Assembly: GCA_046339595.1 (NCBI GenBank)
Contig: JBKDUF010000096.1
Location: forward strand, 18,207-82,206
Length of the DNA: 64,000 bases
Direction of reading: 5' to 3'
Source of the DNA: Betaproteobacteria bacterium
GTDB taxonomy: Bacteria; Pseudomonadota; Gammaproteobacteria; Burkholderiales; SG8-41
This document shows positions 1-64,000 of the stretch, in pieces. Position 1 is the first letter of the stretch, and each line of letters starts with the position of its first letter. The notes under the pieces were generated by a model, which had not been told where the DNA came from, searched no databases, and saw nothing but the letters and a program-made list of their open reading frames with translations. Position numbers and translations under genes: made by a program.

Positions 1-264
1 TTCGCCGCTCGACACCGCCTGCGCCAGAGTCACCGGCAGCGGCGATTCGCGGCTCTCCGTGCGCGCAGCCCGCAGCTGCACCTCGACCTCGCCGCGCGCA
101 ATCGCAACGATCTGGCCATCCCAGGCGCCACCGCGACCATCGAACACCACCACCGCGTCCCCCTCGGCCAGGCGCAGCACGTGCGCGATGTGATGGGCCT
201 TGGCGGCGGGCAGCCGGCACCGCCCGTGCTCCGGGATCGGATCGGAAAAGTATATTCTGTTCAA
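1..264 (-). CDS. rsmE: 16S rRNA (uracil1498-N3)-methyltransferase RsmE, N-terminal fragment (gene runs off the left edge)
   Basis: Not in the ORF track because it is truncated. Reverse-strand translation from TTG at 264 gives MNRIYFSDPIPEHGRCRLPAAKAHHIAHVLRLAEGDAVVVFDGRGGAWDGQIVAIARGEVEVQL. The H..VLRL..GD..vFDG.G pattern is typical of RsmE N-termini. Start codon uncertain. Confidence 0.55.
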   Translation of the reverse strand, partial: MNRIYFSDPIPEHGRCRLPAAKAHHIAHVLRLAEGDAVVVFDGRGGAWDGQIVAIARGEVEVQLRAARTESRESPLPVTLAQAVSSGE

Positions 265-385
265 TGGTTTAGCACTTCTCTGGGGTGCCAGGATTATGCC
301 ACAGAGGCCGTGCCGGCAGCCGCGGCGGGGAGTACAATGCGCCGCCCGGCACGGGGTCGTGCCGTGCAGCAGGGGAGAAACCGTT

Positions 386-1795
386 TTGCGCATCGTCATT
401 CTCGGCGCCGGCCGCGTCGGCAGCTCGGTCGCCGAAAACCTGGTGTCGGAAGCCAATGACATCACCGTGGTGGACACCGACACCGAGCGCCTGCGCATGC
501 TGCAGGACCGCCTTGACCTGCGCACGGTCACCGGCAACGCCGGCCATCCCGAGGTGCTCGCCCGCGCTGGCGCTCGCGACGCCGACCTGATCCTCGCGGT
601 GACGCAGAGCGACGAAACCAACCTCGTCGCCTGCAAGCTCGCGGCCACCATGTTCAACGTGCCGACCAAGATCGCGCGCATCCGCGCCGCCGATTACCTG
701 TCGCACCCGGAGATTTTCTCCGCTGACCATTTCGCGGTGGATACGGTGATCTGCCCGGAACAGATCCTCACCGACTACATCGTCAAACTGGTCGAATTCC
801 CCGAGTCGCTGCAGGTGCTGGAGTTTGCTGACGGCCGCGTCAGCCTGGTCGGCGTGCGCGCCTTCCACGGCGGGCCGCTGGTCGGTCAGGAGCTGCAGAC
901 CATCCGCCAGCACCTGCCCAACCTCGACACCCGGGTGGCGGCGATTTTCCGGCAGGACAGCCCGATCATTCCCGACGCGACCACGGTGATCGAGGCCGGC
1001 GACGAGGTGTTCTTCGTGGCCGCCACCGAAAACATCCGCGGCGTGATGCGCGAACTGCGGCGCATGGACAAGCCGGTGAAACGCGTGATGATCGGCGGCG
1101 GCGGCAACATCGGACGGCGCCTGGCGCAGGCACTGGAAAACAAATACGAGGTCAAGGTCATCGAATATGACCGCAAGAACGCCGAATCGCTGGCCGCGGA
1201 TCTCGGCAACACCCTGGTGCTGGCGGGCGACGTCACCGACGAAGAACTGCTGAAGGCGGAAAGCATCGGGGAGATGGACATCTACTGCGCACTGACCAAC
1301 GACGACGAGAACAACATCATGTCATCGCTGCTGGCCAAGCGCATGGGCGCGCGGCGGGTGGTCGCGCTGATCAACCGCAGCTCCTACGTCAACCTGGTGC
1401 AAGCCGGCCAGATCGACATCGCGATCTCGCCGGCCCAGACCACCATCGGCAAGCTGCTCGCGCACGTGCGCCAGGGTGACTGCGTGGCGGTGCACAGCCT
1501 GCGCCGCGGCGCGGCCGAGGCGCTGGAGCTGGTTGCGCACGGCGATTCGAAATCGTCAAAAGTGGTGGGGCGGCGCATCGAGGAAATCGAACTGCCCAAG
1601 GGCGCAACCATCGGCGCGGTCGTGCGCAGCCACCGGCGCGGTGATGACGACAGCGAACGCAGTGAATACGAGGTGCTGATCGCGCACCATGACCTGGTGA
1701 TCGAGCCCGAGGACCACGTCATCGTCTTCGTGGTCAACAAGCGCATGATGTCGAAGGTCGAGAGGCTGTTCCAGGTCGGGGTCGGTTTCCTGTGA
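386..1795 (+). CDS. trkA: Trk potassium uptake system NAD-binding subunit TrkA
   Basis: ORF 200..1795. The likely true start is TTG at 386 (MRIVILGAGRVGSS), preceded by AGGGGAGAA. Two Rossmann GxGxxG motifs (ILGAGRVGSS, IGGGGNIGRRLA) match the tandem TrkA-N/TrkA-C architecture. Confidence 0.9.
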   Translation: MRIVILGAGRVGSSVAENLVSEANDITVVDTDTERLRMLQDRLDLRTVTGNAGHPEVLARAGARDADLILAVTQSDETNLVACKLAATMFNVPTKIARIRAADYLSHPEIFSADHFAVDTVICPEQILTDYIVKLVEFPESLQVLEFADGRVSLVGVRAFHGGPLVGQELQTIRQHLPNLDTRVAAIFRQDSPIIPDATTVIEAGDEVFFVAATENIRGVMRELRRMDKPVKRVMIGGGGNIGRRLAQALENKYEVKVIEYDRKNAESLAADLGNTLVLAGDVTDEELLKAESIGEMDIYCALTNDDENNIMSSLLAKRMGARRVVALINRSSYVNLVQAGQIDIAISPAQTTIGKLLAHVRQGDCVAVHSLRRGAAEALELVAHGDSKSSKVVGRRIEEIELPKGATIGAVVRSHRRGDDDSERSEYEVLIAHHDLVIEPEDHVIVFVVNKRMMSKVERLFQVGVGFL

Positions 1796-1833
1796 CCGCC
1801 TGCCGGGCCTCCCTGCCCCGGATCGCCTGAGCC

Positions 1834-3291
1834 ATGACCTGGCTGATCGCGATCGCACCGGTCGCCGCGCTGATCGCGATGGCGATGAGCCTGTCGCATG
1901 CGCTGCCACTGGCCGTTTCGCTGCATCTCGATGACGGCGCGGCGATGCCGTTCGCGATCTCGATGGCGCTCAACTTCCTCACCGGCGCGGCAATCTGGCT
2001 GCTTACCCGTCGCCACAAGCGCGAACTGAGCCTGCGCGAGGGCATCCTGCTGGTGGTATCGGTGTGGACGGGCGGCGCGCTGTTCGCGACCGTGCCGCTG
2101 CTGCTGGCATTGCCCGAACTGTCCTTCACCGACGCCTACTTCGAGGCGGTATCCGGGCTCACCGCCACCGGTGCGACGGTGCTCACCGGCCTCGACCACC
2201 TGCCCCCCTCGCTCAACCTGTGGCGTGCCGAACTGCAGTGGCTGGGCGGCATGGGCGTGATCGTGCTGGTCGTGGCGATCCTGCCGATGCTGGGCGTAGG
2301 CGGCCGGCAGATCTCCAGGGCCGAGATCCCGGGGCCCATCAAGGACGAGCAACTGACCCCGCGCATCACCCAGACCGCCAAAGGCCTGTGGCTGGTCTAC
2401 GCCGGACTTACCGCGGCATGCGCCCTGGCCTACCACTTCGCCGGCATGTCACCGCTCGATGCACTGATCCATGCCTTCACCACGCTTTCACTGGGCGGTT
2501 TCTCTTCGTACGACGCCAGTTTCGCGCACTTCGATTCGCCGCTGCTTGAAGCGATCGCCATCCTGTTCATGATGCTGGCCGGCATCAATTTCGCGACTCA
2601 TTTCCTGGTCTGGCGCACGCTCAATCCCCGGCATTACGCGACGGATACCGAGGCGCGCTATTTCGTGCTGGTGATCGCCGTCAGCGTTGCGGGCATTTCC
2701 GCGCTGCTCCTCGGCGCCGGCATTTACGATGGGGGGTGGAGCGCATTGCGCTATGCCGCGTTCAATATCGTGTCGGTGGGCACCACCACCGGCTATGCCA
2801 CCGCGGACTACAGCCAGTGGCCGGTATTTGCGCCCTTGTGGATCCTGTTCCTCGGCACCTTCCTCAGCTGCTCCGGCTCCACCGGTGGCGGCATCAAGAT
2901 GATGCGGGCAATGATTCTCTACCGGCAGGTCTACCGCGAGATCAAGGGCCTGGCACATCCGCACGCCGTGAATCCGGTGAAAATCGCGGGCCATGTGGTG
3001 GCGGACAACGTGGTGTTCGCGGTGCTCGGCTTCTTTTTCATCTGGGTGGTGCTGCTGGTATCGATGACCCTGCTGCTGGGCTGGACCGGGCTCGATGCGA
3101 TGACCGCGTTCTCGGCTGTGGTCGCCTCGCTGAACAACATCGGGCCCGGTCTGCACCAGGTCGGTCCTGCCACGAATTTCGCGGTGCTGAGCGATTTCCA
3201 GACCTGGATCTGCGCCTTCGCGATGCTGCTCGGCCGCCTTGAGCTGTTCGCGCTGCTGGTGGTGTTCACGCCAACCTTCTGGCGCAAATAA
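1834..3291 (+). CDS. trkH: Trk potassium uptake system membrane subunit TrkH
   Basis: 485-aa polytopic membrane protein directly downstream of trkA, with TrkH-like repeated M1-P-M2 hydrophobic pattern ([23 protein letters not shown]). Confidence 0.9.
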
Positions 3292-3308
3292 GTACCCTCT
3301 GCGCCGCC

Positions 3309-4748
3309 TTATCCTTTGACCGCCTTGAACAGCGCCAGCGCCTGCGTCCGCGCGACGGCGTGGTCCACCACCGGCGCCGGATAGTCGCGGCCGATCACGA
3401 CACCCGCCGCCTGCTGCTCCAGCGGCATCATCAGCCAGGGCGCGTGGATCGCCTTGTTGTCGCAATCCTTCAGCTCCGGCAGGTAGCGGCGGATGAAGTC
3501 CCCCGAGGCATCGAACTTCTGCGACTGCGACACCGGGTTGAAGATGCGGAAATAGGGTTGCGCATCGCAGCCGGTCGATGCCGCCCACTGCCAGCCGCCG
3601 TTGTTGGCGGCGAGGTCGAAGTCATTGAGATGGTCGGCGAAATAGCGTTCGCCGCGGCGCCAGTCGACGAGCAGATCCTTGACCAGGAAGGAGGCGACGA
3701 TCATGCGCAGCCGGTTGTGCATGTAGCCGGTCTGGTTGATCTGGCGCATTGCGGCATCGACGATGGGATAACCGGTGCGCGCCTCGCACCAGGCCCGGAA
3801 CAGCCGGTCCTCTCCGGGCCAGCGGATCGCGTCGTAGGCGGGCTTGAAGGCCCCGGAAACCACATGCGGATGGTGGTGCAGGATCATGAAGTAGAAATCC
3901 CGCCAGACCAGTTCCGACAGCCAGGTCGCGGCCCCCTCGCCGGATTGCCCGCCGGCGCCGGGCCAGGCCGCACGCGCCAGCTCGCGCACCGAGATCGTGC
4001 CGAAGCGCAAATGCACCGACAGGTACGAGGGCCCTTTTTTCGCCGGGAAATCGCGGGCCTCGCGATAGCGCGCCATGCGCGGCGTAAAATCCGCCAGCAG
4101 ACGGCGCGCGGCTGCGCTGCCGCCGGAGATGCCCAGCGCCGCGAGGTTGGTCGGCTGGAAACCGATGTCCGCCAGGGCCAGGGGCCTGGGCGCAGCCGTT
4201 CCCGGCGCCAAGGCCTTGAGGTAGTCCGCCACGGGATAAGCCTTGACATGAAACGGCTCGATTTTTTTCAGCCAGGCATTCTTGTACGGGGTGAACACGG
4301 AGAACGGCGTGCCGGACAGGGTCATCACCTCGTCCTGCTCGAAAATCACCTGGTCCTTGCGGGTGCTGAACTCGATGCGGGCATCGCCCAGCGCGGCGGC
4401 CACCGCGGCATCCCGGGCCACGGCCTGCGGCTCGTAATCACGGTTGGCAAAAACCGCCTGCACGCCGAGCTTCTGCGCCAGGCGCGGAATCTCGTGCTTC
4501 GCCTCGCCATGCAGGGTGAGCAACGCACCGCCCGCGGCACCAAGCGCCGCGGCCAGCTCGTTTACCGACTGCACGATGAATTCGACGCGCCGGTCGGCGC
4601 GGGAGGGCAGCGCATCGAGGATATCGGTGTCGTAAACAAAAACGCAATGGACCCGCCGCGCGGACTTCAACGCGGCGTACAGCGCGGCATTGTCATCACA
4701 GCGCAAATCGCGGCGGAACCACATCAGTACGGCATCGAAACGGCTCAT
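3309..4748 (-). CDS. phrB: Deoxyribodipyrimidine photolyase / cryptochrome family FAD protein
   Basis: N-terminal [14 protein letters not shown]. The C-terminal FAD-binding block is [35 protein letters not shown]...[12 protein letters not shown]. Confidence 0.88.
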
Positions 4749-4845
4749 TGCGCAGTCCTGAACTCAAGGCAGCCCTGCAGGTCCAAGGGCATCTTCCAAA
4801 AAAATACGGCGGCACCCACCGCCGGTCATTCAGCGAATCAGTCAA

Positions 4846-4875
4846 TTGTGGCGGCTGCGGCACGGGCCTTACAAT
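4846..4875 (+). promoter_or_regulatory. Candidate sigma70 promoter for yqgE (TTGTGG-18 bp-TACAAT)
   Basis: TACAAT at 4870-4875 lies only 8 nt before the yqgE ATG (4884) and there is no SD. This would imply a leaderless or near-leaderless mRNA. Pattern match only. Confidence 0.3.
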
Positions 4876-4883
4876 CACCAACC

Positions 4884-5441
4884 ATGAGCAGCGTTGACCT
4901 CACCCAGCATTTCCTGATCGCCATGCCGGCCATGGCGGACCCCCACTTCTCGCGCACGCTCACGCTGGTCTGCGAGCACAACGACAACGGTGCACTCGGC
5001 ATTGTCGTCAACCGCCCGACCGATTTTAACCTTCACAGCCTGCTCGAGCAGGTCAAGATCACGCCCGGCGGCGACTTCAAATCGGTGCCGGTGCACTTCG
5101 GCGGCCCGGTGCAGGTGGATCGCGGCTTCGTGCTGCACCGCCCCCGGGGCCAATGGCAATCCACCCTGGGTGTCAGCGAAGAGATCGGGCTTACCACCTC
5201 CAAGGATATTCTGGAAGCGGTTGCCCGCGGCGAGGGGCCGGAACAGATCCTGGTCACGCTGGGCTATGCCGGCTGGGCACCAGGGCAGCTGGAACAGGAA
5301 CTCGCTCAGAACGCCTGGCTAAGTGTGCCGGCGCGCGCCGACATACTGTTCGGCCTGCCGGCAGCGGAACGGCTGCCGGCGGCGATGCAGCAGCTCGGCA
5401 TCGACTACGCCAAGCTCTCGGACGTCGCCGGCCACGCGTGA
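4884..5441 (+). CDS. yqgE: YqgE/AlgH family protein (UPF0301)
   Basis: Internal ATG of ORF 3360..5441. Reads [45 protein letters not shown], a typical YqgE/AlgH N-terminus. The upstream part of the long ORF is antisense to phr. Confidence 0.88.
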
Positions 5442-5872
5442 TGCAGCGACCCGAGCGGGGCACGGTACTCGCCTTCGACTTCGGCGAACAGCGCATCGGT
5501 GTCGCCGTCGGCGAGATCGAACTCGCCATTCCCCACGCCCTGCCGGTGATCGCAACGGCCGACAACGCGCGCCGTTTTGACGCCATCGCCGCCCTGATCT
5601 CGGAATGGCGGCCGGTGCTGCTGGTGGTCGGCGTCGCCAGCCATGCCGACGGCGCGCCGCATGAAACCGGCCGCCTCGCGCGCCGCTTCGGGCAGCGCCT
5701 GCACGGCCGCTTCGGTCTCGCGGTGGACCATGTCGACGAGCGGCTGACCTCGCAGGCGGCGGAATCCGCGCTGCGCGAGGCCGGCCTCGACCGTGCCCGC
5801 CGTGCCGCGGCGCTCGACTCCGCAGCGGCCGCCGAAATCCTGCGCACCTGGTTTACCCTGCCCGGGGCCTGA
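5441..5872 (+). CDS. ruvX: Holliday junction resolvase-like / pre-16S rRNA nuclease RuvX (YqgF)
   Basis: ATG overlaps the yqgE stop (ATGA). VLAFDFGEQRIGVAVGE matches the YqgF signature, and yqgE-yqgF synteny is conserved. Confidence 0.88.
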   Translation: MQRPERGTVLAFDFGEQRIGVAVGEIELAIPHALPVIATADNARRFDAIAALISEWRPVLLVVGVASHADGAPHETGRLARRFGQRLHGRFGLAVDHVDERLTSQAAESALREAGLDRARRAAALDSAAAAEILRTWFTLPGA

Positions 5873-5944
5873 AAAACGGCGCGCGAGGCGGTTCAAAGCG
5901 CGGGAGGGTTGTGATAGTCTTGCGGCCGTTTATGCGCCACTCTC

Positions 5945-6448
5945 ATGCCGGGTAACCCGCTCCCTGACGCCGAGTCACTGCTCGCGTCACTGACTGACCG
6001 GATGCGGTCCGCCGTCGGACCCGCCACCGGGCTGGTGGGCATTCATACCGGCGGTGTATGGCTGGCCGAACGCCTGCATGCCGCGCTGGGCCTGAAACTG
6101 CCGCTGGGCACCCTCGACGTTTCCTTCTACCGCGACGACTTCAGCCGCAAGGGCCTGCGCCGCAACGTCAAGAGTTCCGACATTCCCTTCGACGTCGACG
6201 GTTGCGACGTGGTGATCGTTGATGACGTGCTCCACACCGGGCGCACCATCCGCGCCGCATTGAACGAGCTCTTCGATTACGGCCGTCCGGGACGCATACG
6301 CCTCGCGGCGCTGGTCGACCGCGGCGGGCGCGAACTGCCGATCGCGGCCGATTTCACCGGCGCGGAAATCGAAGCCTCTGCGGGCGAAACCATCGAACTG
6401 ACGCGCGATGCCGCAGGCCGGCTTGCGCTGCAACTGACGCGGAACTGA
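5945..6448 (+). CDS. pyrR: Bifunctional pyrimidine operon regulator / uracil phosphoribosyltransferase PyrR
   Basis: PRTase motif [18 protein letters not shown], plus [10 protein letters not shown]. Sits immediately upstream of pyrB. Confidence 0.9.
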
Positions 6449-6450
6449 CG

Positions 6451-7410
6451 ATGTGGCTTGATTCCGCCAACCCGCAACTGAACAAAAACGGCGAACTGCA
6501 CCACCTGCTGTCGCTGGAAGGCTTGCCCGCGGGCATCCTGCGCCAGATCCTCGACACCGCGGAATCCTTCGTCGGCGTCACCCAGCGCGAGGTCAAGAAG
6601 GTGCCGCTGCTGCGCGGCAAGGCCGTGTTCAACCTGTTTTTCGAACCCTCGACGCGCACGCGCACCACCTTCGAGATCGCGGCCAAACGGCTGTCGGCCG
6701 ACGTGATCAACCTCGCCATCAACGTGTCCTCGCAGAGCAAGGGCGAGACCGTGCTCGACACCGTGGCCAACCTGTCGGCAATGCAGGCCGACATGTTCAT
6801 CGTGCGCCATGCCGCGAGCGGCGCGCCGTACCTGATCGCTAAACATGTCGCGCCCGACATCCACGTCGTCAACGCCGGCGACGGCCGCCACGCGCACCCG
6901 ACGCAGGGCCTGCTCGACATGTACACCATCCGCCACTACAAGGGCGACTTCACCAAACTGCGCGTGGCCATCGTCGGCGACATCCTGCACTCGCGCGTGG
7001 CGCGCTCGCAGATCCACGCGCTGAGCACGCTGGGCTGTCCGGAAATCCGCGTCATCGGCCCCAAGACGCTGCTGCCGGCTCACGTCAACCGCCTCGGCGT
7101 GCAGGTCCACGGCGACATGCGCCAGGGCCTCAAGGACGTCGACGTGGTGATGATGCTGCGCCTGCAGAACGAGCGCATGAACGGCGCGCTGCTGCCCTCG
7201 GCGCAGGAGTTCTACAAATACTACGGCCTCACCGAGGACAAGCTGGCACTGGCAAAGCCTGATGCCATCGTGCTCCACCCCGGGCCGATGAACCGCGGTG
7301 TGGAAATCGACTCCAGCGTCGCCGACGGCCGCCAGTCGGTGATCCTGCCGCAGGTTACCTTCGGCATCGCGATCCGCATGGCCGTGATGAGCATCCTCGC
7401 CGGGAACTGA
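6451..7410 (+). CDS. pyrB: Aspartate carbamoyltransferase catalytic subunit
   Basis: [12 protein letters not shown] (carbamoyl-phosphate site), HPTQGLLD and LHPGPMNRG motifs. Confidence 0.95.
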
Positions 7411-7414
7411 GCCG

Positions 7415-8698
7415 ATGAAGATCCATATCAAATCCGGACGGCTGATCGATCCCAGGCACGGTGTCGATGCCCAGCGCGATGTCTACATCGCCGCCGGAAA
7501 AATCGTTGCCATCGGCGAAGCCCCGGCCGGCTTCAGCGCAAACCGGGTGATCGATGCCGCTGGCCGGGTGGTGTGCCCGGGACTGGTGGACCTCGCGGTG
7601 CGGCTGCGCGAGCCGGGTTACGAGTACCTGGCCACGCTGGAAACCGAAATGAGGGCGGCGATTGCCGGCGGCGTGACCAGCCTGGCCTGCCCGCCGGATA
7701 CCGATCCGCCCCTCGACGAGCCGGGCCTGGTGGAAATGCTCAAGTTCAGCGCCCGCAACCTGAACCAGGCGCACCTGTATCCGGTGGGTGCGCTGACCGC
7801 CGGCCTCAAGGGCAAGAACCTGACCGAAATGGCCGAGTTGCGCGACGCCGGCTGCGTCGCCTTCTCCCAGGCCGAAGCCCCATTTGCCGACACCCAGGTG
7901 CTGATGAACGCGCTGCAATACGCCGCGACCTTCGGCATCCCGGTGTGGTTACGCGCGCAGGATCCGGCGCTCGCCCGCCACGGCGTCGCCCATGAGGGCG
8001 AAGTGGCCACCCGCCTCGGACTGCCAGCGATCCCGGTCATGGCCGAGACCGTGGCACTGTCGACGATCCTGCTGATCGCACGCGAGACCGGCGCGCGCAT
8101 CCACATCGCGCGGATCTCATCCGCCGAGGCAGTGGCCATGGTGCGCGATGCCAAGGCACGCGGTCTGCCGGTGACCTGCGACATCGGCGTCCACCACCTC
8201 CACCTGTCGGAGATGGACATTGGCTACTTCGACCCCAATTGCAACCTGACCCCGCCATTGCGCAGCCAGCGTGACCGCGATGCGCTGCGTGGGGGACTGG
8301 CCGACGGCAGCATCGACGCGCTGTGCTCGGACCACACGCCAGTGGACGAGGACGCCAAGCAGCTGCCTTTCTCCGAGGCCGAACCCGGCGCCACCGGCGT
8401 CGAACTGCTGCTGCCGCTGACGCTGAAATGGGCCGCAGAGGAAAAGCGTCCGCTGGCCGCCGCAATCGAACGCATTACCGTGAAGCCGGCGGCAATCCTC
8501 GGCATCGACGCCGGCCATCTCGGTGTCGGTGCCAGCGCCGATGTCTGCATCTTCGATCCGGGCTGCGACTGGCGCATCGAGCCATCCGCGCTGTTCAGCC
8601 TGGGCAAGAACACGCCCTTCTCGGGCTACGAGATGCGTGGCCGGGTGACCCACACCCTGGTCAGCGGCAATCTCGTCTACGAGAAAAAATCTAATTAA
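7415..8698 (+). CDS. Dihydroorotase-like protein (non-catalytic PyrC'-type ATCase partner)
   Basis: Amidohydrolase/DHOase fold following pyrB. The canonical metal-binding D-x-H-x-H is replaced by GLVDLAVRLREPG (no histidines), as in Pseudomonas-type PyrC'. Confidence 0.85.
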   Translation: MKIHIKSGRLIDPRHGVDAQRDVYIAAGKIVAIGEAPAGFSANRVIDAAGRVVCPGLVDLAVRLREPGYEYLATLETEMRAAIAGGVTSLACPPDTDPPLDEPGLVEMLKFSARNLNQAHLYPVGALTAGLKGKNLTEMAELRDAGCVAFSQAEAPFADTQVLMNALQYAATFGIPVWLRAQDPALARHGVAHEGEVATRLGLPAIPVMAETVALSTILLIARETGARIHIARISSAEAVAMVRDAKARGLPVTCDIGVHHLHLSEMDIGYFDPNCNLTPPLRSQRDRDALRGGLADGSIDALCSDHTPVDEDAKQLPFSEAEPGATGVELLLPLTLKWAAEEKRPLAAAIERITVKPAAILGIDAGHLGVGASADVCIFDPGCDWRIEPSALFSLGKNTPFSGYEMRGRVTHTLVSGNLVYEKKSN

Positions 8699-8710
8699 AT
8701 CAATAATTTA
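8691..8710 (+). repeat. AT-rich motif copy (CTAATTAAATCAATAATTTA), IHF-consensus-like core at 8698-8710
   Basis: Matches the window consensus TCAATYAAAWCAA-N4-TTA with 2 mismatches. AATCAATAATTTA fits WATCAANNNNTTR exactly. Overlaps the last codons and stop of pyrC'. Confidence 0.6.
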
Positions 8711-8840
8711 TAAATATTCCCGGGGCGCCGCACGGCGCTCTGCTGGTAAACTTGCGGCTGTGTTTGCTGTCTGATGCCCGTTGGCTGATCTGCAGCCCGC
8801 CGCACCGCCTGTCCGAATCAACCGCTGATTGAGTACCGTC

Positions 8841-10880
8841 ATGAATCCCCTGCTAGATTGTTCGGGCCTGCCCCGCTTCGCCGATTTCAAACCCGAGCTG
8901 GTCGCGCCCGCCGTTGACCAGCTGCTCGCAGAAAACCGCGCGCTGATTGCGCGCCTCGCCGCCGATCCCGCGGCACCGACCTGGGACAACTTCGCCGGCC
9001 CGCTGGAAGATGCCAACGAGCGCCTGCACCGCGCCTGGGGCCAGGTCGGCCATCTCAATGCGGTGGTGAACAGCCCGGAGCTGCGCGAGGCCTACAACGG
9101 CAATCTGCCGAAAATCTCCCAGTACTACACCGAGCTCGGCCAGCATGAGGGGCTGTACAAAAAATTCAAGGCGCTGCGCACATCCGCTGTGTACGACGGG
9201 CTGGCCGCAGCGCAGAAAAAAATCATCGACAACGAGGTGCGCGATTTCCGCCTCGGCGGCGCCGAACTCGCCGCAGACAAGCGGCCACGCTACACCGAAA
9301 TCCGCGACCGGCTGTCGATGCTCGGCTCGCGCTTCAGCGACAACCTGCTTGACGCGACGAACGCCTGGTCGCACTTCATCCGCGATGAGGCCGGACTCGC
9401 CGGACTGCCCGACGATGCGCGCGAGGCCGCGCGCGAAGCGGCGCAGGCCGACGGCAAAGACGGCTGGAAATTCACGCTGCATGCGCCTTCCTACCTGCCG
9501 GTACTGCAATACGCCGACGATCGCGGCCTGCGCGAGCGCATGTACCGCGCCTATGTCACGCGCGCTTCCGAATTCGGGGACGCCAAACTCGACAACACCC
9601 CGCTGATCACCGAAATTGTCGCGCTGCGCCGCGAAATGGCGCAGCTGCTCGGGTTCGCCAGCTATGCCGAGTATTCGCTCGAGGCCAAGATGGCGGACAC
9701 GCCGCAGCAGGTGATGCAGTTCCTGCGCGACCTCGCCGCGCGCGCAAGGCCCCATGCCGAAAAAGACCTCTCCGAACTGCGCGACTTCGCGCGCAAGGAA
9801 CTGGGCATGACGGCGCTCGAGGCCTGGGACATCGCCTATGTCTCGGAGAAACTGCGTGCCGCGCGTTACGCCTTCTCCGAAAACGAGGTCAAGCAGTATT
9901 TCCCTGAAACCACGGTGCTGCCCGGGATGTTCAAGGTTGTCGAAACGTTGTTCGGCCTCACCATCAGTCCGACCGAGGCGCCGACCTGGCATCCGGACGT
10001 GCGCTTTTTCTCGATCCGCGACAAAGCCGGCGCGCTGGTCGGCCAGTTCTACCTCGACCTCTACGCGCGTTCGACCAAGCGCGGCGGCGCGTGGATGGAT
10101 GATGCGATCACCCGCCGCGCCACCGCCGCCGGCACGCAGACGCCGGTGGCTTATCTCAACTGCAATTTTTCCGCGCCCATCTCGGGAAAGCCCGCGCTGT
10201 TCACCCATGACGAGGTGATCACGCTGTTCCACGAGTTCGGCCACGGACTGCACCACCTGCTCACCCGCGTCGACTACCTCGGCGTGTCCGGCATCAACGG
10301 CGTGGAATGGGATGCGGTGGAACTGCCCAGCCAGTTCATGGAGAACTTCTGCTGGGAGTGGGGTGTGGTGGAACCGATGACCCGCCACGCCGACAGCGGC
10401 CAGCCACTGCCACGCGCACTGTTCGACAAGATGGTGGCGGCGAAGAACTTCCAGAGCGGCCTGCAGACGCTGCGCCAGGTCGAATTCGGCCTGTTCGACC
10501 TGCACCTGCACCACGACTTCGATCCTGCCGGCGGCGGCACTGCGCAGCAGCTGCTCGACCAGGTGCGGCGCGAGGTGGCCGTGCTGCTGCCGCCCCCGTA
10601 CAACCGCTTCCCCAACAATTTCTCGCATATCTTCGCCGGCGGATATGCCGCGGGCTATTACAGCTACAAGTGGGCCGAGGTGCTGTCCGCCGACGCCTAC
10701 AGCCTGTTTGAGGAAAACGGCGTGCTCGATGCCGGCACCGGCCGCCGTTTCTGGGATGAAGTGCTGGGCGTGGGCGGCAGCAGGCCGGCGCTTGAATCCT
10801 TTGTCGCCTTCCGCGGCCGCGAACCGAAGATCGATGCCCTGCTGCGCCACAACGGCATGGTCGAACCGCAGCCGGCCTGA
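8841..10880 (+). CDS. prlC: Oligopeptidase A (M3 family zinc metallopeptidase)
   Basis: HEFGH zinc motif (LFHEFGHGLHH). The N-terminus MNPLLDCSGLPRFADF resembles PrlC. The ORF-track start at 8829 is TTG; the ATG at 8841 is preferred. Confidence 0.92.
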   Translation: MNPLLDCSGLPRFADFKPELVAPAVDQLLAENRALIARLAADPAAPTWDNFAGPLEDANERLHRAWGQVGHLNAVVNSPELREAYNGNLPKISQYYTELGQHEGLYKKFKALRTSAVYDGLAAAQKKIIDNEVRDFRLGGAELAADKRPRYTEIRDRLSMLGSRFSDNLLDATNAWSHFIRDEAGLAGLPDDAREAAREAAQADGKDGWKFTLHAPSYLPVLQYADDRGLRERMYRAYVTRASEFGDAKLDNTPLITEIVALRREMAQLLGFASYAEYSLEAKMADTPQQVMQFLRDLAARARPHAEKDLSELRDFARKELGMTALEAWDIAYVSEKLRAARYAFSENEVKQYFPETTVLPGMFKVVETLFGLTISPTEAPTWHPDVRFFSIRDKAGALVGQFYLDLYARSTKRGGAWMDDAITRRATAAGTQTPVAYLNCNFSAPISGKPALFTHDEVITLFHEFGHGLHHLLTRVDYLGVSGINGVEWDAVELPSQFMENFCWEWGVVEPMTRHADSGQPLPRALFDKMVAAKNFQSGLQTLRQVEFGLFDLHLHHDFDPAGGGTAQQLLDQVRREVAVLLPPPYNRFPNNFSHIFAGGYAAGYYSYKWAEVLSADAYSLFEENGVLDAGTGRRFWDEVLGVGGSRPALESFVAFRGREPKIDALLRHNGMVEPQPA

Positions 10881-10934
10881 GGGCCTGCTCGCGGTATCAT
10901 CGCTGCGCCAGCACCACTACGGCGGAGGCCCGAC

Positions 10935-11522
10935 ATGCGCAAAACCTGCACCCTGATCCTTGCCCTGCTGCTTTGCGGCGGCGCCCAGGCCGCCCAGCTT
11001 TACCGCTGGGTTGACGACAAGGGCCGCGTCGAATGGCGCGACACGCCGCCGCCGCCCAACGCCAAGAAGGTAGAGCGCCGCAGCGTTGGCGGCAGCGTGG
11101 TCGAAACCTCGACCCTGCCCTTCAGCGTGCAGCAGGCGATGCAGAACTTCCCGCTGGTGCTCTATGTCACCGACTGCGGTGAAGGCTGCACCAAGGCGCG
11201 TGAACACCTCAACCGCCGCGGCCTGCCCTATACCGAGCGTAACCCTCAGGACGATTTCGAGGCCTTTCGCAAACTCACCGATGGCCGGGTCGAGGTGCCG
11301 CTGCTTTTCGTCGGCCGCCAGGCTTTGCGCGGCTACGAGCAGGGCGCCTGGGATACGGCACTCGACGCAGCGGGTTACCCGCGCGTGGTGATCGGCGCCA
11401 AGCCCCAGCCCAAGCCCGCGCCGGCGGCCAAACCGCCCGCAGCGGCCCCAGCCGGCGAAGCCGCGGCCGCGCCTGCAGCAGGCACACCAGCTGCAGCAGC
11501 CACCCCGCCCGCCACCCCTTGA
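10935..11522 (+). CDS. DUF4124 domain / glutaredoxin-like secreted protein with Ala/Pro-rich tail
   Basis: Signal peptide MRKTCTLILALLLCGGAQA, DUF4124-like LYRWVDDKGRVEWRDTPPPP, and a glutaredoxin-like VLYVTDCGEGCTKAREHL. Confidence 0.7.
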   Translation: MRKTCTLILALLLCGGAQAAQLYRWVDDKGRVEWRDTPPPPNAKKVERRSVGGSVVETSTLPFSVQQAMQNFPLVLYVTDCGEGCTKAREHLNRRGLPYTERNPQDDFEAFRKLTDGRVEVPLLFVGRQALRGYEQGAWDTALDAAGYPRVVIGAKPQPKPAPAAKPPAAAPAGEAAAAPAAGTPAAAATPPATP

Positions 11523-12286
11523 AGCTTGCCACCTGGAACGTCAACTCGCTGAAGGTCCGGCTGCCGCAGGTGCTGGACTGGCTGGCACAACACCGGCCCG
11601 ATGTGCTGTGCCTGCAGGAAACCAAGCTCGAGGATGCGAACTTCCCGCGCGCCGAACTGGAAGCCGCCGGTTACCAGGCTGCTTTCAGCGGCCAGAAAAC
11701 CTACAACGGCGTCGCCATCCTCAGCCGCAAGCCGGTGACGGAGGTCATCACCGGCATACCCGGCTACGCCGACCCGCAGAAGCGGGTGATCGCGGCCACG
11801 CTCGACGGTGTGCGCGTGGTCTGCGGCTACATGCCCAACGGTGAATCGGTGGAATCCGACAAATACCGTTACAAGCTTGAATGGTATGCCGCGCTCACCG
11901 GATGGCTGCGGGACGAGCTGCAGCGCCACCCGAAACTCGCCCTGCTTGGAGACTTCAACATCGCTCCGGCGGATGCCGATGTGCATGACCCGCAGGCCTG
12001 GGCCGGGAAGGTGCTGTGCAGCGAGCCTGAACGCGCGGCCTTCGGCGCCCTGGTGGCGCTGGACCTGTCCGACACCTTCCGCCAGTTCCAGCAGCCAGAG
12101 CGTTCGTATTCGTGGTGGGATTACCGGATGAATGCCTTCCGCCGCAAGATGGGCCTGCGCATCGACCACATCCTCGCCTCGAAACCGCTGGCGGCGACCT
12201 GCACGTCAGCGCTCATTGACACCGCACCCCGCGGCAACGAACGGCCTTCGGACCACGCGCCGGTGGTGGCCGAATTCTCGGCCTGA
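11519..12286 (+). CDS. xthA: Exodeoxyribonuclease III
   Basis: MKLATWNVNSLKVRL..., LCLQETK and C-terminal SDHAPVVAEF match the EEP nuclease family. The TTG start overlaps the upstream stop. Confidence 0.9.
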   Translation: MKLATWNVNSLKVRLPQVLDWLAQHRPDVLCLQETKLEDANFPRAELEAAGYQAAFSGQKTYNGVAILSRKPVTEVITGIPGYADPQKRVIAATLDGVRVVCGYMPNGESVESDKYRYKLEWYAALTGWLRDELQRHPKLALLGDFNIAPADADVHDPQAWAGKVLCSEPERAAFGALVALDLSDTFRQFQQPERSYSWWDYRMNAFRRKMGLRIDHILASKPLAATCTSALIDTAPRGNERPSDHAPVVAEFSA

Positions 12287-12293
12287 CGGGCGC

Positions 12294-13697
12294 TTACGCG
12301 TCCTCGCCGCGCCCCGGCTCGAGCTTCAGTTCCTGGATCTTGCGGGTCAGCGTGTTGCGCCCCAGGCCCAGCAGCTGTGCCGCCTCGATGCGGCGCCCGC
12401 CGGTCTGCGCCAGCGCCTTCAGGATCAGCGTGCGCTCGAACTGGCGGGTGAGCTCTTCCATGATGGCGGTCTCGCCGCGGTGCAGGCGCAACTCGGCCTC
12501 CCGGCCCAGCGCCGTCGCCCAGTCCTCGCCGCCGGCCGGCACTGCTTCGCTGCGCATTTCCGGCGGCAGGTCCTTGACCTCGATCATCGCCGCCGGCGCC
12601 ATCACCGTCAGCCAGTGGCAGAGATTCTCGAGCTGGCGCACGTTGCCGGGCAGTTCCTGCATCGACAGGTAGTTGAGCGTCGCCTCTGAAAGCCGTTTCG
12701 GCTCGACACCGAGTTCGCGCGCGCTTTTCTGCAGGAAATGCCGGGCCAGCAGCGGAATGTCCTCACGCCGCTCGCGCAGCGGTGGCAGGCGCAGCCGGAT
12801 CACGTTGAGGCGGTGAAACAGGTCTTCGCGGAACAGCCCCTGTTTCACCCGCGCATCGAGGTCCTGGTGGGTTGCCGCGATCACCCGTACATTGGCCTTG
12901 ATCGGCTGATGGCCGCCGACGCGGTAGAAATGGCCGTCGGAGAGCACGCGCAGCAGACGTGTCTGCAGCTCCTGCGGCATGTCGCCGATCTCATCGAGAA
13001 ACAGCGTGCCGCCCTCGGCCTGCTCGAAACGGCCGCGGCGCATGTTCTGGGCGCCGGTGAAAGCCCCGCGCTCATGACCGAACAATTCGGACTCCAGCAA
13101 CTCCTTCGGGATCGCGGCGGTGTTGATGGCGATGAACGGCCGGCCGGCGCGGGGACTGTGGCGGTGCAGCGCACTGGCCACCAGTTCCTTGCCGCTGCCC
13201 GATTCGCCGGTGATCAGCACCGTGGCGTGCGACTGCGAAAGGCGGCCGATGGCACGGAACACTTCCTGCATCGCCGGCGCCTGGCCCAGCATTTCCGGCA
13301 TCGATTCGACAACTTCGCCGGCCGAATCCTGGCGTACGCTCTCGTCCATCGCGCGGCGGATCAACTCCACCGCATGATCGACATCAAAGGGCTTGGGCAG
13401 GTACTCGTAGGCCCCGCCCTGGAAGGCGGTGACCGCGCTTTCGAGGTCGGAATACGCGGTCATGATGATTACCGGCAGCGATGGATGCCGCGCCTTCGCC
13501 TGCTGCAGCAGTTCGAGCCCGGACTCGCCGGGCATGCGGATGTCGCTCACCACCACCTGCGGGATTTCCTCGTCGAGCGCGGCCAGCGCATCGCGGGCCG
13601 AGGCAAAGGCCTTGAACGCGATGTTCTCCCGGGTCAGCGCCTTTTCGAACACCCAGCGGATGGAACGATCGTCATCAATGATCCAGACAGGTTTCAT
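12294..13697 (-). CDS. ntrC: Nitrogen regulation protein NR(I), sigma54-dependent response regulator NtrC
   Basis: Receiver domain ([20 protein letters not shown]), AAA+ Walker [15 protein letters not shown] loop (ERGAFTGA) and a C-terminal HTH. Adjacent to ntrB and glnA. Confidence 0.93.
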
Positions 13698-13714
13698 GAT
13701 TTCGCTTCTTTCGG

Positions 13715-14806
13715 TCAGTGCTGCATGGCGGGCCGGGCATCATCCTGCACCGGTAACAGCAGCGTGAAACAGGTTTTTCCGGGCACGCTGTCGAACGTGA
13801 TTGCGCCGCGGTGCTGGGTAGTGAAGTTGTGCGCGATGGTAAGGCCAAGCCCGCTGCCACCCTCGCGCCCGGAGATCAGCGGCTGGAACACGCGCTCGCG
13901 CATGTTCTCCGGTATGCCCGGACCGTTGTCGCAGATGTCGATCTGCACCGCGTGACGGTAACGGCGGCGCACCAGCGTCACCTGGCGGGCAATGCGGGTG
14001 CGCAGACGGATTTCGCCGTTACTCATGCCGGCGCCCTTGATTGCCTGGGCGGCGTTGCGCACGATGTTGAGTGCCACCTGGATCAGCTGTTCCCGGTCGC
14101 CGGTGAGTGTCGGCAGGCTGGTGTCGTAATCGCGGCGCACGGCGATGCCCGGAAACTCGGCCAGCATCACGCTGCGTACGCGCTCGAGTACCTCGTGGAT
14201 GTTGACCGGCCCTGGCAGTGGCAGCCGGTGCGGCGTCAGCAGGCGGTCCATCAGCGACTGCAGGCGGTCCGACTCCTTGATGATGACCTGGGTGTATTCG
14301 TGCAGACCGGGCCGCTCCAGTTCGCGGTCAAGCAGCTGCGCTGCACCCCGGATGCCGCCGAGCGGATTCTTGATTTCGTGCGCGAGGTTGCGGATCAGGT
14401 CGCGGTGCGCTTGGCTCTGTTCAAGCATGCGGGCTTCGCGTTCGATGCGAAGCTGGCGGTCAATCTGGCGGAACTCGAGCAGCATCGCCTGCGCGCCGCC
14501 AGGCAGTTCGGCCGGGCATACGGTGCAGGCCAGATTCAGCCGCTGCTTGGCCAGGCATACTTCAAGCTCGTGCTCGGTATAGGCGGAATGGTTGACGCGC
14601 GATTGCTGGATCGCCGCATCCAGCACCGCATTTTCGCCGAGCAGGCGGTCCAGCGTGAGCATGGCCACGCTGGAGTGGGACAACTCGAACAGGTTTTCGG
14701 CAGAAGGATTCATGTACACCACGGAGTGTTCGTCATCAATGACGATCACCGCGGTGGCCAGCAGGTCAAGACCGGCCAGCGGGCCCGCCAGCACGGCCGC
14801 ATTCAT
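13715..14806 (-). CDS. ntrB: Nitrogen regulation sensor histidine kinase NtrB (NR-II)
   Basis: Internal ATG (residue 70 of ORF 13715..15013) gives MNAAVLAGPL.... Has a PAS-like N-terminus, H-box HEIKNPLGGIRGAAQLL, and DNGPGIP and GSGLGL boxes. Confidence 0.9.
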   Translation of the reverse strand: MNAAVLAGPLAGLDLLATAVIVIDDEHSVVYMNPSAENLFELSHSSVAMLTLDRLLGENAVLDAAIQQSRVNHSAYTEHELEVCLAKQRLNLACTVCPAELPGGAQAMLLEFRQIDRQLRIEREARMLEQSQAHRDLIRNLAHEIKNPLGGIRGAAQLLDRELERPGLHEYTQVIIKESDRLQSLMDRLLTPHRLPLPGPVNIHEVLERVRSVMLAEFPGIAVRRDYDTSLPTLTGDREQLIQVALNIVRNAAQAIKGAGMSNGEIRLRTRIARQVTLVRRRYRHAVQIDICDNGPGIPENMRERVFQPLISGREGGSGLGLTIAHNFTTQHRGAITFDSVPGKTCFTLLLPVQDDARPAMQH

Positions 14807-14870
14807 CGATGCACTCCGCTGGGCCCGGCAAGGTGCAGGCCAGCCACGGCGCGGCAGGACGCCGCGCGAT

Positions 14871-15356
14871 TCAGCGCAGTGAGGAAATTTCCTTGCGCAG
14901 GTTGGCGATGTTGTTCTCGTGCAGCGCGACCTTCCTGCGGAACGGTTCGAGCCGCTCGAGCACGCGCTGGTAATTGCGCTCGTTGCCCAGGCGCACGGCT
15001 TCCTGTTCGGCAAGATCGCGCCGTGCCTGTTCTAGCAGGCGCTCCTCGTTGGCCAGTTCCTGTTCGAGGATCTTGCGCCGGCCGTTGTCGCGTTGCTGCT
15101 GGGTCGAGGGATCGACCTTCGGAAAATCGCCGCTGCCGGCTGCCGACGGCGGCGGCTTGCCCGGTGTTGCTGCCGGCTTGGGCGCAGGCACCGTGCTCAG
15201 CTGGGGCAGGTTCATCGGCTTGCAGCCGGCCGCCTCGGATTTGACGTTGGTGAAGCGTTTGTTGCCGTCGCGGTCGATGCACTCCCAGATCTCGGCCTGG
15301 GCCGGGATGCTCAGGGCGCACAACAGCAACAGCCAGAAAGATCGGGGATTGCGCAT
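14871..15356 (-). CDS. DUF4124 domain-containing secreted protein (between glnA and ntrB)
   Basis: Start at internal ATG 15356 gives MRNPRSFWLLLLCALSIPAQA (signal peptide). This is followed by IWECIDRDGNKRFTN (DUF4124-like) and a coiled-coil-like charged C-terminus. Confidence 0.7.
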   Translation of the reverse strand: MRNPRSFWLLLLCALSIPAQAEIWECIDRDGNKRFTNVKSEAAGCKPMNLPQLSTVPAPKPAATPGKPPPSAAGSGDFPKVDPSTQQQRDNGRRKILEQELANEERLLEQARRDLAEQEAVRLGNERNYQRVLERLEPFRRKVALHENNIANLRKEISSLR

Positions 15357-15501
15357 CAGCAGCCTCGGGGTGACCTGCAGCCAGCGCCGGAGCTGCGCCA
15401 GCGGGCGGCTTGGGCACGCCATCTTTGGGCAACATGGGATTGGCTCGCTAAGTCTATGTCAGCAAAGGAAAAGTGGCAATCAAGCCGGGCTGCCCCGGCC
15501 G

Positions 15502-15534
15502 AAAACAAAAGGGCGGGCACCAGCCCGCCCTTTT
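15502..15534 (-). terminator. Rho-independent terminator downstream of glnA
   Basis: GGGCGGGC-ACCA-GCCCGCCC stem-loop (15511-15530). It is followed on the minus strand by TTTTGTTTTC, 17 nt after the glnA stop. Confidence 0.8.
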
Positions 15535-15550
15535 GCCCCGGCTCAGACCA

Positions 15551-16963
15551 TCAGAGGCTGTAGTACAGCTGGAACTCCAGCGGGTGCGTGGTCATGCGGA
15601 ACGCGGTGACTTCCTCCATCTTGAGTGCGATGTAGGCGTCGATCATGTCGTTCGAGAACACGCCGCCACGGGTCAGGAACTCGCGATCCTTGTCGAGATA
15701 GTCGAGCGCCATGTCCAGCGACGAACACACGGCCGGCACCTTTTTCGCCTCTTCCGGCGGCAGGTCATAGAGGTTCTTGTCCACGGCATCACCCGGGTGA
15801 ATCTTGTTCTGGATACCGTCGAGACCGGCCATCATCATCGCGGTGAACGCCAGGTACGGGTTCGCTGTCGGATCGGGGAAGCGCACTTCGATGCGGCGCG
15901 CCTTGGGGCTCGCCACGTGCGGGATGCGGATCGATGCCGAACGATTGCGCGCCGAGTAGGCGAGGTTGATCGGCGCCTCGAAGCCGGGCACCAGTCGCTT
16001 GTACGAATTCGTGCCGGGATTGGTGATCGCATTCAGCGCACGGGCGTGCTTGATGATGCCGCCGATGTAATACAGCGCGAGTTCGGAAAGACCGGCGTAG
16101 CCGTTGCCGCTGAACAGGTTCTGGCCGCCCTTCCAGATCGACTGGTGCACGTGCATGCCCGAGCCGTTGTCGCCGACCACGGGTTTCGGCATGAAGGTCG
16201 CGGTCTTGCCATAGGAATGCGCGACGTTGTGCACGGTGTACTTGAGGATCTGGTTCCAGTCGGCGCGTTTGACCAGGCTGGCGAACAGGGTGCCGATCTC
16301 GCACTGGCCGGGGGCCGCGACCTCGTGGTGATGCACTTCAACCGGCACGCCCTGCTCTTCCAGCGCAAGGCACATCGCGGAGCGGATGTCCTGCAGGGAA
16401 TCGACCGGGGGCACCGGGAAATAGCCGCCCTTGACCGGCGGACGATGACCCATGTTGCCGCCATCGTTTTCCTCTTCCGAGGACCACGGGGCTTCGGCAG
16501 TCTTGATTTTGACCGAGGCGCCGGACATGTCGACGCGCCAGGTGACCGAGTCAAAAATGAAAAATTCGGGTTCCGGGCCGAAATAGGCGGTGTCGCCGAT
16601 GCCGGTGGATTTGAGGTAAGCCTCGCCGCGTTTGGCGATCGAGCGCGGATCGCGGTCATAGCCCTTGCCGTCCGAAGGCTCGATCACATCGCAGGTCAGG
16701 ATCATCGTGGCTTCGTCGGTAAACGGATCCATGCGCGCGGTGCCCGGGTCCGGCATCAGCAACATGTCCGAGGCCTGGATGCCCTTCCAGCCGGCAATCG
16801 AAGAGCCATCAAAGGCATGGCCGTCGGTGAACTTGTCCTCGCCAAAGACCTTGGTCGGCACCGAAACATGCTGTTCCTTGCCGCGGGTATCGGTAAAACG
16901 CAGGTCAACGAACTTGACTTCGTTGTCCTTCAGCATCTTCATGACTTCGGCGCTACTGGCCAT
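15551..16963 (-). CDS. glnA: Glutamine synthetase type I
   Basis: 470 aa with FDGSSI and [17 protein letters not shown]. The adenylylation-site context is [18 protein letters not shown] upstream. Confidence 0.97.
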
Positions 16964-17017
16964 TCTGATTCTCCTAACGATTGCTGATTAAGGGAAAAAT
17001 GCTCCACCAACATTATG

Positions 17018-17033
17018 AGCAGGATATGTACCA
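17018..17033 (-). promoter_or_regulatory. sigma54 (-24/-12) promoter, glnAp2-like
   Basis: The minus strand reads TGGTAC-ATATC-CTGCT versus consensus TGGCAC-N5-TTGCW, with GG and GC correctly spaced. It sits roughly 40-45 nt of leader before the glnA ATG. Confidence 0.7.
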
Positions 17034-17094
17034 AGGCAGTGCATTGCTAAGTACCTGAGCGCAATGGCCAAAATAATGCGGGCAAGGCCAGCGC

Positions 17095-17111
17095 TGCACC
17101 ATATATGTGCA
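17095..17111. promoter_or_regulatory. NtrC binding site (enhancer) 1
   Basis: TGCACC-ATATA-TGTGCA versus consensus TGCACC-N5-GGTGCA (1 mismatch). Roughly 95-100 bp upstream of the inferred sigma54 start. Confidence 0.7.
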
Positions 17112-17124
17112 ACAAATTCCATGA

Positions 17125-17141
17125 CGCACAATTATAGTGCA
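17125..17141. promoter_or_regulatory. NtrC binding site (enhancer) 2
   Basis: CGCACA-ATTAT-AGTGCA (9/12 half-site matches). Centre about 30 bp from site 1. Overlaps the sigma70-like -10 box. Confidence 0.55.
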
Positions 17142-17159
17142 TTTTGAAAGCCCTGTCGC
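17131..17159 (-). promoter_or_regulatory. sigma70 promoter candidate, glnAp1-like
   Basis: The minus strand reads GCGACA-17 bp-TATAAT. The -10 box is embedded in NtrC site 2, analogous to the enteric glnAp1/p2 arrangement. Confidence 0.45.
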
Positions 17160-17339
17160 ACCAGCGCAATCCGGCAGAGCGCATCATTTTTGCCACTTTC
17201 CGGGTCATGTGGCCACGGAGGAATCCCCCGCGCCTTAAATCGGTGCGCAAGTCACCGAAGGGCCTGAAGCGGCCCACTCACCTCGTCCGGGTCTGCGCTG
17301 ACAGGTCGGACTGTCACCGGCAATTTTGGCAGACGGCCT

Positions 17340-18293
17340 TCAATGCCGGAAAGCGGCGCGAAACGCAGCCAGAAAACTGTCCAGTTCCGCCGCCGGCAGG
17401 GCATTGATGCCTGCCGCAGCCTCGCGCCCGCCACCGCCAAAAGCGCTGCACAACGCTTCCGCGCCCTGTGGCCTCGAGCGCGGCGCCCGCACGCTGATGA
17501 CATAGCAATCCCCGCGCGCGACCAGCACCGCATGGGCACGGCCCGGCGCAGACTGGGCAAGGCGATTGCCATGGACGCCATTGACGCGCCGGCTCCATGC
17601 CGCGTCGGGCAGCACCACGGCCGCGGCATGCTCGTCGGCGAACAGCAGCGGCAGCTCTTCGGCGCGGGCCAGATCCTCGGCACCGGCATGCTTGAGCACC
17701 TCGAAAACCGGTTCGTCGTAAATGAAATGGCGCGGATCGCGATAGGGGGCCAGGGCACGGTACAGGTCGGCCGGGTGGTAGTGCAGGTCGTCCACGGTTT
17801 CCCCGTAGGCGTTGTAGTTGAGTGCCTCGCCCAGCTCGTGCAGCCGCGCAAGCTCGGTATGATCCAGTTGCAGCGGCTGTGCGGCACGGATTGCCGACTC
17901 CACCAGGTTGTCGCCAAATGCCGCGACTACGGCCCACAGCCGGAATTTGCCGGAGAGGTGGCGGTCGACAATGAGACTGGTGCAGACATCGTGGGCAGTA
18001 TCAATGTAGCCGTGGAATCGCGGATGCTGCGGCAGCTCGCCGGCAAAATGGTGATCGAAATAGTGGACCTCCGCGCCATCGGCGAGCGCGCGCTCAACTC
18101 CGCGCGCATTTGCGCGCAGTGAAATGTCCAGCACGGTCAGGCAATCGCCTGCGCGAGCCGCGACGCGTTCGGTCAGCAGGGTGTCGCGCTTGACCCCGGT
18201 CACCAGCTCGGACTCGCGCGGCGTGTCAAGGCGCAGCTGATGCAGCGCGCAAATGCCGTCGGCGTCGCCGTTGAAGATGTCGTAGAATTTCAT
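17340..18293 (-). CDS. DHH-family phosphoesterase-like protein
   Basis: Start at internal ATG 18293 (MKFYDIFNGDADGICALHQL). Carries DxD (DADG), DHH (YFDHHFAG) and a GGGG...AAG DHHA1-like motif. Specific function unknown. Confidence 0.6.
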   Translation of the reverse strand: MKFYDIFNGDADGICALHQLRLDTPRESELVTGVKRDTLLTERVAARAGDCLTVLDISLRANARGVERALADGAEVHYFDHHFAGELPQHPRFHGYIDTAHDVCTSLIVDRHLSGKFRLWAVVAAFGDNLVESAIRAAQPLQLDHTELARLHELGEALNYNAYGETVDDLHYHPADLYRALAPYRDPRHFIYDEPVFEVLKHAGAEDLARAEELPLLFADEHAAAVVLPDAAWSRRVNGVHGNRLAQSAPGRAHAVLVARGDCYVISVRAPRSRPQGAEALCSAFGGGGREAAAGINALPAAELDSFLAAFRAAFRH

Positions 18294-18295
18294 CG

Positions 18296-19429
18296 ATGAT
18301 GCAGGATTACGCAGCGGAACTCGCCGCGGATCGGATGCCGCAGCACGCAAGGCCGCGCGCGCATCGCATTGCAGCGATGGCTGCGCTAGCTTACAGCCTG
18401 GTCATCGTCTACGCCAGCCTGCAGCCGTTCAGCGGATGGCGCGCCATCGCGCTGCATCCCGGGGCCTTCCTCGCTGCGCCGTGGCCGCGCTGGATCACGC
18501 TGGAAGACATCGGTTTCAATTTCGCCGCCTATCTGCCGCTCGGCTTCCTCCTGGTCATCGCGCTGCGCAGGGGCCTCACCGCCGCCTCCGCGGTGCTGGC
18601 CTCGGCGCTGCTCTGCGCGCTGCTCAGCCTGTCCCTGGAGACCGCGCAGCAATACCTGCCGGTCCGTTTTGCCTCCAACCTCGACCTGCTGGTGAACACC
18701 ATTGGCGGTGCGACCGGGGCATTGATCGCTCCGCTGTTTGCCCCGGACCGTCCGCTCGGCGGCCCGCTCGCGCGTACGCGCAGCCGAGTGTTCGTCGACG
18801 GGGCCCGTGGCGACGCGGTGCTGGTGCTCGCCGGGCTGTGGCTGTTCACGCAGCTGCACGGGTCGCCGCTGATCCTCGGCAACGGTGACCTGCGCGCGAC
18901 GCTGGGCCTCGCGGAAGGGCATCTGCGCTACGCACCCGAGACCTACCGCTACGCCGAGGCCGCGGTGGTGATGCTCAATGTCGCCGGGGCGGTGATGCTG
19001 CTGTCCTGCGCCGCGCGAGTGGTTGATACGGCTTTCTGGCGCGCGGCGGCACTGCTGCTGATCGCCGCAATGGGGGTCAAAACGCTCGCGGCGGTGTTCA
19101 TCCTGCGCGCAGCAACCCCGTGGCTGTGGCTGACACCGGGCTTGCTCATCGGCATGGCCGCGGCGCTGGTGCTGCTGCTCGCGCTGCTGCGGCTGCCGCC
19201 GCGCGGCCGCGCCGCTGCGGCGCTGCTGCTGACCGTGGCCGCGCTGCTGCTGGTCAACAGCCTGCCGGAAAATCCTTATCGTGCGGCGCCGCTGCACCTG
19301 CTGCCTGGACGCGGCGGCCACGTACTCAGTTTTGCCAACATCGCACGTGCGCTGTCCGAACTGTGGCCGCTGCTCGCCGCGCTGCTGTTGCTGACCCTGC
19401 TGCCCGGGCGCGTGTCCGGTCAGCGCTGA
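18296..19429 (+). CDS. VanZ-like family membrane protein
   Basis: The N-terminal VIVYASLQPFSGWR and LETAQQYLPVRFASNLDLLVNTIGG resemble the VanZ domain, followed by extra C-terminal TM segments. Start uncertain (alternatives 18335, 18377). Confidence 0.5.
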   Translation: MMQDYAAELAADRMPQHARPRAHRIAAMAALAYSLVIVYASLQPFSGWRAIALHPGAFLAAPWPRWITLEDIGFNFAAYLPLGFLLVIALRRGLTAASAVLASALLCALLSLSLETAQQYLPVRFASNLDLLVNTIGGATGALIAPLFAPDRPLGGPLARTRSRVFVDGARGDAVLVLAGLWLFTQLHGSPLILGNGDLRATLGLAEGHLRYAPETYRYAEAAVVMLNVAGAVMLLSCAARVVDTAFWRAAALLLIAAMGVKTLAAVFILRAATPWLWLTPGLLIGMAAALVLLLALLRLPPRGRAAAALLLTVAALLLVNSLPENPYRAAPLHLLPGRGGHVLSFANIARALSELWPLLAALLLLTLLPGRVSGQR

Positions 19430-19443
19430 GAGGAGAGTCCCGC

Positions 19444-19827
19444 TTGCCTGCCAGAAAAAAGCCGCCCAGCTGGTCGCAATTGCTGCTCGCGCAGCGCCGT
19501 TTCGCCGAGGCCCGCGATTGGCAGCCGTTCCACACCCCGAAGAACCTGGCCATGGCACTGTCGGTCGAAGCCGCGGAGCTGGTCGAGTGCTTCCAGTGGC
19601 TGACACCGGAACAGAGCGTCCGGCTCGGCGCGCGCGAACGGCGTGCCGTGGAGCAGGAGTTGGCCGACGTGCTGCTCTACCTGCTGCGACTCTCGGACGT
19701 GCTCGGTGTCGACCTGCCGCAGGCAGCCCGGCGCAAGATGGCCGTCAACGCGCGCAAATACCCGGTCGCGCTGGCCCGCGGCTCGGCGCGCAGGGCAGCG
19801 GCGCTGCGGCAAAGGTCGCGGGTATAA
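19444..19827 (+). CDS. MazG-like nucleotide pyrophosphohydrolase
   Basis: TTG start after GAGGAGAG. FHTPKNLAMALSVEAAELVECFQW...ELADVLLYLLRLSD matches the MazG EExxE/D helix pattern. It is the last part of ORF 19120..19827. Confidence 0.7.
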   Translation: MPARKKPPSWSQLLLAQRRFAEARDWQPFHTPKNLAMALSVEAAELVECFQWLTPEQSVRLGARERRAVEQELADVLLYLLRLSDVLGVDLPQAARRKMAVNARKYPVALARGSARRAAALRQRSRV

Positions 19828-19832
19828 TCCGC

Positions 19833-19838
19833 GCTTTG
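19833..19838 (+). promoter_or_regulatory. Candidate -10 box (TATAAT) for the ferredoxin gene
   Basis: GGTATAATCCGCGCTTTG lies 24 nt before the ATG at 19863. The same 16-mer context recurs at 50574. Confidence 0.4.
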
Positions 19839-19862
19839 CTGAACGCGGCACGCCGAATTCGG

Positions 19863-20171
19863 ATGAGTCATTTCAAGCACCATGTGTTCTTCTGCTGCAA
19901 CCAGCGCGAACCCGGCGCGAACTGCTGCAACAACCACGGCGCCTCGGACCTGCGCGATTACGCCAAAAAAAAGGTCAAGGCGATGGGGCTTTCCGGCGCG
20001 GGCAAGGTGCGCATCAACCAGGCCGGCTGCCTCGACCGTTGCGACCAGGGCCCGGTGATGGTGGTCTATCCGGAAGCGGTCTGGTACACCTACGTCGACC
20101 GTGAGGACATCGACGAAATCCTGTACGAGCACCTGCAGCACGGACGCGTCGTCGAGCGCCTCAAGATCTGA
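19863..20171 (+). CDS. (2Fe-2S) ferredoxin, thioredoxin-like fold
   Basis: MSHFKHHVFFCCNQREPGANCCNNHGA...AGCLDRCDQGPVMVVYPE. The Cys pattern is typical of thioredoxin-like [2Fe-2S] ferredoxins. Confidence 0.8.
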   Translation: MSHFKHHVFFCCNQREPGANCCNNHGASDLRDYAKKKVKAMGLSGAGKVRINQAGCLDRCDQGPVMVVYPEAVWYTYVDREDIDEILYEHLQHGRVVERLKI

Positions 20172-20202
20172 ACGCCGGCAGCACCGGCCCCCGCCCTCCA
20201 GC

Positions 20203-20832
20203 ATGACCGCACCCGCAACACCGCAGCGCCCCCCGGCGCCTGAACGGCTGATGATCGAAGGCCCGGCCGGCATGCTGGAAACCGACATCAGCGATCCGGG
20301 CCAGCACCGCCGCGGCATCGCGCTGATCGGGCATCCCAATCCGGTGCAGGGCGGCACCAAGGACAACAAGGTGGTCACCACCCTGGCCAAAACCCTGTAT
20401 GGCCTTGGCCATGTCGCGATCCGCCCCAATTTCCGAGGCGTCGGCGCGAGCACCGGACAGTTCGATCACGGCGTCGGTGAAACACAGGACCTGCTGGCAG
20501 TGGCGCGCTGGGCGCAAGCCCGCTACGGCGAACTGCCGCTGGTTCTTGCCGGCTTCTCCTTCGGCGCCTTCGTGCAGACGCGGGTGGCGCGTGAACAGGC
20601 GCCACAGCAGCTGATCCTCGTCGGCCCCGCGGTCAACCGGTTCCGGGCTGAGACGGTGCCGGCCAACACGCTGGTCATCCATGGCGAGCACGACGATGTG
20701 GTGCCGCTGGCGGCTGTGCTCGACTGGGCGCGCCCGCAGCAGCTGCCGATCGTGGTAGTGCCCGGCGGCGAGCATTTTTTCCACGGCCGCCTGCACCTGC
20801 TCGCGCAACTGGTCGCCCGGCACTGCGCATGA
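20203..20832 (+). CDS. Alpha/beta hydrolase (COG2945-like)
   Basis: Internal ATG of ORF 20101..20832. Shows [15 protein letters not shown], the nucleophile elbow GFSFGA and a C-terminal HFFHG. Confidence 0.7.
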
Positions 20833-21743
20833 GCGCGCCGCTGGCGGTACGCGGATTACGCAAATCGTACGGCGCGAACGAAGTCGTGCGCGGCTTGGAT
20901 TTTGCCCTCGAACCCGGAGAGTGTTTCGGACTGCTAGGCCCCAACGGCGCCGGCAAGACCACCACCCTGCGGCTGTGCCTTGGCCTGACCGAACCCGATG
21001 CCGGGGAGATCACCCTGCTCGGACATCGCGTGCCCCGCGATGCCCGCGCCGCCCGCCGCCGCATCGGCGTCGTGCCGCAGTTCGACAACCTTGACCCGGA
21101 CTTCACGGTGCGCGAGAACCTGCGCGTGTTCGGACGTTATTTCGACATCACCGATCCGGTACTCGCCGCCCGCACACCCGACCTGCTCGAGTTCGCCGGG
21201 CTTGCCAGCCGTGCCGACACCCGCATCCAGACACTCTCGGGCGGCATGAAACGGCGGCTCACCCTGGCGCGGGCGCTGGTCAACGATCCCGAGCTGCTGT
21301 TCCTCGACGAGCCCACCACAGGCCTCGATCCCCAGGCACGGCACGTGATCTGGGAGCGCCTGCGCAATCTGCTGAAGCAGGGCAAGACGCTGCTGCTGAC
21401 CACGCACTTCATGGAAGAAGCCGAGCGGCTGTGTAGCCGCGTCGCGATCATGGACCACGGGCGCATCATCGCCGGGGGCGAGCCGCAGGCGCTGATCGCG
21501 CGGCATGTCGAACCGCATGTGGTCGAGGTTTACGGTGAAGCCGCCGTGCAGTGGGCCGCCGAATACGGCCGCAGCCGCGCCGAACGCTGCGAGACCACCG
21601 GCGAAACGGTGTTCTGCTACACCCGGAATCCGGCGCCGCTGGTGGCCGATCTCGACACCCGCGCCACGCTGCGCTACCTGCATCGCCGCGCCAACCTTGA
21701 GGACGTGTTCCTCAAGCTGACCGGGCGCGACCTGAGGGACTGA
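20829..21743 (+). CDS. ABC-2 type exporter ATP-binding protein (NodI-like)
   Basis: Walker [10 protein letters not shown], signature LSGGMKRR and Walker [13 protein letters not shown]. Start overlaps the upstream stop. Confidence 0.9.
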
Positions 21744-21744
21744 C

Positions 21745-22530
21745 ATGCGGAAAAGTCCCTGGGCCGCCCCGCGTCCGAGCCTGCGCCTGATCCATGTCTG
21801 GCGGCGCAACCTGCTGGTGTGGCGCAAGCTGGCGGTGCCGTCGATGCTGGGCAACCTGGCCGACCCCCTGCTCTACATGTTCGGTCTCGGCTACGGCCTC
21901 GGCCGCATGCTTGAGGATGTCGGCGGCATGTCGTACATCGCCTTCCTTGCCGCCGGCGTCATCTGCTCGAGCACCATGATGAGCGCCTCCTTCGAGGCGA
22001 TGTATTCGGCGTTTTCACGCATGCATGTGCAGAAGACCTGGGATGCCATCCTCAATGCGCCGCTGACGCTGGACGATGTGCTGTTCGGCGAGCTGGTGTG
22101 GGCGGCAAGCAAAAGCTTCCTGTCGGGCTGCGCGGTGCTCATCGTGGCCGCAGTGCTCGGGCTGATTCCCTCGCCGCTGGCGCTGGCGGTGATACCCCTG
22201 ATTTTCCTGACCGGCCTTGCCTTCGCCGGACTCGGCCTGATCATGACCGCGCTGTCGCCAAGCTATGACTTTTTCATGTACTACTTCACGCTGTGCGTGA
22301 CGCCGATGATGCTGCTTTGCGGCGTGTTCTTTCCCCTGTACGAGCTGCCGGTCGCAGCGCAATGGGCGGCGCAACTGCTGCCGCTGACGCATGCCGTGGC
22401 GCTCGCCCGTCCGCTGGTCAGCGGTGAGGTGCCCCCGGCGTGGGCCCTGCACATCGCCGTGCTCGCGCTGTATGCGGTGGCGAGCGCCTATCTGGCGCTG
22501 GCGCTCTCGCGGCGGCGGCTGCTGACGTAA
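21745..22530 (+). CDS. ABC-2 type exporter permease (NodJ-like)
   Basis: 261-aa, six-TM-like hydrophobic protein directly after the ATPase. Confidence 0.85.
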   Translation: MRKSPWAAPRPSLRLIHVWRRNLLVWRKLAVPSMLGNLADPLLYMFGLGYGLGRMLEDVGGMSYIAFLAAGVICSSTMMSASFEAMYSAFSRMHVQKTWDAILNAPLTLDDVLFGELVWAASKSFLSGCAVLIVAAVLGLIPSPLALAVIPLIFLTGLAFAGLGLIMTALSPSYDFFMYYFTLCVTPMMLLCGVFFPLYELPVAAQWAAQLLPLTHAVALARPLVSGEVPPAWALHIAVLALYAVASAYLALALSRRRLLT

Positions 22531-22539
22531 GATGACGCC

Positions 22540-22950
22540 ATGCTCTGGATCAAGACCTTCCATCTGCTGTTCGTGATGTCGTGGTTTGCCGGTCTGTTTT
22601 ACCTGCCGCGGATTTTCGTCAACCTCGCGCAGGAAGATCAGCCGGCGTCCCGTACGCGCCTGCTGCTGATGGCGCGCAAGCTCTACCGCTTCATGACCAT
22701 TCTCGCCGTGCCGGCTTTGGGCTTCGGGCTGTGGCTATGGCTGGCATACGGCATCTCCGGCGGCTGGTTGCACGCCAAGCTGGCGTTGGTGGTGTTGCTG
22801 ATCGGCTACCACCACGCCTGCGGCAGCCTGCTGCGCAAGTTCGAGCTGGGGCTCAACACGCGCTCCCATGTCTGGTACCGCTGGTTCAACGAAGTGCCCG
22901 TGCTGCTGCTGCTGGCGACGCTGGTGCTGGTCGTGGTCAAGCCCTTCTGA
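22540..22950 (+). CDS. hemJ: Protoporphyrinogen oxidase HemJ
   Basis: MLWIKTFHLLFVMSWFAGLFYLPRIFVNLA plus HAKLALVVLLIGYHH. Typical HemJ (UPF0093) sequence and size. Confidence 0.85.
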   Translation: MLWIKTFHLLFVMSWFAGLFYLPRIFVNLAQEDQPASRTRLLLMARKLYRFMTILAVPALGFGLWLWLAYGISGGWLHAKLALVVLLIGYHHACGSLLRKFELGLNTRSHVWYRWFNEVPVLLLLATLVLVVVKPF

Positions 22951-22970
22951 ACACCCTGCGCAGCGCCGTC

Positions 22971-23339
22971 GTGCTGTGCCTGCTCGCCGGCGCCGTGCCG
23001 CCCGTCGCTGCGGCCGAGGCGCGCATCATCGTCCAGCAGTCGCCGCTGGCCGGTTTCCAGTATTACGACGGCAAGGTGCTGTGGGACGACATGCGCGTCG
23101 GCGATGTGCTGGTGCTGGTGCGCGAACCGCAGAATCCGCATGATGCCAACGCGGTGCGCGTGGAATGGAAAGGCCAGGCACTGGGTTATGTGCCACGGCG
23201 CGACAACGCGGATGTCGCGCGGCAGATGGACCGCGGCGAAAAACTGCAGGCACGCATCATCCGCCTGACCGAGGCCCGCAACCCCTGGCAGCGCGTGCAA
23301 TTCGAGGTCTATGCCGAAATGCCGGTGGTGAAGCGCTGA
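22971..23339 (+). CDS. HIRAN domain-containing protein
   Basis: GFQYYDG...GDVLVLVREPQNPHDANAVRVEW..GQALGYVPRRDNADVARQMD matches the HIRAN pattern. It is the tail of ORF 22581..23339. Start ambiguous (GTG 22971, or CTG 22947 giving a signal-peptide-like N-terminus). Confidence 0.65.
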   Translation: MLCLLAGAVPPVAAAEARIIVQQSPLAGFQYYDGKVLWDDMRVGDVLVLVREPQNPHDANAVRVEWKGQALGYVPRRDNADVARQMDRGEKLQARIIRLTEARNPWQRVQFEVYAEMPVVKR

Positions 23340-24493
23340 TGGAACGTTTTTTCGCAAGCTGCCCGCGCGGACTCGAAGGCGTGCTCGGCGAGGAATTGCA
23401 GTCCCTCTCCGCCTCGAAGCTTGAGCCCGTCGATGGCGGCGTTGGCTTCAGCGGTCCCTATGCGCTGTGCCGTACCGTCAACCTGATGAGCCGCATCGCC
23501 AGCCGCGTGCTCTGGCGCGTCGGAGCAGCCCGTTACCGCAGCGAAATCGACATCTTCAACGCGGCCAAACGCATTCCCTGGGGCCAATGGTTCGGCCCGC
23601 AGCAAACCATCCGGGTCGACACCGCCGCCATCCGGAGTCCGCTCAACAGCATCGACATTGTCACGCTGCGGGTGAAAGACGCGGTCTGCGACGTGCTGCG
23701 CGAAACCGCAGGCAGCCGTCCCGATGTGGATACCCGCAACCCCGACGTACGCATCCAGGTCTTCCTGACCCGCGACGAAGCGGTGTTCTACCTCGACACC
23801 TCCGGTGATGCGCTGTTCAAGCGCGGCTGGCGCGGCGCAGCCGGGGAGGCGCCTCTGCGCGAAAATCTCGCCGCCGGCATCCTCAAGCTGACCGGCTGGA
23901 CAGCCGATGTGCCGCTGCTCGATCCGATGTGCGGCAGCGGCACCTTCCTGATCGAGGCCGCGCTGATGGCGCGTGGCCGCGCCCCCGGGCTGGGCCGCCG
24001 CTTCGGCTTCGAGAACCTGAAGAACCACGACGCCGCAGCCTGGCAGCGCGAACGTGACCATGCAGCAGCCCAAGAAAATAAATCAATCAAAACAAGGGTT
24101 TATGGTTATGATCGCAGCGGAGATGCGATCGCCATCGCCCGCCGCAACGCCGAGGCGCTGGGCCTGCAGGACGACATCGCGCTAAAGCAATGCAGCCTCG
24201 AGGATTCCAAGCCGCCGCTGCCCTCGGGCCTGCTCATCACCAACCCGCCCTATGGCGTGCGCCTGGAAGAACTCGACGACCTCGCCGCCTGGTATCCCAA
24301 ACTCGGCGACATCCTGAAGCAGCGTTATGCGGGATGGACCGCGTACATCTTCACCGCCGACCTGCGCATCGCCAAGCTGATGCGGCTGCAGCCGTCGCGA
24401 CGCACGCCGCTCTTCAATGGCGCGCTGGAGTGCCGCTTGTTCCGCTACGAGATCGTGGCGGGAAGCATGCGCAAACCCAAAGCGGAAAACTGA
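23339..24493 (+). CDS. THUMP-domain class I SAM-dependent RNA methyltransferase (RlmL N-terminal-half-like)
   Basis: Starts at an ATG overlapping the upstream stop (MERFFASCPRGLEGVLGEEL). SAM motif DPMCGSGTFLIEAA and catalytic ITNPPYG. Confidence 0.85.
   Translation: MERFFASCPRGLEGVLGEELQSLSASKLEPVDGGVGFSGPYALCRTVNLMSRIASRVLWRVGAARYRSEIDIFNAAKRIPWGQWFGPQQTIRVDTAAIRSPLNSIDIVTLRVKDAVCDVLRETAGSRPDVDTRNPDVRIQVFLTRDEAVFYLDTSGDALFKRGWRGAAGEAPLRENLAAGILKLTGWTADVPLLDPMCGSGTFLIEAALMARGRAPGLGRRFGFENLKNHDAAAWQRERDHAAAQENKSIKTRVYGYDRSGDAIAIARRNAEALGLQDDIALKQCSLEDSKPPLPSGLLITNPPYGVRLEELDDLAAWYPKLGDILKQRYAGWTAYIFTADLRIAKLMRLQPSRRTPLFNGALECRLFRYEIVAGSMRKPKAEN
24083..24102 (+). repeat. AT-rich motif copy inside the methyltransferase CDS (TCAATCAAAACAAGGGTTTA)
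   Basis: Perfect match to TCAATYAAAWCAA-N4-TTA. In frame it encodes part of ENKSIKTRVYGYD using mostly A/T-ending codons. Confidence 0.6.
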
Positions 24494-24548
24494 CGCTGCG
24501 TTTTCCGGCGTAGCGCTTGCAGCAGCCGCGACCAACCCGGAGCCCGCG

Positions 24549-25706
24549 TCAACGCGCGAGATAGCCTGCGTCAAGCTTGCCGATTTCGGGACACCCCATC
24601 ATCGCGAGGATGCGGTCGATCTCGTCACGATAAATCTCGATGGCCCGCGCAGCCCCCGCCTCCCCGGCCATCGCCAGCCCGTAGAGCGTAGCACGGCCGA
24701 TCATCACCGCATCGGCGCCCAGGGCAAGGCCCTTGATCACGTCGGAGCCGCGCCGGAAACCACTGTCAACGATCACCGTGACCCGGCTGCCGACAGCCTC
24801 GACCACCTCGGGCAGGATTTCAATCGGTGCCCGGGTGCTGTCCAGGGCGCGACCGCCATGGTTGGAAACGATCACGCCATCCACGCCGCATTCGGCGGCG
24901 AGCTTTGCGTCTTCGGCGCGCAGGATGCCCTTCACCAGCAGCGGACGTGGCCACAGCCTGCGGATTTCGCGCAGGTCATCCCAGGTCAGCGAGTCGCTGA
25001 CCATCATCGAGCGGCCCATCGGCAGCGCGGTGATTTTGGTTTTCATCGCGGTCGGGTAGTTCTCGTAGCGGGGCATGCCGGTGGTGAGCAGGTAGCGCAG
25101 CAGCACACCGGCAAGCCAGCGCGGATGCAGCAGAACATCCGTGACATTGCGCCGCGTGAAGCGGAACGGCACGGTCATGCCGTTGCGCAGGTTGTACTCG
25201 CGCCCCGGCGGCACCGGCGTATCCACCGTCACCACCAGCGCCTGGTAGCCGGCGGCTTTGGCACGCTCGATCAGTGCATGCGAGGCGGCGCGGTCGGGCC
25301 ACATGTAGACCTGGAACCACAGTTCGCCACCGGCTTCAGCGGCGACGCGCTCCAGCGCGGTCATCGATCCAGTGGCGAGCGTGTACGGAATGCCTGCTGC
25401 CCTCGCCGCGCGGGCCAGCGCGACCTCACCCTCGTACCAGGCCAGCCCCGCGGAGCCGGTGGGGCCGACCACGACCGGCATGGCCTGCGTCTTGCCGAAA
25501 AGGCTGATGTGCTGCGAGCGCCGGGAGGTGTCGACCAGCATGTGCGGATTGAGCTTGATGCGCTCGAACGCTGCGCGGTTGTTGGCAAGCGCCACCTCGT
25601 CGCCATTGCCGCGATCAAAAAACTCGAACACGCCGCGCGGCAGGCGCTGGCGTGCCTGTTCGCGCAAGTCGGCAATGTCGTAGGCGCCCAGTGTAGGTTC
25701 TGACAT
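24549..25706 (-). CDS. FMN-dependent alpha-hydroxy acid dehydrogenase/oxidase (L-lactate dehydrogenase LldD-like)
   Basis: VIVSNHGGRALD active-site motif and TIM-barrel FMN family. The ATG at 25706 (MSEPTLGAYDIADL) is preferred over the TTG at 25715. Confidence 0.85.
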   Translation of the reverse strand: MSEPTLGAYDIADLREQARQRLPRGVFEFFDRGNGDEVALANNRAAFERIKLNPHMLVDTSRRSQHISLFGKTQAMPVVVGPTGSAGLAWYEGEVALARAARAAGIPYTLATGSMTALERVAAEAGGELWFQVYMWPDRAASHALIERAKAAGYQALVVTVDTPVPPGREYNLRNGMTVPFRFTRRNVTDVLLHPRWLAGVLLRYLLTTGMPRYENYPTAMKTKITALPMGRSMMVSDSLTWDDLREIRRLWPRPLLVKGILRAEDAKLAAECGVDGVIVSNHGGRALDSTRAPIEILPEVVEAVGSRVTVIVDSGFRRGSDVIKGLALGADAVMIGRATLYGLAMAGEAGAARAIEIYRDEIDRILAMMGCPEIGKLDAGYLAR

Positions 25707-25711
25707 TTTAT

Positions 25712-25731
25712 TCAATTAAATCAATAAGTTA
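25712..25731 (+). repeat. AT-rich motif copy (TCAATTAAATCAATAAGTTA), IHF-consensus-like core at 25719-25731
   Basis: Perfect consensus match. AATCAATAAGTTA fits WATCAANNNNTTR exactly. It fills the 22-31 nt spacer between the tauE stop and the lldD-like start. Confidence 0.65.
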
Positions 25732-25737
25732 TTACGA

Positions 25738-26496
25738 CTAAACGGGGGCGCGAATGCCCCGCAACAGCAACGATCCGCCGATCAGCAGCAGCAGAATGCT
25801 GACCACACGCAGCAGGCTCTGCCGCGAGGCCCTGAGCTGGATGCGATGGCCGGCCCAGATGCCGCCAAGTGCAAAGGGTATCAGTAGCAGCGCACCCAGC
25901 ACGCGGTCCCACAGCATCAGGCCGCCGGCGAGGAACACCAGCGCGCGAATTGAGGTCGACAGTAGCACCATGTTCGACAGTGTGGCGCGCAACACCGCCT
26001 TGTCGGGCAGGCGCCGCGACAGGTAGACCGCATAGGGCGGTGCGCCGACACCGAACAGTGTGCCCGACGCGCCACCGCAGAAGCCGGAGATTACCGCCCA
26101 GGGATGGCGCGAGATGCCGCCCTGCGGCACGCCGGCATACAGCGAATACAGGCCGTAGCCGCAGAGAAAAACGCCAAAGGCGAAAAGGGTGGCCTGGTGC
26201 GGGATGGTCACCAGCGCGGTGACGCCGGCCACCGCGCCGGCCAGCGAAAACGGCGCCATCCATTTCAGCTCGCCAAGGTCGGCATCCCTGGAAAAGCGCG
26301 AGCCCAGCGCGAAGGATGCCGAGACGTCGAGGATCACGCACATCGGCAGCACAAAGGACAGCGGGAAAAAAAACGACAGCGCCGGCACCGTGAACATCGC
26401 CGCACCGAAGGCGGTAACGCCGAAGATCACGTAGGAGGCCGCGACTATTGCCGCACAGGCGGCCCAGGTGTCCAGCCCGAAAGGCAGGGCATCCAT
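25738..26496 (-). CDS. Sulfite exporter TauE/SafE family membrane protein
   Basis: Polytopic membrane protein of about 250 aa with TauE-like repeats. The ATG at 26496 is preferred over the upstream TTG codons. Confidence 0.8.
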   Translation of the reverse strand: MDALPFGLDTWAACAAIVAASYVIFGVTAFGAAMFTVPALSFFFPLSFVLPMCVILDVSASFALGSRFSRDADLGELKWMAPFSLAGAVAGVTALVTIPHQATLFAFGVFLCGYGLYSLYAGVPQGGISRHPWAVISGFCGGASGTLFGVGAPPYAVYLSRRLPDKAVLRATLSNMVLLSTSIRALVFLAGGLMLWDRVLGALLLIPFALGGIWAGHRIQLRASRQSLLRVVSILLLLIGGSLLLRGIRAPV

Positions 26497-26497
26497 C

Positions 26498-26526
26498 AAC
26501 AAAAACGCCGGCCAGGGGGCCGGCGT
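26498..26526 (-). terminator. Rho-independent terminator after pilU
   Basis: ACGCCGGCC-AGGG-GGCCGGCGT 9-bp stem (26505-26526). The minus strand then reads TTTTTGTTG, directly abutting the tauE start. Confidence 0.7.
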
Positions 26527-26547
26527 CGGGACATCAGCCGCTGGACA

Positions 26548-27684
26548 TCAGACAAGGTTGAGGTGCTCGATGCCGGTCATCACATCCTTGTCCTTGGCAT
26601 CCTTGCTGTTGAGCTTGATCATCAGCCGCAGCTCGTTCATCGAGTCGGCGTTGCGTAAGGCATCCTCGTAGCTGATCTGCCCGGCTTCGTAGAGGTCAAA
26701 CAGGTGCTGGTCGAAGGTCTGCATGCCCAGCTCGCGCGACTTGGCCATGACGCCCTTGATCTCGTGCACCTCGCCCTTGAAGATCATGTCGGCGATCAAT
26801 GGTGAGTTAAGCAGGATCTCCACCGCGGCGGCACGGCCCTTGCCGTCCTTCTTGGGGATCAGGCGCTGGGAAATCAGCGCGCGGATGTTCAGCGAAAGAT
26901 CCATCAGCAGCTGGTGTTTCCGCTCTTCCGGGAAGAAGTTGATGATCCGGTCCAGCGCCTGGTTGGCGCTGTTGGCGTGCAGCGTCGCCATTGCGAGGTG
27001 GCCAGTTTCGGCGAAGGCAATCGCATGGTCCATGGTGTCGCGGTCGCGTATCTCGCCGATCAGGATCACATCCGGGGCCTGGCGCAGGGTGTTTTTCAGT
27101 GCGGCATGCCAGTTTTCGGTATCCACACCGACCTCGCGCTGGGTGACCACGCAGTTCTTGTGGTCGTGCACATACTCGATCGGGTCTTCGATGGTGATGA
27201 TGTGGCCGTAGCTGTTTTCGTTGCGGTAGCCGATCATCGCTGCGAGCGAGGTCGACTTGCCGGAACCGGTGCCGCCGACCATGATGATCAGACCGCGCTT
27301 GGTCATTACGACATCCTTCAGCACGGGCGGCAGCTTGAGATCGTCGAACTTCGGGATCGAGGTGTTGATCGTGCGCAGCACCATGCCCACGCGGCCCTGC
27401 TGCATGAAGGCGTTGACGCGGAAGCGGCCGATGTCGCCGGGGCTGATCGCGAAGTTGCACTCCTTGGTCGCCTCGAACTCGCTGGCCTGCTTGTCGTTCA
27501 TGATGCCGCGCGCAAGTTCGGCCGTGTGCTGGGGGGTGAGTGCCTGCTGCGCAACCGGAGTCATCTTGCCGTCAAGTTTGATCGCCGGGGGAAAGCCTGC
27601 GGTAATGAACAGGTCGGACGCCTTTTTCGCGACCATTGCCCGCAGCAGATCGTGCATGAACTTGACTGCCTGCTCTCTTTCCAT
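26548..27684 (-). CDS. pilU: Type IV pilus retraction ATPase PilU
   Basis: Walker A GGTGSGKST and PilT-family Asp/His boxes. 378 aa, located downstream of pilT. Confidence 0.9.
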   Translation of the reverse strand: MEREQAVKFMHDLLRAMVAKKASDLFITAGFPPAIKLDGKMTPVAQQALTPQHTAELARGIMNDKQASEFEATKECNFAISPGDIGRFRVNAFMQQGRVGMVLRTINTSIPKFDDLKLPPVLKDVVMTKRGLIIMVGGTGSGKSTSLAAMIGYRNENSYGHIITIEDPIEYVHDHKNCVVTQREVGVDTENWHAALKNTLRQAPDVILIGEIRDRDTMDHAIAFAETGHLAMATLHANSANQALDRIINFFPEERKHQLLMDLSLNIRALISQRLIPKKDGKGRAAAVEILLNSPLIADMIFKGEVHEIKGVMAKSRELGMQTFDQHLFDLYEAGQISYEDALRNADSMNELRLMIKLNSKDAKDKDVMTGIEHLNLV

Positions 27685-27724
27685 GCTATGGCTCCAGTTG
27701 TTGCACGTTGCCCGCGCCGCCGGA

Positions 27725-28765
27725 TCAGCGGAACGCGTCCTTGTTCATCGCCTTGCCGCGCGCCTCTTCCACCGAAACGATGTTGCGCTTGACCAGGTCC
27801 TGCAGGTTCTGGTCCAGGGTCTGCATGCCGAGCTGGGCGCCGGTCTGGATCGCGGAATACATCTGTGCCACCTTGTTCTCGCGGATCAGGTTGCGGATGG
27901 CCGGAGTGCCGACCATGATCTCGTGAGCCGCGGCGCGGCCGCTGCCGTCCTTGGTCTTGAGCAGGGTCTGCGAGATCACCGCGCGCAGCGACTCGGACAG
28001 CATCGCGCGCATCATTTCCTTTTCTTCCGCGGGGAATACATCAATGATCCGGTCAATGGTCTTGGCGGCAGAACTGGTGTGCAGCGTGCCGAACACCAGG
28101 TGGCCCGTTTCGGCGGCGGTCAGTGCAAGACGGATGGTTTCGAGGTCGCGCATCTCGCCGACGAGAATGATGTCAGGATCCTCCCGCAGCGCCGAGCGCA
28201 GCGCGTTGGAGAACGACAGCGTATGCGGGCCGACCTCGCGCTGGTTGATCAGGCATTTCTTGGATTCGTGCACGAATTCGATCGGGTCCTCGACTGTCAG
28301 GATGTGTCCCTGCTCGTTTTCGTTGATGTGGTTGATGATGGCGGCCAGCGTGGTCGACTTGCCGGACCCGGTGGGACCCGTCACCAGCACCACGCCGCGC
28401 GGCTGATTGGCGATCTCGGTGAAGACTTTCGGCGCCTTGAGGTCTTCCAGGCTCAGCACCTTGGACGGAATGGTCCGGAACACCGCGCCGGCGCCGCGCT
28501 GCTGCACGAAGGCGTTGACGCGGAACCGCGCCAGATTGGGGATCGAGAACGAGAAGTCGCACTCAAGGTTTTCCTCGTAGAACTTGCGCTGGCCGTCGTT
28601 CATGATGTCGTACACCATCGCATGCACATCCTTGTGCTCCAAGGGCGGCAGGTTGATGCGCCGGACATCACCATGCACACGAATCATCGGCGGCAGGCCG
28701 GATGACAGATGCAGGTCTGAGGCCTTGTTTTTGACCACGAAGGCCAGCAGTTCGGAGATGTCCAT
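27725..28765 (-). CDS. pilT: Type IV pilus twitching motility ATPase PilT
   Basis: MDISELLAFVVKNKASDLHLSSG, Walker A GPTGSGKST and the AIRNLIRE motif near the C-terminus. Confidence 0.95.
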   Translation of the reverse strand: MDISELLAFVVKNKASDLHLSSGLPPMIRVHGDVRRINLPPLEHKDVHAMVYDIMNDGQRKFYEENLECDFSFSIPNLARFRVNAFVQQRGAGAVFRTIPSKVLSLEDLKAPKVFTEIANQPRGVVLVTGPTGSGKSTTLAAIINHINENEQGHILTVEDPIEFVHESKKCLINQREVGPHTLSFSNALRSALREDPDIILVGEMRDLETIRLALTAAETGHLVFGTLHTSSAAKTIDRIIDVFPAEEKEMMRAMLSESLRAVISQTLLKTKDGSGRAAAHEIMVGTPAIRNLIRENKVAQMYSAIQTGAQLGMQTLDQNLQDLVKRNIVSVEEARGKAMNKDAFR

Positions 28766-28800
28766 TTATAATTCCCGGGGAAAGTGTGCTGACACCAAAA

Positions 28801-28836
28801 GACCGGTTTTTCTGGGGCGACCGGTATTTCTGTGGC
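28801..28836. repeat. Tandem 18-bp direct repeat in the pilT/yggS divergent intergenic region
   Basis: GACCGGTTTTTCTGGGGC (28801-28818) is immediately followed by GACCGGTATTTCTGTGGC (28819-28836), 16/18 identical. Confidence 0.8.
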
Positions 28837-28877
28837 ACATGAAGTCGTGTAGGCCAGCCTCTGAGCGCGTCGAAATT

Positions 28878-29579
28878 ATGGTCACAATAGCCGGGAACTT
28901 GCAAGCCGTGAAGCAGCGCATCGCACAGGCCGCAGCGGCTGCAAACCGCCCGTCACAAAGCATTCAACTGCTCGCCGTCAGCAAAACTTTCGGCGTTGCC
29001 GAAATCGAGGCTGCATGGCAGGCCGGACAACACGCCTTCGGCGAAAATTTCGTGCAGGAAAGCCTGGCGAAAATCGCAGCGCTGCAGCGGCTCGGCATCG
29101 AATGGCATTTCATCGGGCCGCTCCAGAGCAACAAGACACGGCCGGTGGCTGAACACTTCGCCTGGGTGCACAGCCTCGAACGCGACAAGATCGCGCGCCG
29201 CCTGAATGACGCGCGGCCCCCGCAGCTGCCGCCGCTCAACGTGCTGGTACAGGTCAACGTCAGCGGCGAAACCAGCAAGAGCGGCGTGGTTCCCGGTGAA
29301 GAGCGCGCACTCGCCGACGCCATCGCCGGACTGCCGCGGCTGCGCCTGCGCGGACTGATGACCATCCCCGAGCCCACCGACGATCCGGCCCTGCTGCGCG
29401 CCCGGTTCGCAAGGCTTCGCGCACTGTTCGAGGCCCTGCGCACCGAACACCCGGATATCGATACGCTGTCCATGGGCATGTCAGCCGACCTTGAGGCGGC
29501 CATCGCCGAGGGCTCGACCCTGGTACGCGTGGGTACGGCCATTTTCGGCACGCGCCCGGCTCCTGCTGGCACTGCCTGA
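28878..29579 (+). CDS. yggS: PLP homeostasis protein YggS (UPF0001)
   Basis: Internal ATG of ORF 28584..29579 (MVTIAGNLQAVKQRI). Has the PLP-lysine context LLAVSKTF and a C-terminal LSMGMSADLEAAI. Confidence 0.9.
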   Translation: MVTIAGNLQAVKQRIAQAAAAANRPSQSIQLLAVSKTFGVAEIEAAWQAGQHAFGENFVQESLAKIAALQRLGIEWHFIGPLQSNKTRPVAEHFAWVHSLERDKIARRLNDARPPQLPPLNVLVQVNVSGETSKSGVVPGEERALADAIAGLPRLRLRGLMTIPEPTDDPALLRARFARLRALFEALRTEHPDIDTLSMGMSADLEAAIAEGSTLVRVGTAIFGTRPAPAGTA

Positions 29580-29590
29580 GCCGCGGTCCG

Positions 29591-29596
29591 TATAAT
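29591..29596 (+). promoter_or_regulatory. Candidate -10 box (TATAAT) upstream of proC
   Basis: CCGTATAATCCCGG lies 47 nt before the proC ATG at 29644. Pattern match only. Confidence 0.35.
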
Positions 29597-29643
29597 CCCG
29601 GCTCAACCGTCCAATGCGGACGATTCCACCGGCAACACCCACC

Positions 29644-30468
29644 ATGAATATCCTGTTCATCGGCGGCGGCAACATGGCCGCCGCGATCATCGGCGGCCTC
29701 ATTGCCAAGGGCTGGCCCGCGGCCAGCCTGTGCGCGGTGGATGTTGTACCCGCCGCGCTTGAGGTACTGCGCAGGCGCTACGGCATCCGTACCGCAGGCG
29801 ACGGTGCCGCGGAAGCTCTGCGGGCGGATTGCGTGGTGCTCGCGGTCAAGCCGCAGCAGCTGCGCGAAGTGGCCCGGGGACTGGCGCCGTCAGCCGATGA
29901 CCGGCTGGTGCTGAGCATCGCCGCCGGCATCCGCAGTGCCGACCTCGCACGCTGGCTGGGCGGCAAAGCGCGCGTGGTGCGGGCGATGCCCAACACGCCG
30001 GCACTGGTGGGCGCCGGAATCAGCGGCCTTTTTGCCATGCCCGGCGTCAGCGCCGGCGACCGCAGCCGCGCCGAAAGCGTGCTGTCCGCGGTGGGAGAAA
30101 CCTTCTGGGTGGAGGACGAGGCCGCGCTCGATGCGGTCACCGCGGTCTCCGGCAGCGGCCCCGCCTATGTGTTCTATTTGATCGAGGCCCTGGAACAGGC
30201 TGCGCGTGAACTGGGCCTGCCTCAAGACAGCGCGCGGCGCAGCGCCCTCGCAACCTTCGCCGGCGCGGTCAAGCTCGCGACTTCCGACGGCAGCGATCCG
30301 GCAACCCTGCGCGCCCGCGTGACTTCGAAGGGCGGCACCACCGAGCGCGCCATTGCATTGCTCGATGCCGCGGGGGTGAAAGCTGCGATGGTCAAAGCGG
30401 TGCAAGGCGCGCGGCTGCGCGCGGCTGAAATGGGCGATGAGCTGGGACGTGACGGCAACGGCGGGTGA
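29644..30468 (+). CDS. proC: Pyrroline-5-carboxylate reductase
   Basis: MNILFIGGGNMAAAIIGGL (Rossmann) and a C-terminal VTSKGGTTERAI motif. Confidence 0.93.
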   Translation: MNILFIGGGNMAAAIIGGLIAKGWPAASLCAVDVVPAALEVLRRRYGIRTAGDGAAEALRADCVVLAVKPQQLREVARGLAPSADDRLVLSIAAGIRSADLARWLGGKARVVRAMPNTPALVGAGISGLFAMPGVSAGDRSRAESVLSAVGETFWVEDEAALDAVTAVSGSGPAYVFYLIEALEQAARELGLPQDSARRSALATFAGAVKLATSDGSDPATLRARVTSKGGTTERAIALLDAAGVKAAMVKAVQGARLRAAEMGDELGRDGNGG

Positions 30469-31049
30469 CCATGCTCGGTGAAACCCTGATTTTCCTGGCG
30501 CAGGTGGTGTTCGGCCTGCTCACGATCGCACTGCTGCTGCGCTTCTACCTGCAGTGGGTGCGCGCGCCCTACCGCAACCCGCTGGCCGATTTCGTCAATG
30601 CCCTGAGCGATTTCATGGTGAAGCCGGCGCGACGGGTGATCCCGGGGCTGTGGGGCATTGATCTGCCGACGCTGCTGCTCGCCTGGGTGATCCAGCTGCT
30701 GGAATGGCTTGCCGTTCTGCAGATCCGCGGCTGGCGCTGGCAACAGGACATCGGCATCGCTGTCCTGGCACTGGCGGCGCTCGCTGTGATCGCCGTGGCC
30801 AAAACACTGGTCTACATCGTGCTCTTTGCGACACTGCTGCAGGCGCTGCTGTCCTGGATCAATCCGGGCAGTCCGGTGGCGCCGCTGCTCGACGCAATGA
30901 GCCGGCCTTTCCTGGGCGTTTTCCGCCGCCGCATCCCGCCGGTTGGCGGCGTCGACCTGTCGCCGCTGTTTCTGATCGTGGCCTGCCAGCTGCTGCTGAT
31001 GCTGCCGCTGGCCTGGCTCGAATCCGAGGCCCTGCGCCTGCTGCGCTGA
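30465..31049 (+). CDS. YggT family membrane protein
   Basis: Two YGGT-like repeats in a small membrane protein. yggS-proC-yggT synteny is conserved. Start is either GTG 30465 (overlapping the proC stop) or ATG 30471. Confidence 0.8.
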   Translation: MTMLGETLIFLAQVVFGLLTIALLLRFYLQWVRAPYRNPLADFVNALSDFMVKPARRVIPGLWGIDLPTLLLAWVIQLLEWLAVLQIRGWRWQQDIGIAVLALAALAVIAVAKTLVYIVLFATLLQALLSWINPGSPVAPLLDAMSRPFLGVFRRRIPPVGGVDLSPLFLIVACQLLLMLPLAWLESEALRLLR

Positions 31050-31058
31050 TCACCATCT

Positions 31059-32501
31059 CTAGTCGGCATCCTCGCTGCCGCGCCGTACCCGCCAGGCGCG
31101 AACCAGCAGGGTCAGCCCAATCCACAACGCCAGCACCGCCAACGGCACGGTCACCGCGAGCGGCATGACCAGGGCAAGCATCGCAAACAGCAGGAAGGCC
31201 AGCGCACCACCGCCCATCATGCCGGCCTCGGCTGGACCCAGGATGCGGCGGTTGGCGAAAGCGGCACCAACGGTGTTGCCGATACGCAGCGCCCCTGCTG
31301 CCGCCCTTGCCGCCCCTCCGCCGCGACCGCCGCTGCGGGGCAAGGCGCTTTCAGCCCGGCTCACCCGGTGGCGGGGACCCAGTACGATTTCCGTGGCATT
31401 GCCCAGGTCCTCCGCGTACATCGCCTGCATCTGCGCGCCGGCCTGCGCGTCATCGAGTGCGATGTCGAGTTCGTAGTTGCTGATCCAGCTGGCCAGATTC
31501 AGATTGCTGGAGCCGACACGCGCCCAGCGCCCGTCAGCAACGGCAGTCTTGGCGTGCAGCATGGGGCCGTTCCACTCGAACACCCGTACACCGGCTTCCA
31601 GCAGGGGACGGTAACCGGCGCGCGAAAAGCGGCCCACCATCGGCAGGTCACTCACCCCCGGGACCAGCAGGCGCACATCCACGCCGTCGCGCGCGGCAGC
31701 ACGCAAGGCTTCGACATAGGTCGGAATACCGACGAAATAGGCATCGGTCAGCCACAGCGACTCGCGGGCGATCGCCGCAATCATCTGGTCCATGCGGTAG
31801 AGCCCTGCCAGGCTGGGCTGGGCTGCCAGCACGCGCAATGCAACGGCGCCCGCGGCAACCGGCAACGGCGCATCAATATCCAGTGCGGGGCCGCCGCAGG
31901 CGCTCCAGGTCTGGGCAAACGCACGCACGATGTCGGCGACTGCCGGGCCGCGGATCTCGACCCCGGTATCCCGCCACGGCGGAATCCCCCGCGGCGGATC
32001 GCCGGCCCAGCGCCGGGACACGCAGAGCCCGGACACGAAGCCGCTTTCGCCATCCACCGCCAGCATCTTGCGATGGTCGCGGGTCAGCCAACCGAAGGGG
32101 CTGTCCAGCCTTGGCGGATTGAAGCAGCGCACCTCGGCCCCGGCTTCGGCGAGCGGCTCGAGCAGTCGCGCGCTGCCGATGCCGAGCCCGCCCATCCAGT
32201 CATAGATCACGCGCACGGCAACACCCGCCCGCGCGCGTTCGGCAAGGGCCTCGGCAAAGCTGCGGCCGACGACATCGTCGGCTATGAGGTAATTCTCGAA
32301 CAGAACCGAATGCCGTGCGGCGGCAATCGCAGCGAGCCAGGCCGGATAGTTCTCGGTGGCGTCGCGCAGCAGGCGCACGGCATTGCCGCCCCGCAGGGCG
32401 GCACCGGCAGCCCGTGACAGCATGCCTTCGGCCGCGAGCCGAAGTTCCGCAGCCGGTCCGGCAGGGGCAGCGCGACGGGGCGGAGCGGGCGTCTGGTTCA
32501 T
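31059..32501 (-). CDS. Phospholipase D / cardiolipin synthase-like protein with C-terminal membrane anchor
   Basis: Two HKD motifs (HRKMLAVDG and LHAKTAVADGRWARVGSSNLN). The C-terminus has hydrophobic helices. Confidence 0.8.
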   Translation of the reverse strand: MNQTPAPPRRAAPAGPAAELRLAAEGMLSRAAGAALRGGNAVRLLRDATENYPAWLAAIAAARHSVLFENYLIADDVVGRSFAEALAERARAGVAVRVIYDWMGGLGIGSARLLEPLAEAGAEVRCFNPPRLDSPFGWLTRDHRKMLAVDGESGFVSGLCVSRRWAGDPPRGIPPWRDTGVEIRGPAVADIVRAFAQTWSACGGPALDIDAPLPVAAGAVALRVLAAQPSLAGLYRMDQMIAAIARESLWLTDAYFVGIPTYVEALRAAARDGVDVRLLVPGVSDLPMVGRFSRAGYRPLLEAGVRVFEWNGPMLHAKTAVADGRWARVGSSNLNLASWISNYELDIALDDAQAGAQMQAMYAEDLGNATEIVLGPRHRVSRAESALPRSGGRGGGAARAAAGALRIGNTVGAAFANRRILGPAEAGMMGGGALAFLLFAMLALVMPLAVTVPLAVLALWIGLTLLVRAWRVRRGSEDAD

Positions 32502-32513
32502 CGCGGCCTCGCG

Positions 32514-33968
32514 CTACATCAGCACGATGTCGAACTGTTCCTGGTTGTAGGCCGACTCGACCTGGAGCGAAATCGGTTTGCCGATGAAATCCGAAAGCAT
32601 TGCCAGGTTGTGTGATTCCTCATCGAGAAACATGTCGATCACCTGCTGCGAGGCGAGGATGCGGAATTCCCGCGCCTCGAACTGGCGGGATTCGCGCAGG
32701 ATCTCGCGCAGCACCTCGTAGCACACCGTCTGGGCGGTTTTCAGTTCGCCGCGCCCTGAGCACACCGGGCAGGGTTCGCACAGCACGTGGGCAAGGCTTT
32801 CACGGGTGCGCTTGCGCGTCATTTCAACCAGGCCGAGCTGGGTGAATCCGTTCACCGTCATCCGCGTGCGATCACGCGCCAGCGCCTTGCGGAATTCATT
32901 GAGCACCGCATTGCGGTGCTCCTCGCTGTCCATGTCGATGAAATCGATGATGACGATGCCGCCGAGGTTGCGCAGACGCAGCTGGCGAGCGATCACCTGC
33001 GAAGCCTCGAGGTTGGTCTTGAAGATGGTGTCATCAAAGCTGCGGCCGCCGACAAACCCCCCGGTGTTGACATCCACCGTGGTCAACGCTTCGGTCTGGT
33101 CGATGATCAGATAACCGCCCGACTTGAGATCCACGCGGCGAGCCAGCGCCCGCTCGATGTCGGCCTCGACATTGTGCAGGTCAAAGAGCGGCCGCGCCCC
33201 CTGGTAATGGGTCAGCCCGGGCAGCACATTGGGGGTGAAACTCGCCGCAAACTGGCTCATGGCCTGATAAGTCTCGCGCGAGTCGACAAAAATCCGGCCG
33301 GTTTCCTCGTGGGCGAAATCGCGCAGCACGCGCAGACTCAGCGGCAGGTCGCGGTAGAGCAGGGCCAGCGGCGCGGCGGTGGCAGCCTGGGCCTGGATGT
33401 CGAGCCACAGCTTGCGCAGATACTCGACGTCGGCGGCCAGCTCGCGATCGCTGGCCGCCTCGGCCACGGTGCGTATGATGTAACCGCCCCTTTCGTCGGC
33501 AGGCAACAGCTGCTGCAGCTTCTCGCGCAGGTGGACACGCTCCTCCTCGTCCTCGATGCGCTGTGAGATGCCGATGTGGGATTCCTGCGGCAGGTAGACC
33601 AGCAGGCGGCCGGCGATGCTGATCTGGGTGGACAGGCGTGCGCCTTTGGTGCCGATGGGATCCTTGATCACCTGCACCATCAGGTTCTGGCCTTCGTTGA
33701 GCAGCCGCTCGATGGGCTGGCCGGGCTCGCCATTGACGCGGTTGCCCCAGATGTCCGCGACATGGAGAAAGGCTGCGCGTTCGCCGCCGATGTCAACGAA
33801 GGCCGACTGCATTCCAGGCAGCACCCGCACCACGCGGCCCATGTAGATGTTGCCGACGAAGCCGCGGGAGGAGGCACGCTCGACATGCAGTTCCTGGGTC
33901 ACGCCGTGTTCGATCAGCGCGACGCGGGTTTCCTGCGGCGTGACATTGATCAGGATGTCTTCGCTCAT
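32514..33968 (-). CDS. rng: Ribonuclease G
   Basis: S1 domain GNIYMGRVVRVLPGMQSAFVDIG and the RNase E/G catalytic core (LIIDQTEALTTVDVNTG). 484 aa. Confidence 0.93.
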   Translation of the reverse strand: MSEDILINVTPQETRVALIEHGVTQELHVERASSRGFVGNIYMGRVVRVLPGMQSAFVDIGGERAAFLHVADIWGNRVNGEPGQPIERLLNEGQNLMVQVIKDPIGTKGARLSTQISIAGRLLVYLPQESHIGISQRIEDEEERVHLREKLQQLLPADERGGYIIRTVAEAASDRELAADVEYLRKLWLDIQAQAATAAPLALLYRDLPLSLRVLRDFAHEETGRIFVDSRETYQAMSQFAASFTPNVLPGLTHYQGARPLFDLHNVEADIERALARRVDLKSGGYLIIDQTEALTTVDVNTGGFVGGRSFDDTIFKTNLEASQVIARQLRLRNLGGIVIIDFIDMDSEEHRNAVLNEFRKALARDRTRMTVNGFTQLGLVEMTRKRTRESLAHVLCEPCPVCSGRGELKTAQTVCYEVLREILRESRQFEAREFRILASQQVIDMFLDEESHNLAMLSDFIGKPISLQVESAYNQEQFDIVLM

Positions 33969-33977
33969 GACCGAATT

Positions 33978-34595
33978 TCAGGGAATGCTGATGCCGTGCA
34001 CACGCAGCAGGTCGGCGGTTTCGGCCAGCGGAAGGCCCATGATACCGGAGTAGCTGCCCTCGATCCGCGTGATGAACGCGGCGGCCATGCCCTGCACCGC
34101 ATAGGCGCCGGCCTTGTCCAAAGGCTCCCCGCCGGCGATGTAACGGCGGATTTCGGCGGGGTCCAGCGCGCGAAACCACACCCGGGAAATGCTGAGCCTG
34201 GTCTCCAGCTGCCCGCCAAGGGCCACGGCCACTGCGGTCATGACATGATGGCTGGATCCCGCCAGCCGGGAGAGCATCTGCGCGGCATCGGCGGCGTCGC
34301 GCGGCTTGCCGAAGATGTCGCCATCGCAGACCACCGTGGTGTCGGCTGCCAGCACCGGCCGCAGCGGAGCATGGCGCGCAGCGGCAATGCCATTTCCCGC
34401 ACGCGCCTTGTCCGTGGCCACGCGCAGCACGTAATCCTCGGCCGCCTCTGCCTGATGCGGCGTCTCGTCGACATCGGCGGGCCGTCCCGCCCGTTCGCGC
34501 AGGGTCAGCAGTTCGAAGGAAACGCCGATCTGGCGCAGCAGTTCGCGGCGGCGCGGGCTTCGGGATGCAAGATAGATGCCGCGGTTGGCCATCAC
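33978..34595 (-). CDS. maf: Maf-like nucleoside triphosphate pyrophosphatase
   Basis: LASRSPRRRELL N-terminal motif and AGAYAVQG near the C-terminus. Confidence 0.9.
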   Translation of the reverse strand: MMANRGIYLASRSPRRRELLRQIGVSFELLTLRERAGRPADVDETPHQAEAAEDYVLRVATDKARAGNGIAAARHAPLRPVLAADTTVVCDGDIFGKPRDAADAAQMLSRLAGSSHHVMTAVAVALGGQLETRLSISRVWFRALDPAEIRRYIAGGEPLDKAGAYAVQGMAAAFITRIEGSYSGIMGLPLAETADLLRVHGISIP

Positions 34596-34601
34596 GTCCT
34601 T

Positions 34602-35075
34602 TCAGTCCCTGTGATAGGGGTGACCGGAAAGCAGGCTGAATGCCCGGTAGAGCTGCTCGGCGAGTATCACCCGCACCAGACCGTGCGGCAGCGTCAGCGG
34701 CGACAGCGACCACAGCAGGCTGGCTCCCTGCTTGATGCGCGGTGACAGTCCGTCGGCACCGCCGATCACAAACGCAAGATCGCGCCCCTCGCCCCGCCAT
34801 TGACCGAGCTGCCGGGCGAGCTCGCGCGTGGTCAGCTCCCGGCCGCGCTCATCCAGCACGATACGGATGGAGTCCCTGGGAAGCGCCTCCTCGATACGCC
34901 CGGCCTCGATTTCGAGCCAGCGTCCGGACTCGCCACCGCTTGCAGGGCGGGGCGCCGGCTTCAGTGCCCTTAACTGCAACGGCATCTCGCGCGGCATGCG
35001 CTTGGCGTAGTCGGCGAACGCGGCATCGACCCAGTCCGGCATGCGGTGGCCGACGGCGATGACCGTCAACTTCAC
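34602..35075 (-). CDS. rlmH: 23S rRNA (pseudouridine1915-N3)-methyltransferase RlmH
   Basis: GTG start at 35075 overlaps the rsfS stop (VKLTVIAVGHRMPDW). SPOUT C-terminus FVIGGADGL...LSLSPLTLPHGLVRVIL. Confidence 0.9.
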   Translation of the reverse strand: MKLTVIAVGHRMPDWVDAAFADYAKRMPREMPLQLRALKPAPRPASGGESGRWLEIEAGRIEEALPRDSIRIVLDERGRELTTRELARQLGQWRGEGRDLAFVIGGADGLSPRIKQGASLLWSLSPLTLPHGLVRVILAEQLYRAFSLLSGHPYHRD

Positions 35076-35470
35076 GCCGTGGCGCGGCCGGGCGTCTTGC
35101 GGGCTGCGGTCTTGCGCGCGGGACGTTTGGGCGGTGCGCCCCAGATTTCCTCGAGGTTGTAGTACTGGCGGATGGCAGGCTGCATGACATGCACCACCAC
35201 GGCGCCGAGATCGACAAGAACCCATTCACCGGTCTGCGCGCCCTCCATGCCGTGAACGTGACCGCCCGCCTTCTTGATTTCCTCACAGACGTTGTGGGCG
35301 AGCGCACGTACCTGGCGGTTGGAGTCGCCGCTGGCAATGATCACCTTGTCAAACAGCGCGGTCATCTTTTTGACATTGAAGGCGACGATGTCCCGCCCCT
35401 TGATGTCCTCCAGGGCTGCGACTGCGATCTTTGCGATTTTTTCTGGGCCCATGCGGGTGTTTTTCCTCAA
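35072..35470 (-). CDS. rsfS: Ribosome silencing factor RsfS
   Basis: ALEDIKGRDIVAFNV...FDKVIIASGDSNRQVRALA is typical of RsfS/Iojap. The start could be an internal ATG at 35452. Confidence 0.88.
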   Translation of the reverse strand: MRKNTRMGPEKIAKIAVAALEDIKGRDIVAFNVKKMTALFDKVIIASGDSNRQVRALAHNVCEEIKKAGGHVHGMEGAQTGEWVLVDLGAVVVHVMQPAIRQYYNLEEIWGAPPKRPARKTAARKTPGRATA

Positions 35471-36123
35471 TCCTGTGAATACAGGCCATGTTCCTGAATA
35501 TATTGAATAACCGCATCGGGCAGCAAGTAACGCGTGGTGGCGCCACGGCGCAGCGAGTCCCGGATCAGCGTCGCCGAGATGTCAAGCGCGGCGATCGGCA
35601 CTACAACGATGCCGCCTGCGGGCGCAGTATGCACTCCCAAAGGCTGCTGCATCAGCCGCGCCTGGTACTCGGCAGCCAGCGGCTGGGGCATTCGCATCTG
35701 CCAGGTATCCACCGGAAAACCCGGGCGATAGGCGACAGCGATGTGTGCAAGGTCGAACAACTGGTGCCAGCGGCTCCAGGTGGCCAGGTCAAGAAAGGCA
35801 TCAGCCCCGGTGAGCAGCACCAGCGGTTGATCCGCTCCGGCCTGCTCGCGCAGTTCCTTCAGCGTGTCCACCGTGTATCCGGGACCGCTGCGGCGGAGTT
35901 CGCGCTCGTCCACGGTGAACAGTGAATTTTCCGCCACGGCCAGGCGCACCATCGCCAGCCGGTCCTCAGCGGTGGCGCCGGGCAACGCGCGGTGCGGCGG
36001 CGTGCCACTGGGGATGAAACGCACCTCGGACAGCCGCAGCTTGTCGGCTGCTTCCTGCGCCAGCCGCAGGTGCCCGTAATGCACGGGGTCAAAGGTGCCG
36101 CCCAGGATGCCGATGGCAGACAT
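35467..36123 (-). CDS. nadD: Nicotinate-nucleotide adenylyltransferase
   Basis: GILGGTFDPVHYGHLRLA (the (H/T)xGH motif). nadD-rsfS-rlmH synteny is conserved. Confidence 0.92.
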   Translation of the reverse strand: MSAIGILGGTFDPVHYGHLRLAQEAADKLRLSEVRFIPSGTPPHRALPGATAEDRLAMVRLAVAENSLFTVDERELRRSGPGYTVDTLKELREQAGADQPLVLLTGADAFLDLATWSRWHQLFDLAHIAVAYRPGFPVDTWQMRMPQPLAAEYQARLMQQPLGVHTAPAGGIVVVPIAALDISATLIRDSLRRGATTRYLLPDAVIQYIQEHGLYSQD

Positions 36124-36222
36124 TAACGGCAGCCTGGAGCGATCAATGATGGCTGATGAGCGGCCGAAGCAACGGTACAGCGACTGTCTTCGGCACCGCG
36201 TTCATGGCTCATCATTCATCGC

Positions 36223-37539
36223 TCAGAGGACCAGCCTCCGTATGTCCGACAGCACGGTGGTCAGGTAGGTGCTGAAGCGGGCGCCCAGTGCGCCGTCGAT
36301 AACGCGGTGATCGTAGGACAGCGATAGCGGCAGCATCAGCCGCGGCGCAAACTCGCGCCCGTTCCAGACCGGTTTGATCGCAGACTTGCTGACACCAAGG
36401 ATAGCCACTTCCGGCGCGTTGATGATCGGCGTGAAATGGGAGCCGCCAATGCCGCCGAGGCTGGAAATCGAAAAACAGCCGCCCTGAAGGTCGGCGGGGG
36501 AAACCTTGCCGTCGCGCATGCGCGCACTGACGTCGGCCAGTTCCTTCGCGATTTCGACCAGGCCCTTCTTGTCGACGTCGCGGATCACCGGGACCACCAG
36601 GCCGTTCGGTGTATCCACCGCCACGCCGATGTGGAAGTAGTTCTTCAGGATCAGGCTTTCGCCATCCGGCGACAGCGAAGCGTTGAATTCGGGAAAACGC
36701 TTGAGCGCAGCCACCGCCGCCTTCATCAGGAAACCGAGCATCGTCAGCTTGACGCCGCTCTTCTTGAGTTCCTCGGCCTGGGCCTTGCGGAAGGCCTCGA
36801 GTTCGGTGATGTCCGCCTCGTCGTTCTGGGTCACGTGCGGGATGCTGACCCAGTTCCGATGCAGGAATCCGCCGGAGATTTTCTTGATGCGCGACAGCGG
36901 CTGGTGGCTGACCGGGCCGAATTTTGCGAAATCCACCGACTGCAGCGGCGGCAGGCTGAGGCCGAGCCCGCCGCCACCCTCGCTGCGGGGACGGCCGAGT
37001 TCGGACTTGACGTAGGACTGCACGTCTTCCTTCAGCACGCGATCCTTGGGACCGCTGCCTTTCACCCGCGACAGGTCAACACCCAGCTCGCGTGCGAATC
37101 TTCGCACCGAGGGACTGGCATGGGAAAGGGCGGCACCGGATTCATCCGCGGCAGCGGGAGCCACGGCCAGAGCAGCCGGCGCTGATGGACGCGGCGCCGG
37201 TACCGGTGCCGGAGCTGCCGCCACCGGCGCCGCGGCGGGCGCAGGAGCAGGGGCAGGGGCAGCCGGGGATGGTGCAGGCTTGGCCTCAGCCGCAGCGTCG
37301 GCGGCCTCCAGCACGAGCACGGGCGCACCTTCGGAAACCTTGTCGCCAACCTTGAGCCGCAGTTCCTTCACCACGCCGGAAGCCGGCGCGGGCACCTCCA
37401 TGGTCGCCTTGTCGGACTCGAGGGTGACCAGCGGATCTTCCGCCATCACCGTATCGCCCGGTTTGACCAGCACCTCGATCACCGGGATATCCTTGAAATC
37501 GCCGATATCCGGCACCTTCACTTCGATCACATTTGCCAT
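36223..37539 (-). CDS. aceF: Pyruvate dehydrogenase complex dihydrolipoamide acetyltransferase (E2)
   Basis: Single lipoyl domain (LESDKATMEVPA), an Ala/Pro linker, a subunit-binding domain (SPSVRRFARELGVDL) and the catalytic DHRVIDGA. Confidence 0.93.
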   Translation of the reverse strand: MANVIEVKVPDIGDFKDIPVIEVLVKPGDTVMAEDPLVTLESDKATMEVPAPASGVVKELRLKVGDKVSEGAPVLVLEAADAAAEAKPAPSPAAPAPAPAPAAAPVAAAPAPVPAPRPSAPAALAVAPAAADESGAALSHASPSVRRFARELGVDLSRVKGSGPKDRVLKEDVQSYVKSELGRPRSEGGGGLGLSLPPLQSVDFAKFGPVSHQPLSRIKKISGGFLHRNWVSIPHVTQNDEADITELEAFRKAQAEELKKSGVKLTMLGFLMKAAVAALKRFPEFNASLSPDGESLILKNYFHIGVAVDTPNGLVVPVIRDVDKKGLVEIAKELADVSARMRDGKVSPADLQGGCFSISSLGGIGGSHFTPIINAPEVAILGVSKSAIKPVWNGREFAPRLMLPLSLSYDHRVIDGALGARFSTYLTTVLSDIRRLVL

Positions 37540-37554
37540 GGCTGGGATTTCCGC

Positions 37555-40227
37555 TCAGACGGTCGCCGGGTTCGGCTTGTCGGGATTGATGCCGTATTTC
37601 TTCACCGCCTCGGCCACGGTCTTGCGCGGCAGCAGTTCCTGGTCGGCGAGCGCCTTCATTGCCGCCACCGCGACGTAATGGCGGTCGACCTCGAAGAACT
37701 GGCGCAGCTTGCGGCGGGTGTCGGAACGGCCGAAGCCATCGGTGCCCAGGGTGATGAAATTGTGGGTCGGCAGGAAGGCTCGCACCTGGTCGGCGTAGAG
37801 CTTCATGTAGTCCGTGGCGGCCACCACAGGGCCGGCACGATCCTTCAGGCACTGCTCGATATAGGACTGGCGCGGCGGCTGGTCCGGGTGCAGCAGGTTC
37901 CAGCGCTGGGTGTCGAGACCGTCGCGGCGCAGCTCGTTAAAGCTGGTGACGCTCCAGATGTCGGCGGCGATGCCGAAATCCTTTTCCAGCAACTCGGCCC
38001 CGGCGATGACCTCGCGCAGGATGGTGCCGCTGCCGAGCAGCTGCACCTTCGGCTGGTTTTTCTTCGCCTTGCCCTCGGAGAACAGGTACATGCCCTTGAG
38101 GATGCCCTTTTCCACTCCCTCCGGCATCGCAGGATGGGTGTAGTTCTCGTTCATCACGGTGATGTAATAGAAGACGTCTTCCTGCTCCTGATACATCCGC
38201 CGCATGCCGTCCTGGATGATCACCGCAACCTCGTAGGCGAAGGTCGGGTCGTAGGAAATGCAGTTGGGAATGGTCGAGGCCAGGATGTGGCTGTGGCCGT
38301 CCTCATGCTGCAGGCCCTCGCCGTTCAGCGTGGTACGGCCCGCGGTGCCCCCGAGCAGGAAGCCGCGCGCGCGCAGGTCGCCCGCCGCCCAGGCCAGGTC
38401 GCCGATGCGCTGGAAGCCGAACATCGAATAGAAGATGTAGAACGGCATCATCATCTGGCCGTGGTTGGCGTATGCCGTTGCGGCTGCAATCCACGACGAC
38501 ATTGCGCCGGCCTCGTTGATGCCCTCCTGCAGGATCTGGCCGCCCTTGTCTTCCTTGTAGAACATCAGCTGGTCGGCATCCTGGGGCGTGTAGAGCTGGC
38601 CGACATGGGAATAGATGCCGAGCTGGCGGAACATGCCTTCCATGCCGAAGGTGCGCGACTCGTCGGGCACGATCGGCACCACGCGGCGCCCCACCTTCTT
38701 GTCACGGATGATGGTATTGAGGATGCGCACAAAAGCCATGGTGGTTGAAAACTCGCGGTCCTCGCTGCTTTTGAGCTGCGCCTCGAAGGCGGACAGCGGC
38801 GGCACCTCCAGCGGCTCCACCCTGCGCTTTCGCGCCGGCAGCGAGCCGCCCATCGCCTCGATGCGGCTGCGCAGGTATTTCATTTCCGGCGAGTCTTCAG
38901 ACGGCTTGTAGAACGGCACCTCTTCAAGCTTGTCGTCGGGAATCGGCACGTCAAAGCGGTCGCGGAAGGCGCGGATTGAGGCCGTGCCCATCTTTTTCTG
39001 CTGGTGGGTGATGTTCTGGCCTTCGCCCGCCTCGCCCATCCCGTAACCCTTGACGGTCTTCGCCAGTATCACCGTGGGCTGCCCGGTATGCTTCATTGCG
39101 GCGGCATAGGCGGCGAAAATCTTGTGGGGGTCATGGCCGCCGCGGTTCAGGCGCCAGATGTCGTCATCCGACATGTTCGACACCATTGCCGCGAGTTCCG
39201 GATATTTGCCGAAGAAATGCTTGCGCACGAAGGCGCCGTCGTGGGATTTGAAAGCCTGGTATTCGCCGTCGACGCACTCTTCCATGCGTTTGAGCAGGAT
39301 GCCGCTCTTGTCCCTCTGCAGCAGCGGGTCCCAATAAGAGCCCCAGATCACCTTGATCACGTTCCAGCCGGAGCCGCGGAAATCGGACTCGAGTTCCTGG
39401 ATGATCTTGCCGTTGCCGCGTACGGGGCCGTCAAGCCGCTGCAGGTTGCAGTTGATGACGAAAACCAGGTTGTCGAGCTTTTCGCGCCCGGCCAGCGAAA
39501 TCGCGCCCAGCGATTCGGGCTCGTCCATTTCGCCGTCGCCCATGAATGCCCAGACCTTGCGGCCCTGCGCCTCAATCATGCCGCGGTCTTTCAGGTAGCG
39601 CATGAAGCGCGCCTGGTAGATCGCCATCAGCGGCCCCAGTCCCATCGACACCGTCGGGAACTGCCAGAAATCCGGCATCAGCCAGGGGTGCGGATAGGAG
39701 GACAGCCCCTTGCCATCCACCTCCTGGCGGAAATTGTTGAGCTGTTCCTCGGTGATGCGGCCTTCGAGATAGGCGCGGGCGTAGACGCCGGGCGCGGAGT
39801 GGCCCTGGACGTAGACGAGATCGCCCAGGAACTTGTCGTTGGCGGCGCGGAAAAAATGGTTGAAACCGACGTCATAGAGAGTGGCCGCGGAAGCAAAGCT
39901 GGCAATGTGGCCGCCGAGTTCCGAGGACTCCTTGTTGGCGCGGATCACGGTGGCCATCGCGTTCCAGCGCACCAGGGAACGGATCTTGTGCTCGAGTTCG
40001 GCATCACCCGGCGAGCGTTCTTCGCGCTCGGGGGGAATGGTGTTGAGGTAGGCGGTGTTGGCGTTATACGGAATATATGCACCGGCGCGCCTCGCCTCGC
40101 CGATCAGGCGCTCGAGCAGATAATTGGCACGGTCCGGTCCTTCGCGTTCCAGTACGGAGCGCAGGGACTCCAGCCATTCGCGCGTCTCTTCAGGGTCGTG
40201 GTCGCGCTGCAGATCGTTCAGGTCCAT
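37555..40227 (-). CDS. aceE: Pyruvate dehydrogenase E1 component (homodimeric type)
   Basis: 890-aa AceE-type sequence (MDLNDLQRDHDPEETREWLESL...) with ThDP motif GDGEMDEPES. Confidence 0.96.
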   Translation of the reverse strand: MDLNDLQRDHDPEETREWLESLRSVLEREGPDRANYLLERLIGEARRAGAYIPYNANTAYLNTIPPEREERSPGDAELEHKIRSLVRWNAMATVIRANKESSELGGHIASFASAATLYDVGFNHFFRAANDKFLGDLVYVQGHSAPGVYARAYLEGRITEEQLNNFRQEVDGKGLSSYPHPWLMPDFWQFPTVSMGLGPLMAIYQARFMRYLKDRGMIEAQGRKVWAFMGDGEMDEPESLGAISLAGREKLDNLVFVINCNLQRLDGPVRGNGKIIQELESDFRGSGWNVIKVIWGSYWDPLLQRDKSGILLKRMEECVDGEYQAFKSHDGAFVRKHFFGKYPELAAMVSNMSDDDIWRLNRGGHDPHKIFAAYAAAMKHTGQPTVILAKTVKGYGMGEAGEGQNITHQQKKMGTASIRAFRDRFDVPIPDDKLEEVPFYKPSEDSPEMKYLRSRIEAMGGSLPARKRRVEPLEVPPLSAFEAQLKSSEDREFSTTMAFVRILNTIIRDKKVGRRVVPIVPDESRTFGMEGMFRQLGIYSHVGQLYTPQDADQLMFYKEDKGGQILQEGINEAGAMSSWIAAATAYANHGQMMMPFYIFYSMFGFQRIGDLAWAAGDLRARGFLLGGTAGRTTLNGEGLQHEDGHSHILASTIPNCISYDPTFAYEVAVIIQDGMRRMYQEQEDVFYYITVMNENYTHPAMPEGVEKGILKGMYLFSEGKAKKNQPKVQLLGSGTILREVIAGAELLEKDFGIAADIWSVTSFNELRRDGLDTQRWNLLHPDQPPRQSYIEQCLKDRAGPVVAATDYMKLYADQVRAFLPTHNFITLGTDGFGRSDTRRKLRQFFEVDRHYVAVAAMKALADQELLPRKTVAEAVKKYGINPDKPNPATV

Positions 40228-40281
40228 GGAATCAATACCTTTTTGGGGCGGTTTTTGACCAGGCGGATTAACGCCGTATAA

Positions 40282-40302
40282 ACGGGCACTTATGGTGCCC
40301 GT
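40282..40302. promoter_or_regulatory. Perfect 8+8 inverted repeat in the aceE leader (ACGGGCAC-TTATG-GTGCCCGT)
   Basis: Read directly from the sequence. It lies 55-75 nt upstream of the aceE ATG, downstream of a minus-strand TATAAT (40327-40332). It could be a DNA operator or an RNA hairpin. Confidence 0.5.
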
Positions 40303-40321
40303 ACCGGACGGCAGGTGGGAT

Positions 40322-40356
40322 GAATAATTATAAACGCAGCCCTGAAAAACTCAGGG
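40322..40356 (-). terminator. Candidate terminator after the phaC-crotonase operon
   Basis: CCCTGA-AAAAC-TCAGGG hairpin (40340-40356). The minus strand then reads CTGCGTTTATAATTATT, which is only moderately U-rich. Confidence 0.3.
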
Positions 40357-40413
40357 ACATCAGCGCCATGGCGCGCTGGTGCGCCGCAACATCGCGGCGC
40401 CGGCAGTTGGCCT

Positions 40414-41199
40414 TCAGCGGCCGCTGAATCGAGGCGGACGCTTTTCGAGAAAAGCGCGCATGCCTTCCTTCTGATCGGCGCTCGCGAAGGCCTGCGCGAA
40501 CTGCGCGGTCTCATAGGCGCAGGCGTTGGCCAGGTCCAGATCGGCACCGCAACGCACGGCCTGCTTGGCCAGACGCACTGCCAGCGGCCCCTTCGCCGCC
40601 AGGGTGCGCGCCAGCGCGAGTCCGGCGTCGAGCAAGGCTTCGGGTGCAACCACCTGCGCGACCAGGCCCAAGGTCAGGGCCTCGGCCGCCGGAATCTGGC
40701 GTCCGGTGGTGACCAGTTCCATGGCGCGCGCCCGGCCGACCCGGCGCAGCAGACGCTGGGTGCCGCCGAAGCCAGGCGGAATGCCCAGATTGACCTCGGG
40801 CTGGCCGAATACTGCGCGTTCGGAAGCGATGATCCAGTCGCAGGCCAGCGCGAGTTCGCAGCCTCCGCCCAGCGCGTAGCCGTTGACGAGGGCAACCACT
40901 GGCACGGGCAGCGTCTCCAGGGCCTGCAGGGCGCGCAGGCCGGCCCGGGAAAAATCGGCGGCCCCGGCGGGATCCAGGTCCTGCATTTCGGCGATATCGG
41001 CACCGGCGACGAAAGCCCGCTCTCCGCTGCCGGTCAACAGCAGCACGCGTGCCGCGTCATCGGCGGCAACAGCAGCCGCAGCATCGGTGATCGCAGCCAG
41101 CGTGGCCGAGTTGAGGGCGTTCAGGGCCTGCGGCCGGTTGATGCGCAGCAGATAGATGCCGGGCGCGGCTTGTTCCAGCAGAACCGTACTGTCATTCAT
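40414..41199 (-). CDS. Enoyl-CoA hydratase/isomerase (crotonase) family protein
   Basis: LLRINRPQALNALN and VALVNGYALGGGCELALACD (oxyanion-hole region). The start is either ATG 41199 or TTG 41205, which directly abuts the phaC stop. Confidence 0.85.
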   Translation of the reverse strand: MNDSTVLLEQAAPGIYLLRINRPQALNALNSATLAAITDAAAAVAADDAARVLLLTGSGERAFVAGADIAEMQDLDPAGAADFSRAGLRALQALETLPVPVVALVNGYALGGGCELALACDWIIASERAVFGQPEVNLGIPPGFGGTQRLLRRVGRARAMELVTTGRQIPAAEALTLGLVAQVVAPEALLDAGLALARTLAAKGPLAVRLAKQAVRCGADLDLANACAYETAQFAQAFASADQKEGMRAFLEKRPPRFSGR

Positions 41200-41205
41200 C
41201 GGCAA

Positions 41206-43011
41206 TCAGGCCTGTCGTTTTTGAACGTAGGAACCCGGCGCATCCTCGATCGGCGGATGGGCGAGGCTGCCGGGGGCCCGTGCCGGAATCCGGGCGCCGG
41301 CCTGTGCGGCCACCCACTGCGCCCAGTCGCTCCACCAGGAACCGGGGTGCTGTTGTGCTGCGGCGAACCAGTCACGGGATTCGCGCGGCAGCGCATCATG
41401 GGTCCAGTAACCGTATTTGTTCGCTGCAGGCGGATTGATGATGCCGGCAATGTGCCCTGAGCCTCCGAGCACGAAACGCACCGGCCCCTTGAGCAGGCGC
41501 GCGCCGGCATAGGTTGATTGCCAGGGAGCGATATGGTCTTCGACCGTTGAAATGAAATACGACGGTGCGATGACCTTGGTGATGTCGATCGGAGTGCCCG
41601 CAAGGGTAATGCCGCCGGGTTCACGCAGCCGGTTCTTCAGATACATGTTGCGCAGGTAGAAACTGTGCATCGCAGCCGGCATCCGCGTCGAGTCGCCGTT
41701 CCAGTACAGCAGATCGAAGGGGAAGGGATCCTTGCCGAGCAGGTAATTGTTGACGACAAAGGACCAGATCAGGTCGTTAGCGCGCAGCAGGTTGAAGGTG
41801 GTCGCCATCTCGGAGCCCTCGAGATAGCCGCGCTCCTCCATCTTTTTCTCCAGCGCCGAAACCTGCTGTTCGTCGATGAACACCTCGAGCTCTCCGGGGC
41901 GCTCGAAATCGATCATGGTCACTAAAAAGGTGGCGCTGGCAATACGGTCATCGCCGCGCGCGGCGAGCCAGGCCAGCGTGCAGGCGAGCAGCGTACCGCC
42001 GAGACAGTAGCCGATCACATTGGCCGTGGGCTCGCCGGTAATGGCGCGCACCGCATCCAGCGCCGCCAGCGAGCCTTCGGCCAGGTAGTCATCGAAGCGC
42101 TTGTGCGCAAGTTTCTCGTCGGGGTTGACCCAGGAAATCATGAATACCGTGTGGCCCTGCTCCACCGCCCAGCGCACGAAGGAATTGTTCTCGCGCATGT
42201 CGAGGATGTAGAACTTGTTGATCCAGGGCGGGATGATCAGCAACGGCGTCCTGTGCACCTCACTGGTCAGCGGCGAGTACTGGATGAGTTGCAGAATTTC
42301 ATTCTGGAAAACCACCTTGCCCCTGGTGTTGGCGAGGTTGCCACCCAGACTGAAGGCCTCAGTGTCGGTCATGCGCACCCGCAGCTGCTCCCCGTTACCT
42401 CGGGCGAGGTCCTCAAGCAGATTGTTCAGCCCCTTTACGAGGTTTTGCCCGCCCGAACTGATGGTTTCGCGCATGGCCTCGGGATTGGTCAGCAGGAAGT
42501 TCGACGGGGCCAGGGCATCCACATATTGCCGGGTATAGAAATCCACCTTTTTCGCAGTCTTGTCGTCGAGCCCCTGGACATCGGCGAGCGACTTGTGCAG
42601 GTGGCGTGCGGCGATCAGGTATGACTGCTTGACGTAGTCGTAGAGGAAATTGTTTTCCCAGTCCTCGTGGCGGAACCGGCGATCACCCTTCTCCGGCTGG
42701 GCCACCGGCTCTGCGGGTTGGCCCAGCATACGCAACCAGGAGCTTTGCCATAGCGCGGCATAGTCCTGCCACAGCTTCATCTGCAGTTCCGCAAGCCGCA
42801 TCGGATCGGCCAGGACCCGGCCCCAGGCATCAAAAAAGGCCTTGGCGATGCCCAATTCGTCATTCATCGCCTGAGCGCCCTTGTCGGCCGCGCGATGCAT
42901 GAACTGGTTGACCAGCGCACCGCTTTTCTGGGCGATGTCGGCGTAAAGGCGCGCCAGCTCGGCCGGCTCAAGCGGCGTGGATTCGGCTTGTGGCTTGTTT
43001 TTGGCTGTCAT
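41206..43011 (-). CDS. phaC: Class I poly(R)-hydroxyalkanoate synthase
   Basis: 601 aa with lipase-box GYCLGG (VIGYCLGGTLL) and a conserved PhaC N-terminal domain. Confidence 0.93.
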   Translation of the reverse strand: MTAKNKPQAESTPLEPAELARLYADIAQKSGALVNQFMHRAADKGAQAMNDELGIAKAFFDAWGRVLADPMRLAELQMKLWQDYAALWQSSWLRMLGQPAEPVAQPEKGDRRFRHEDWENNFLYDYVKQSYLIAARHLHKSLADVQGLDDKTAKKVDFYTRQYVDALAPSNFLLTNPEAMRETISSGGQNLVKGLNNLLEDLARGNGEQLRVRMTDTEAFSLGGNLANTRGKVVFQNEILQLIQYSPLTSEVHRTPLLIIPPWINKFYILDMRENNSFVRWAVEQGHTVFMISWVNPDEKLAHKRFDDYLAEGSLAALDAVRAITGEPTANVIGYCLGGTLLACTLAWLAARGDDRIASATFLVTMIDFERPGELEVFIDEQQVSALEKKMEERGYLEGSEMATTFNLLRANDLIWSFVVNNYLLGKDPFPFDLLYWNGDSTRMPAAMHSFYLRNMYLKNRLREPGGITLAGTPIDITKVIAPSYFISTVEDHIAPWQSTYAGARLLKGPVRFVLGGSGHIAGIINPPAANKYGYWTHDALPRESRDWFAAAQQHPGSWWSDWAQWVAAQAGARIPARAPGSLAHPPIEDAPGSYVQKRQA

Positions 43012-43036
43012 CGCTAGGCGCTTTCGCTTTGTTTAC

Positions 43037-43050
43037 TTACGTTTACGTAA
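43037..43050. promoter_or_regulatory. Palindromic operator candidate TTACGT-TT-ACGTAA (MerR/LiuR-like site)
   Basis: Perfect 6+6 inverted repeat, 26 bp upstream of the phaC ATG and 97 bp upstream of the divergent MerR-family gene. Confidence 0.5.
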
Positions 43051-43146
43051 AAGCAATGTTAAAATGGATCAATCAAATAAGTCCTGATAATTCAAGCATG
43101 AAGGCAAATTGCCCGAATACTATACATTCAATTGCTGCATAGCACA

Positions 43147-43548
43147 ATGAGCAAAACTTACACCATCAGCGAATTGGCCGAAGAATTCGGTGTGACCACG
43201 CGCACCCTCCGTCACTACGAAGACGAGGGCCTGGTCACACCGGCCCGAGAGGGCTTGCAGCGCCTCTACAGCCACCGCGACCGGGTGCGGTTGAAACTTG
43301 CCCTGCGCGGCAAGCGACTGGGTTTCTCGCTGAGCGAATTACGCGAGCTGTTCCAGCTCTACGATTTGGCCAACGACGAACGCCGGCAACTGGAAGAGTT
43401 TGCCGTGAAACTCGAGCGCCGTCGCGCCCAGCTGGAGCAGCAGCGGGAAGATGTCGAGATCATGCTCAATGAAATCAATTTTTTTTCCAATCAGTGTCAG
43501 CGCCTGCTCGCCGAGTCTGACACCGGCAAGAATCCGGTGTCTGGATGA
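43147..43548 (+). CDS. MerR-family transcriptional regulator (LiuR-like)
   Basis: MSKTYTISELAEEFGVTTRTLRHYEDEGLV (MerR HTH) plus a coiled-coil dimerisation helix. It lies upstream of the enoyl-CoA hydratase and HMG-CoA lyase genes. Confidence 0.8.
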   Translation: MSKTYTISELAEEFGVTTRTLRHYEDEGLVTPAREGLQRLYSHRDRVRLKLALRGKRLGFSLSELRELFQLYDLANDERRQLEEFAVKLERRRAQLEQQREDVEIMLNEINFFSNQCQRLLAESDTGKNPVSG

Positions 43549-43561
43549 TTTCAGCCTTCCG

Positions 43562-43577
43562 TTAACGTAAAAGTAAA
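43562..43577. promoter_or_regulatory. Degenerate second copy of the ACGTAA-type operator (TTAACGTAAAAGTAAA)
   Basis: Shares 12/19 positions with the 43033-43051 site. Located between the regulator stop and the next gene. Confidence 0.3.
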
Positions 43578-43580
43578 ATA

Positions 43581-43600
43581 TCAAATAAAACAATGGGTTA
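43581..43600 (+). repeat. AT-rich motif copy (TCAAATAAAACAATGGGTTA)
   Basis: One mismatch to TCAATYAAAWCAA-N4-TTA. Ends 8 nt before the ATG at 43608. Confidence 0.55.
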
Positions 43601-43607
43601 GCGCTGG

Positions 43608-44207
43608 ATGGCAACACCAATCGAGTTCTACTTCGATTTTTCCTCCCCCTACGGCTGGTTTGCTGCGGAACAGATCGAGGCGCTGGCCGCACGTCATGGT
43701 CGTGAAGCGCTGTGGCGGCCCATCCTGCTGGGCGCCGTGTTCAAGATTACCGGCCAGCAGCCGCTGGTGACCATCCCGCTCAAAGGCCGCTACGCCGAAC
43801 ACGACATGCTGCGCTCGGCACGTGCCTGCGGCCTGCCCTTCCGCAAACCCACGCGGTTTCCGATCGCGACTGCGGCCGCCTGCCGCGCCTGCTACAGCAT
43901 CACGGACCGTGATCCGGCGGCCGCAAAAAAACTCGCACTTGCGCTCTACCGCGCCTACTTCACCGAGGACCGCGACATTTCCGCAGCGGCCGTGGTGACC
44001 GCGGTGGCCACCGGCCTTGGCCTCGATGCCGCTGCAATCGGCGCCGCCATTGACGATGCAGCAGTAAAGGAGCGCCTGCGGCTGGAAATCGAGACCGCAG
44101 TGGCGCGCGGGGTATTCGGCTCCCCGTACCTGATCGTGGACGGCGAACCGTTCTGGGGCGCCGATCGCCTTGATCAGGTTGCGCGCTGGCTCGAACAGCC
44201 GTGGTGA
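43608..44207 (+). CDS. 2-hydroxychromene-2-carboxylate isomerase / DsbA-like thioredoxin-fold protein
   Basis: IEFYFDFSSPYGWFAAEQIE...FGSPYLIVDGEPFWGADRL is typical of the HCCA isomerase family. Confidence 0.8.
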   Translation: MATPIEFYFDFSSPYGWFAAEQIEALAARHGREALWRPILLGAVFKITGQQPLVTIPLKGRYAEHDMLRSARACGLPFRKPTRFPIATAAACRACYSITDRDPAAAKKLALALYRAYFTEDRDISAAAVVTAVATGLGLDAAAIGAAIDDAAVKERLRLEIETAVARGVFGSPYLIVDGEPFWGADRLDQVARWLEQPW

Positions 44208-44261
44208 TCGCATCCAATCCACACGCTGGAAACAGCCGCGGCCGGCACCAGGCCGCTGCGT

Positions 44262-44267
44262 ATAATC
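44262..44267 (+). promoter_or_regulatory. Candidate -10 box (TATAAT) upstream of the enoyl-CoA hydratase gene
   Basis: GCGTATAATCGCCGG lies 70 nt before the ATG at 44338. Pattern match only. Confidence 0.35.
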
Positions 44268-44337
44268 GCCGGGCTGAATGGAAGCCGGCCTCGCGTGGCG
44301 CCGGCACATCCCCCACCCGCATCCAGGACCACCTGCC

Positions 44338-45195
44338 ATGAGCAAAGCCCGTAGCGCAGCGCGCGTACTGCAGCATCGCGACGATTTCGGCAACGTCACG
44401 CTGACGCTGAACCGCCCCGAGGTACACAACGCCTTCGACAGCGAGATGGTGCAGGCGTTGACGGCAGCGCTCGACGACATGGCCGCCGATGACAGCGTGC
44501 GTGCGGTGGTGCTCGCCGGTGCCGGCAAGAGCTTCTGCGCCGGCGCCGACATCGGCCACATGCGTGCCAGCGCGAAATTCACGCCGGCGCAGAACCGCGC
44601 CAACGCCGCAGCCTCGGCGCGCATGTTCCACCGCCTCTACAGCCTGGACAAGCCCACCATCGCCGCGGTACACGGCGCGGTGCGCGGTGGCGGCTGCGGC
44701 CTGGTCGCAGCCTGCGACATCGCAATCGGTGCGCGCACCGCGACGTTCCGCCTGTCTGAAGTGAAGATCGGCATCATCCCCTCGATGATCAGCCCCTATG
44801 TCATCGCCGCAATCGGCGAGCGCCAGGCCCGGCGCTACATGCTGAGCGGCGAGGAATTCGACTGTGCAGAAGCCTGGCGCATCGGCCTCATCCACGACCT
44901 GGTGGAAGAAGAACACCTGGTCTCCCGCGTCGGCGAAATGCTCGGCCAGCTCTACAGCAGCGGCCCGAAGGCGATGGCCGCGGTGAAGCGGATGATCCCC
45001 GCCAGCGCCCACGCGCTGATCGGCGACGACATCGTCAAGCGTACCGCCGACGGCATCGCCGAAATCCGCGCCACGCCCGAGGCACAGGAAGGCCTGAGCG
45101 CATTCCTGGAAAAACGCAGACCGGCGTGGACCGAGCCGCCCAAGGCCAAAGGCGCTGCACGACCCGGGGCTGCCGGCAAGCGCAGCAAGCGCTGA
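44338..45195 (+). CDS. Enoyl-CoA hydratase (methylglutaconyl-CoA hydratase-like) with basic C-terminal tail
   Basis: Internal ATG of ORF 44278..45195. LTLNRPEVHNAF and AAVHGAVRGGGCGLVAACD indicate the crotonase fold. It sits next to HMG-CoA lyase. Confidence 0.8.
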   Translation: MSKARSAARVLQHRDDFGNVTLTLNRPEVHNAFDSEMVQALTAALDDMAADDSVRAVVLAGAGKSFCAGADIGHMRASAKFTPAQNRANAAASARMFHRLYSLDKPTIAAVHGAVRGGGCGLVAACDIAIGARTATFRLSEVKIGIIPSMISPYVIAAIGERQARRYMLSGEEFDCAEAWRIGLIHDLVEEEHLVSRVGEMLGQLYSSGPKAMAAVKRMIPASAHALIGDDIVKRTADGIAEIRATPEAQEGLSAFLEKRRPAWTEPPKAKGAARPGAAGKRSKR

Positions 45196-45212
45196 GCGGA
45201 ACGGGTCTGCCC

Positions 45213-46118
45213 ATGACACTGCCGAAAAAGGTCCGCATCGTCGAGGTCGGCCCGCGGGACGGCCTGCAGAACGAAGCCAAGCCGGTACCCGCCGCCGCCA
45301 AGATCGAACTGATCCACCGCCTGCAGGATGCCGGCGTGTCGATCATCGAGGCCACCGCCTTCGTGTCGCCCAAATGGGTGCCGCAGATGGCCGACAACGC
45401 CGAGGTGATGGCAGGCATCCGCCGCAAGCCCGGCGTCACCTATCCGGTGCTGGTGCCCAACATGAAAGGTCTGGACGCGGCAATCGCTGCCGGTGCCGAC
45501 GAGGTGGTGGTGTTCGGTGCCGCCACCGAGAGCTTTTCGAAGCGCAACACCAACTGCAGCATTGACGAGGGCCTCGCCCGTTTCGAGGGGGTTGCGCAAG
45601 CGGCCATCGCCAAAGGCATACGGGTGCGCGGTGACATTTCAGTCTGCCTCGGTTGCCCCTATGAAGGCAAAGTCGATCCCGCCGCGGTGGTGCACGTCGC
45701 GCGCGCGCTGGATGCCATGGGCTGCTACGAGATCACCGTCTGCGACACCATCGGTATCGGCACCGCCGGTGAAACGCGCCGGATGATCGAGGCAGTGGCG
45801 AAGCACATTCCGGTCGAACGCATGGCCGGCCACTTCCACGACACCTACAGCCAGGCGCTGACCAACATCTATGCCGCACTCGAATGCGGCATCATGACTT
45901 TCGACAGTTCGGCTTCAGGCCTCGGTGGCTGCCCTTACGCCAAAGGGGCCACCGGCAATGTCGCCACCGAGGATGTGCTCTACCTGCTCAACGGCCTTGG
46001 CATCGAAACCGGCATCAACATGGACGGGCTGATCGCCGCCGGCGACTTCATCTGTGGCGTACTCGGCCGCCCGACGCTGTCACGCGTGGCACGCGCGATC
46101 CGTGCCCGGTCGGCGTAA
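45213..46118 (+). CDS. Hydroxymethylglutaryl-CoA lyase
   Basis: MTLPKKVRIVEVGPRDGLQNE... plus HFHDTYSQALTN and GLGGCPYA motifs. Confidence 0.92.
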   Translation: MTLPKKVRIVEVGPRDGLQNEAKPVPAAAKIELIHRLQDAGVSIIEATAFVSPKWVPQMADNAEVMAGIRRKPGVTYPVLVPNMKGLDAAIAAGADEVVVFGAATESFSKRNTNCSIDEGLARFEGVAQAAIAKGIRVRGDISVCLGCPYEGKVDPAAVVHVARALDAMGCYEITVCDTIGIGTAGETRRMIEAVAKHIPVERMAGHFHDTYSQALTNIYAALECGIMTFDSSASGLGGCPYAKGATGNVATEDVLYLLNGLGIETGINMDGLIAAGDFICGVLGRPTLSRVARAIRARSA

Positions 46119-46327
46119 TGTCGGTGACACCCCCCGCGGCGGATGCCGGCGACATCGAATCGCCGTGTGTGCGCGTATGCATCCTCGACCGCGTGCAGCG
46201 CCTTTGCATCGGCTGTTACCGCAACCTGGACGAGATCAGCTTCTGGTCCCGCTACAGCAATGCGCAAAGACAGGAAGTGCTGGCGCAGATCGAGATCCGC
46301 CGCGCCACGATCAAGCTTGAAGACTGA
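46118..46327 (+). CDS. DUF1289 domain-containing small protein
   Basis: The ATG overlaps the lyase stop (TAATG). SPCVRVCILD...CIGCYRNLDEISFW is a DUF1289-type Cys pattern. Confidence 0.7.
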   Translation: MSVTPPAADAGDIESPCVRVCILDRVQRLCIGCYRNLDEISFWSRYSNAQRQEVLAQIEIRRATIKLED

Positions 46328-46342
46328 CCCGGAGTCCGCACC

Positions 46343-46897
46343 ATGCCCCTGCCCGCCCCCAAGCCCCGTACCCTGAAACATACCCGCAGCGTCGAGTGCA
46401 GGGGCTATGAACGCGAGGACGGCCTGTGGGACATCGAAGGCCACCTCGTTGACACCAAGACCTATGTCCACTCGCGCCGTGACGGCGGCCGCGAGCGCCA
46501 GCCCGGGGATGCGGTGCATGACATGTGGCTGCGCCTGACGATCGACCTCGACCTCAGGATCCACGACGTCGAAGCCGCCACCGACAGCAGCCCCTACGAG
46601 GGCTGTGGCGGCATCACCCCCAATTTCAAGCGCCTGGTCGGACTGACCATCGGGCCCGGCTGGCGCAAGGCCATCAGCGAGCGCGTCGGCGGCGTTGAAG
46701 GCTGCACCCATCTGGTCGAACTGCTGGGTCCGCTCGGCACCACGGCCTTCCAGGCTACCGGTCGCGCCCGCGAAGCCCGCAACGCCGGCAAGCCGGTGAC
46801 CAGGAAGCCTTACCAGATCAACTCCTGCCACACCTACAAGGACGATTCGCCGGCAGTGCAGGAGCGCTGGCCGCAGTTCTACACCGGCAAGCGCTGA
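46343..46897 (+). CDS. DUF2889 domain-containing protein
   Basis: HTRSVECRGYEREDGLWDIEGHLVDTKTY...GCTHLVELLGPL resembles the DUF2889 family from memory. Confidence 0.6.
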   Translation: MPLPAPKPRTLKHTRSVECRGYEREDGLWDIEGHLVDTKTYVHSRRDGGRERQPGDAVHDMWLRLTIDLDLRIHDVEAATDSSPYEGCGGITPNFKRLVGLTIGPGWRKAISERVGGVEGCTHLVELLGPLGTTAFQATGRAREARNAGKPVTRKPYQINSCHTYKDDSPAVQERWPQFYTGKR

Positions 46898-46903
46898 CCG
46901 GCC

Positions 46904-48124
46904 TCAGCCCCGGCGCAGGTACCACCACCGCGCCAGCGGCGACAACACGCCGAAGATGCCGATGCTGGCAAAGGCCAGCCCCCAGGCGGTGACGCTCTGG
47001 TTGCCCCCGGCCAGATCCAGCGTCAGCCCGAACACCAGAGGTGCAAGGAAAGCGGTGCTGAAACCGAGGAAGGAATACACCGCCATCATGGCGCCGCGCA
47101 TCTCCGGCGGAGTGGCGGCGACGGCGCCTGAGGTCAGCGCACCGGAGTCGCCCAGCATCGCGCCGTAATGCACCATCATCAGCAGCACCACGATGTACCA
47201 GGGCCAGGCCGCGGTGAACCCGATCAGGCAGGCGATGACCCCGGACAGCGTCATGAACAGGAAAATGATGCGGCTGCGACCGAAACGGATCGCCAGCTCG
47301 TTGCCGGTGACGCTGAACACCGGGCCCAGCACGTTGATCATCGCCGCCAGTGTCGCCGCCGACAGCGCCATGGGCGCATGTTCGGGCTGCAGCGCCGCGC
47401 AGAACACCAGGAAGGCCACCATCCAGGAGCGCTGGCCGAACAGTTCGTAGTTGTGAGCCGCATAGCCGATGATGTACGGCAGTGTCCTGCGGTTTTTCAG
47501 CACCGGCCGGAAATCGAGCAGGCGGCTGTCGTGGTGCGCGGCCGCACGCACCCGCCCCATCGGCATCGCGAAGGTCACCAGCAGTCCGGCCAGTACCGGC
47601 CCCGCGGCGCCGAACCAGAATGCCCACTGCCAGTCCATGGTCGCACCGATCCTGCCCGCGACCAGGATCGAGATGGTCGAACCGACGCCGAAGCTCGCCG
47701 TGTAAAACGCGGTGGCGCGGGACTGTGCCGAGCCTTCAAGGTGGTCGGTGAGCGCCTTCAGCCCCGGCATGTAGGTGCCGCCGAGGGCGGCTCCGATCAG
47801 GAACTGCGCGAATGCGGCGCTCCAGAACCCCTGTCCGAACAGGGCAAAAAACGCCGCGCCGGCACTGGCGATGAGGCAGGCACCCAGATAGATTCGGCGC
47901 GAATCCATGCGGTCGGTGAGGCTGGAGAGCACCGGCACCGACACCATGTAGCCGGCAAACATGAAGCCGCTGATCGCACCGGCCTCGGAATTGGACAGCC
48001 CCCACTGCTTCTGCAACAGCGGCAGCAGCGTGGTGTAGGCGGCAAAACCGGTCATCGACAGCGCCTCGGCGAGGCACATGATGAAGGTCAGGCGTTTGGC
48101 TGAGGGCGGTTTTGCCGTGCCCAT
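46904..48124 (-). CDS. MFS transporter
   Basis: 406 aa with a 12-TM-like pattern and an MFS loop motif (LSSLTDRMDSRRI). Confidence 0.8.
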   Translation of the reverse strand: MGTAKPPSAKRLTFIMCLAEALSMTGFAAYTTLLPLLQKQWGLSNSEAGAISGFMFAGYMVSVPVLSSLTDRMDSRRIYLGACLIASAGAAFFALFGQGFWSAAFAQFLIGAALGGTYMPGLKALTDHLEGSAQSRATAFYTASFGVGSTISILVAGRIGATMDWQWAFWFGAAGPVLAGLLVTFAMPMGRVRAAAHHDSRLLDFRPVLKNRRTLPYIIGYAAHNYELFGQRSWMVAFLVFCAALQPEHAPMALSAATLAAMINVLGPVFSVTGNELAIRFGRSRIIFLFMTLSGVIACLIGFTAAWPWYIVVLLMMVHYGAMLGDSGALTSGAVAATPPEMRGAMMAVYSFLGFSTAFLAPLVFGLTLDLAGGNQSVTAWGLAFASIGIFGVLSPLARWWYLRRG

Positions 48125-48166
48125 GATGCGTCTCCCCTTTGCTGTTTGGCGTGACCCTGTTGACTC

Positions 48167-48778
48167 TTATACCGCGCCGGCATCACGCAGCAGTTTGGCG
48201 ATGGCCTCGGCGATCCTGCGGTAACCGTCCGCGTTGGGATGGATCGGGTCCGACTTCAGCTCCGGGCTGTAGAGGACGCTGGTCACGATCTTGCCTTCAT
48301 AGGGAATGCCGAACTCCCCGGCCAGCTTGGCGTAGAACTGCGGCGCGCTGGTGATCAGGCCCGGCTCCGGCACGCCGACCAGCACCATGTCGATGCCCCG
48401 TGCACGTATGGTCTTCAGGATTTCACGCAGGTTGGATTCGATCACCGGCTGCGGCTGCTTGCGCAGCATGTCGTTGCCGCCAAGGCAGACGATGACCAGT
48501 CTCGGGCGGTGCTCGTCAAGCAAGCCCGGCAAGCGCGCGAGGCCTCCTGCGGTCTGTTCACCGGGAACACCCGCACGCAGAACATTGCGGCCAATCAGCT
48601 GCGCCAGCACCTCCGGATAGCTGGCTTCGGGTTTTGCGCCAGTGCCGTAGGTCAGGCTGTCGCCGAAGGCGAGCACGATGTCGCCGGGGGCAAGCTTGGC
48701 GACTTTCGGCGTCGAACCTCCGCAAGCCGAGATGAAGGCCACTGCACACAGCGCAAGCATCCAGCGCAGAAGCTTCAC
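48167..48778 (-). CDS. GDSL/SGNH arylesterase (TesA-like), secreted or lipoprotein
   Basis: The GTG start at 48778 gives VKLLRWMLALCAVAFISACGG (lipobox-like). Also has GDSLTYG block I, and GGND and DPIHPN blocks. Confidence 0.82.
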   Translation of the reverse strand: MKLLRWMLALCAVAFISACGGSTPKVAKLAPGDIVLAFGDSLTYGTGAKPEASYPEVLAQLIGRNVLRAGVPGEQTAGGLARLPGLLDEHRPRLVIVCLGGNDMLRKQPQPVIESNLREILKTIRARGIDMVLVGVPEPGLITSAPQFYAKLAGEFGIPYEGKIVTSVLYSPELKSDPIHPNADGYRRIAEAIAKLLRDAGAV

Positions 48779-48780
48779 GA

Positions 48781-50397
48781 TCACCGCCCCTTGTAGAGTC
48801 CGCGCCTGAAATCGCGGACGATCTCGCGCGCGGCGTTGCGCCCGGGCAGGCCGCTGACACCGCCTCCGGGGTGGGTGCCGGAGCCGCACAGATACAGCCG
48901 CTTCACCGGCGAACGGTAATCGGCATGGCCAAGCACCGGCCTCGCGGTCCAGAGCTGGTCCAGCGTCAGCGCGCCATGGAAAATGTCGCCTCGGGTCAGT
49001 CCGAACTCGCGCTCAAGGTCGAGCGGCGACAGTATCCGCCGCGCGATCACGGCATCACGGAAATTCGGTGCGAAGCGGGTGACGGTGTCGATCACGTGGT
49101 CGGCAGCATCCTCGCGGATCGCATCCCAGGTCAGGCCCGAAGGCAGGTCATAGCTGAAATGCTGGCAGAACAGGCTCGCCACATGGGCACCCTCCGGTGC
49201 CAGGGATTCGTCCACCGTTGACGGAATCAGCATCTCCACCACCGGCGCGCGCGAGCAGCCATAGGTGCGGGCATCGAAATAGGCCTGCTCCATGTAGGCC
49301 AGCGTCGGCGCGATGATGATCCCCGACTGGTGATGCGCTGCCGGCACGGCACCGGGCAGGCAGGTGAAATCAGGCAGTTCGCGCAACGCGACGTTCATGC
49401 GGAAGGTGGCGGAATCGCATTTCCAGGCACGCATACGGCGCAGGAATTCGCCATCAAGCGCCGGGGCGTCAATCAACCGGGTGTAGAGCAGCCTCGGGTT
49501 GACGTTGGCCGCGACACAGCGCGCCTCGATCACACGCCCGTCCCTGAGCTGGACGCCCTGGGCGCCGCGCGAATCGACACAGACATTGACCACTTCGGCG
49601 TTGAGGTCGATATGCACGCCACGCGCGCGCGCCTCCGCCGCCATGGCCTGGGTGATGGCGCCCATGCCGCCGATGGCGTGCCCCCAGGCTCCGCGCCGGC
49701 CGTTGACCTCGCCGAAAACATGATGCAGCAGTACGTAGGCGGTACCCGGCGCGTAGGGGCTGGCAAAGTTGCCGACGATGGCATCGAAGCCGAAAGCAGC
49801 CTTGATCGGTGCCGACTCGAACCAGGCGTCGAGCAGGTCTCCGGCGCTTTTGGTGAACAGGTCCAGCACCTCGCGCCTTGCCGCCATGTCCAGGCGCTTG
49901 AAGCGGCGGGCGGTTTTCAGCGCCGCAATCAAATCACCAACGCCGCCGCCAACATTGGGCGGGGTTTCCAGCGTCATCTCTCGCAGCACCCCCGCGACGC
50001 GCTCCAGCATGGCGTAATACGCCGGCAGTTTCTCGGCGTCGGCCTTTGAAAACCGCGCAACCTCGGCCCGGGTCTGCTCCAGCGAAGGACCCACCTTCAG
50101 GCAGTCGCCATCGGACAGGGGCAGGAAGTTCGACAGGGGGCGCTCGACGATGCGCAGGCCATGATCGGCCAGGCGCAGATCGCGGATCACCTGCGGATGC
50201 AGCAGGCTGACCGTATAGCTGGCGATCGAATTGCGGAATCCGGGATGGAATTCCTCGGTCACGGCGGCGCCGCCAACCACGCCGCGCCGTTCAAGCACCC
50301 TGACCTTGAGTCCGGCGGCGGCCAGATAGCAGGCACAGGCCAGACCGTTGTGTCCGCCGCCGACGATCAGCACATCGCAGGCAACAGGTGGCGGCAT
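48781..50397 (-). CDS. NAD(P)/FAD-dependent oxidoreductase (phytoene desaturase CrtI-like family)
   Basis: N-terminal dinucleotide motif DVLIVGGGHNGLACACYLA. 538 aa, amine-oxidase/CrtI-like. Confidence 0.8.
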   Translation of the reverse strand: MPPPVACDVLIVGGGHNGLACACYLAAAGLKVRVLERRGVVGGAAVTEEFHPGFRNSIASYTVSLLHPQVIRDLRLADHGLRIVERPLSNFLPLSDGDCLKVGPSLEQTRAEVARFSKADAEKLPAYYAMLERVAGVLREMTLETPPNVGGGVGDLIAALKTARRFKRLDMAARREVLDLFTKSAGDLLDAWFESAPIKAAFGFDAIVGNFASPYAPGTAYVLLHHVFGEVNGRRGAWGHAIGGMGAITQAMAAEARARGVHIDLNAEVVNVCVDSRGAQGVQLRDGRVIEARCVAANVNPRLLYTRLIDAPALDGEFLRRMRAWKCDSATFRMNVALRELPDFTCLPGAVPAAHHQSGIIIAPTLAYMEQAYFDARTYGCSRAPVVEMLIPSTVDESLAPEGAHVASLFCQHFSYDLPSGLTWDAIREDAADHVIDTVTRFAPNFRDAVIARRILSPLDLEREFGLTRGDIFHGALTLDQLWTARPVLGHADYRSPVKRLYLCGSGTHPGGGVSGLPGRNAAREIVRDFRRGLYKGR

Positions 50398-50422
50398 GTG
50401 GCGGTTGGGGATTGGCGGTCGC

Positions 50423-50499
50423 AGGGAAAATTTGGCGCGCCCGAGACGATTCGAACGTCCGACCCCTGCCTTCGGAGGGCAGTACTCTATCCAGCTGAG
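50423..50499 (-). tRNA. tRNA-Arg (anticodon CCG)
   Basis: The reverse complement GCGCCCGTAGCTCAGCTGGATAGAGTACTGCCCTCCGAAGGCAGGGGTCGGACGTTCGAATCGTCTCGGGCGCGCCA folds as a cloverleaf. Anticodon loop is CTCCGAA, T-loop is TTCGAAT, and CCA is encoded. Confidence 0.93.
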
Positions 50500-50573
50500 C
50501 TACGGGCGCGTAACCGGTTCAATTCTAGCACGCCCCCCTCAGCGCCCGTTTTACCGGGGGTGGTGTAGCCGGC

Positions 50574-50579
50574 TATAAT
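50574..50579 (+). promoter_or_regulatory. Candidate -10 box (TATAAT) for the cytochrome c gene
   Basis: GGCTATAATCAGCGCTTTG lies 30 nt before the ATG at 50610, with TTACCG 17 bp upstream. Confidence 0.45.
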
Positions 50580-50609
50580 CAGCGCTTTGTCGAAGCCTGT
50601 GGATCCGCC

Positions 50610-51443
50610 ATGAGCGACTCGCATCCTCCCGAACATTCCAGCCCGATCAAGACCCCGAAACAGCTCGTGATCGTGATCGTTGTTTCCTTTGTGGTGCCTG
50701 TGTTGCTGATCGTGATGCTGGCGCAGCTTGCGATGGACCTTGCCGGCCCCTCCGCCACCGACAGCGCTGCAGCAGAGGAAGCGGTGGCCAAGCGCATCAA
50801 GCCGGCAGGCACCGTTGTGGTTGCCGATGCCAGCGCACTGCAGCAGGTGCGCGACGGCAAGACCGTCACTGAAGCCGCCTGTATCGCCTGCCACGCCAGT
50901 GGCGCGCTCAACGCGCCCAAGATCGGCGACAAGGCGGCCTGGGGCAAACTCACCGGTCGCGGCCTGGACGCGCTGACTGCAAGTGCGATCAAGGGCGTGC
51001 GCCAGATGCCGGCACGCGGCGGCAATCCGGACATTTCCGATGTCGAGATCGCACGCGCCATTGTCTACATGGTCAACCAGTCCGGTGGCAACTGGAAGGA
51101 ACCCGCAGCACCTGCTCCCGCGGCGGCCACTGCTGCCGCTGCGCCGGCTGCTGCAGCGGTGATGGTCGCCGCTGCCGCCCCCGCTGCCACGGGGGGCGAC
51201 GCCGCCCGCGGCAAGAGTGTCTACGACTCAAGCTGCGCGGCCTGCCACAGCGCCGGTGTCGCCGGCGCCCCCAAAACCGGCGACAAGGCAGCCTGGGCGC
51301 CGAGACTGAAGTCTGGAAAGGATGCGCTCTACGCCGCAGTGCTCAAGGGCAAGGGCGCGATGCCGGCCAAGGGCGGCAATGCCTCGCTCACCGAAGCCGA
51401 CGTCAAGGCCTCGGTCGATTACATGCTGGGCCTGGTCAAGTAA
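50610..51443 (+). CDS. Membrane-anchored di-haem cytochrome c (two cytochrome c5-like domains)
   Basis: N-terminal TM helix, then two CxxCH motifs (CIACHASG..APKIGDKAAW and CAACHSAG..APKTGDKAAW) separated by an Ala-rich linker. Confidence 0.88.
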   Translation: MSDSHPPEHSSPIKTPKQLVIVIVVSFVVPVLLIVMLAQLAMDLAGPSATDSAAAEEAVAKRIKPAGTVVVADASALQQVRDGKTVTEAACIACHASGALNAPKIGDKAAWGKLTGRGLDALTASAIKGVRQMPARGGNPDISDVEIARAIVYMVNQSGGNWKEPAAPAPAAATAAAAPAAAAVMVAAAAPAATGGDAARGKSVYDSSCAACHSAGVAGAPKTGDKAAWAPRLKSGKDALYAAVLKGKGAMPAKGGNASLTEADVKASVDYMLGLVK

Positions 51444-51472
51444 CACCACGGACGGGTCGAACATGTCCCGGC

Positions 51473-51506
51473 AAAAGGCGCAGCCCGTCTGCGCCTTTTT
51501 CTTTTT
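51473..51506 (+). terminator. Rho-independent terminator after the cytochrome c gene
   Basis: AAGGCGCAG-CCCGT-CTGCGCCTT stem-loop followed by TTTCTTTTTC. Confidence 0.8.
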
Positions 51507-51521
51507 CGGCGGCGGCTGAAC

Positions 51522-52346
51522 ATGGCCACCTATGCCATCGGGGATGTCCAGGGCTGTTACGAACCGCTGCGCCGTCTGCTCGACCGCATCCGCTTCGATC
51601 CTGCAAATGACAGGCTGTGGTTTGCCGGCGACATCGTCAATCGCGGACCACACACCCTGGAAGTGCTGCGGTTCGTGCGCGGCCTGGGCAACGGTGCGGT
51701 GACGGTACTCGGCAACCACGATCTGCATCTGCTGGTGGTCGCCGCCGGCGTGCGCTCACCGCACCACGGCGACACACTCGACAGCCTGCTGGCCGCACCC
51801 GACCGCGACGAACTGCTCGACTGGCTGCGCCGGCGCCCCTTGCTGCATGCCGAGGCAGACTGGGCGATGGTGCATGCCGGTCTGCTGCCGCAATGGTCGA
51901 TCACGCAGGCGCGCGCGCTCTCCGCCGAGGTCGAAGCCATGCTGCAGGGGCCGCAGTACGGCGAATTCCTGCAGCACATGTACGGCAACAAGCCGCGGCG
52001 CTGGTCGGACGATCTTGAGGGTTTTGACCGGCTGCGCGTGGTTGTCAACGCAATGACCCGGCTGCGTCTGTGTGACGACTCCGGGGCGATGGAGTTTTCG
52101 CATAAAAGCGGCCCGCAGGATCTGCCCAAAGGTTACAGGCCGTGGTTCGATTCGCCGCAACGCGCCAGCGCCGGCACCCCGATCATCTTCGGTCACTGGG
52201 CTTCGCTGGGCCTGCTGCTGCGTGAAGACATTGTCTGCCTGGACTCGGGCTGCGTCTGGGGTCGTTCGCTGACGGCAATCCGGCTGGAGGATCGCGCGCT
52301 GTTCCAGTGCGATTGCAGCGAAATCAGGGTCGCTGGAGGCGAGTAG
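51522..52346 (+). CDS. apaH: Bis(5'-nucleosyl)-tetraphosphatase (symmetrical)
   Basis: MATYAIGDVQGC, GDIVNRGP and GNHD metallophosphatase motifs. Confidence 0.93.
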   Translation: MATYAIGDVQGCYEPLRRLLDRIRFDPANDRLWFAGDIVNRGPHTLEVLRFVRGLGNGAVTVLGNHDLHLLVVAAGVRSPHHGDTLDSLLAAPDRDELLDWLRRRPLLHAEADWAMVHAGLLPQWSITQARALSAEVEAMLQGPQYGEFLQHMYGNKPRRWSDDLEGFDRLRVVVNAMTRLRLCDDSGAMEFSHKSGPQDLPKGYRPWFDSPQRASAGTPIIFGHWASLGLLLREDIVCLDSGCVWGRSLTAIRLEDRALFQCDCSEIRVAGGE

Positions 52347-53121
52347 CGATCGCCGCCCGGGCGGCATCGGCAAGCGCGCGCCGGTCGGGTTGTGCCTGCA
52401 GCAGGGGCAGAAAAGAAACCTTCGCAACAATGGCGGGTCGGGCGACGATGTCGCACAGGCTGCGCCAGAGGCTCTTGTCGCCATCGTATGCCGCCTCCGT
52501 GCACAGTGAACCGTCGCCGTGCTCGAAACGCAACGCCACAGGCTGCACCGCAGCGCCGGATTTGAATGCGGGCTGCAGCAAGGCGCTGTGGAATCGCAGC
52601 ACCTGTGAACCGTTGCTGGTGGTGCCCTCCGGAAACACCGCAACCAGGTCTCCGGCCTGCATGGCCTGCGCCATCAGGGCGCTGACGCGACCGGCATCGG
52701 TGCGGCGGCCGCGCTCGATGAACAGCGTGCCGGTGCGCTCGCACAGCCAGCCGATCGCCGGCCAGCGGCGGATCTCCGATTTCGCGACAAAGCGCACCGG
52801 ATGCACGGCATTGATCGCAAAAATGTCGAGCCAGGACACATGGTTTGCGACCAGCATCAGCGGCCGTGCAGCATGCAGTTCCCCCTCCACCCGCAGGCGC
52901 ACGCCAAGCTGCCGCAGCAGGCCCGCCGACCACAGGCGGATAGCCCGCTGGCGGCGTTCCCCATCGTAGAAGTGAAAGGCAAAGGCGGCGGTCAGCAGTC
53001 CGCGGGCCAGATGCCACAGGATGCCGGCGAGCCGCGCGGCACGCGTCGGCAGCGATGAACACCGGGATTGGGGGCCGCTCATGGCGGCCATTATAGGACC
53101 GCGCGCAGCGCGGCCGTTCAT
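52324..53121 (-). CDS. olsA: Lysophospholipid / lyso-ornithine lipid acyltransferase (OlsA-like)
   Basis: HX4D motif (ANHVSWLD) and FPEGTTS. The ATG at 53121 overlaps the olsB-like stop (ATGA). The 3' end overlaps apaH by 23 nt, convergently. Confidence 0.65.
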   Translation of the reverse strand: MNGRAARGPIMAAMSGPQSRCSSLPTRAARLAGILWHLARGLLTAAFAFHFYDGERRQRAIRLWSAGLLRQLGVRLRVEGELHAARPLMLVANHVSWLDIFAINAVHPVRFVAKSEIRRWPAIGWLCERTGTLFIERGRRTDAGRVSALMAQAMQAGDLVAVFPEGTTSNGSQVLRFHSALLQPAFKSGAAVQPVALRFEHGDGSLCTEAAYDGDKSLWRSLCDIVARPAIVAKVSFLPLLQAQPDRRALADAARAAIATRLQRP

Positions 53122-53912
53122 GCCTTCATGAAATGGCGTGCATAGCGCCCATCCATCCGCGCCACGGGCAGCAGCATGAGCAGGTCGGCGGTGTTGAAAT
53201 CGGGATCCCACGCCGGGGCACCGCAGATCATCGCGCCAACCCGAAGATAGCCTTTGACCAGTGCCGGCGGCACTCCATCTCCCGCGCCGTGGTCCAGCGC
53301 GGCCAGCGGCAGTTCGCAGCGCGGAAACACGCGATATTCCACCGGCGACAGGTATCTGGCGGCCAGTCTGCGGTAGATCGCCGCGGCGGCGTGGCCCCCG
53401 TCGTTCATCGCCAGCGAAGCGCAGCCGATCACGTAGCGAAAGTCGTGGCGCGCCACGAACTCGGCCAGCCCGGCCCACAGCAGCGCGATGGTGGCACCGC
53501 TGCGGTAATCGGGATGCACGCAGGAGCGTCCGATTTCCAGGGTATCGGCACGCAGGTGGCGAAGCCGGGTCAGGTCGAACTCGGTCTCGGCGTAAAAGCC
53601 GCCCAGCGCCGCAGCCCTGGCACCCGAGAGCAGGCGGTAGGTGCCGACCACCTCACCGCTGCGGGTATCGTCGCGCACCAGCAGATGCTCGCAGTGCGCA
53701 TCGTAAAGATCACGGTCAACACCGGGTATGGAGCAGCCCAGCCGCGCACCGAGCTCTTCCGCAAACACGCGGTAGCGAAGTCGCTGCGCCTCCAGCACTT
53801 CGTCCCCGCTGCGGGCAAGCGCCACGGTCAGCGCGGGGCTGCCCGGCTGGCGTGCGGCCTCGGCAGCGGCCTCGTGGGTGGCAGGGGTGCATTCAACTGC
53901 GGCATCGAGCAT
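53118..53912 (-). CDS. olsB: GNAT-family ornithine N-acyltransferase (OlsB / hemolysin-like)
   Basis: LRYRVFAEELGA...DAHCEHLLVRD..GEVVGTYRLL matches OlsB-type acyltransferases. GGAGG RBS. Confidence 0.65.
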   Translation of the reverse strand: MLDAAVECTPATHEAAAEAARQPGSPALTVALARSGDEVLEAQRLRYRVFAEELGARLGCSIPGVDRDLYDAHCEHLLVRDDTRSGEVVGTYRLLSGARAAALGGFYAETEFDLTRLRHLRADTLEIGRSCVHPDYRSGATIALLWAGLAEFVARHDFRYVIGCASLAMNDGGHAAAAIYRRLAARYLSPVEYRVFPRCELPLAALDHGAGDGVPPALVKGYLRVGAMICGAPAWDPDFNTADLLMLLPVARMDGRYARHFMKA

Positions 53913-54034
53913 GGCGGCCTCCGTGATCGGTTCACGGCGGAGCCTACGCAGGACCGATGACCGGGCGGTTAAAGCCGCATGACGGAACGGTGATGGAAAA
54001 ATGACTGCCGGGTGAACGCCTCCGGCGGCTGCAC

Positions 54035-54505
54035 TCAGCGCGTGACGCGGGAGTTCTGGCCGCTGGAGAGTATGCGCACGCGGTCTCCCGGCTTGAAGGT
54101 CTCGTCGGCCTCCTGCACGATCGCCACCAGCGCACCATTGTCGAGCTTCACGGTGATTTCAACGCCTTGGCGCCTGGTCACGCCCTGTTCGGCAGCAGCC
54201 CCGGCCAGGCCGCCCGCCACCGCCCCGAGCACGGTGGCGATGTCCGAACCGCGGCCACCTCCAACCGTACTGCCGGCGATGCCACCGACCACCGCACCCG
54301 CGGCAGGACCGATCGGGGTACGCGTGCCCTCGATCTGCACAGCACGCACGCTTTCGACGACCCCCATGCGGACGCTTTGCTCGCGGCGAGCCTCGTCGCG
54401 CGAATACGTGCCGCCACCCAGCCCCTGCGCGCAGCCAGCGAGCGCAGCCAGCGCAAGCAGCGCGACAGCGGGCCTGATCTTTGTATTGCGGTTGATCGCT
54501 TGCAT
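54035..54505 (-). CDS. Glycine-zipper outer-membrane lipoprotein (SlyB / 17-kDa antigen-like)
   Basis: Lipobox LAALAGC and glycine zipper GAVVGGIAGSTVGGG..GAVAGGLAGAAA. Confidence 0.8.
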   Translation of the reverse strand: MQAINRNTKIRPAVALLALAALAGCAQGLGGGTYSRDEARREQSVRMGVVESVRAVQIEGTRTPIGPAAGAVVGGIAGSTVGGGRGSDIATVLGAVAGGLAGAAAEQGVTRRQGVEITVKLDNGALVAIVQEADETFKPGDRVRILSSGQNSRVTR

Positions 54506-54516
54506 GGTAAACCTCC

Positions 54517-55452
54517 TCACCAGAATTTCATGCCGAACGCGTCCTCGAAGCGCTCCGCCAGTTCGTCCTTGCCATAACGGTGGTTCTGTCCTCCGCGATG
54601 GGCGATTTTCAGCGAGCCCATCAGCGACGACAGGCGGCCGGTCAGCGCCCAGTCGGCGCCGGCCGCCAGCCCGTAGAGCAGACCGCCGCGGAAGGCATCG
54701 CCACAGCCGGTGGGATCGAGGATCGCTTCCGGTTTAACGCTCGGGATGTCGATCTGTTGACCGCCGGAGAACACCAGCGAGCCTTTTGCACCCAATGTGA
54801 CCACGATCGCGCTGACAAGTTTCGCCAGTTCCTCCAGCTTCTTGCCGGTGCGCTCCTGCAGCATCTGCGCCTCGTAGTCGTTGACCGTGACATAGTCGGC
54901 AAGACGCACGAAATGCTCCAGTTCCTCGCCGTTGAACATCGGCAGTCCCTGGCCCGGATCGAAGATGAAGGGAATGCCAGCCTCGCTGAATTCCCGCGCG
55001 TGCTGGATCATGCCGTCGCGGCCATCCGGAGCCACGATGCCCAGGGTGGCATTTTTGGCATCCGTCACGTGATTCTGGTGCGAATGGTTCATTGCCCCGG
55101 GATGGAAGGCGGTGATCTGGTTGTCGTCCAGATCGGTGGTGATGAAGGCCTGCGCGGTGAAGCTGCCGGGCACGGTCCGCACATGGTCCTGGGTAAGGCC
55201 CAGCCGTTGCAGGCGCTCGTCATAGTGCGCAAAGTCGTCGCCGACGGTGGCCATGATGCACGCATCGCCGCCGAGCATGTTCAGGTTATAGGCAATGTTG
55301 CCGGCGCAGCCGCCGAACTCGCGGCGCATGTCGGGTACCAGGAAAGCCACGTTGAGGATGTGCAGTTGGTCGGGCAGGATGTGGTTCTTGAAGCGGTCGT
55401 GGAAGACCATGATGGTGTCGTAAGCCATCGAACCGCAGATCAGGGTGGACAT
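54517..55452 (-). CDS. PfkB-family carbohydrate/nucleoside kinase (adenosine kinase-like)
   Basis: Internal ATG at 55452 (MSTLICGSMAYD). GGCAGNIAYNL and the C-terminal DPTGCGDAFRGG PfkB signature. Confidence 0.8.
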   Translation of the reverse strand: MSTLICGSMAYDTIMVFHDRFKNHILPDQLHILNVAFLVPDMRREFGGCAGNIAYNLNMLGGDACIMATVGDDFAHYDERLQRLGLTQDHVRTVPGSFTAQAFITTDLDDNQITAFHPGAMNHSHQNHVTDAKNATLGIVAPDGRDGMIQHAREFSEAGIPFIFDPGQGLPMFNGEELEHFVRLADYVTVNDYEAQMLQERTGKKLEELAKLVSAIVVTLGAKGSLVFSGGQQIDIPSVKPEAILDPTGCGDAFRGGLLYGLAAGADWALTGRLSSLMGSLKIAHRGGQNHRYGKDELAERFEDAFGMKFW

Positions 55453-55660
55453 CGTGAGGCTTTCACTGGGGGTAAAAGAGGCGCGCATTATAGCAACGTG
55501 CCCGTATCGCTCCCTGTGATCCCGTCGCCCCGCGGCGACATCGGCGATAGCGCACTGCACGCCGCGGCCGCATAATCTGCGCAGGCGCAACCACCGCCGG
55601 TGATCGCTGTCGGCCCAACCCGAAAAATCCACACTTCACCCAGGGAGAGGAAGCTCAACC

Positions 55661-56086
55661 ATGCTCAAGGAATTCAAGACCTTTGCCATGCGCGGCAACG
55701 TCGTCGACATGGCGGTCGGCATCATCATCGGTGCCGCCTTCGGCAAGATCGTCGAGTCGCTGGTCAAGGACCTGATCATGCCGCCGATCGGACTTCTGCT
55801 CGGCAAAGTCGATTTCGCCAATCTCTTCCTGGTGCTGCGCGAAGGCGCGACCCCCGGCCCCTATGTCAGCGTCGAAGTGGCGCAAAAAGCCGGCGCGGTG
55901 ACCTTCAACTACGGCCTGTTCATCAACACCTGCATCAGCTTCCTGATCGTCGCCTTCGCCGTGTTCCTGCTGATCCGGACGATCAACCGCCTGAAGGCAC
56001 AGGAGGCCGCGGCCCCCGCCGCACCGCCGCCGACCCCGGAAGATGTGCTGCTGCTGCGCGACATCCGCGAGGCGCTGAAAAAATAA
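55661..56086 (+). CDS. mscL: Large-conductance mechanosensitive channel
   Basis: [31 protein letters not shown] is the canonical MscL N-terminus. Confidence 0.95.
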
Positions 56087-56101
56087 AAGCCGCCACGCCC
56101 G

Positions 56102-56130
56102 AAAAAAACGCGCCCGGTGGCGCGTATTTT
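56102..56130. terminator. Bidirectional rho-independent terminator between mscL and gcvH
   Basis: CGCGCC-CGGT-GGCGCG stem flanked by AAAAAAA on the left and TATTTT on the right. Confidence 0.75.
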
Positions 56131-56148
56131 CCGCTGGGTAGCACAAGC

Positions 56149-56529
56149 TCAGCCGCCTGCGAGCTTGCGGTATGCCGCGGCATCAAGCAACGCGTCCAGC
56201 TGCCCGGCATCGTCAGGCCGCATCCGGAACAACCAGGCGGCATAGGCCTCTTCGTTGACGCGCTCCGGCGCATCGGTGATCGCGGTGTTGACGGCAAGCA
56301 CCTCGCCGTCGAGGGGCGCAAACAGGTCGGCTGCGGTCTTCACCGATTCGATCGCACCGCAGCTCTCGCCGCGCTTCAGGCGCCTTCCGGCGGCCGGCGC
56401 ATCGACGAACACGATGTCACCGAGTTCTTCCTGGGCATGGTCGGTAATACCGACACTGACCGAGCCGTCGTCCTCGGGGCGCACCCAGTGATGGCTTTCG
56501 GTAAATCGCAGCGAATCGGGCACGTTCAT
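56149..56529 (-). CDS. gcvH: Glycine cleavage system H protein (lipoyl carrier)
   Basis: Lipoyl-lysine context IESVKTAADL. The ATG at 56529 has a GAGG RBS 5 nt upstream. Confidence 0.92.
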   Translation of the reverse strand: MNVPDSLRFTESHHWVRPEDDGSVSVGITDHAQEELGDIVFVDAPAAGRRLKRGESCGAIESVKTAADLFAPLDGEVLAVNTAITDAPERVNEEAYAAWLFRMRPDDAGQLDALLDAAAYRKLAGG

Positions 56530-56547
56530 CACAACCTCAAAAAATAT

Positions 56548-56567
56548 TCAATTAAAACAAATACTTA
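56548..56567 (+). repeat. AT-rich motif copy (TCAATTAAAACAAATACTTA)
   Basis: Perfect match to TCAATYAAAWCAA-N4-TTA. It sits in the 41-44 nt spacer between the zinc-ribbon gene stop and the gcvH start. Confidence 0.6.
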
Positions 56568-56573
56568 AAAACA

Positions 56574-57566
56574 TCAGGGCGCGGCAGCCAATACCGCGAG
56601 CCTGAACCCGGAGGCCCCGACACCGCCGGCATCGAGTGCCAGGCGCACCGTCATTTCGGCCTGGGTGGCAAGACCGGCGGACCGATCGATGTTGGCCGGC
56701 AGATAATCCGCGGGCAGGAAAATGCGCCGCGCCAGGGTATGGTCATTGGCATTGGTCAAGACCAGATCCAGCGCCGGAAATCCGACGGCATGTGCCGCGT
56801 GATTGCGCAGGGTCGCCGTGAGCTGGATGCGTTCGGGGCGCGCCGGATCAATCACCTGCAAATCGGAACCCTCGATCATCACCTGCCGCGGTCGCTGCGG
56901 CATCTCGACCGCACAGCCGGCCATCTCACAGGCCGCGCTGACCCATTCGCGCGCCAGTACGTGACGCGCGGCCAGTTCGCCGCGATAGGCGTAAACCGCC
57001 TGCCCGGCCAGCAGCAGCACCAGGAGCACGCTCGCCAGCGCATAGACACGGCGACGCGGTTCGGGCGCCCTCGCAGGCGCGGCGGCGATGAAGGGATTGT
57101 CATCGGTGGCCGCGTATGGCGTCGCCGGCGCGGCATCCACCCCGGTCAGGTGCGCCTCTTCGTGGACAGTTTCCCCAGGCAGGCTGCCGGACTGGGCTGT
57201 CGCCTCGGGCATCTGGTTTTCGGCTGCCGGCAGCGCAACGGCTTCAACGCAATCCGTGGGGGTTGTGGCGGGTGTCGCGGCGATGGCCGCGTCAGCCCCG
57301 CCCTCGACCCTGGCCTGCGCGGAGATGACCGCCTCCGGCGCAGACTCCTGCACCGCTGCCGGATGAGGCGGCAATGAAGGCGTGGCCGTTGTGGCTGGCA
57401 CCACCACAGCCGCAGACGGATCCGGCTCCAGTCCGGCCAAGGCATCAAAGACCCGAAGACAACGGCCGCAACGAACCCGACCGGCGCGCGAGCGCAGCTG
57501 TTTGGCGGTGACGCGGAACACCGTGTGGCAATGCGCGCAGCGGGTGGTGAGCGAGGAGGCGTTCAT
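56574..57566 (-). CDS. Zinc-ribbon (MJ0042-type) and DUF3426 domain protein
   Basis: N-terminal TRCAHCHTVFRV...VRCGRCLRVFDA zinc ribbon, a low-complexity linker, a TM helix and a C-terminal DUF3426-like domain. Confidence 0.75.
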   Translation of the reverse strand: MNASSLTTRCAHCHTVFRVTAKQLRSRAGRVRCGRCLRVFDALAGLEPDPSAAVVVPATTATPSLPPHPAAVQESAPEAVISAQARVEGGADAAIAATPATTPTDCVEAVALPAAENQMPEATAQSGSLPGETVHEEAHLTGVDAAPATPYAATDDNPFIAAAPARAPEPRRRVYALASVLLVLLLAGQAVYAYRGELAARHVLAREWVSAACEMAGCAVEMPQRPRQVMIEGSDLQVIDPARPERIQLTATLRNHAAHAVGFPALDLVLTNANDHTLARRIFLPADYLPANIDRSAGLATQAEMTVRLALDAGGVGASGFRLAVLAAAP

Positions 57567-57617
57567 CGGGAATCTGGCCGGACCTGCATCATACCGAAGC
57601 TTGGGACATCTCCCGGA

Positions 57618-58511
57618 TCAGTGCCTGCGCTGGCCGGTCAGCAGCACCCAGCCTTCATGCTCCGCCTCGCAACGCATGTCGAAGGCGCAGGCATAGGCGG
57701 CCAGCACCGCCGCGGCCTGCTCGGCCAGGATGCCGGCGAGTGCGATCCGCCCGCCGGGCAGGGTCAGGCCTGCCAGCAGCGGGGCCAGTACCATCAGCGG
57801 ATTGGCAAGAATGTTGGCAATGACGATGCGCGCAGGGGCCACGGCGGCCTCGTCGGCCACCACGAACCGGGCCACAACGCCGTTGCGCGCGGCATTGAGC
57901 CGGGCTGCTTCCACCGCCTGCGGATCAATATCGATGCCGCGGGCGCTACAGGCGCCGAGCTTCAGCGCGGCGATGGTGAGGATGCCGGAACCGCAGCCGT
58001 AGTCGAGCACATCGTCGTCCGCCGTCACGGTCGAGGCGAGCCAGCGCAGGCAAAGCCTGGTGGTCGGGTGCGCCCCGGTGCCGAAGGCAACGCCGGGATC
58101 GAGCGCAATATTGATCGCGTCCGGATCAGGCGGCTGGTGCCAGCTCGGCACGATCCACAGCCGGGGCGTGATCTGCAGCGGCTGGAACTGGCTCTGGGTG
58201 AGGCGCACCCAGTCTTCATCCTCGACGCGACCGAGGCTGCAGGCCGTGCCGGCATCAAGCCCCGCCGCTGTCAGCGCCAGCGCCAGCAAGGCGGGTACAC
58301 TGGCGTCCGTTTCGAACAGCGCGCTCACGCGATTGAGCTGCCAGCCGCTGGCGGGGGCTTCGCCGGGCTCGGCAAAAATCGGCCGCTCCGCCGGCGTGCC
58401 GGCTGCCGCATCCTGCACATCCACCGCCACCGCCCCGGCTTCGAGCAGGGCATCGCTCAGCGCTTCGACGGCGTTCTCCGGAGCCAGCAGCGTCGCGCAG
58501 AGCCAGGGCAC
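57618..58511 (-). CDS. prmA: Ribosomal protein L11 methyltransferase
   Basis: The GTG at 58511 gives MPWLCATLLAPENAVEAL (typical PrmA start), 8 nt after the accC stop. SAM motif DYGCGSGIL. Confidence 0.9.
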   Translation of the reverse strand: MPWLCATLLAPENAVEALSDALLEAGAVAVDVQDAAAGTPAERPIFAEPGEAPASGWQLNRVSALFETDASVPALLALALTAAGLDAGTACSLGRVEDEDWVRLTQSQFQPLQITPRLWIVPSWHQPPDPDAINIALDPGVAFGTGAHPTTRLCLRWLASTVTADDDVLDYGCGSGILTIAALKLGACSARGIDIDPQAVEAARLNAARNGVVARFVVADEAAVAPARIVIANILANPLMVLAPLLAGLTLPGGRIALAGILAEQAAAVLAAYACAFDMRCEAEHEGWVLLTGQRRH

Positions 58512-58518
58512 GGGATGA

Positions 58519-59874
58519 CTATTCCGCCCGGTTGAGCTTGGCGAGCCGCTCTTCGAGGTAGTGGATGCTGGTGCCGCCGCGGCGGAATGCGGTGTCACGC
58601 ATCAGCTCCTGATGCAGCGGCAGATTGGTCTTGATGCCCTCGATGGCCGTTTCCGACAGCGCGATGTTCATGCGCGCGATGGCCTGTTCCCGGGTGTCAC
58701 CGTAGGCGATGATCTTGCCCAGAAGGGAATCATAGTTGGGCGGCACGAAGTAGCCGTTGTAGACATGGGAATCGACGCGGATGCCGGGCCCACCGGGCAT
58801 GTGCAGCGAGGTGATGCGCCCCGGCGAGGGCGTGAACTTGTAAGGATCCTCGGCATTGATGCGGCATTCGATGGCATGGCCTTTGAGCACCACGTCGCGC
58901 TGGCGCACCGTGAGCTTGTCGCCGGCGGCGATGCGGATCTGCCACTGCACCAGGTCAAGGCCGGTCACACACTCGGTCACCGGATGTTCGACCTGGAGCC
59001 GGGTGTTCATCTCGATGAAGTAGAACTCGCCGTTCTCGTAGAGGAATTCGAAAGTGCCGGCGCCCTGGTAGCCGATCTTGCGGCAGGCCTCGGCGCAGCG
59101 TTCGCCGATTCGCGCACGGGCCTTGGCGTCAAGCAGGGGGGCCGGCGCCTCCTCGATGATCTTCTGGTGACGTCGCTGCATCGAGCAGTCGCGGTCGCCC
59201 AGATAAAGCGCGTTCCTGTGCTTGTCTGCGAGCACCTGGATCTCGATGTGGCGCGGCTTCTCCAGGTATTTCTCCATGTACACGGCAGGATTGCCGAAGG
59301 CGGCGCCGGCCTCGGCGCGGGTGGTGTTAACGGCGTGGATCAGCGCCGCCTCGGTGTGCACCACGCGCATGCCGCGCCCGCCACCACCGCCAGCAGCCTT
59401 GATGATCACCGGATAGCGGATCTGCCGCGCGATGCGCACCACCTCCTTGGGGTCTTCGGGCAGCGCGCCGTCCATACCAGGCACCACGGGCACGCCGGCC
59501 TTTTTCATCGCATTCTTGGCGCTGACCTTGTCGCCCATCAGGCGGATGGTCTCGGCCTTGGGCCCGATGAATGTGAAACCGCTCTGCTCCACGCGTTCGG
59601 CAAAATCCGCGTTCTCGGACAGGAATCCGTAGCCGGGATGAATGGCCTGGGCATCGGTGACCTCAGCCGCGCTGATGATCGCCGGCACGTTGAGATAGCT
59701 CGCGCTCGACTGCGCGGGGCCGATGCATACCGACTCGTCGGCCAGGCGTACGTATTTGGCCTCGGCGTCGGCCTCGGAGTGCACGACCACGGTCTTGATG
59801 CCCATCTCGCGGCAGGCGCGCTGGATGCGCAGGGCGATTTCGCCGCGATTGGCGATCAGGATTTTGTCAAACAT
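58519..59874 (-). CDS. accC: Acetyl-CoA carboxylase biotin carboxylase subunit
   Basis: [29 protein letters not shown] matches the AccC N-terminus. An alternative ATG is at 59883. Confidence 0.95.
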
Positions 59875-59920
59875 GGGTTTCATCGGCCCGCCTTGCGGCG
59901 GCCGGAACGGTTGCGAGCGC

Positions 59921-60379
59921 TCATCCGATGATGAACAGCGGCTGGCCGTATTCCACCGGCTGGCCGTTTTCAACCAAAATCGCCTTGATCACGCCGTCAC
60001 GGTCGGCCTCGATCTCGTTGAGCAGCTTCATCGCCTCGATGATGCAAACCGTGTCGCCGCTTTTCACCGCAGCGCCGACCTCGACAAAGGGCTTCGATCC
60101 AGGCGCCGAGGAACGGTAGAAGGTGCCGACCATCGGCGACTTCACCGCATGGCCTTCGGGCTCGGCCTCGCCTGTCTCGGCCGCCGCGGTTGCGCTGTCG
60201 GCGGCCTCTGCCGCCGGAATCACCACTGCCGGCGCGGCTATCGGCGCCGCCATCGCAGTGGGCGCAACGCCGCCAAAGCGGCTGATACGCACCTTCTCCT
60301 CGCCCTCGGTGATTTCGAGTTCGGCAATGCCGGACTGTTGCACCAGATCAATCAGGGTTTTCAGTTTTCTCAGATCCAT
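59921..60379 (-). CDS. accB: Acetyl-CoA carboxylase biotin carboxyl carrier protein
   Basis: Biotinyl-lysine motif [11 protein letters not shown] and an Ala/Pro linker. Confidence 0.95.
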
Positions 60380-60391
60380 GTGGGTCCTCGT

Positions 60392-60844
60392 TCAGCCTTT
60401 GTCGCGCAACTGGCGCAGGGCGTAATCCAGCGCGAACTCGTATCCGGCCGGCCCCAGCCCGCAGATGACTCCCGCGGCCAGATCGGAAAAGTACGACTGG
60501 CGGCGGAAGGCCTCACGCGCATGCACGTTGGAAAGGTGGATTTCGATGAAAGGTATGGCCACCGCGGCCAGCGCATCACGCAGGGCCACGCTGGTGTGGG
60601 TGTAGGCGGCGGGGTTGATCAGGATGAATGCGGTGCCATCCCGCCCGGCCTGCTGTACACGCTCCACCAGACCGGATTCGGAATTGCTCTGGAAGCAGTC
60701 CAGCATCGCGCCGGCGGCTGCGGCACGCTCACGCAGCCCGGTTTCGATCTGGGCGAGGGTGGTTGCGCCGTAGATGCCGGGCTCGCGTGTTCCGAGCAGA
60801 TTGAGATTGGGCCCGTTGATCAGGAGCAGTGTGTTCGGTTTCAA
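60392..60844 (-). CDS. aroQ: Type II 3-dehydroquinate dehydratase
   Basis: [21 protein letters not shown] and [15 protein letters not shown] motifs. TTG start. Confidence 0.93.
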
Positions 60845-60875
60845 GCGGCAGCCGATCCTGGGTGAAGTTCACAGT

Positions 60876-60881
60876 TATAAT
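60876..60881. promoter_or_regulatory. TATAAT box with ambiguous strand assignment
   Basis: The plus strand reads GTTATAATCC, like the other -10 boxes in this window but with no plus-strand gene downstream. The minus strand reads TTATAAC about 30 nt upstream of the aroQ TTG. No good -35 on either strand. Confidence 0.3.
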
Positions 60882-60887
60882 CCAGGC

Positions 60888-61015
60888 ACAACGCCCTGGC
60901 CGTCACCACAACCGTCAACACCGACCGGGGTCGGCGGCAACTAATTGGAGTAGAGGCGATTTTCCCAGAAATTGGACTCAATTGTCTAATTTTAAGCGAA
61001 AGTTAGCGCTTTTTG
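60888..61015 (+). ncRNA. Speculative small RNA candidate (orphan -10 box to weak hairpin plus T5)
   Basis: Bounded by TATAAT (60876-60881) and AAGCG-N8-CGCTT followed by TTTT (60994-61014). It contains the CGACC-GG-GGTCG hairpin and an AU-rich stretch AATTGGACTCAATTGTCTAATTTT. Sequence pattern only. Confidence 0.15.
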
Positions 61016-61273
61016 AGGCCGACTCTCCCGCCCCTGCCTGCCGCAGCCTGCACCTACTCCCACGCCTCAACCAGCACCGCTGGCAGCATGGTTGCGGAGT
61101 GCATCCCTGCCCGAAAAGCTGGCCAGCCCGGATTCATCCGCCAGCCATGCCGCCGCCTGACCAAACCCGTTTTTTCACGAAGTTAAGCGATGTAAGCCGA
61201 AGTTCAGCAATAAATAACCGCTGAGGAACGATTTATCCGATTCGGTCCGGAAGTGTGCTGCCGGCAAAAATAT

Positions 61274-61293
61274 GCAATCAAATCAATGGGTTA
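61274..61293 (+). repeat. AT-rich motif copy (GCAATCAAATCAATGGGTTA), IHF-consensus-like core at 61281-61293
   Basis: One mismatch to the consensus. AATCAATGGGTTA fits WATCAANNNNTTR exactly. It overlaps the last codons (QSINPLI-stop) of the minus-strand tlpA-like gene. Confidence 0.6.
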
Positions 61294-61814
61294 ATTGATT
61301 GCCGCAGATCCTGCTCAGTCACTTTGCCGAGCAGGCGTCCCGCCAGGCGGCCCTTGCGATCCAGAATGGCTGTATAGGGCAACACGCCGGCCTTGTTGCC
61401 GGCCAGCCGCGACAACTCGACCGCCTCGATGCCCGCTAACACCAGCGGATAGTCGATTCGGAATTCCTTGGCAAAATCAATGACTTTAGACGCCTGATCA
61501 ATGGAGATACCAACGAATTCAACATTTTTACCGGCATATTCACGACGCAGCCGGATGAACATGGGGATTTCCTCCCGGCAAGGCTCGCACCAGGTTGCCC
61601 AGAAATTGACGATCAGGACCTGGCCGCGCAGCTGATCCAGTTGCGCGGGCTGGCCGTCGAGACCCTGGTAGCGATGGGCAAGAATGGCCTCACCCGCAGT
61701 CGCATCGGCGTCGCCCCCGAGAACCCCAAGCCGCCAAAGCTGGGCGATCACCCCGCTGCCCAGCGCCAGCACACCCAGCCCCGCTACCAGCAGGCCGCGC
61801 CGCAGTGGCGTCAT
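61278..61814 (-). CDS. TlpA-family thiol:disulfide oxidoreductase (thioredoxin-like, membrane-anchored)
   Basis: The ATG at 61814 overlaps the dsbD stop (ATGA). N-terminal anchor, then active site WATWCEPC. Confidence 0.85.
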   Translation of the reverse strand: MTPLRRGLLVAGLGVLALGSGVIAQLWRLGVLGGDADATAGEAILAHRYQGLDGQPAQLDQLRGQVLIVNFWATWCEPCREEIPMFIRLRREYAGKNVEFVGISIDQASKVIDFAKEFRIDYPLVLAGIEAVELSRLAGNKAGVLPYTAILDRKGRLAGRLLGKVTEQDLRQSINPLI

Positions 61815-63592
61815 CGCGCACCCAAGGCGAGGTCTAGCACCCCAGCGAACTTGCCGGCGGGCTGGAAGCCGATGACCCGCAGACCTTGAATTTCGCGCCC
61901 GGATGCGTCGAAAAAGACGATGCCCGGCGGACCGAAGAGGCGGAAACGCCGGAGCAGTGCCTGGTGATCCGCGCTGCCGGTCGTGATATCGGCCTGGATC
62001 TTCACCATCTTCGCCAGCCGCTCCCGCACCGCCGGATCGGTGAAGGTATATCGCTCCATTTCCTTGCAGCTCACACACCAGTCGGCATAGAAGTCGAGCA
62101 TCACCACCTTGCCCGCAGCGGCGGCGATTGCAGCGTCAAGCTCGCGCTCGTTGGCCACTTTCTGGAAAGCCACGGGCCCGCCGGCCGCGACCGCATTGCC
62201 CGCGCGCAGGTCCGACAGCGGCTGCAGCACATCGCGGCCGCCGGACAAGCCACCCACCAGGTAGGCAATGCCCGCCACCAGCAGCAGGATGCCCAGGCCC
62301 TTGCCGGCCCGCGCCGCGCCTCCGGCATGCGGCGGCAGGGGATCGAGCGCGTGCAGGTATACCCCGCTGAAGATCAGCAGCGCCGACCACGCCAGCATCT
62401 GCACTGCCACCGGGATGACCGGCGACACCAGATACACCGCCACCGCCAGCAGCAGCATGCCGAAGCAGCGCTTTACGCCTTCCATCCACGGCCCCGCCTT
62501 GGGCAGCAGCGTGCCGGCCGAAGCACCCACCGCCAGCAGCGGTACGCCCATGCCCAGCGCCATCGCGAACAGTGCAGCCGCACCAAGCAGCGCATCGCCG
62601 CTCTGGGAGATGTAGAGCAGCGCGCCGGCCAGCGGCGCGGCCACGCAGGGACCGACAATCAGGGCCGACAGCGCCCCCATCACGAACACGCCGGCGAAGC
62701 GGCCGCCGGGCAGGCGCCCGCTGGCCTCGGCCAGCCGCGACTGCAGCGCCGTCGGCAGTTGCAGCTCGTACAGTCCGAACATCGACAATGCAAGCGCAAC
62801 GAACACCAGCGCAAAAGCGCCGAGCACCCAGGGATTCTGCAGCGTTGCCGCGAGCATCGCCCCGGAAAGACCGGCGGCGACTCCGGCCAGCGCATAGGTG
62901 ATTGCCATGCCCAGCACGTACGCCACGGACAGCATGAAGCCGTGCATGCGCGTGACTTTTGCGCCCTGCCCGACGATGATGCCGGAGAGTATCGGCACCA
63001 TCGGCAGTACGCAGGGGGTGAACGAGAGCAGCAGGCCGAAGCCGAAGAAGCTGATCATCAGCCACAACGTGGAGCCGCGGAACAGATCGGCAATCAGGGT
63101 GTCCTCGCCGCGGACCGCGGACCCGGCCGCGGGTCCCGAGACTGCGGCAAGCCGCAGCTCGGCGCGCTGCTCGACGGGTACATAGCAGACGCCGATGTCC
63201 GCGCAACCCTGGGACAGCGCCTTCAGCGTGAAGCGGCCGTCGCCGGCCGAGCTGACCGGAATCACGATGCGCAGGTCACCGCGATACACCTCGGTTTCAC
63301 CGAAAAACTCGTCCTTCTTGCGCTCGCCGGGGGGCAATCTCGGCTCTCCCAGCTGAACCGCCGCGGGTTCCGCACTGAAGCGGAACTTGTCGCGATACAT
63401 GTAATAGCCTTTGGCGATCAGGTATCGTACCTCGATCGCATCGGGCGCGACCACGCGTGCGCTGAAGACGAAGGCTTTCTCCGGCTCCAGCAGGTCCGGC
63501 TCGGCGGCACCCGCATTGACGGCAGGCGCCAGAAAAAGGGCCAGGACCAGCAGCAAGCTGCGCAGGAGCACCGTGGGAATGGACAGGGTCAT
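61811..63592 (-). CDS. dsbD: Thiol:disulfide interchange protein DsbD
   Basis: Signal peptide, N-terminal DsbD-alpha domain, central 8-TM core, and a C-terminal thioredoxin domain with WCVSC. Confidence 0.93.
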   Translation of the reverse strand: MTLSIPTVLLRSLLLVLALFLAPAVNAGAAEPDLLEPEKAFVFSARVVAPDAIEVRYLIAKGYYMYRDKFRFSAEPAAVQLGEPRLPPGERKKDEFFGETEVYRGDLRIVIPVSSAGDGRFTLKALSQGCADIGVCYVPVEQRAELRLAAVSGPAAGSAVRGEDTLIADLFRGSTLWLMISFFGFGLLLSFTPCVLPMVPILSGIIVGQGAKVTRMHGFMLSVAYVLGMAITYALAGVAAGLSGAMLAATLQNPWVLGAFALVFVALALSMFGLYELQLPTALQSRLAEASGRLPGGRFAGVFVMGALSALIVGPCVAAPLAGALLYISQSGDALLGAAALFAMALGMGVPLLAVGASAGTLLPKAGPWMEGVKRCFGMLLLAVAVYLVSPVIPVAVQMLAWSALLIFSGVYLHALDPLPPHAGGAARAGKGLGILLLVAGIAYLVGGLSGGRDVLQPLSDLRAGNAVAAGGPVAFQKVANERELDAAIAAAAGKVVMLDFYADWCVSCKEMERYTFTDPAVRERLAKMVKIQADITTGSADHQALLRRFRLFGPPGIVFFDASGREIQGLRVIGFQPAGKFAGVLDLALGAR

Positions 63593-63596
63593 CAGG

Positions 63597-63926
63597 TCAG
63601 GTCGTCTCGTCCGCGACCCATTGCAGATAGCCGGGAAAGCCGCGGCTTAATGGGACCGCGATGATTTCGGGGAGTTCGTACGGGTGACGCTCGACCAGCG
63701 CCGCCTCCAGCCTCGGATATGCGGCGGCGCTGGTCTTGATCAACAACGGCACTTCTTCCGCGCTCTCGACCTTGCCCTGCCAGCGGTAGCGCGAACGGCA
63801 GGGCGCGAGGATGTTGACGCAGGCGGCCAGCCGCAACTCCAGTACATGGTCGGCCAGGGCCTGCGCGGTTGCCTCGTCCGGCGCGTTGCAGAGCACCAGC
63901 AGGACACCCGGGTCTTCAGCGCGCAT
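63597..63926 (-). CDS. cutA: Divalent-cation tolerance protein CutA
   Basis: VLLVLCNAPDEATAQALADHVLELRLAACVNI...HPYELPEII matches CutA. The start is ambiguous: 63926 gives about 109 aa, with alternatives at 63935 and 63971. Confidence 0.85.
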   Translation of the reverse strand: MRAEDPGVLLVLCNAPDEATAQALADHVLELRLAACVNILAPCRSRYRWQGKVESAEEVPLLIKTSAAAYPRLEAALVERHPYELPEIIAVPLSRGFPGYLQWVADETT

Positions 63927-64000
63927 TCGCCGCATCCCGCCGGATCGCTGCGGCAGCCGCCACGCCTTCATGCACCGTCGGATAACGCAGGCGCACCCGC
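63916..64000 (-). CDS. 3' end of an unidentified gene running off the right edge
   Basis: A high-GC3 frame reads ...RVRLRYPTVHEGVAAAAAIRRDAANAR-stop (TGA at 63916-63918), overlapping the cutA start region. Too short to assign. Confidence 0.3.
   Translation of the reverse strand, partial: RVRLRYPTVHEGVAAAAAIRRDAANAR

Follow-up and report, generated by a model that had tools for sequence, protein, structure and literature searches.

The 64-kb window (the whole stretch of DNA analysed here) carries six strong copies of an AT-rich motif family, all on the + strand. A pattern search of both strands recovered every one of them where the first-pass annotation had placed it. The copies, together with one marginal match, and their positions relative to the neighbouring genes are as follows.

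8682..8712, + strand: family copy AGAAAAAATCTAATTAAATCAATAATTTATA, PWM score 44.1; overlaps the final codons and the TAA stop (8696-8698) of a + strand dihydroorotase-like gene, with an oligopeptidase A gene about 130 nt downstream.
24074..24104, + strand: family copy GAAAATAAATCAATCAAAACAAGGGTTTATG, PWM score 44.7; in frame within a THUMP/RlmL-type RNA methyltransferase gene (about 23339-24493).
25703..25733, + strand: family copy ACATTTTATTCAATTAAATCAATAAGTTATT, PWM score 41.0; flanked by two - strand genes, a few nt past the TauE stop (25738-25740) and about 8 nt ahead of the FMN-dehydrogenase start (about 25703).
43456..43486, + strand: marginal match AGATCATGCTCAATGAAATCAATTTTTTTTC, PWM score 17.1; inside a MerR-family gene.
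43572..43602, + strand: family copy AGTAAAATATCAAATAAAACAATGGGTTAGC, PWM score 35.2; after the stop of the MerR-family gene (43548), with 8 nt from its end to the DSBA-like start (43608).
56539..56569, + strand: family copy AAAAAATATTCAATTAAAACAAATACTTAAA, PWM score 49.7; flanked by - strand genes, about 6 nt past the DUF3426 stop (56574) and about 16 nt ahead of the gcvH start (56532).
61265..61295, + strand: family copy CAAAAATATGCAATCAAATCAATGGGTTAAT, PWM score 36.0; overlaps the final codons (..QSINPLI) and the stop (61278-61280) of a - strand AhpC/TSA redoxin gene, and lies upstream of aroQ at a distance of about 430 nt.

The motif is strongly enriched. With up to two mismatches allowed, the window holds seven matches against 0.01 expected from shuffles, and a third mismatch brings in none extra. 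The seventh match, at 43466-43485 on the + strand, has two mismatches; the corresponding 31-mer (43456..43486) scores lower than every true copy and is probably not a functional family member. The six strong copies score 35-50 bits with the 31-nt PWM, on the + strand only, the maximum in shuffled windows being 7.8 bits. The element WATCAANNNNTTR occurs exactly at 8698, 25719 and 61281, that is, three times against 0.36 expected, so that the chance estimate of about 0.2 exact 13-mer matches made in the first-pass annotation was of the right order of magnitude. An exact WATCAA is found in three of the six copies. Three sites previously regarded as weaker partial copies do not belong to the family, their PWM scores being 1.4 (252-271), -13.8 (4836-4848) and 4.8 (43069-43077); the 4836 site still matches the looser pattern WATCARNNNNTTR. 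If an AT-rich island is defined as at least 75% A+T over 24 nt, the window contains 12 islands. Strong copies occupy six of these, three more (246-271, 43028-43095 and 43459-43497) hold marginal or sub-threshold matches, and the + strand is A-rich in all nine motif-associated islands. The window has 6-7 copies in 64 kb, with a spacing of about one per 9 kb.

The motif had been described as 20 nt long. In aligned instances a conserved AAA(W)4 tract prolongs it by 10-12 nt in the 5' direction, to a full length of about 31 bp: AAA(W)4-TCAAT-AAAWCAA-N4-TTA. The consensus of 22 aligned instances reads .....a.AAAaaaaTCAATaAAAaCAA..a.TTAt, and outside the 31-mer the information content of this alignment is at background level.

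Family sites adjoin or overlap stop codons where the neighbouring genes are co-directional or convergent, and none was found in divergent promoter regions. The gene-boundary placement proposed for the window holds for all copies except the one at 24083, which is inside a gene; just one of twelve independent sites is located in coding sequence. The sites show no association with sigma-54 promoters, the classic IHF context. No copy is flanked by inverted repeats, none forms an RNA fold or hairpin (z from -1.2 to +1.1), and Rfam returns no match.

The in-frame copy at 24074..24104 encodes ..ENKSIKTRVY.. with AT-ending codons (TCA ATA AAA ACA) in genomes of 58-67% overall GC, the GC3 of the window being about 83%. 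The AT island that specifies the peptide NKSIKT is present in seven of seven clade homologues of the methyltransferase and in none of about 75 others, in which the loop at this position is variable. The copy is therefore under DNA-level selection, being conserved at synonymous codon positions as well.

Four of the six window copies are conserved at orthologous positions in relatives. The 25703 copy has orthologues in L012 (13193), L013 (14083) and L014 (16305), the 56539 copy is found in the same place and orientation in L337, L339 and L340, and the 61265 copy is conserved in L337 and L339. Positions are held in genomes diverged to 64% protein identity, and the motif persists while N4 drifts; this combination indicates purifying selection rather than recent spread. 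Some gains and losses are seen between relatives (L338, L340, the L012 3974 group), which decay or de novo origin would explain as well as mobility.

The family is confined to one clade. Held-out clade loci contain 7.2 sites per 100 kb, the clade density ranging from 7 to 12 per 100 kb, and a scan of 932 kb from other GC-rich Betaproteobacteria relatives yielded 0 family sites. These bacteria should all possess IHF, and the plain IHF consensus occurs in them at only 1.7 per 100 kb. A search of the literature revealed no description of the family, so the earlier remark that no described element was recognised in it still holds where the family itself is concerned.

All copies in the window are on the + strand (6/6 or 7/7, p = 0.03-0.016), a pattern that was noticed post hoc. 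The absence of reverse copies is true of the window and does not extend to the relatives, in which reverse copies are common. In L012, L013, L014, L137, L338 and L340 the syntenic block with conserved + copies also has copies of opposite orientation within 7-10 kb of them, and the split of orientations over twelve independent orthologous groups is 7:5 (p = 0.77). The co-orientation in the window thus looks like a sampling effect. Measured on the strand of the motif, GC skew is below zero in 9 of 15 contigs and, among the 8 longer ones, in 4. Cumulative GC skew drops steadily across the window.

The arrangement of the conserved bases corresponds to that of a binding site for IHF. Four elements make up a canonical IHF site: an A-tract of 4-6 nt in the 5' half, which shares its strand with WATCAA; two kink steps (AA/TT) at a distance of 9 bp; WATCAA itself; and TTR. 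The 31-bp consensus aligns in register with all four elements of the phage lambda H' site, the sequence of which was verified. Column by column, the two A-tracts coincide, the TT step of H' pairs with the AA step that precedes the CAA step of the family by 9 bp, ATCAA stands opposite AWCAA, and TTG opposite TTA. The 5' AAA, present in 18-21 of 22 copies and followed by four W, lines up with the AAAAAA of H'. From the AA of TCAAT (19-20 of 22 copies) it is 9 bp downstream to the AA of WCAA, so that the 9-bp-spaced direct repeat TCAAT..TCAAT reported earlier coincides with the two IHF kink steps. Within the final CAA of the core AAWCAA, the C is found in 22, the first A in 22 and the second in 20 of the 22 copies. 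The T position of WATCAA, normally well conserved in IHF sites, is T in 7 and A in 15 of the 22. TTA follows the core after four nucleotides in 22 of 22 copies and is never TTG; the intervening N4 is variable even among orthologues.

These data support the IHF-type reading already suggested by the fit of the 13-mer to the IHF consensus. We consider the chances about even that the copies are high-affinity sites for a DNA-bending protein of the IHF type (DNABII), most simply the host IHF. Both IhfA and IhfB are expected in Proteobacteria; no IHF/HU homologue is encoded in the window or in the seven clade loci, and such genes would lie elsewhere in the genome. In the proposed mechanism, the 5' A-rich tract would fit one clamp of the protein, the beta-arm prolines would kink the DNA at the two AA steps 9 bp apart, and the WATCAA-like core (here AAWCAA) with TTA four bases on would complete the recognition elements. 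On binding, some 31-35 bp of DNA would be bent into a U-turn. The gene-end placement, the spacing of the copies and their kept place and local orientation point to an architectural role, for example as fixed bends or barriers at the ends of transcription units, rather than to promoter-specific regulation. Both the binder, IHF, and the effect of its binding are what we infer from sequence pattern. The sites very probably act on DNA, not RNA: copies run both with and against transcription, and they have no fold.

Known IHF sites offer two comparisons. Like the family, those of the lambda attP H' type are asymmetric, span about 31-35 bp and have the four elements in the same register around a variable N4. 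The family differs from them in being much more uniform, in always having TTA, in its fixed TCAAT and AAA, and in often carrying A in place of the T of WATCAA. In GC-rich Caulobacter crescentus, ChIP-seq for IHF mapped 430 strong peaks over about 4 Mb, some of them intragenic and without a local transcriptional role. These sites resemble the family in their density of about one per 9 kb, their occasional location in coding sequence and a conserved TT, although they were defined by experiment and belong to an organism of a different class.

The uniformity of the family exceeds what IHF would need. Its information content is 30-34 bits, whereas about 14.5 bits would suffice for the copy number, leaving an excess of about 15-20 bits. 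With the clade PWM, lambda H' reaches no more than +4.1 bits on a GC-rich background and -2.5 bits on a uniform one, against 35-50 for family members; H' scores negatively over TCAAT-AAA and at the G of TTG. The resemblance between the family and the lambda site is thus at the level of elements only, and the high information content combined with the poor scores of lambda IHF sites means a specificity beyond what IHF binding alone explains. A further constraint must be at work, be it an IHF that in this clade demands more of its sites, an additional factor, or selection favouring the highest affinity where the DNA is GC-rich and stiff. A more tentative proposal, to which we assign a real but minor probability, is that the copies might be the recognition site of an unrecognised, clade-restricted, genome-wide system, be it a dedicated high-specificity architectural protein or an IHF of evolved extra specificity, either of which would mark transcription-unit ends, or else a self-identity or uptake tag.

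The same excess of information speaks for a different clade-specific DNA-binding protein, or a composite of IHF and a partner, the likeness to IHF being partial or coincidental. Such a protein would account for the strict clade restriction, for the failure of the family PWM on lambda IHF sites and for the invariance of bases that IHF does not need (TCAAT, the AAA before WCAA and the constant TTA). However, four IHF elements in register, including the variable N4, are an unlikely coincidence, and no candidate protein was identified. The motif also lacks the palindromic symmetry that marks the sites of known chromosome-organising factors. On balance, we regard this alternative as rather unlikely, if a serious one.

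DNA uptake signals such as the Neisseria DUS and the Pasteurellaceae USS, which accumulate as the members of a clade preferentially take up and recombine such DNA, share several properties with the family: lineage specificity, high information, the presence of both orientations, orthologous stability and placement in tolerant protein loops, such as the poorly conserved one on which the in-frame copy is imposed. Uptake sequences have been described as having such properties. Homologues of the type IV pilus retraction ATPase in the window, seen as T2SSE genes in the syntenic loci, would fit this explanation as well. Uptake sequences nevertheless occur roughly once per kb, assuming genomes of about 2 Mb, and have a nearly invariant contiguous core, whereas the family is about ten times sparser, has a degenerate N4 centre and is almost wholly intergenic. 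Published counts are 765-1,892 per genome. The IHF register would, in addition, have to be a coincidence. We regard an uptake signal as improbable.

Relics of a small mobile element, that is, the IHF-binding core of a MITE (e.g., Correia) or an IHF-containing BIME dispersed long ago and since retained, seem just as hard to credit. The first-pass annotation had listed a short dispersed repeat among its candidates, and in one respect this was apt, since at about 30 bits the copies resemble one another more closely than the members of an ordinary binding-site family would. Precedents exist: the BIME/RIP of E. coli and the Correia/NEMIS elements of Neisseria likewise comprise many near-identical copies bearing IHF sites, mostly at gene ends or in intergenic DNA. 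Unlike these, the family has neither flanking REP palindromes and REP-like hairpins nor terminal inverted repeats and target duplications; similarity ends at the 31-mer instead of extending beyond the IHF site, and the copies keep their positions over deep divergence with N4 drifting.

An RNA-level signal (an RNase E site, an Hfq (ARN)n site or a translation enhancer in AU-rich leaders) is suggested by the ARN-like A-rich triplets of the + strand and by several copies just upstream of start codons (25703, 43572, 56539), but it is very improbable: some copies lie between convergent genes, and since copies run with as well as against the transcript, the RNA would be rich in A for some of them and in U for others, quite apart from the lack of structure and of an Rfam match. 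An equally faint prospect is a replichore-polarised architectural motif, oriented by the direction of replication as are KOPS, Chi and Ter; to the first-pass annotation orientation appeared to follow the chromosome, and the uniform + strand copies and the steady fall of cumulative GC skew in the window speak for this, but it is contradicted by the mixed orientations in syntenic relatives, the 7:5 split of independent sites and the lack of a link to GC skew.

If IHF or a relative does bind the family, as the preferred reading has it, the clade would provide an exceptionally clean natural collection of a few hundred near-optimal bending sites that keep to gene ends and stand out to the eye in GC-rich DNA. 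Such a set would be well suited to work on the function of non-promoter IHF sites, be they domain barriers, supercoil pins or transcription roadblocks. The excess of information and the absence from neighbouring lineages are unexplained by standard IHF biology and may point to a clade-specific factor. The in-frame copy is a case of a putative DNA-binding signal prevailing over both codon usage and amino-acid choice across long evolutionary time. Should a clade-wide system be at work, selection on its site would have been strong enough to rewrite the loop of a conserved enzyme to NKSIKT across a family of uncultured Betaproteobacteria.

A search of the 64-kb window with TCAATYAAAWCAANNNNTTA, allowing up to two mismatches, returned seven matches, all on the + strand, against 0.01 expected from shuffles; raising the tolerance to three mismatches added none in the same 64 kb. 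Six of the seven are the + strand copies listed by the first-pass annotation, which are thus borne out, and the seventh lies at 43466-43485. The exact string WATCAANNNNTTR, read there as the classical IHF consensus, occurs in the window at the three places proposed (3 vs. 0.36 expected). The conserved block is longer than 20 nt and runs 5' into an A-rich tract to give a 31-mer. In the score matrix (PWM) of this 31-mer the six strong copies reach 35-50 bits, all on the + strand, vs. a maximum of 7.8 bits in shuffled windows, and the match at 43466 is marginal with 17.1 bits. The "weaker partial copies" proposed at 252, 4836 and 43069 score 1.4, -13.8 and 4.8, respectively, and do not qualify as members. 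Exact protein matches assign the window to MAGs of uncultured Betaproteobacteria (GCA_021300125.1, GCA_046345695.1 and others). The gene map of the window was drawn from GC3 and Pfam.

Strong family copies in the window and their gene context
8682-8712, + strand: extends over the stop codon of a dihydroorotase-like gene
24074-24104, + strand: in frame in a THUMP/RlmL-type RNA methyltransferase gene, encodes ENKSIKTRVY
25703-25733, + strand: between TauE and FMN-dehydrogenase genes, both on the - strand
43572-43602, + strand: between MerR-family and DSBA-like genes, both on the + strand
56539-56569, + strand: between DUF3426 and gcvH, both on the - strand
61265-61295, + strand: overlaps the last codons and the stop of a - strand redoxin gene

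For an AT-rich motif, shuffles of the whole window make too lenient a null, and therefore every stretch of at least 75% A+T over 24 nt was listed in the 64 kb, which have a G+C content of 65%. Only 12 such islands are present. Six contain the strong copies and three contain marginal or sub-threshold matches, all nine being A-rich on the + strand. In practice, motif and AT-rich island are one and the same in this genome. The islands at 35487-35511, 60969-61005 and 61507-61530 are unlike the family (PWM of 8 or less); the one at 60969-61005 sits in the upstream gap of aroQ (430 nt), overlapping a weak match to a sigma-70-like promoter on the - strand.

The core AAWCAANNNNTTA occurs 12.3 times per 100 kb in DNA of the clade, vs. 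0.32 per 100 kb in the other loci with a G+C content of 58% or more (932 kb). Similarly, sites with a PWM score of at least 30 bits number 7.2 per 100 kb on four clade loci left out of PWM building and 0 in 932 kb of non-clade DNA. This control DNA (~0.93 Mb) comes from the genome-contig scan, in which only two close relatives (loci L137 and L138) appeared among the matches listed. Judged from these sequence counts, the family is confined to the window's clade. A viral-contig scan with TCAATHAAAWCAANNNNTTA gave at least 120 arbitrary single matches, which are AT-rich noise. The metagenome scan employed the G-containing variant CAAWHAAAWCAAKGGKTTA; about 45 of the 120 matches listed turned out to be an unrelated class, the 3' end of a tRNA and, behind it, an intrinsic terminator with a stem that fits the pattern by chance, and only ~13 GC-rich contigs among the matches listed carry family-like single copies, with no usable orientation statistics.

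The string CCA-ATAAAAWCAAGGGGTTAgc stands directly after tRNA 3' ends of many specificities on many unrelated metagenome contigs of 23-68% G+C (loci L243, L247, L256, L233, L314, L239, L276, L293, L279, L229, L224 and ~35 more) and is part of an intrinsic terminator, as its left arm (AAGGGGTTAgc..gcTAACCCCTTtttt). Such strings have neither the A-tract nor TCAAT and do not belong to the window family; the G-containing pattern selected for them. A nearly identical terminator stem behind so many different tRNAs is curious. Two loci of ~62% G+C, L255 (5076-5143) and L304 (7418-7485), bear a long, almost perfect palindrome in which a 10-nt loop separates arms of ~43 nt (gcatcccctcatttacatttttccCAATAAAATCAATGGGTTA). 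Similarity to the motif is seen in its inner arms (PWM 22-30), and it may be a different element.

Within the methyltransferase, the peptide (E)NKSIKT is kept in homologues down to ~62% identity, below which variable sequences, e.g., RRKPAARLP, are found instead. An island of 62-77% A+T is present at this site, as TCA ATA AAA ACA, in 7/7 clade members examined (64-100% identity), vs. none of ~75 other homologues, the GC-rich ones having 17-47% A+T there. A DNA signal has thus been imposed on a tolerant protein loop and maintained there against the window GC3 of ~83%. The 25703 copy is kept immediately past the TauE stop in the related loci L012, L013 and L014, the 56539 copy retains its place and orientation in L337, L339 and L340, and the 61265 copy is kept in L337 and L339. 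Across 21 kb of L337 (70% G+C), the 56539 and 61265 copies are the sole AT-rich islands.

The methyltransferase-TauE interval is hypervariable in relatives (window 24494-25740; L012-L016 ~11150-17250). It holds one FMN-dehydrogenase gene in the window, and elsewhere HigB/HTH and ParE/antitoxin pairs, a ParA-like gene and small unknown genes. L016, without the motif, shows this variability as well. The interval resembles a hot spot at which accessory genes insert.

A canonical IHF site comprises four elements, namely WATCAA, TTR, a pair of kink steps (AA in most cases) spaced by 9 bp, and an A-tract of 4-6 nt in the 5' half; sites with the full complement are preferred ~2,500-fold. The sequence of H', the IHF site of phage lambda attP, was confirmed in lambdoid phage records and aligned with 22 family instances.

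H': -------AAAAAAGCATTGCTTATCAATTTGTTGCAACGA
family: .....a.AAAaaaaTCAATaAAAaCAA..a.TTAt...ta

In this alignment the two A-tracts coincide. The AA step of TCAAT, which lies 9 bp upstream of the CAA step, is matched in H' by the TT step of CATTG, AWCAA by ATCAA, and TTA by TTG. The 9-bp direct repeat noticed earlier is the counterpart of the two kink steps. The N4 spacer varies, even between orthologues. The family density of ~1 per 9 kb is comparable to that of IHF ChIP-seq peaks in Caulobacter (GC-rich, ~4 Mb), where 430 strong peaks were reported, some intragenic and some without a local transcription role. The most likely explanation, at roughly even chances, is that the family is a clade-specific set of near-optimal candidate binding sites for an IHF-type DNA bender. 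IHF sites as such are well known; a dispersed, high-information, clade-restricted, place-stable family without REP or MITE context was not found in the searchable literature, and a search with the literal motif string gave nothing relevant.

Some features fit plain IHF poorly. The background-corrected family PWM fails to rank the IHF sites of lambda attP: in register, H' scores +4.1 bits with a GC-rich background or -2.5 bits with a uniform one, with positive values confined to the four elements and negative ones over TCAAT-AAA and at the TTG G. This failure counts against a simple IHF reading. The T of WATCAA is replaced by A in 15 of 22 copies. The 22 instances contain 34 bits of information and the 12 independent sites 29.8 bits, while ~14.5 bits would suffice for a few hundred sites per genome. 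Unlike the clade, other GC-rich Betaproteobacteria have no family sites (932 kb). That no IHF genes were found in the available loci (the window and seven clade loci) carries no weight here, as such genes would lie elsewhere in the genome. Either the clade IHF is more demanding, or there is a second constraint on the same DNA, or the protein is a different one. A different or additional clade-specific binding protein, to which these misfits may point and against which the match of all four elements to H' can be set, is rather unlikely.

An uptake-signal-like element, which a clade-specific, highly informative and place-stable motif could also suggest, is improbable. Retained relics of a mobile element are slightly less probable still; the copies show no REP or MITE context. 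The sole tRNA in the window, tRNA-Arg at 50433-50509, has no family copies or AT-rich islands within 5 kb.

A replichore-polar motif could explain why all window copies lie on the + strand (6/6 or 7/7, nominal p 0.03-0.016), a pattern spotted post hoc. The first-pass annotation suggested that orientation follows the chromosome and not transcription. The latter part stands, orientation being unrelated to transcription direction. As to the former, L012 (3974-4023), L013 (3928-3971), L014 (3859-3912) and L137 (~3959) each have a reverse copy downstream of a conserved 317-aa gene, at a distance of ~7 kb from the + copies conserved within that syntenic block; the orthologous place in the window, ~17300, has no copy, which was lost or never there. 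L338 and L340 also contain opposite-orientation copies. These copies refute a chromosome-wide orientation rule. If each orthologous group is counted once, with the window + strand as reference, the ratio is 7:5 (p = 0.77), and motif-strand GC skew is negative in 9/15 contigs (4/8 among the longer ones), making replichore polarity very improbable. An RNA-level signal is equally so: scanning the window against Rfam gave no family, and no inverted repeats, hairpins or RNA folds were found at the family copies.

By eye, a sigma-70 promoter was rejected (no -35/-10 at workable spacing), as were an FNR/CRP box (half-sites direct, not inverted), Fur, ArcA and PhoB boxes, dif/Xer sites, attC and Tus-Ter. 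Sigma-54 promoters and terminators show no association with family copies. Upstream of glnA (- strand; 16964-17160), two TGCACC..GGTGCA-like NtrC-type sites (~17098-17150) and a sigma-54-like TGGTAC-N5-CTGCT on the - strand (~17010-17025) are seen by eye, with no family motif between them. The perfect palindrome TTTACGTAAA (43042-43051) and TTAACGTAAA (43562-43571) flank the MerR-family gene 43132-43548, with a motif-like AT island immediately downstream of each (3 matches vs. 0.00 expected). Probably they serve the MerR-type regulator as operators for its own gene and the downstream DSBA-like and enoyl-CoA hydratase genes, which we take to be a LiuR-like arrangement.

The 12 independent sites lie between co-directional genes (7), between convergent genes (4) and in coding sequence (1), and none is in a divergent promoter region; zero divergent among 11 intergenic sites has a chance of ~0.04. 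Most of the 12 abut or overlap a stop codon, partly because the motif itself holds stop codons in most reading frames, as is seen directly in the sequence. In the IHF-type reading of the family, its members are fixed at transcription-unit ends and would probably have an architectural role.
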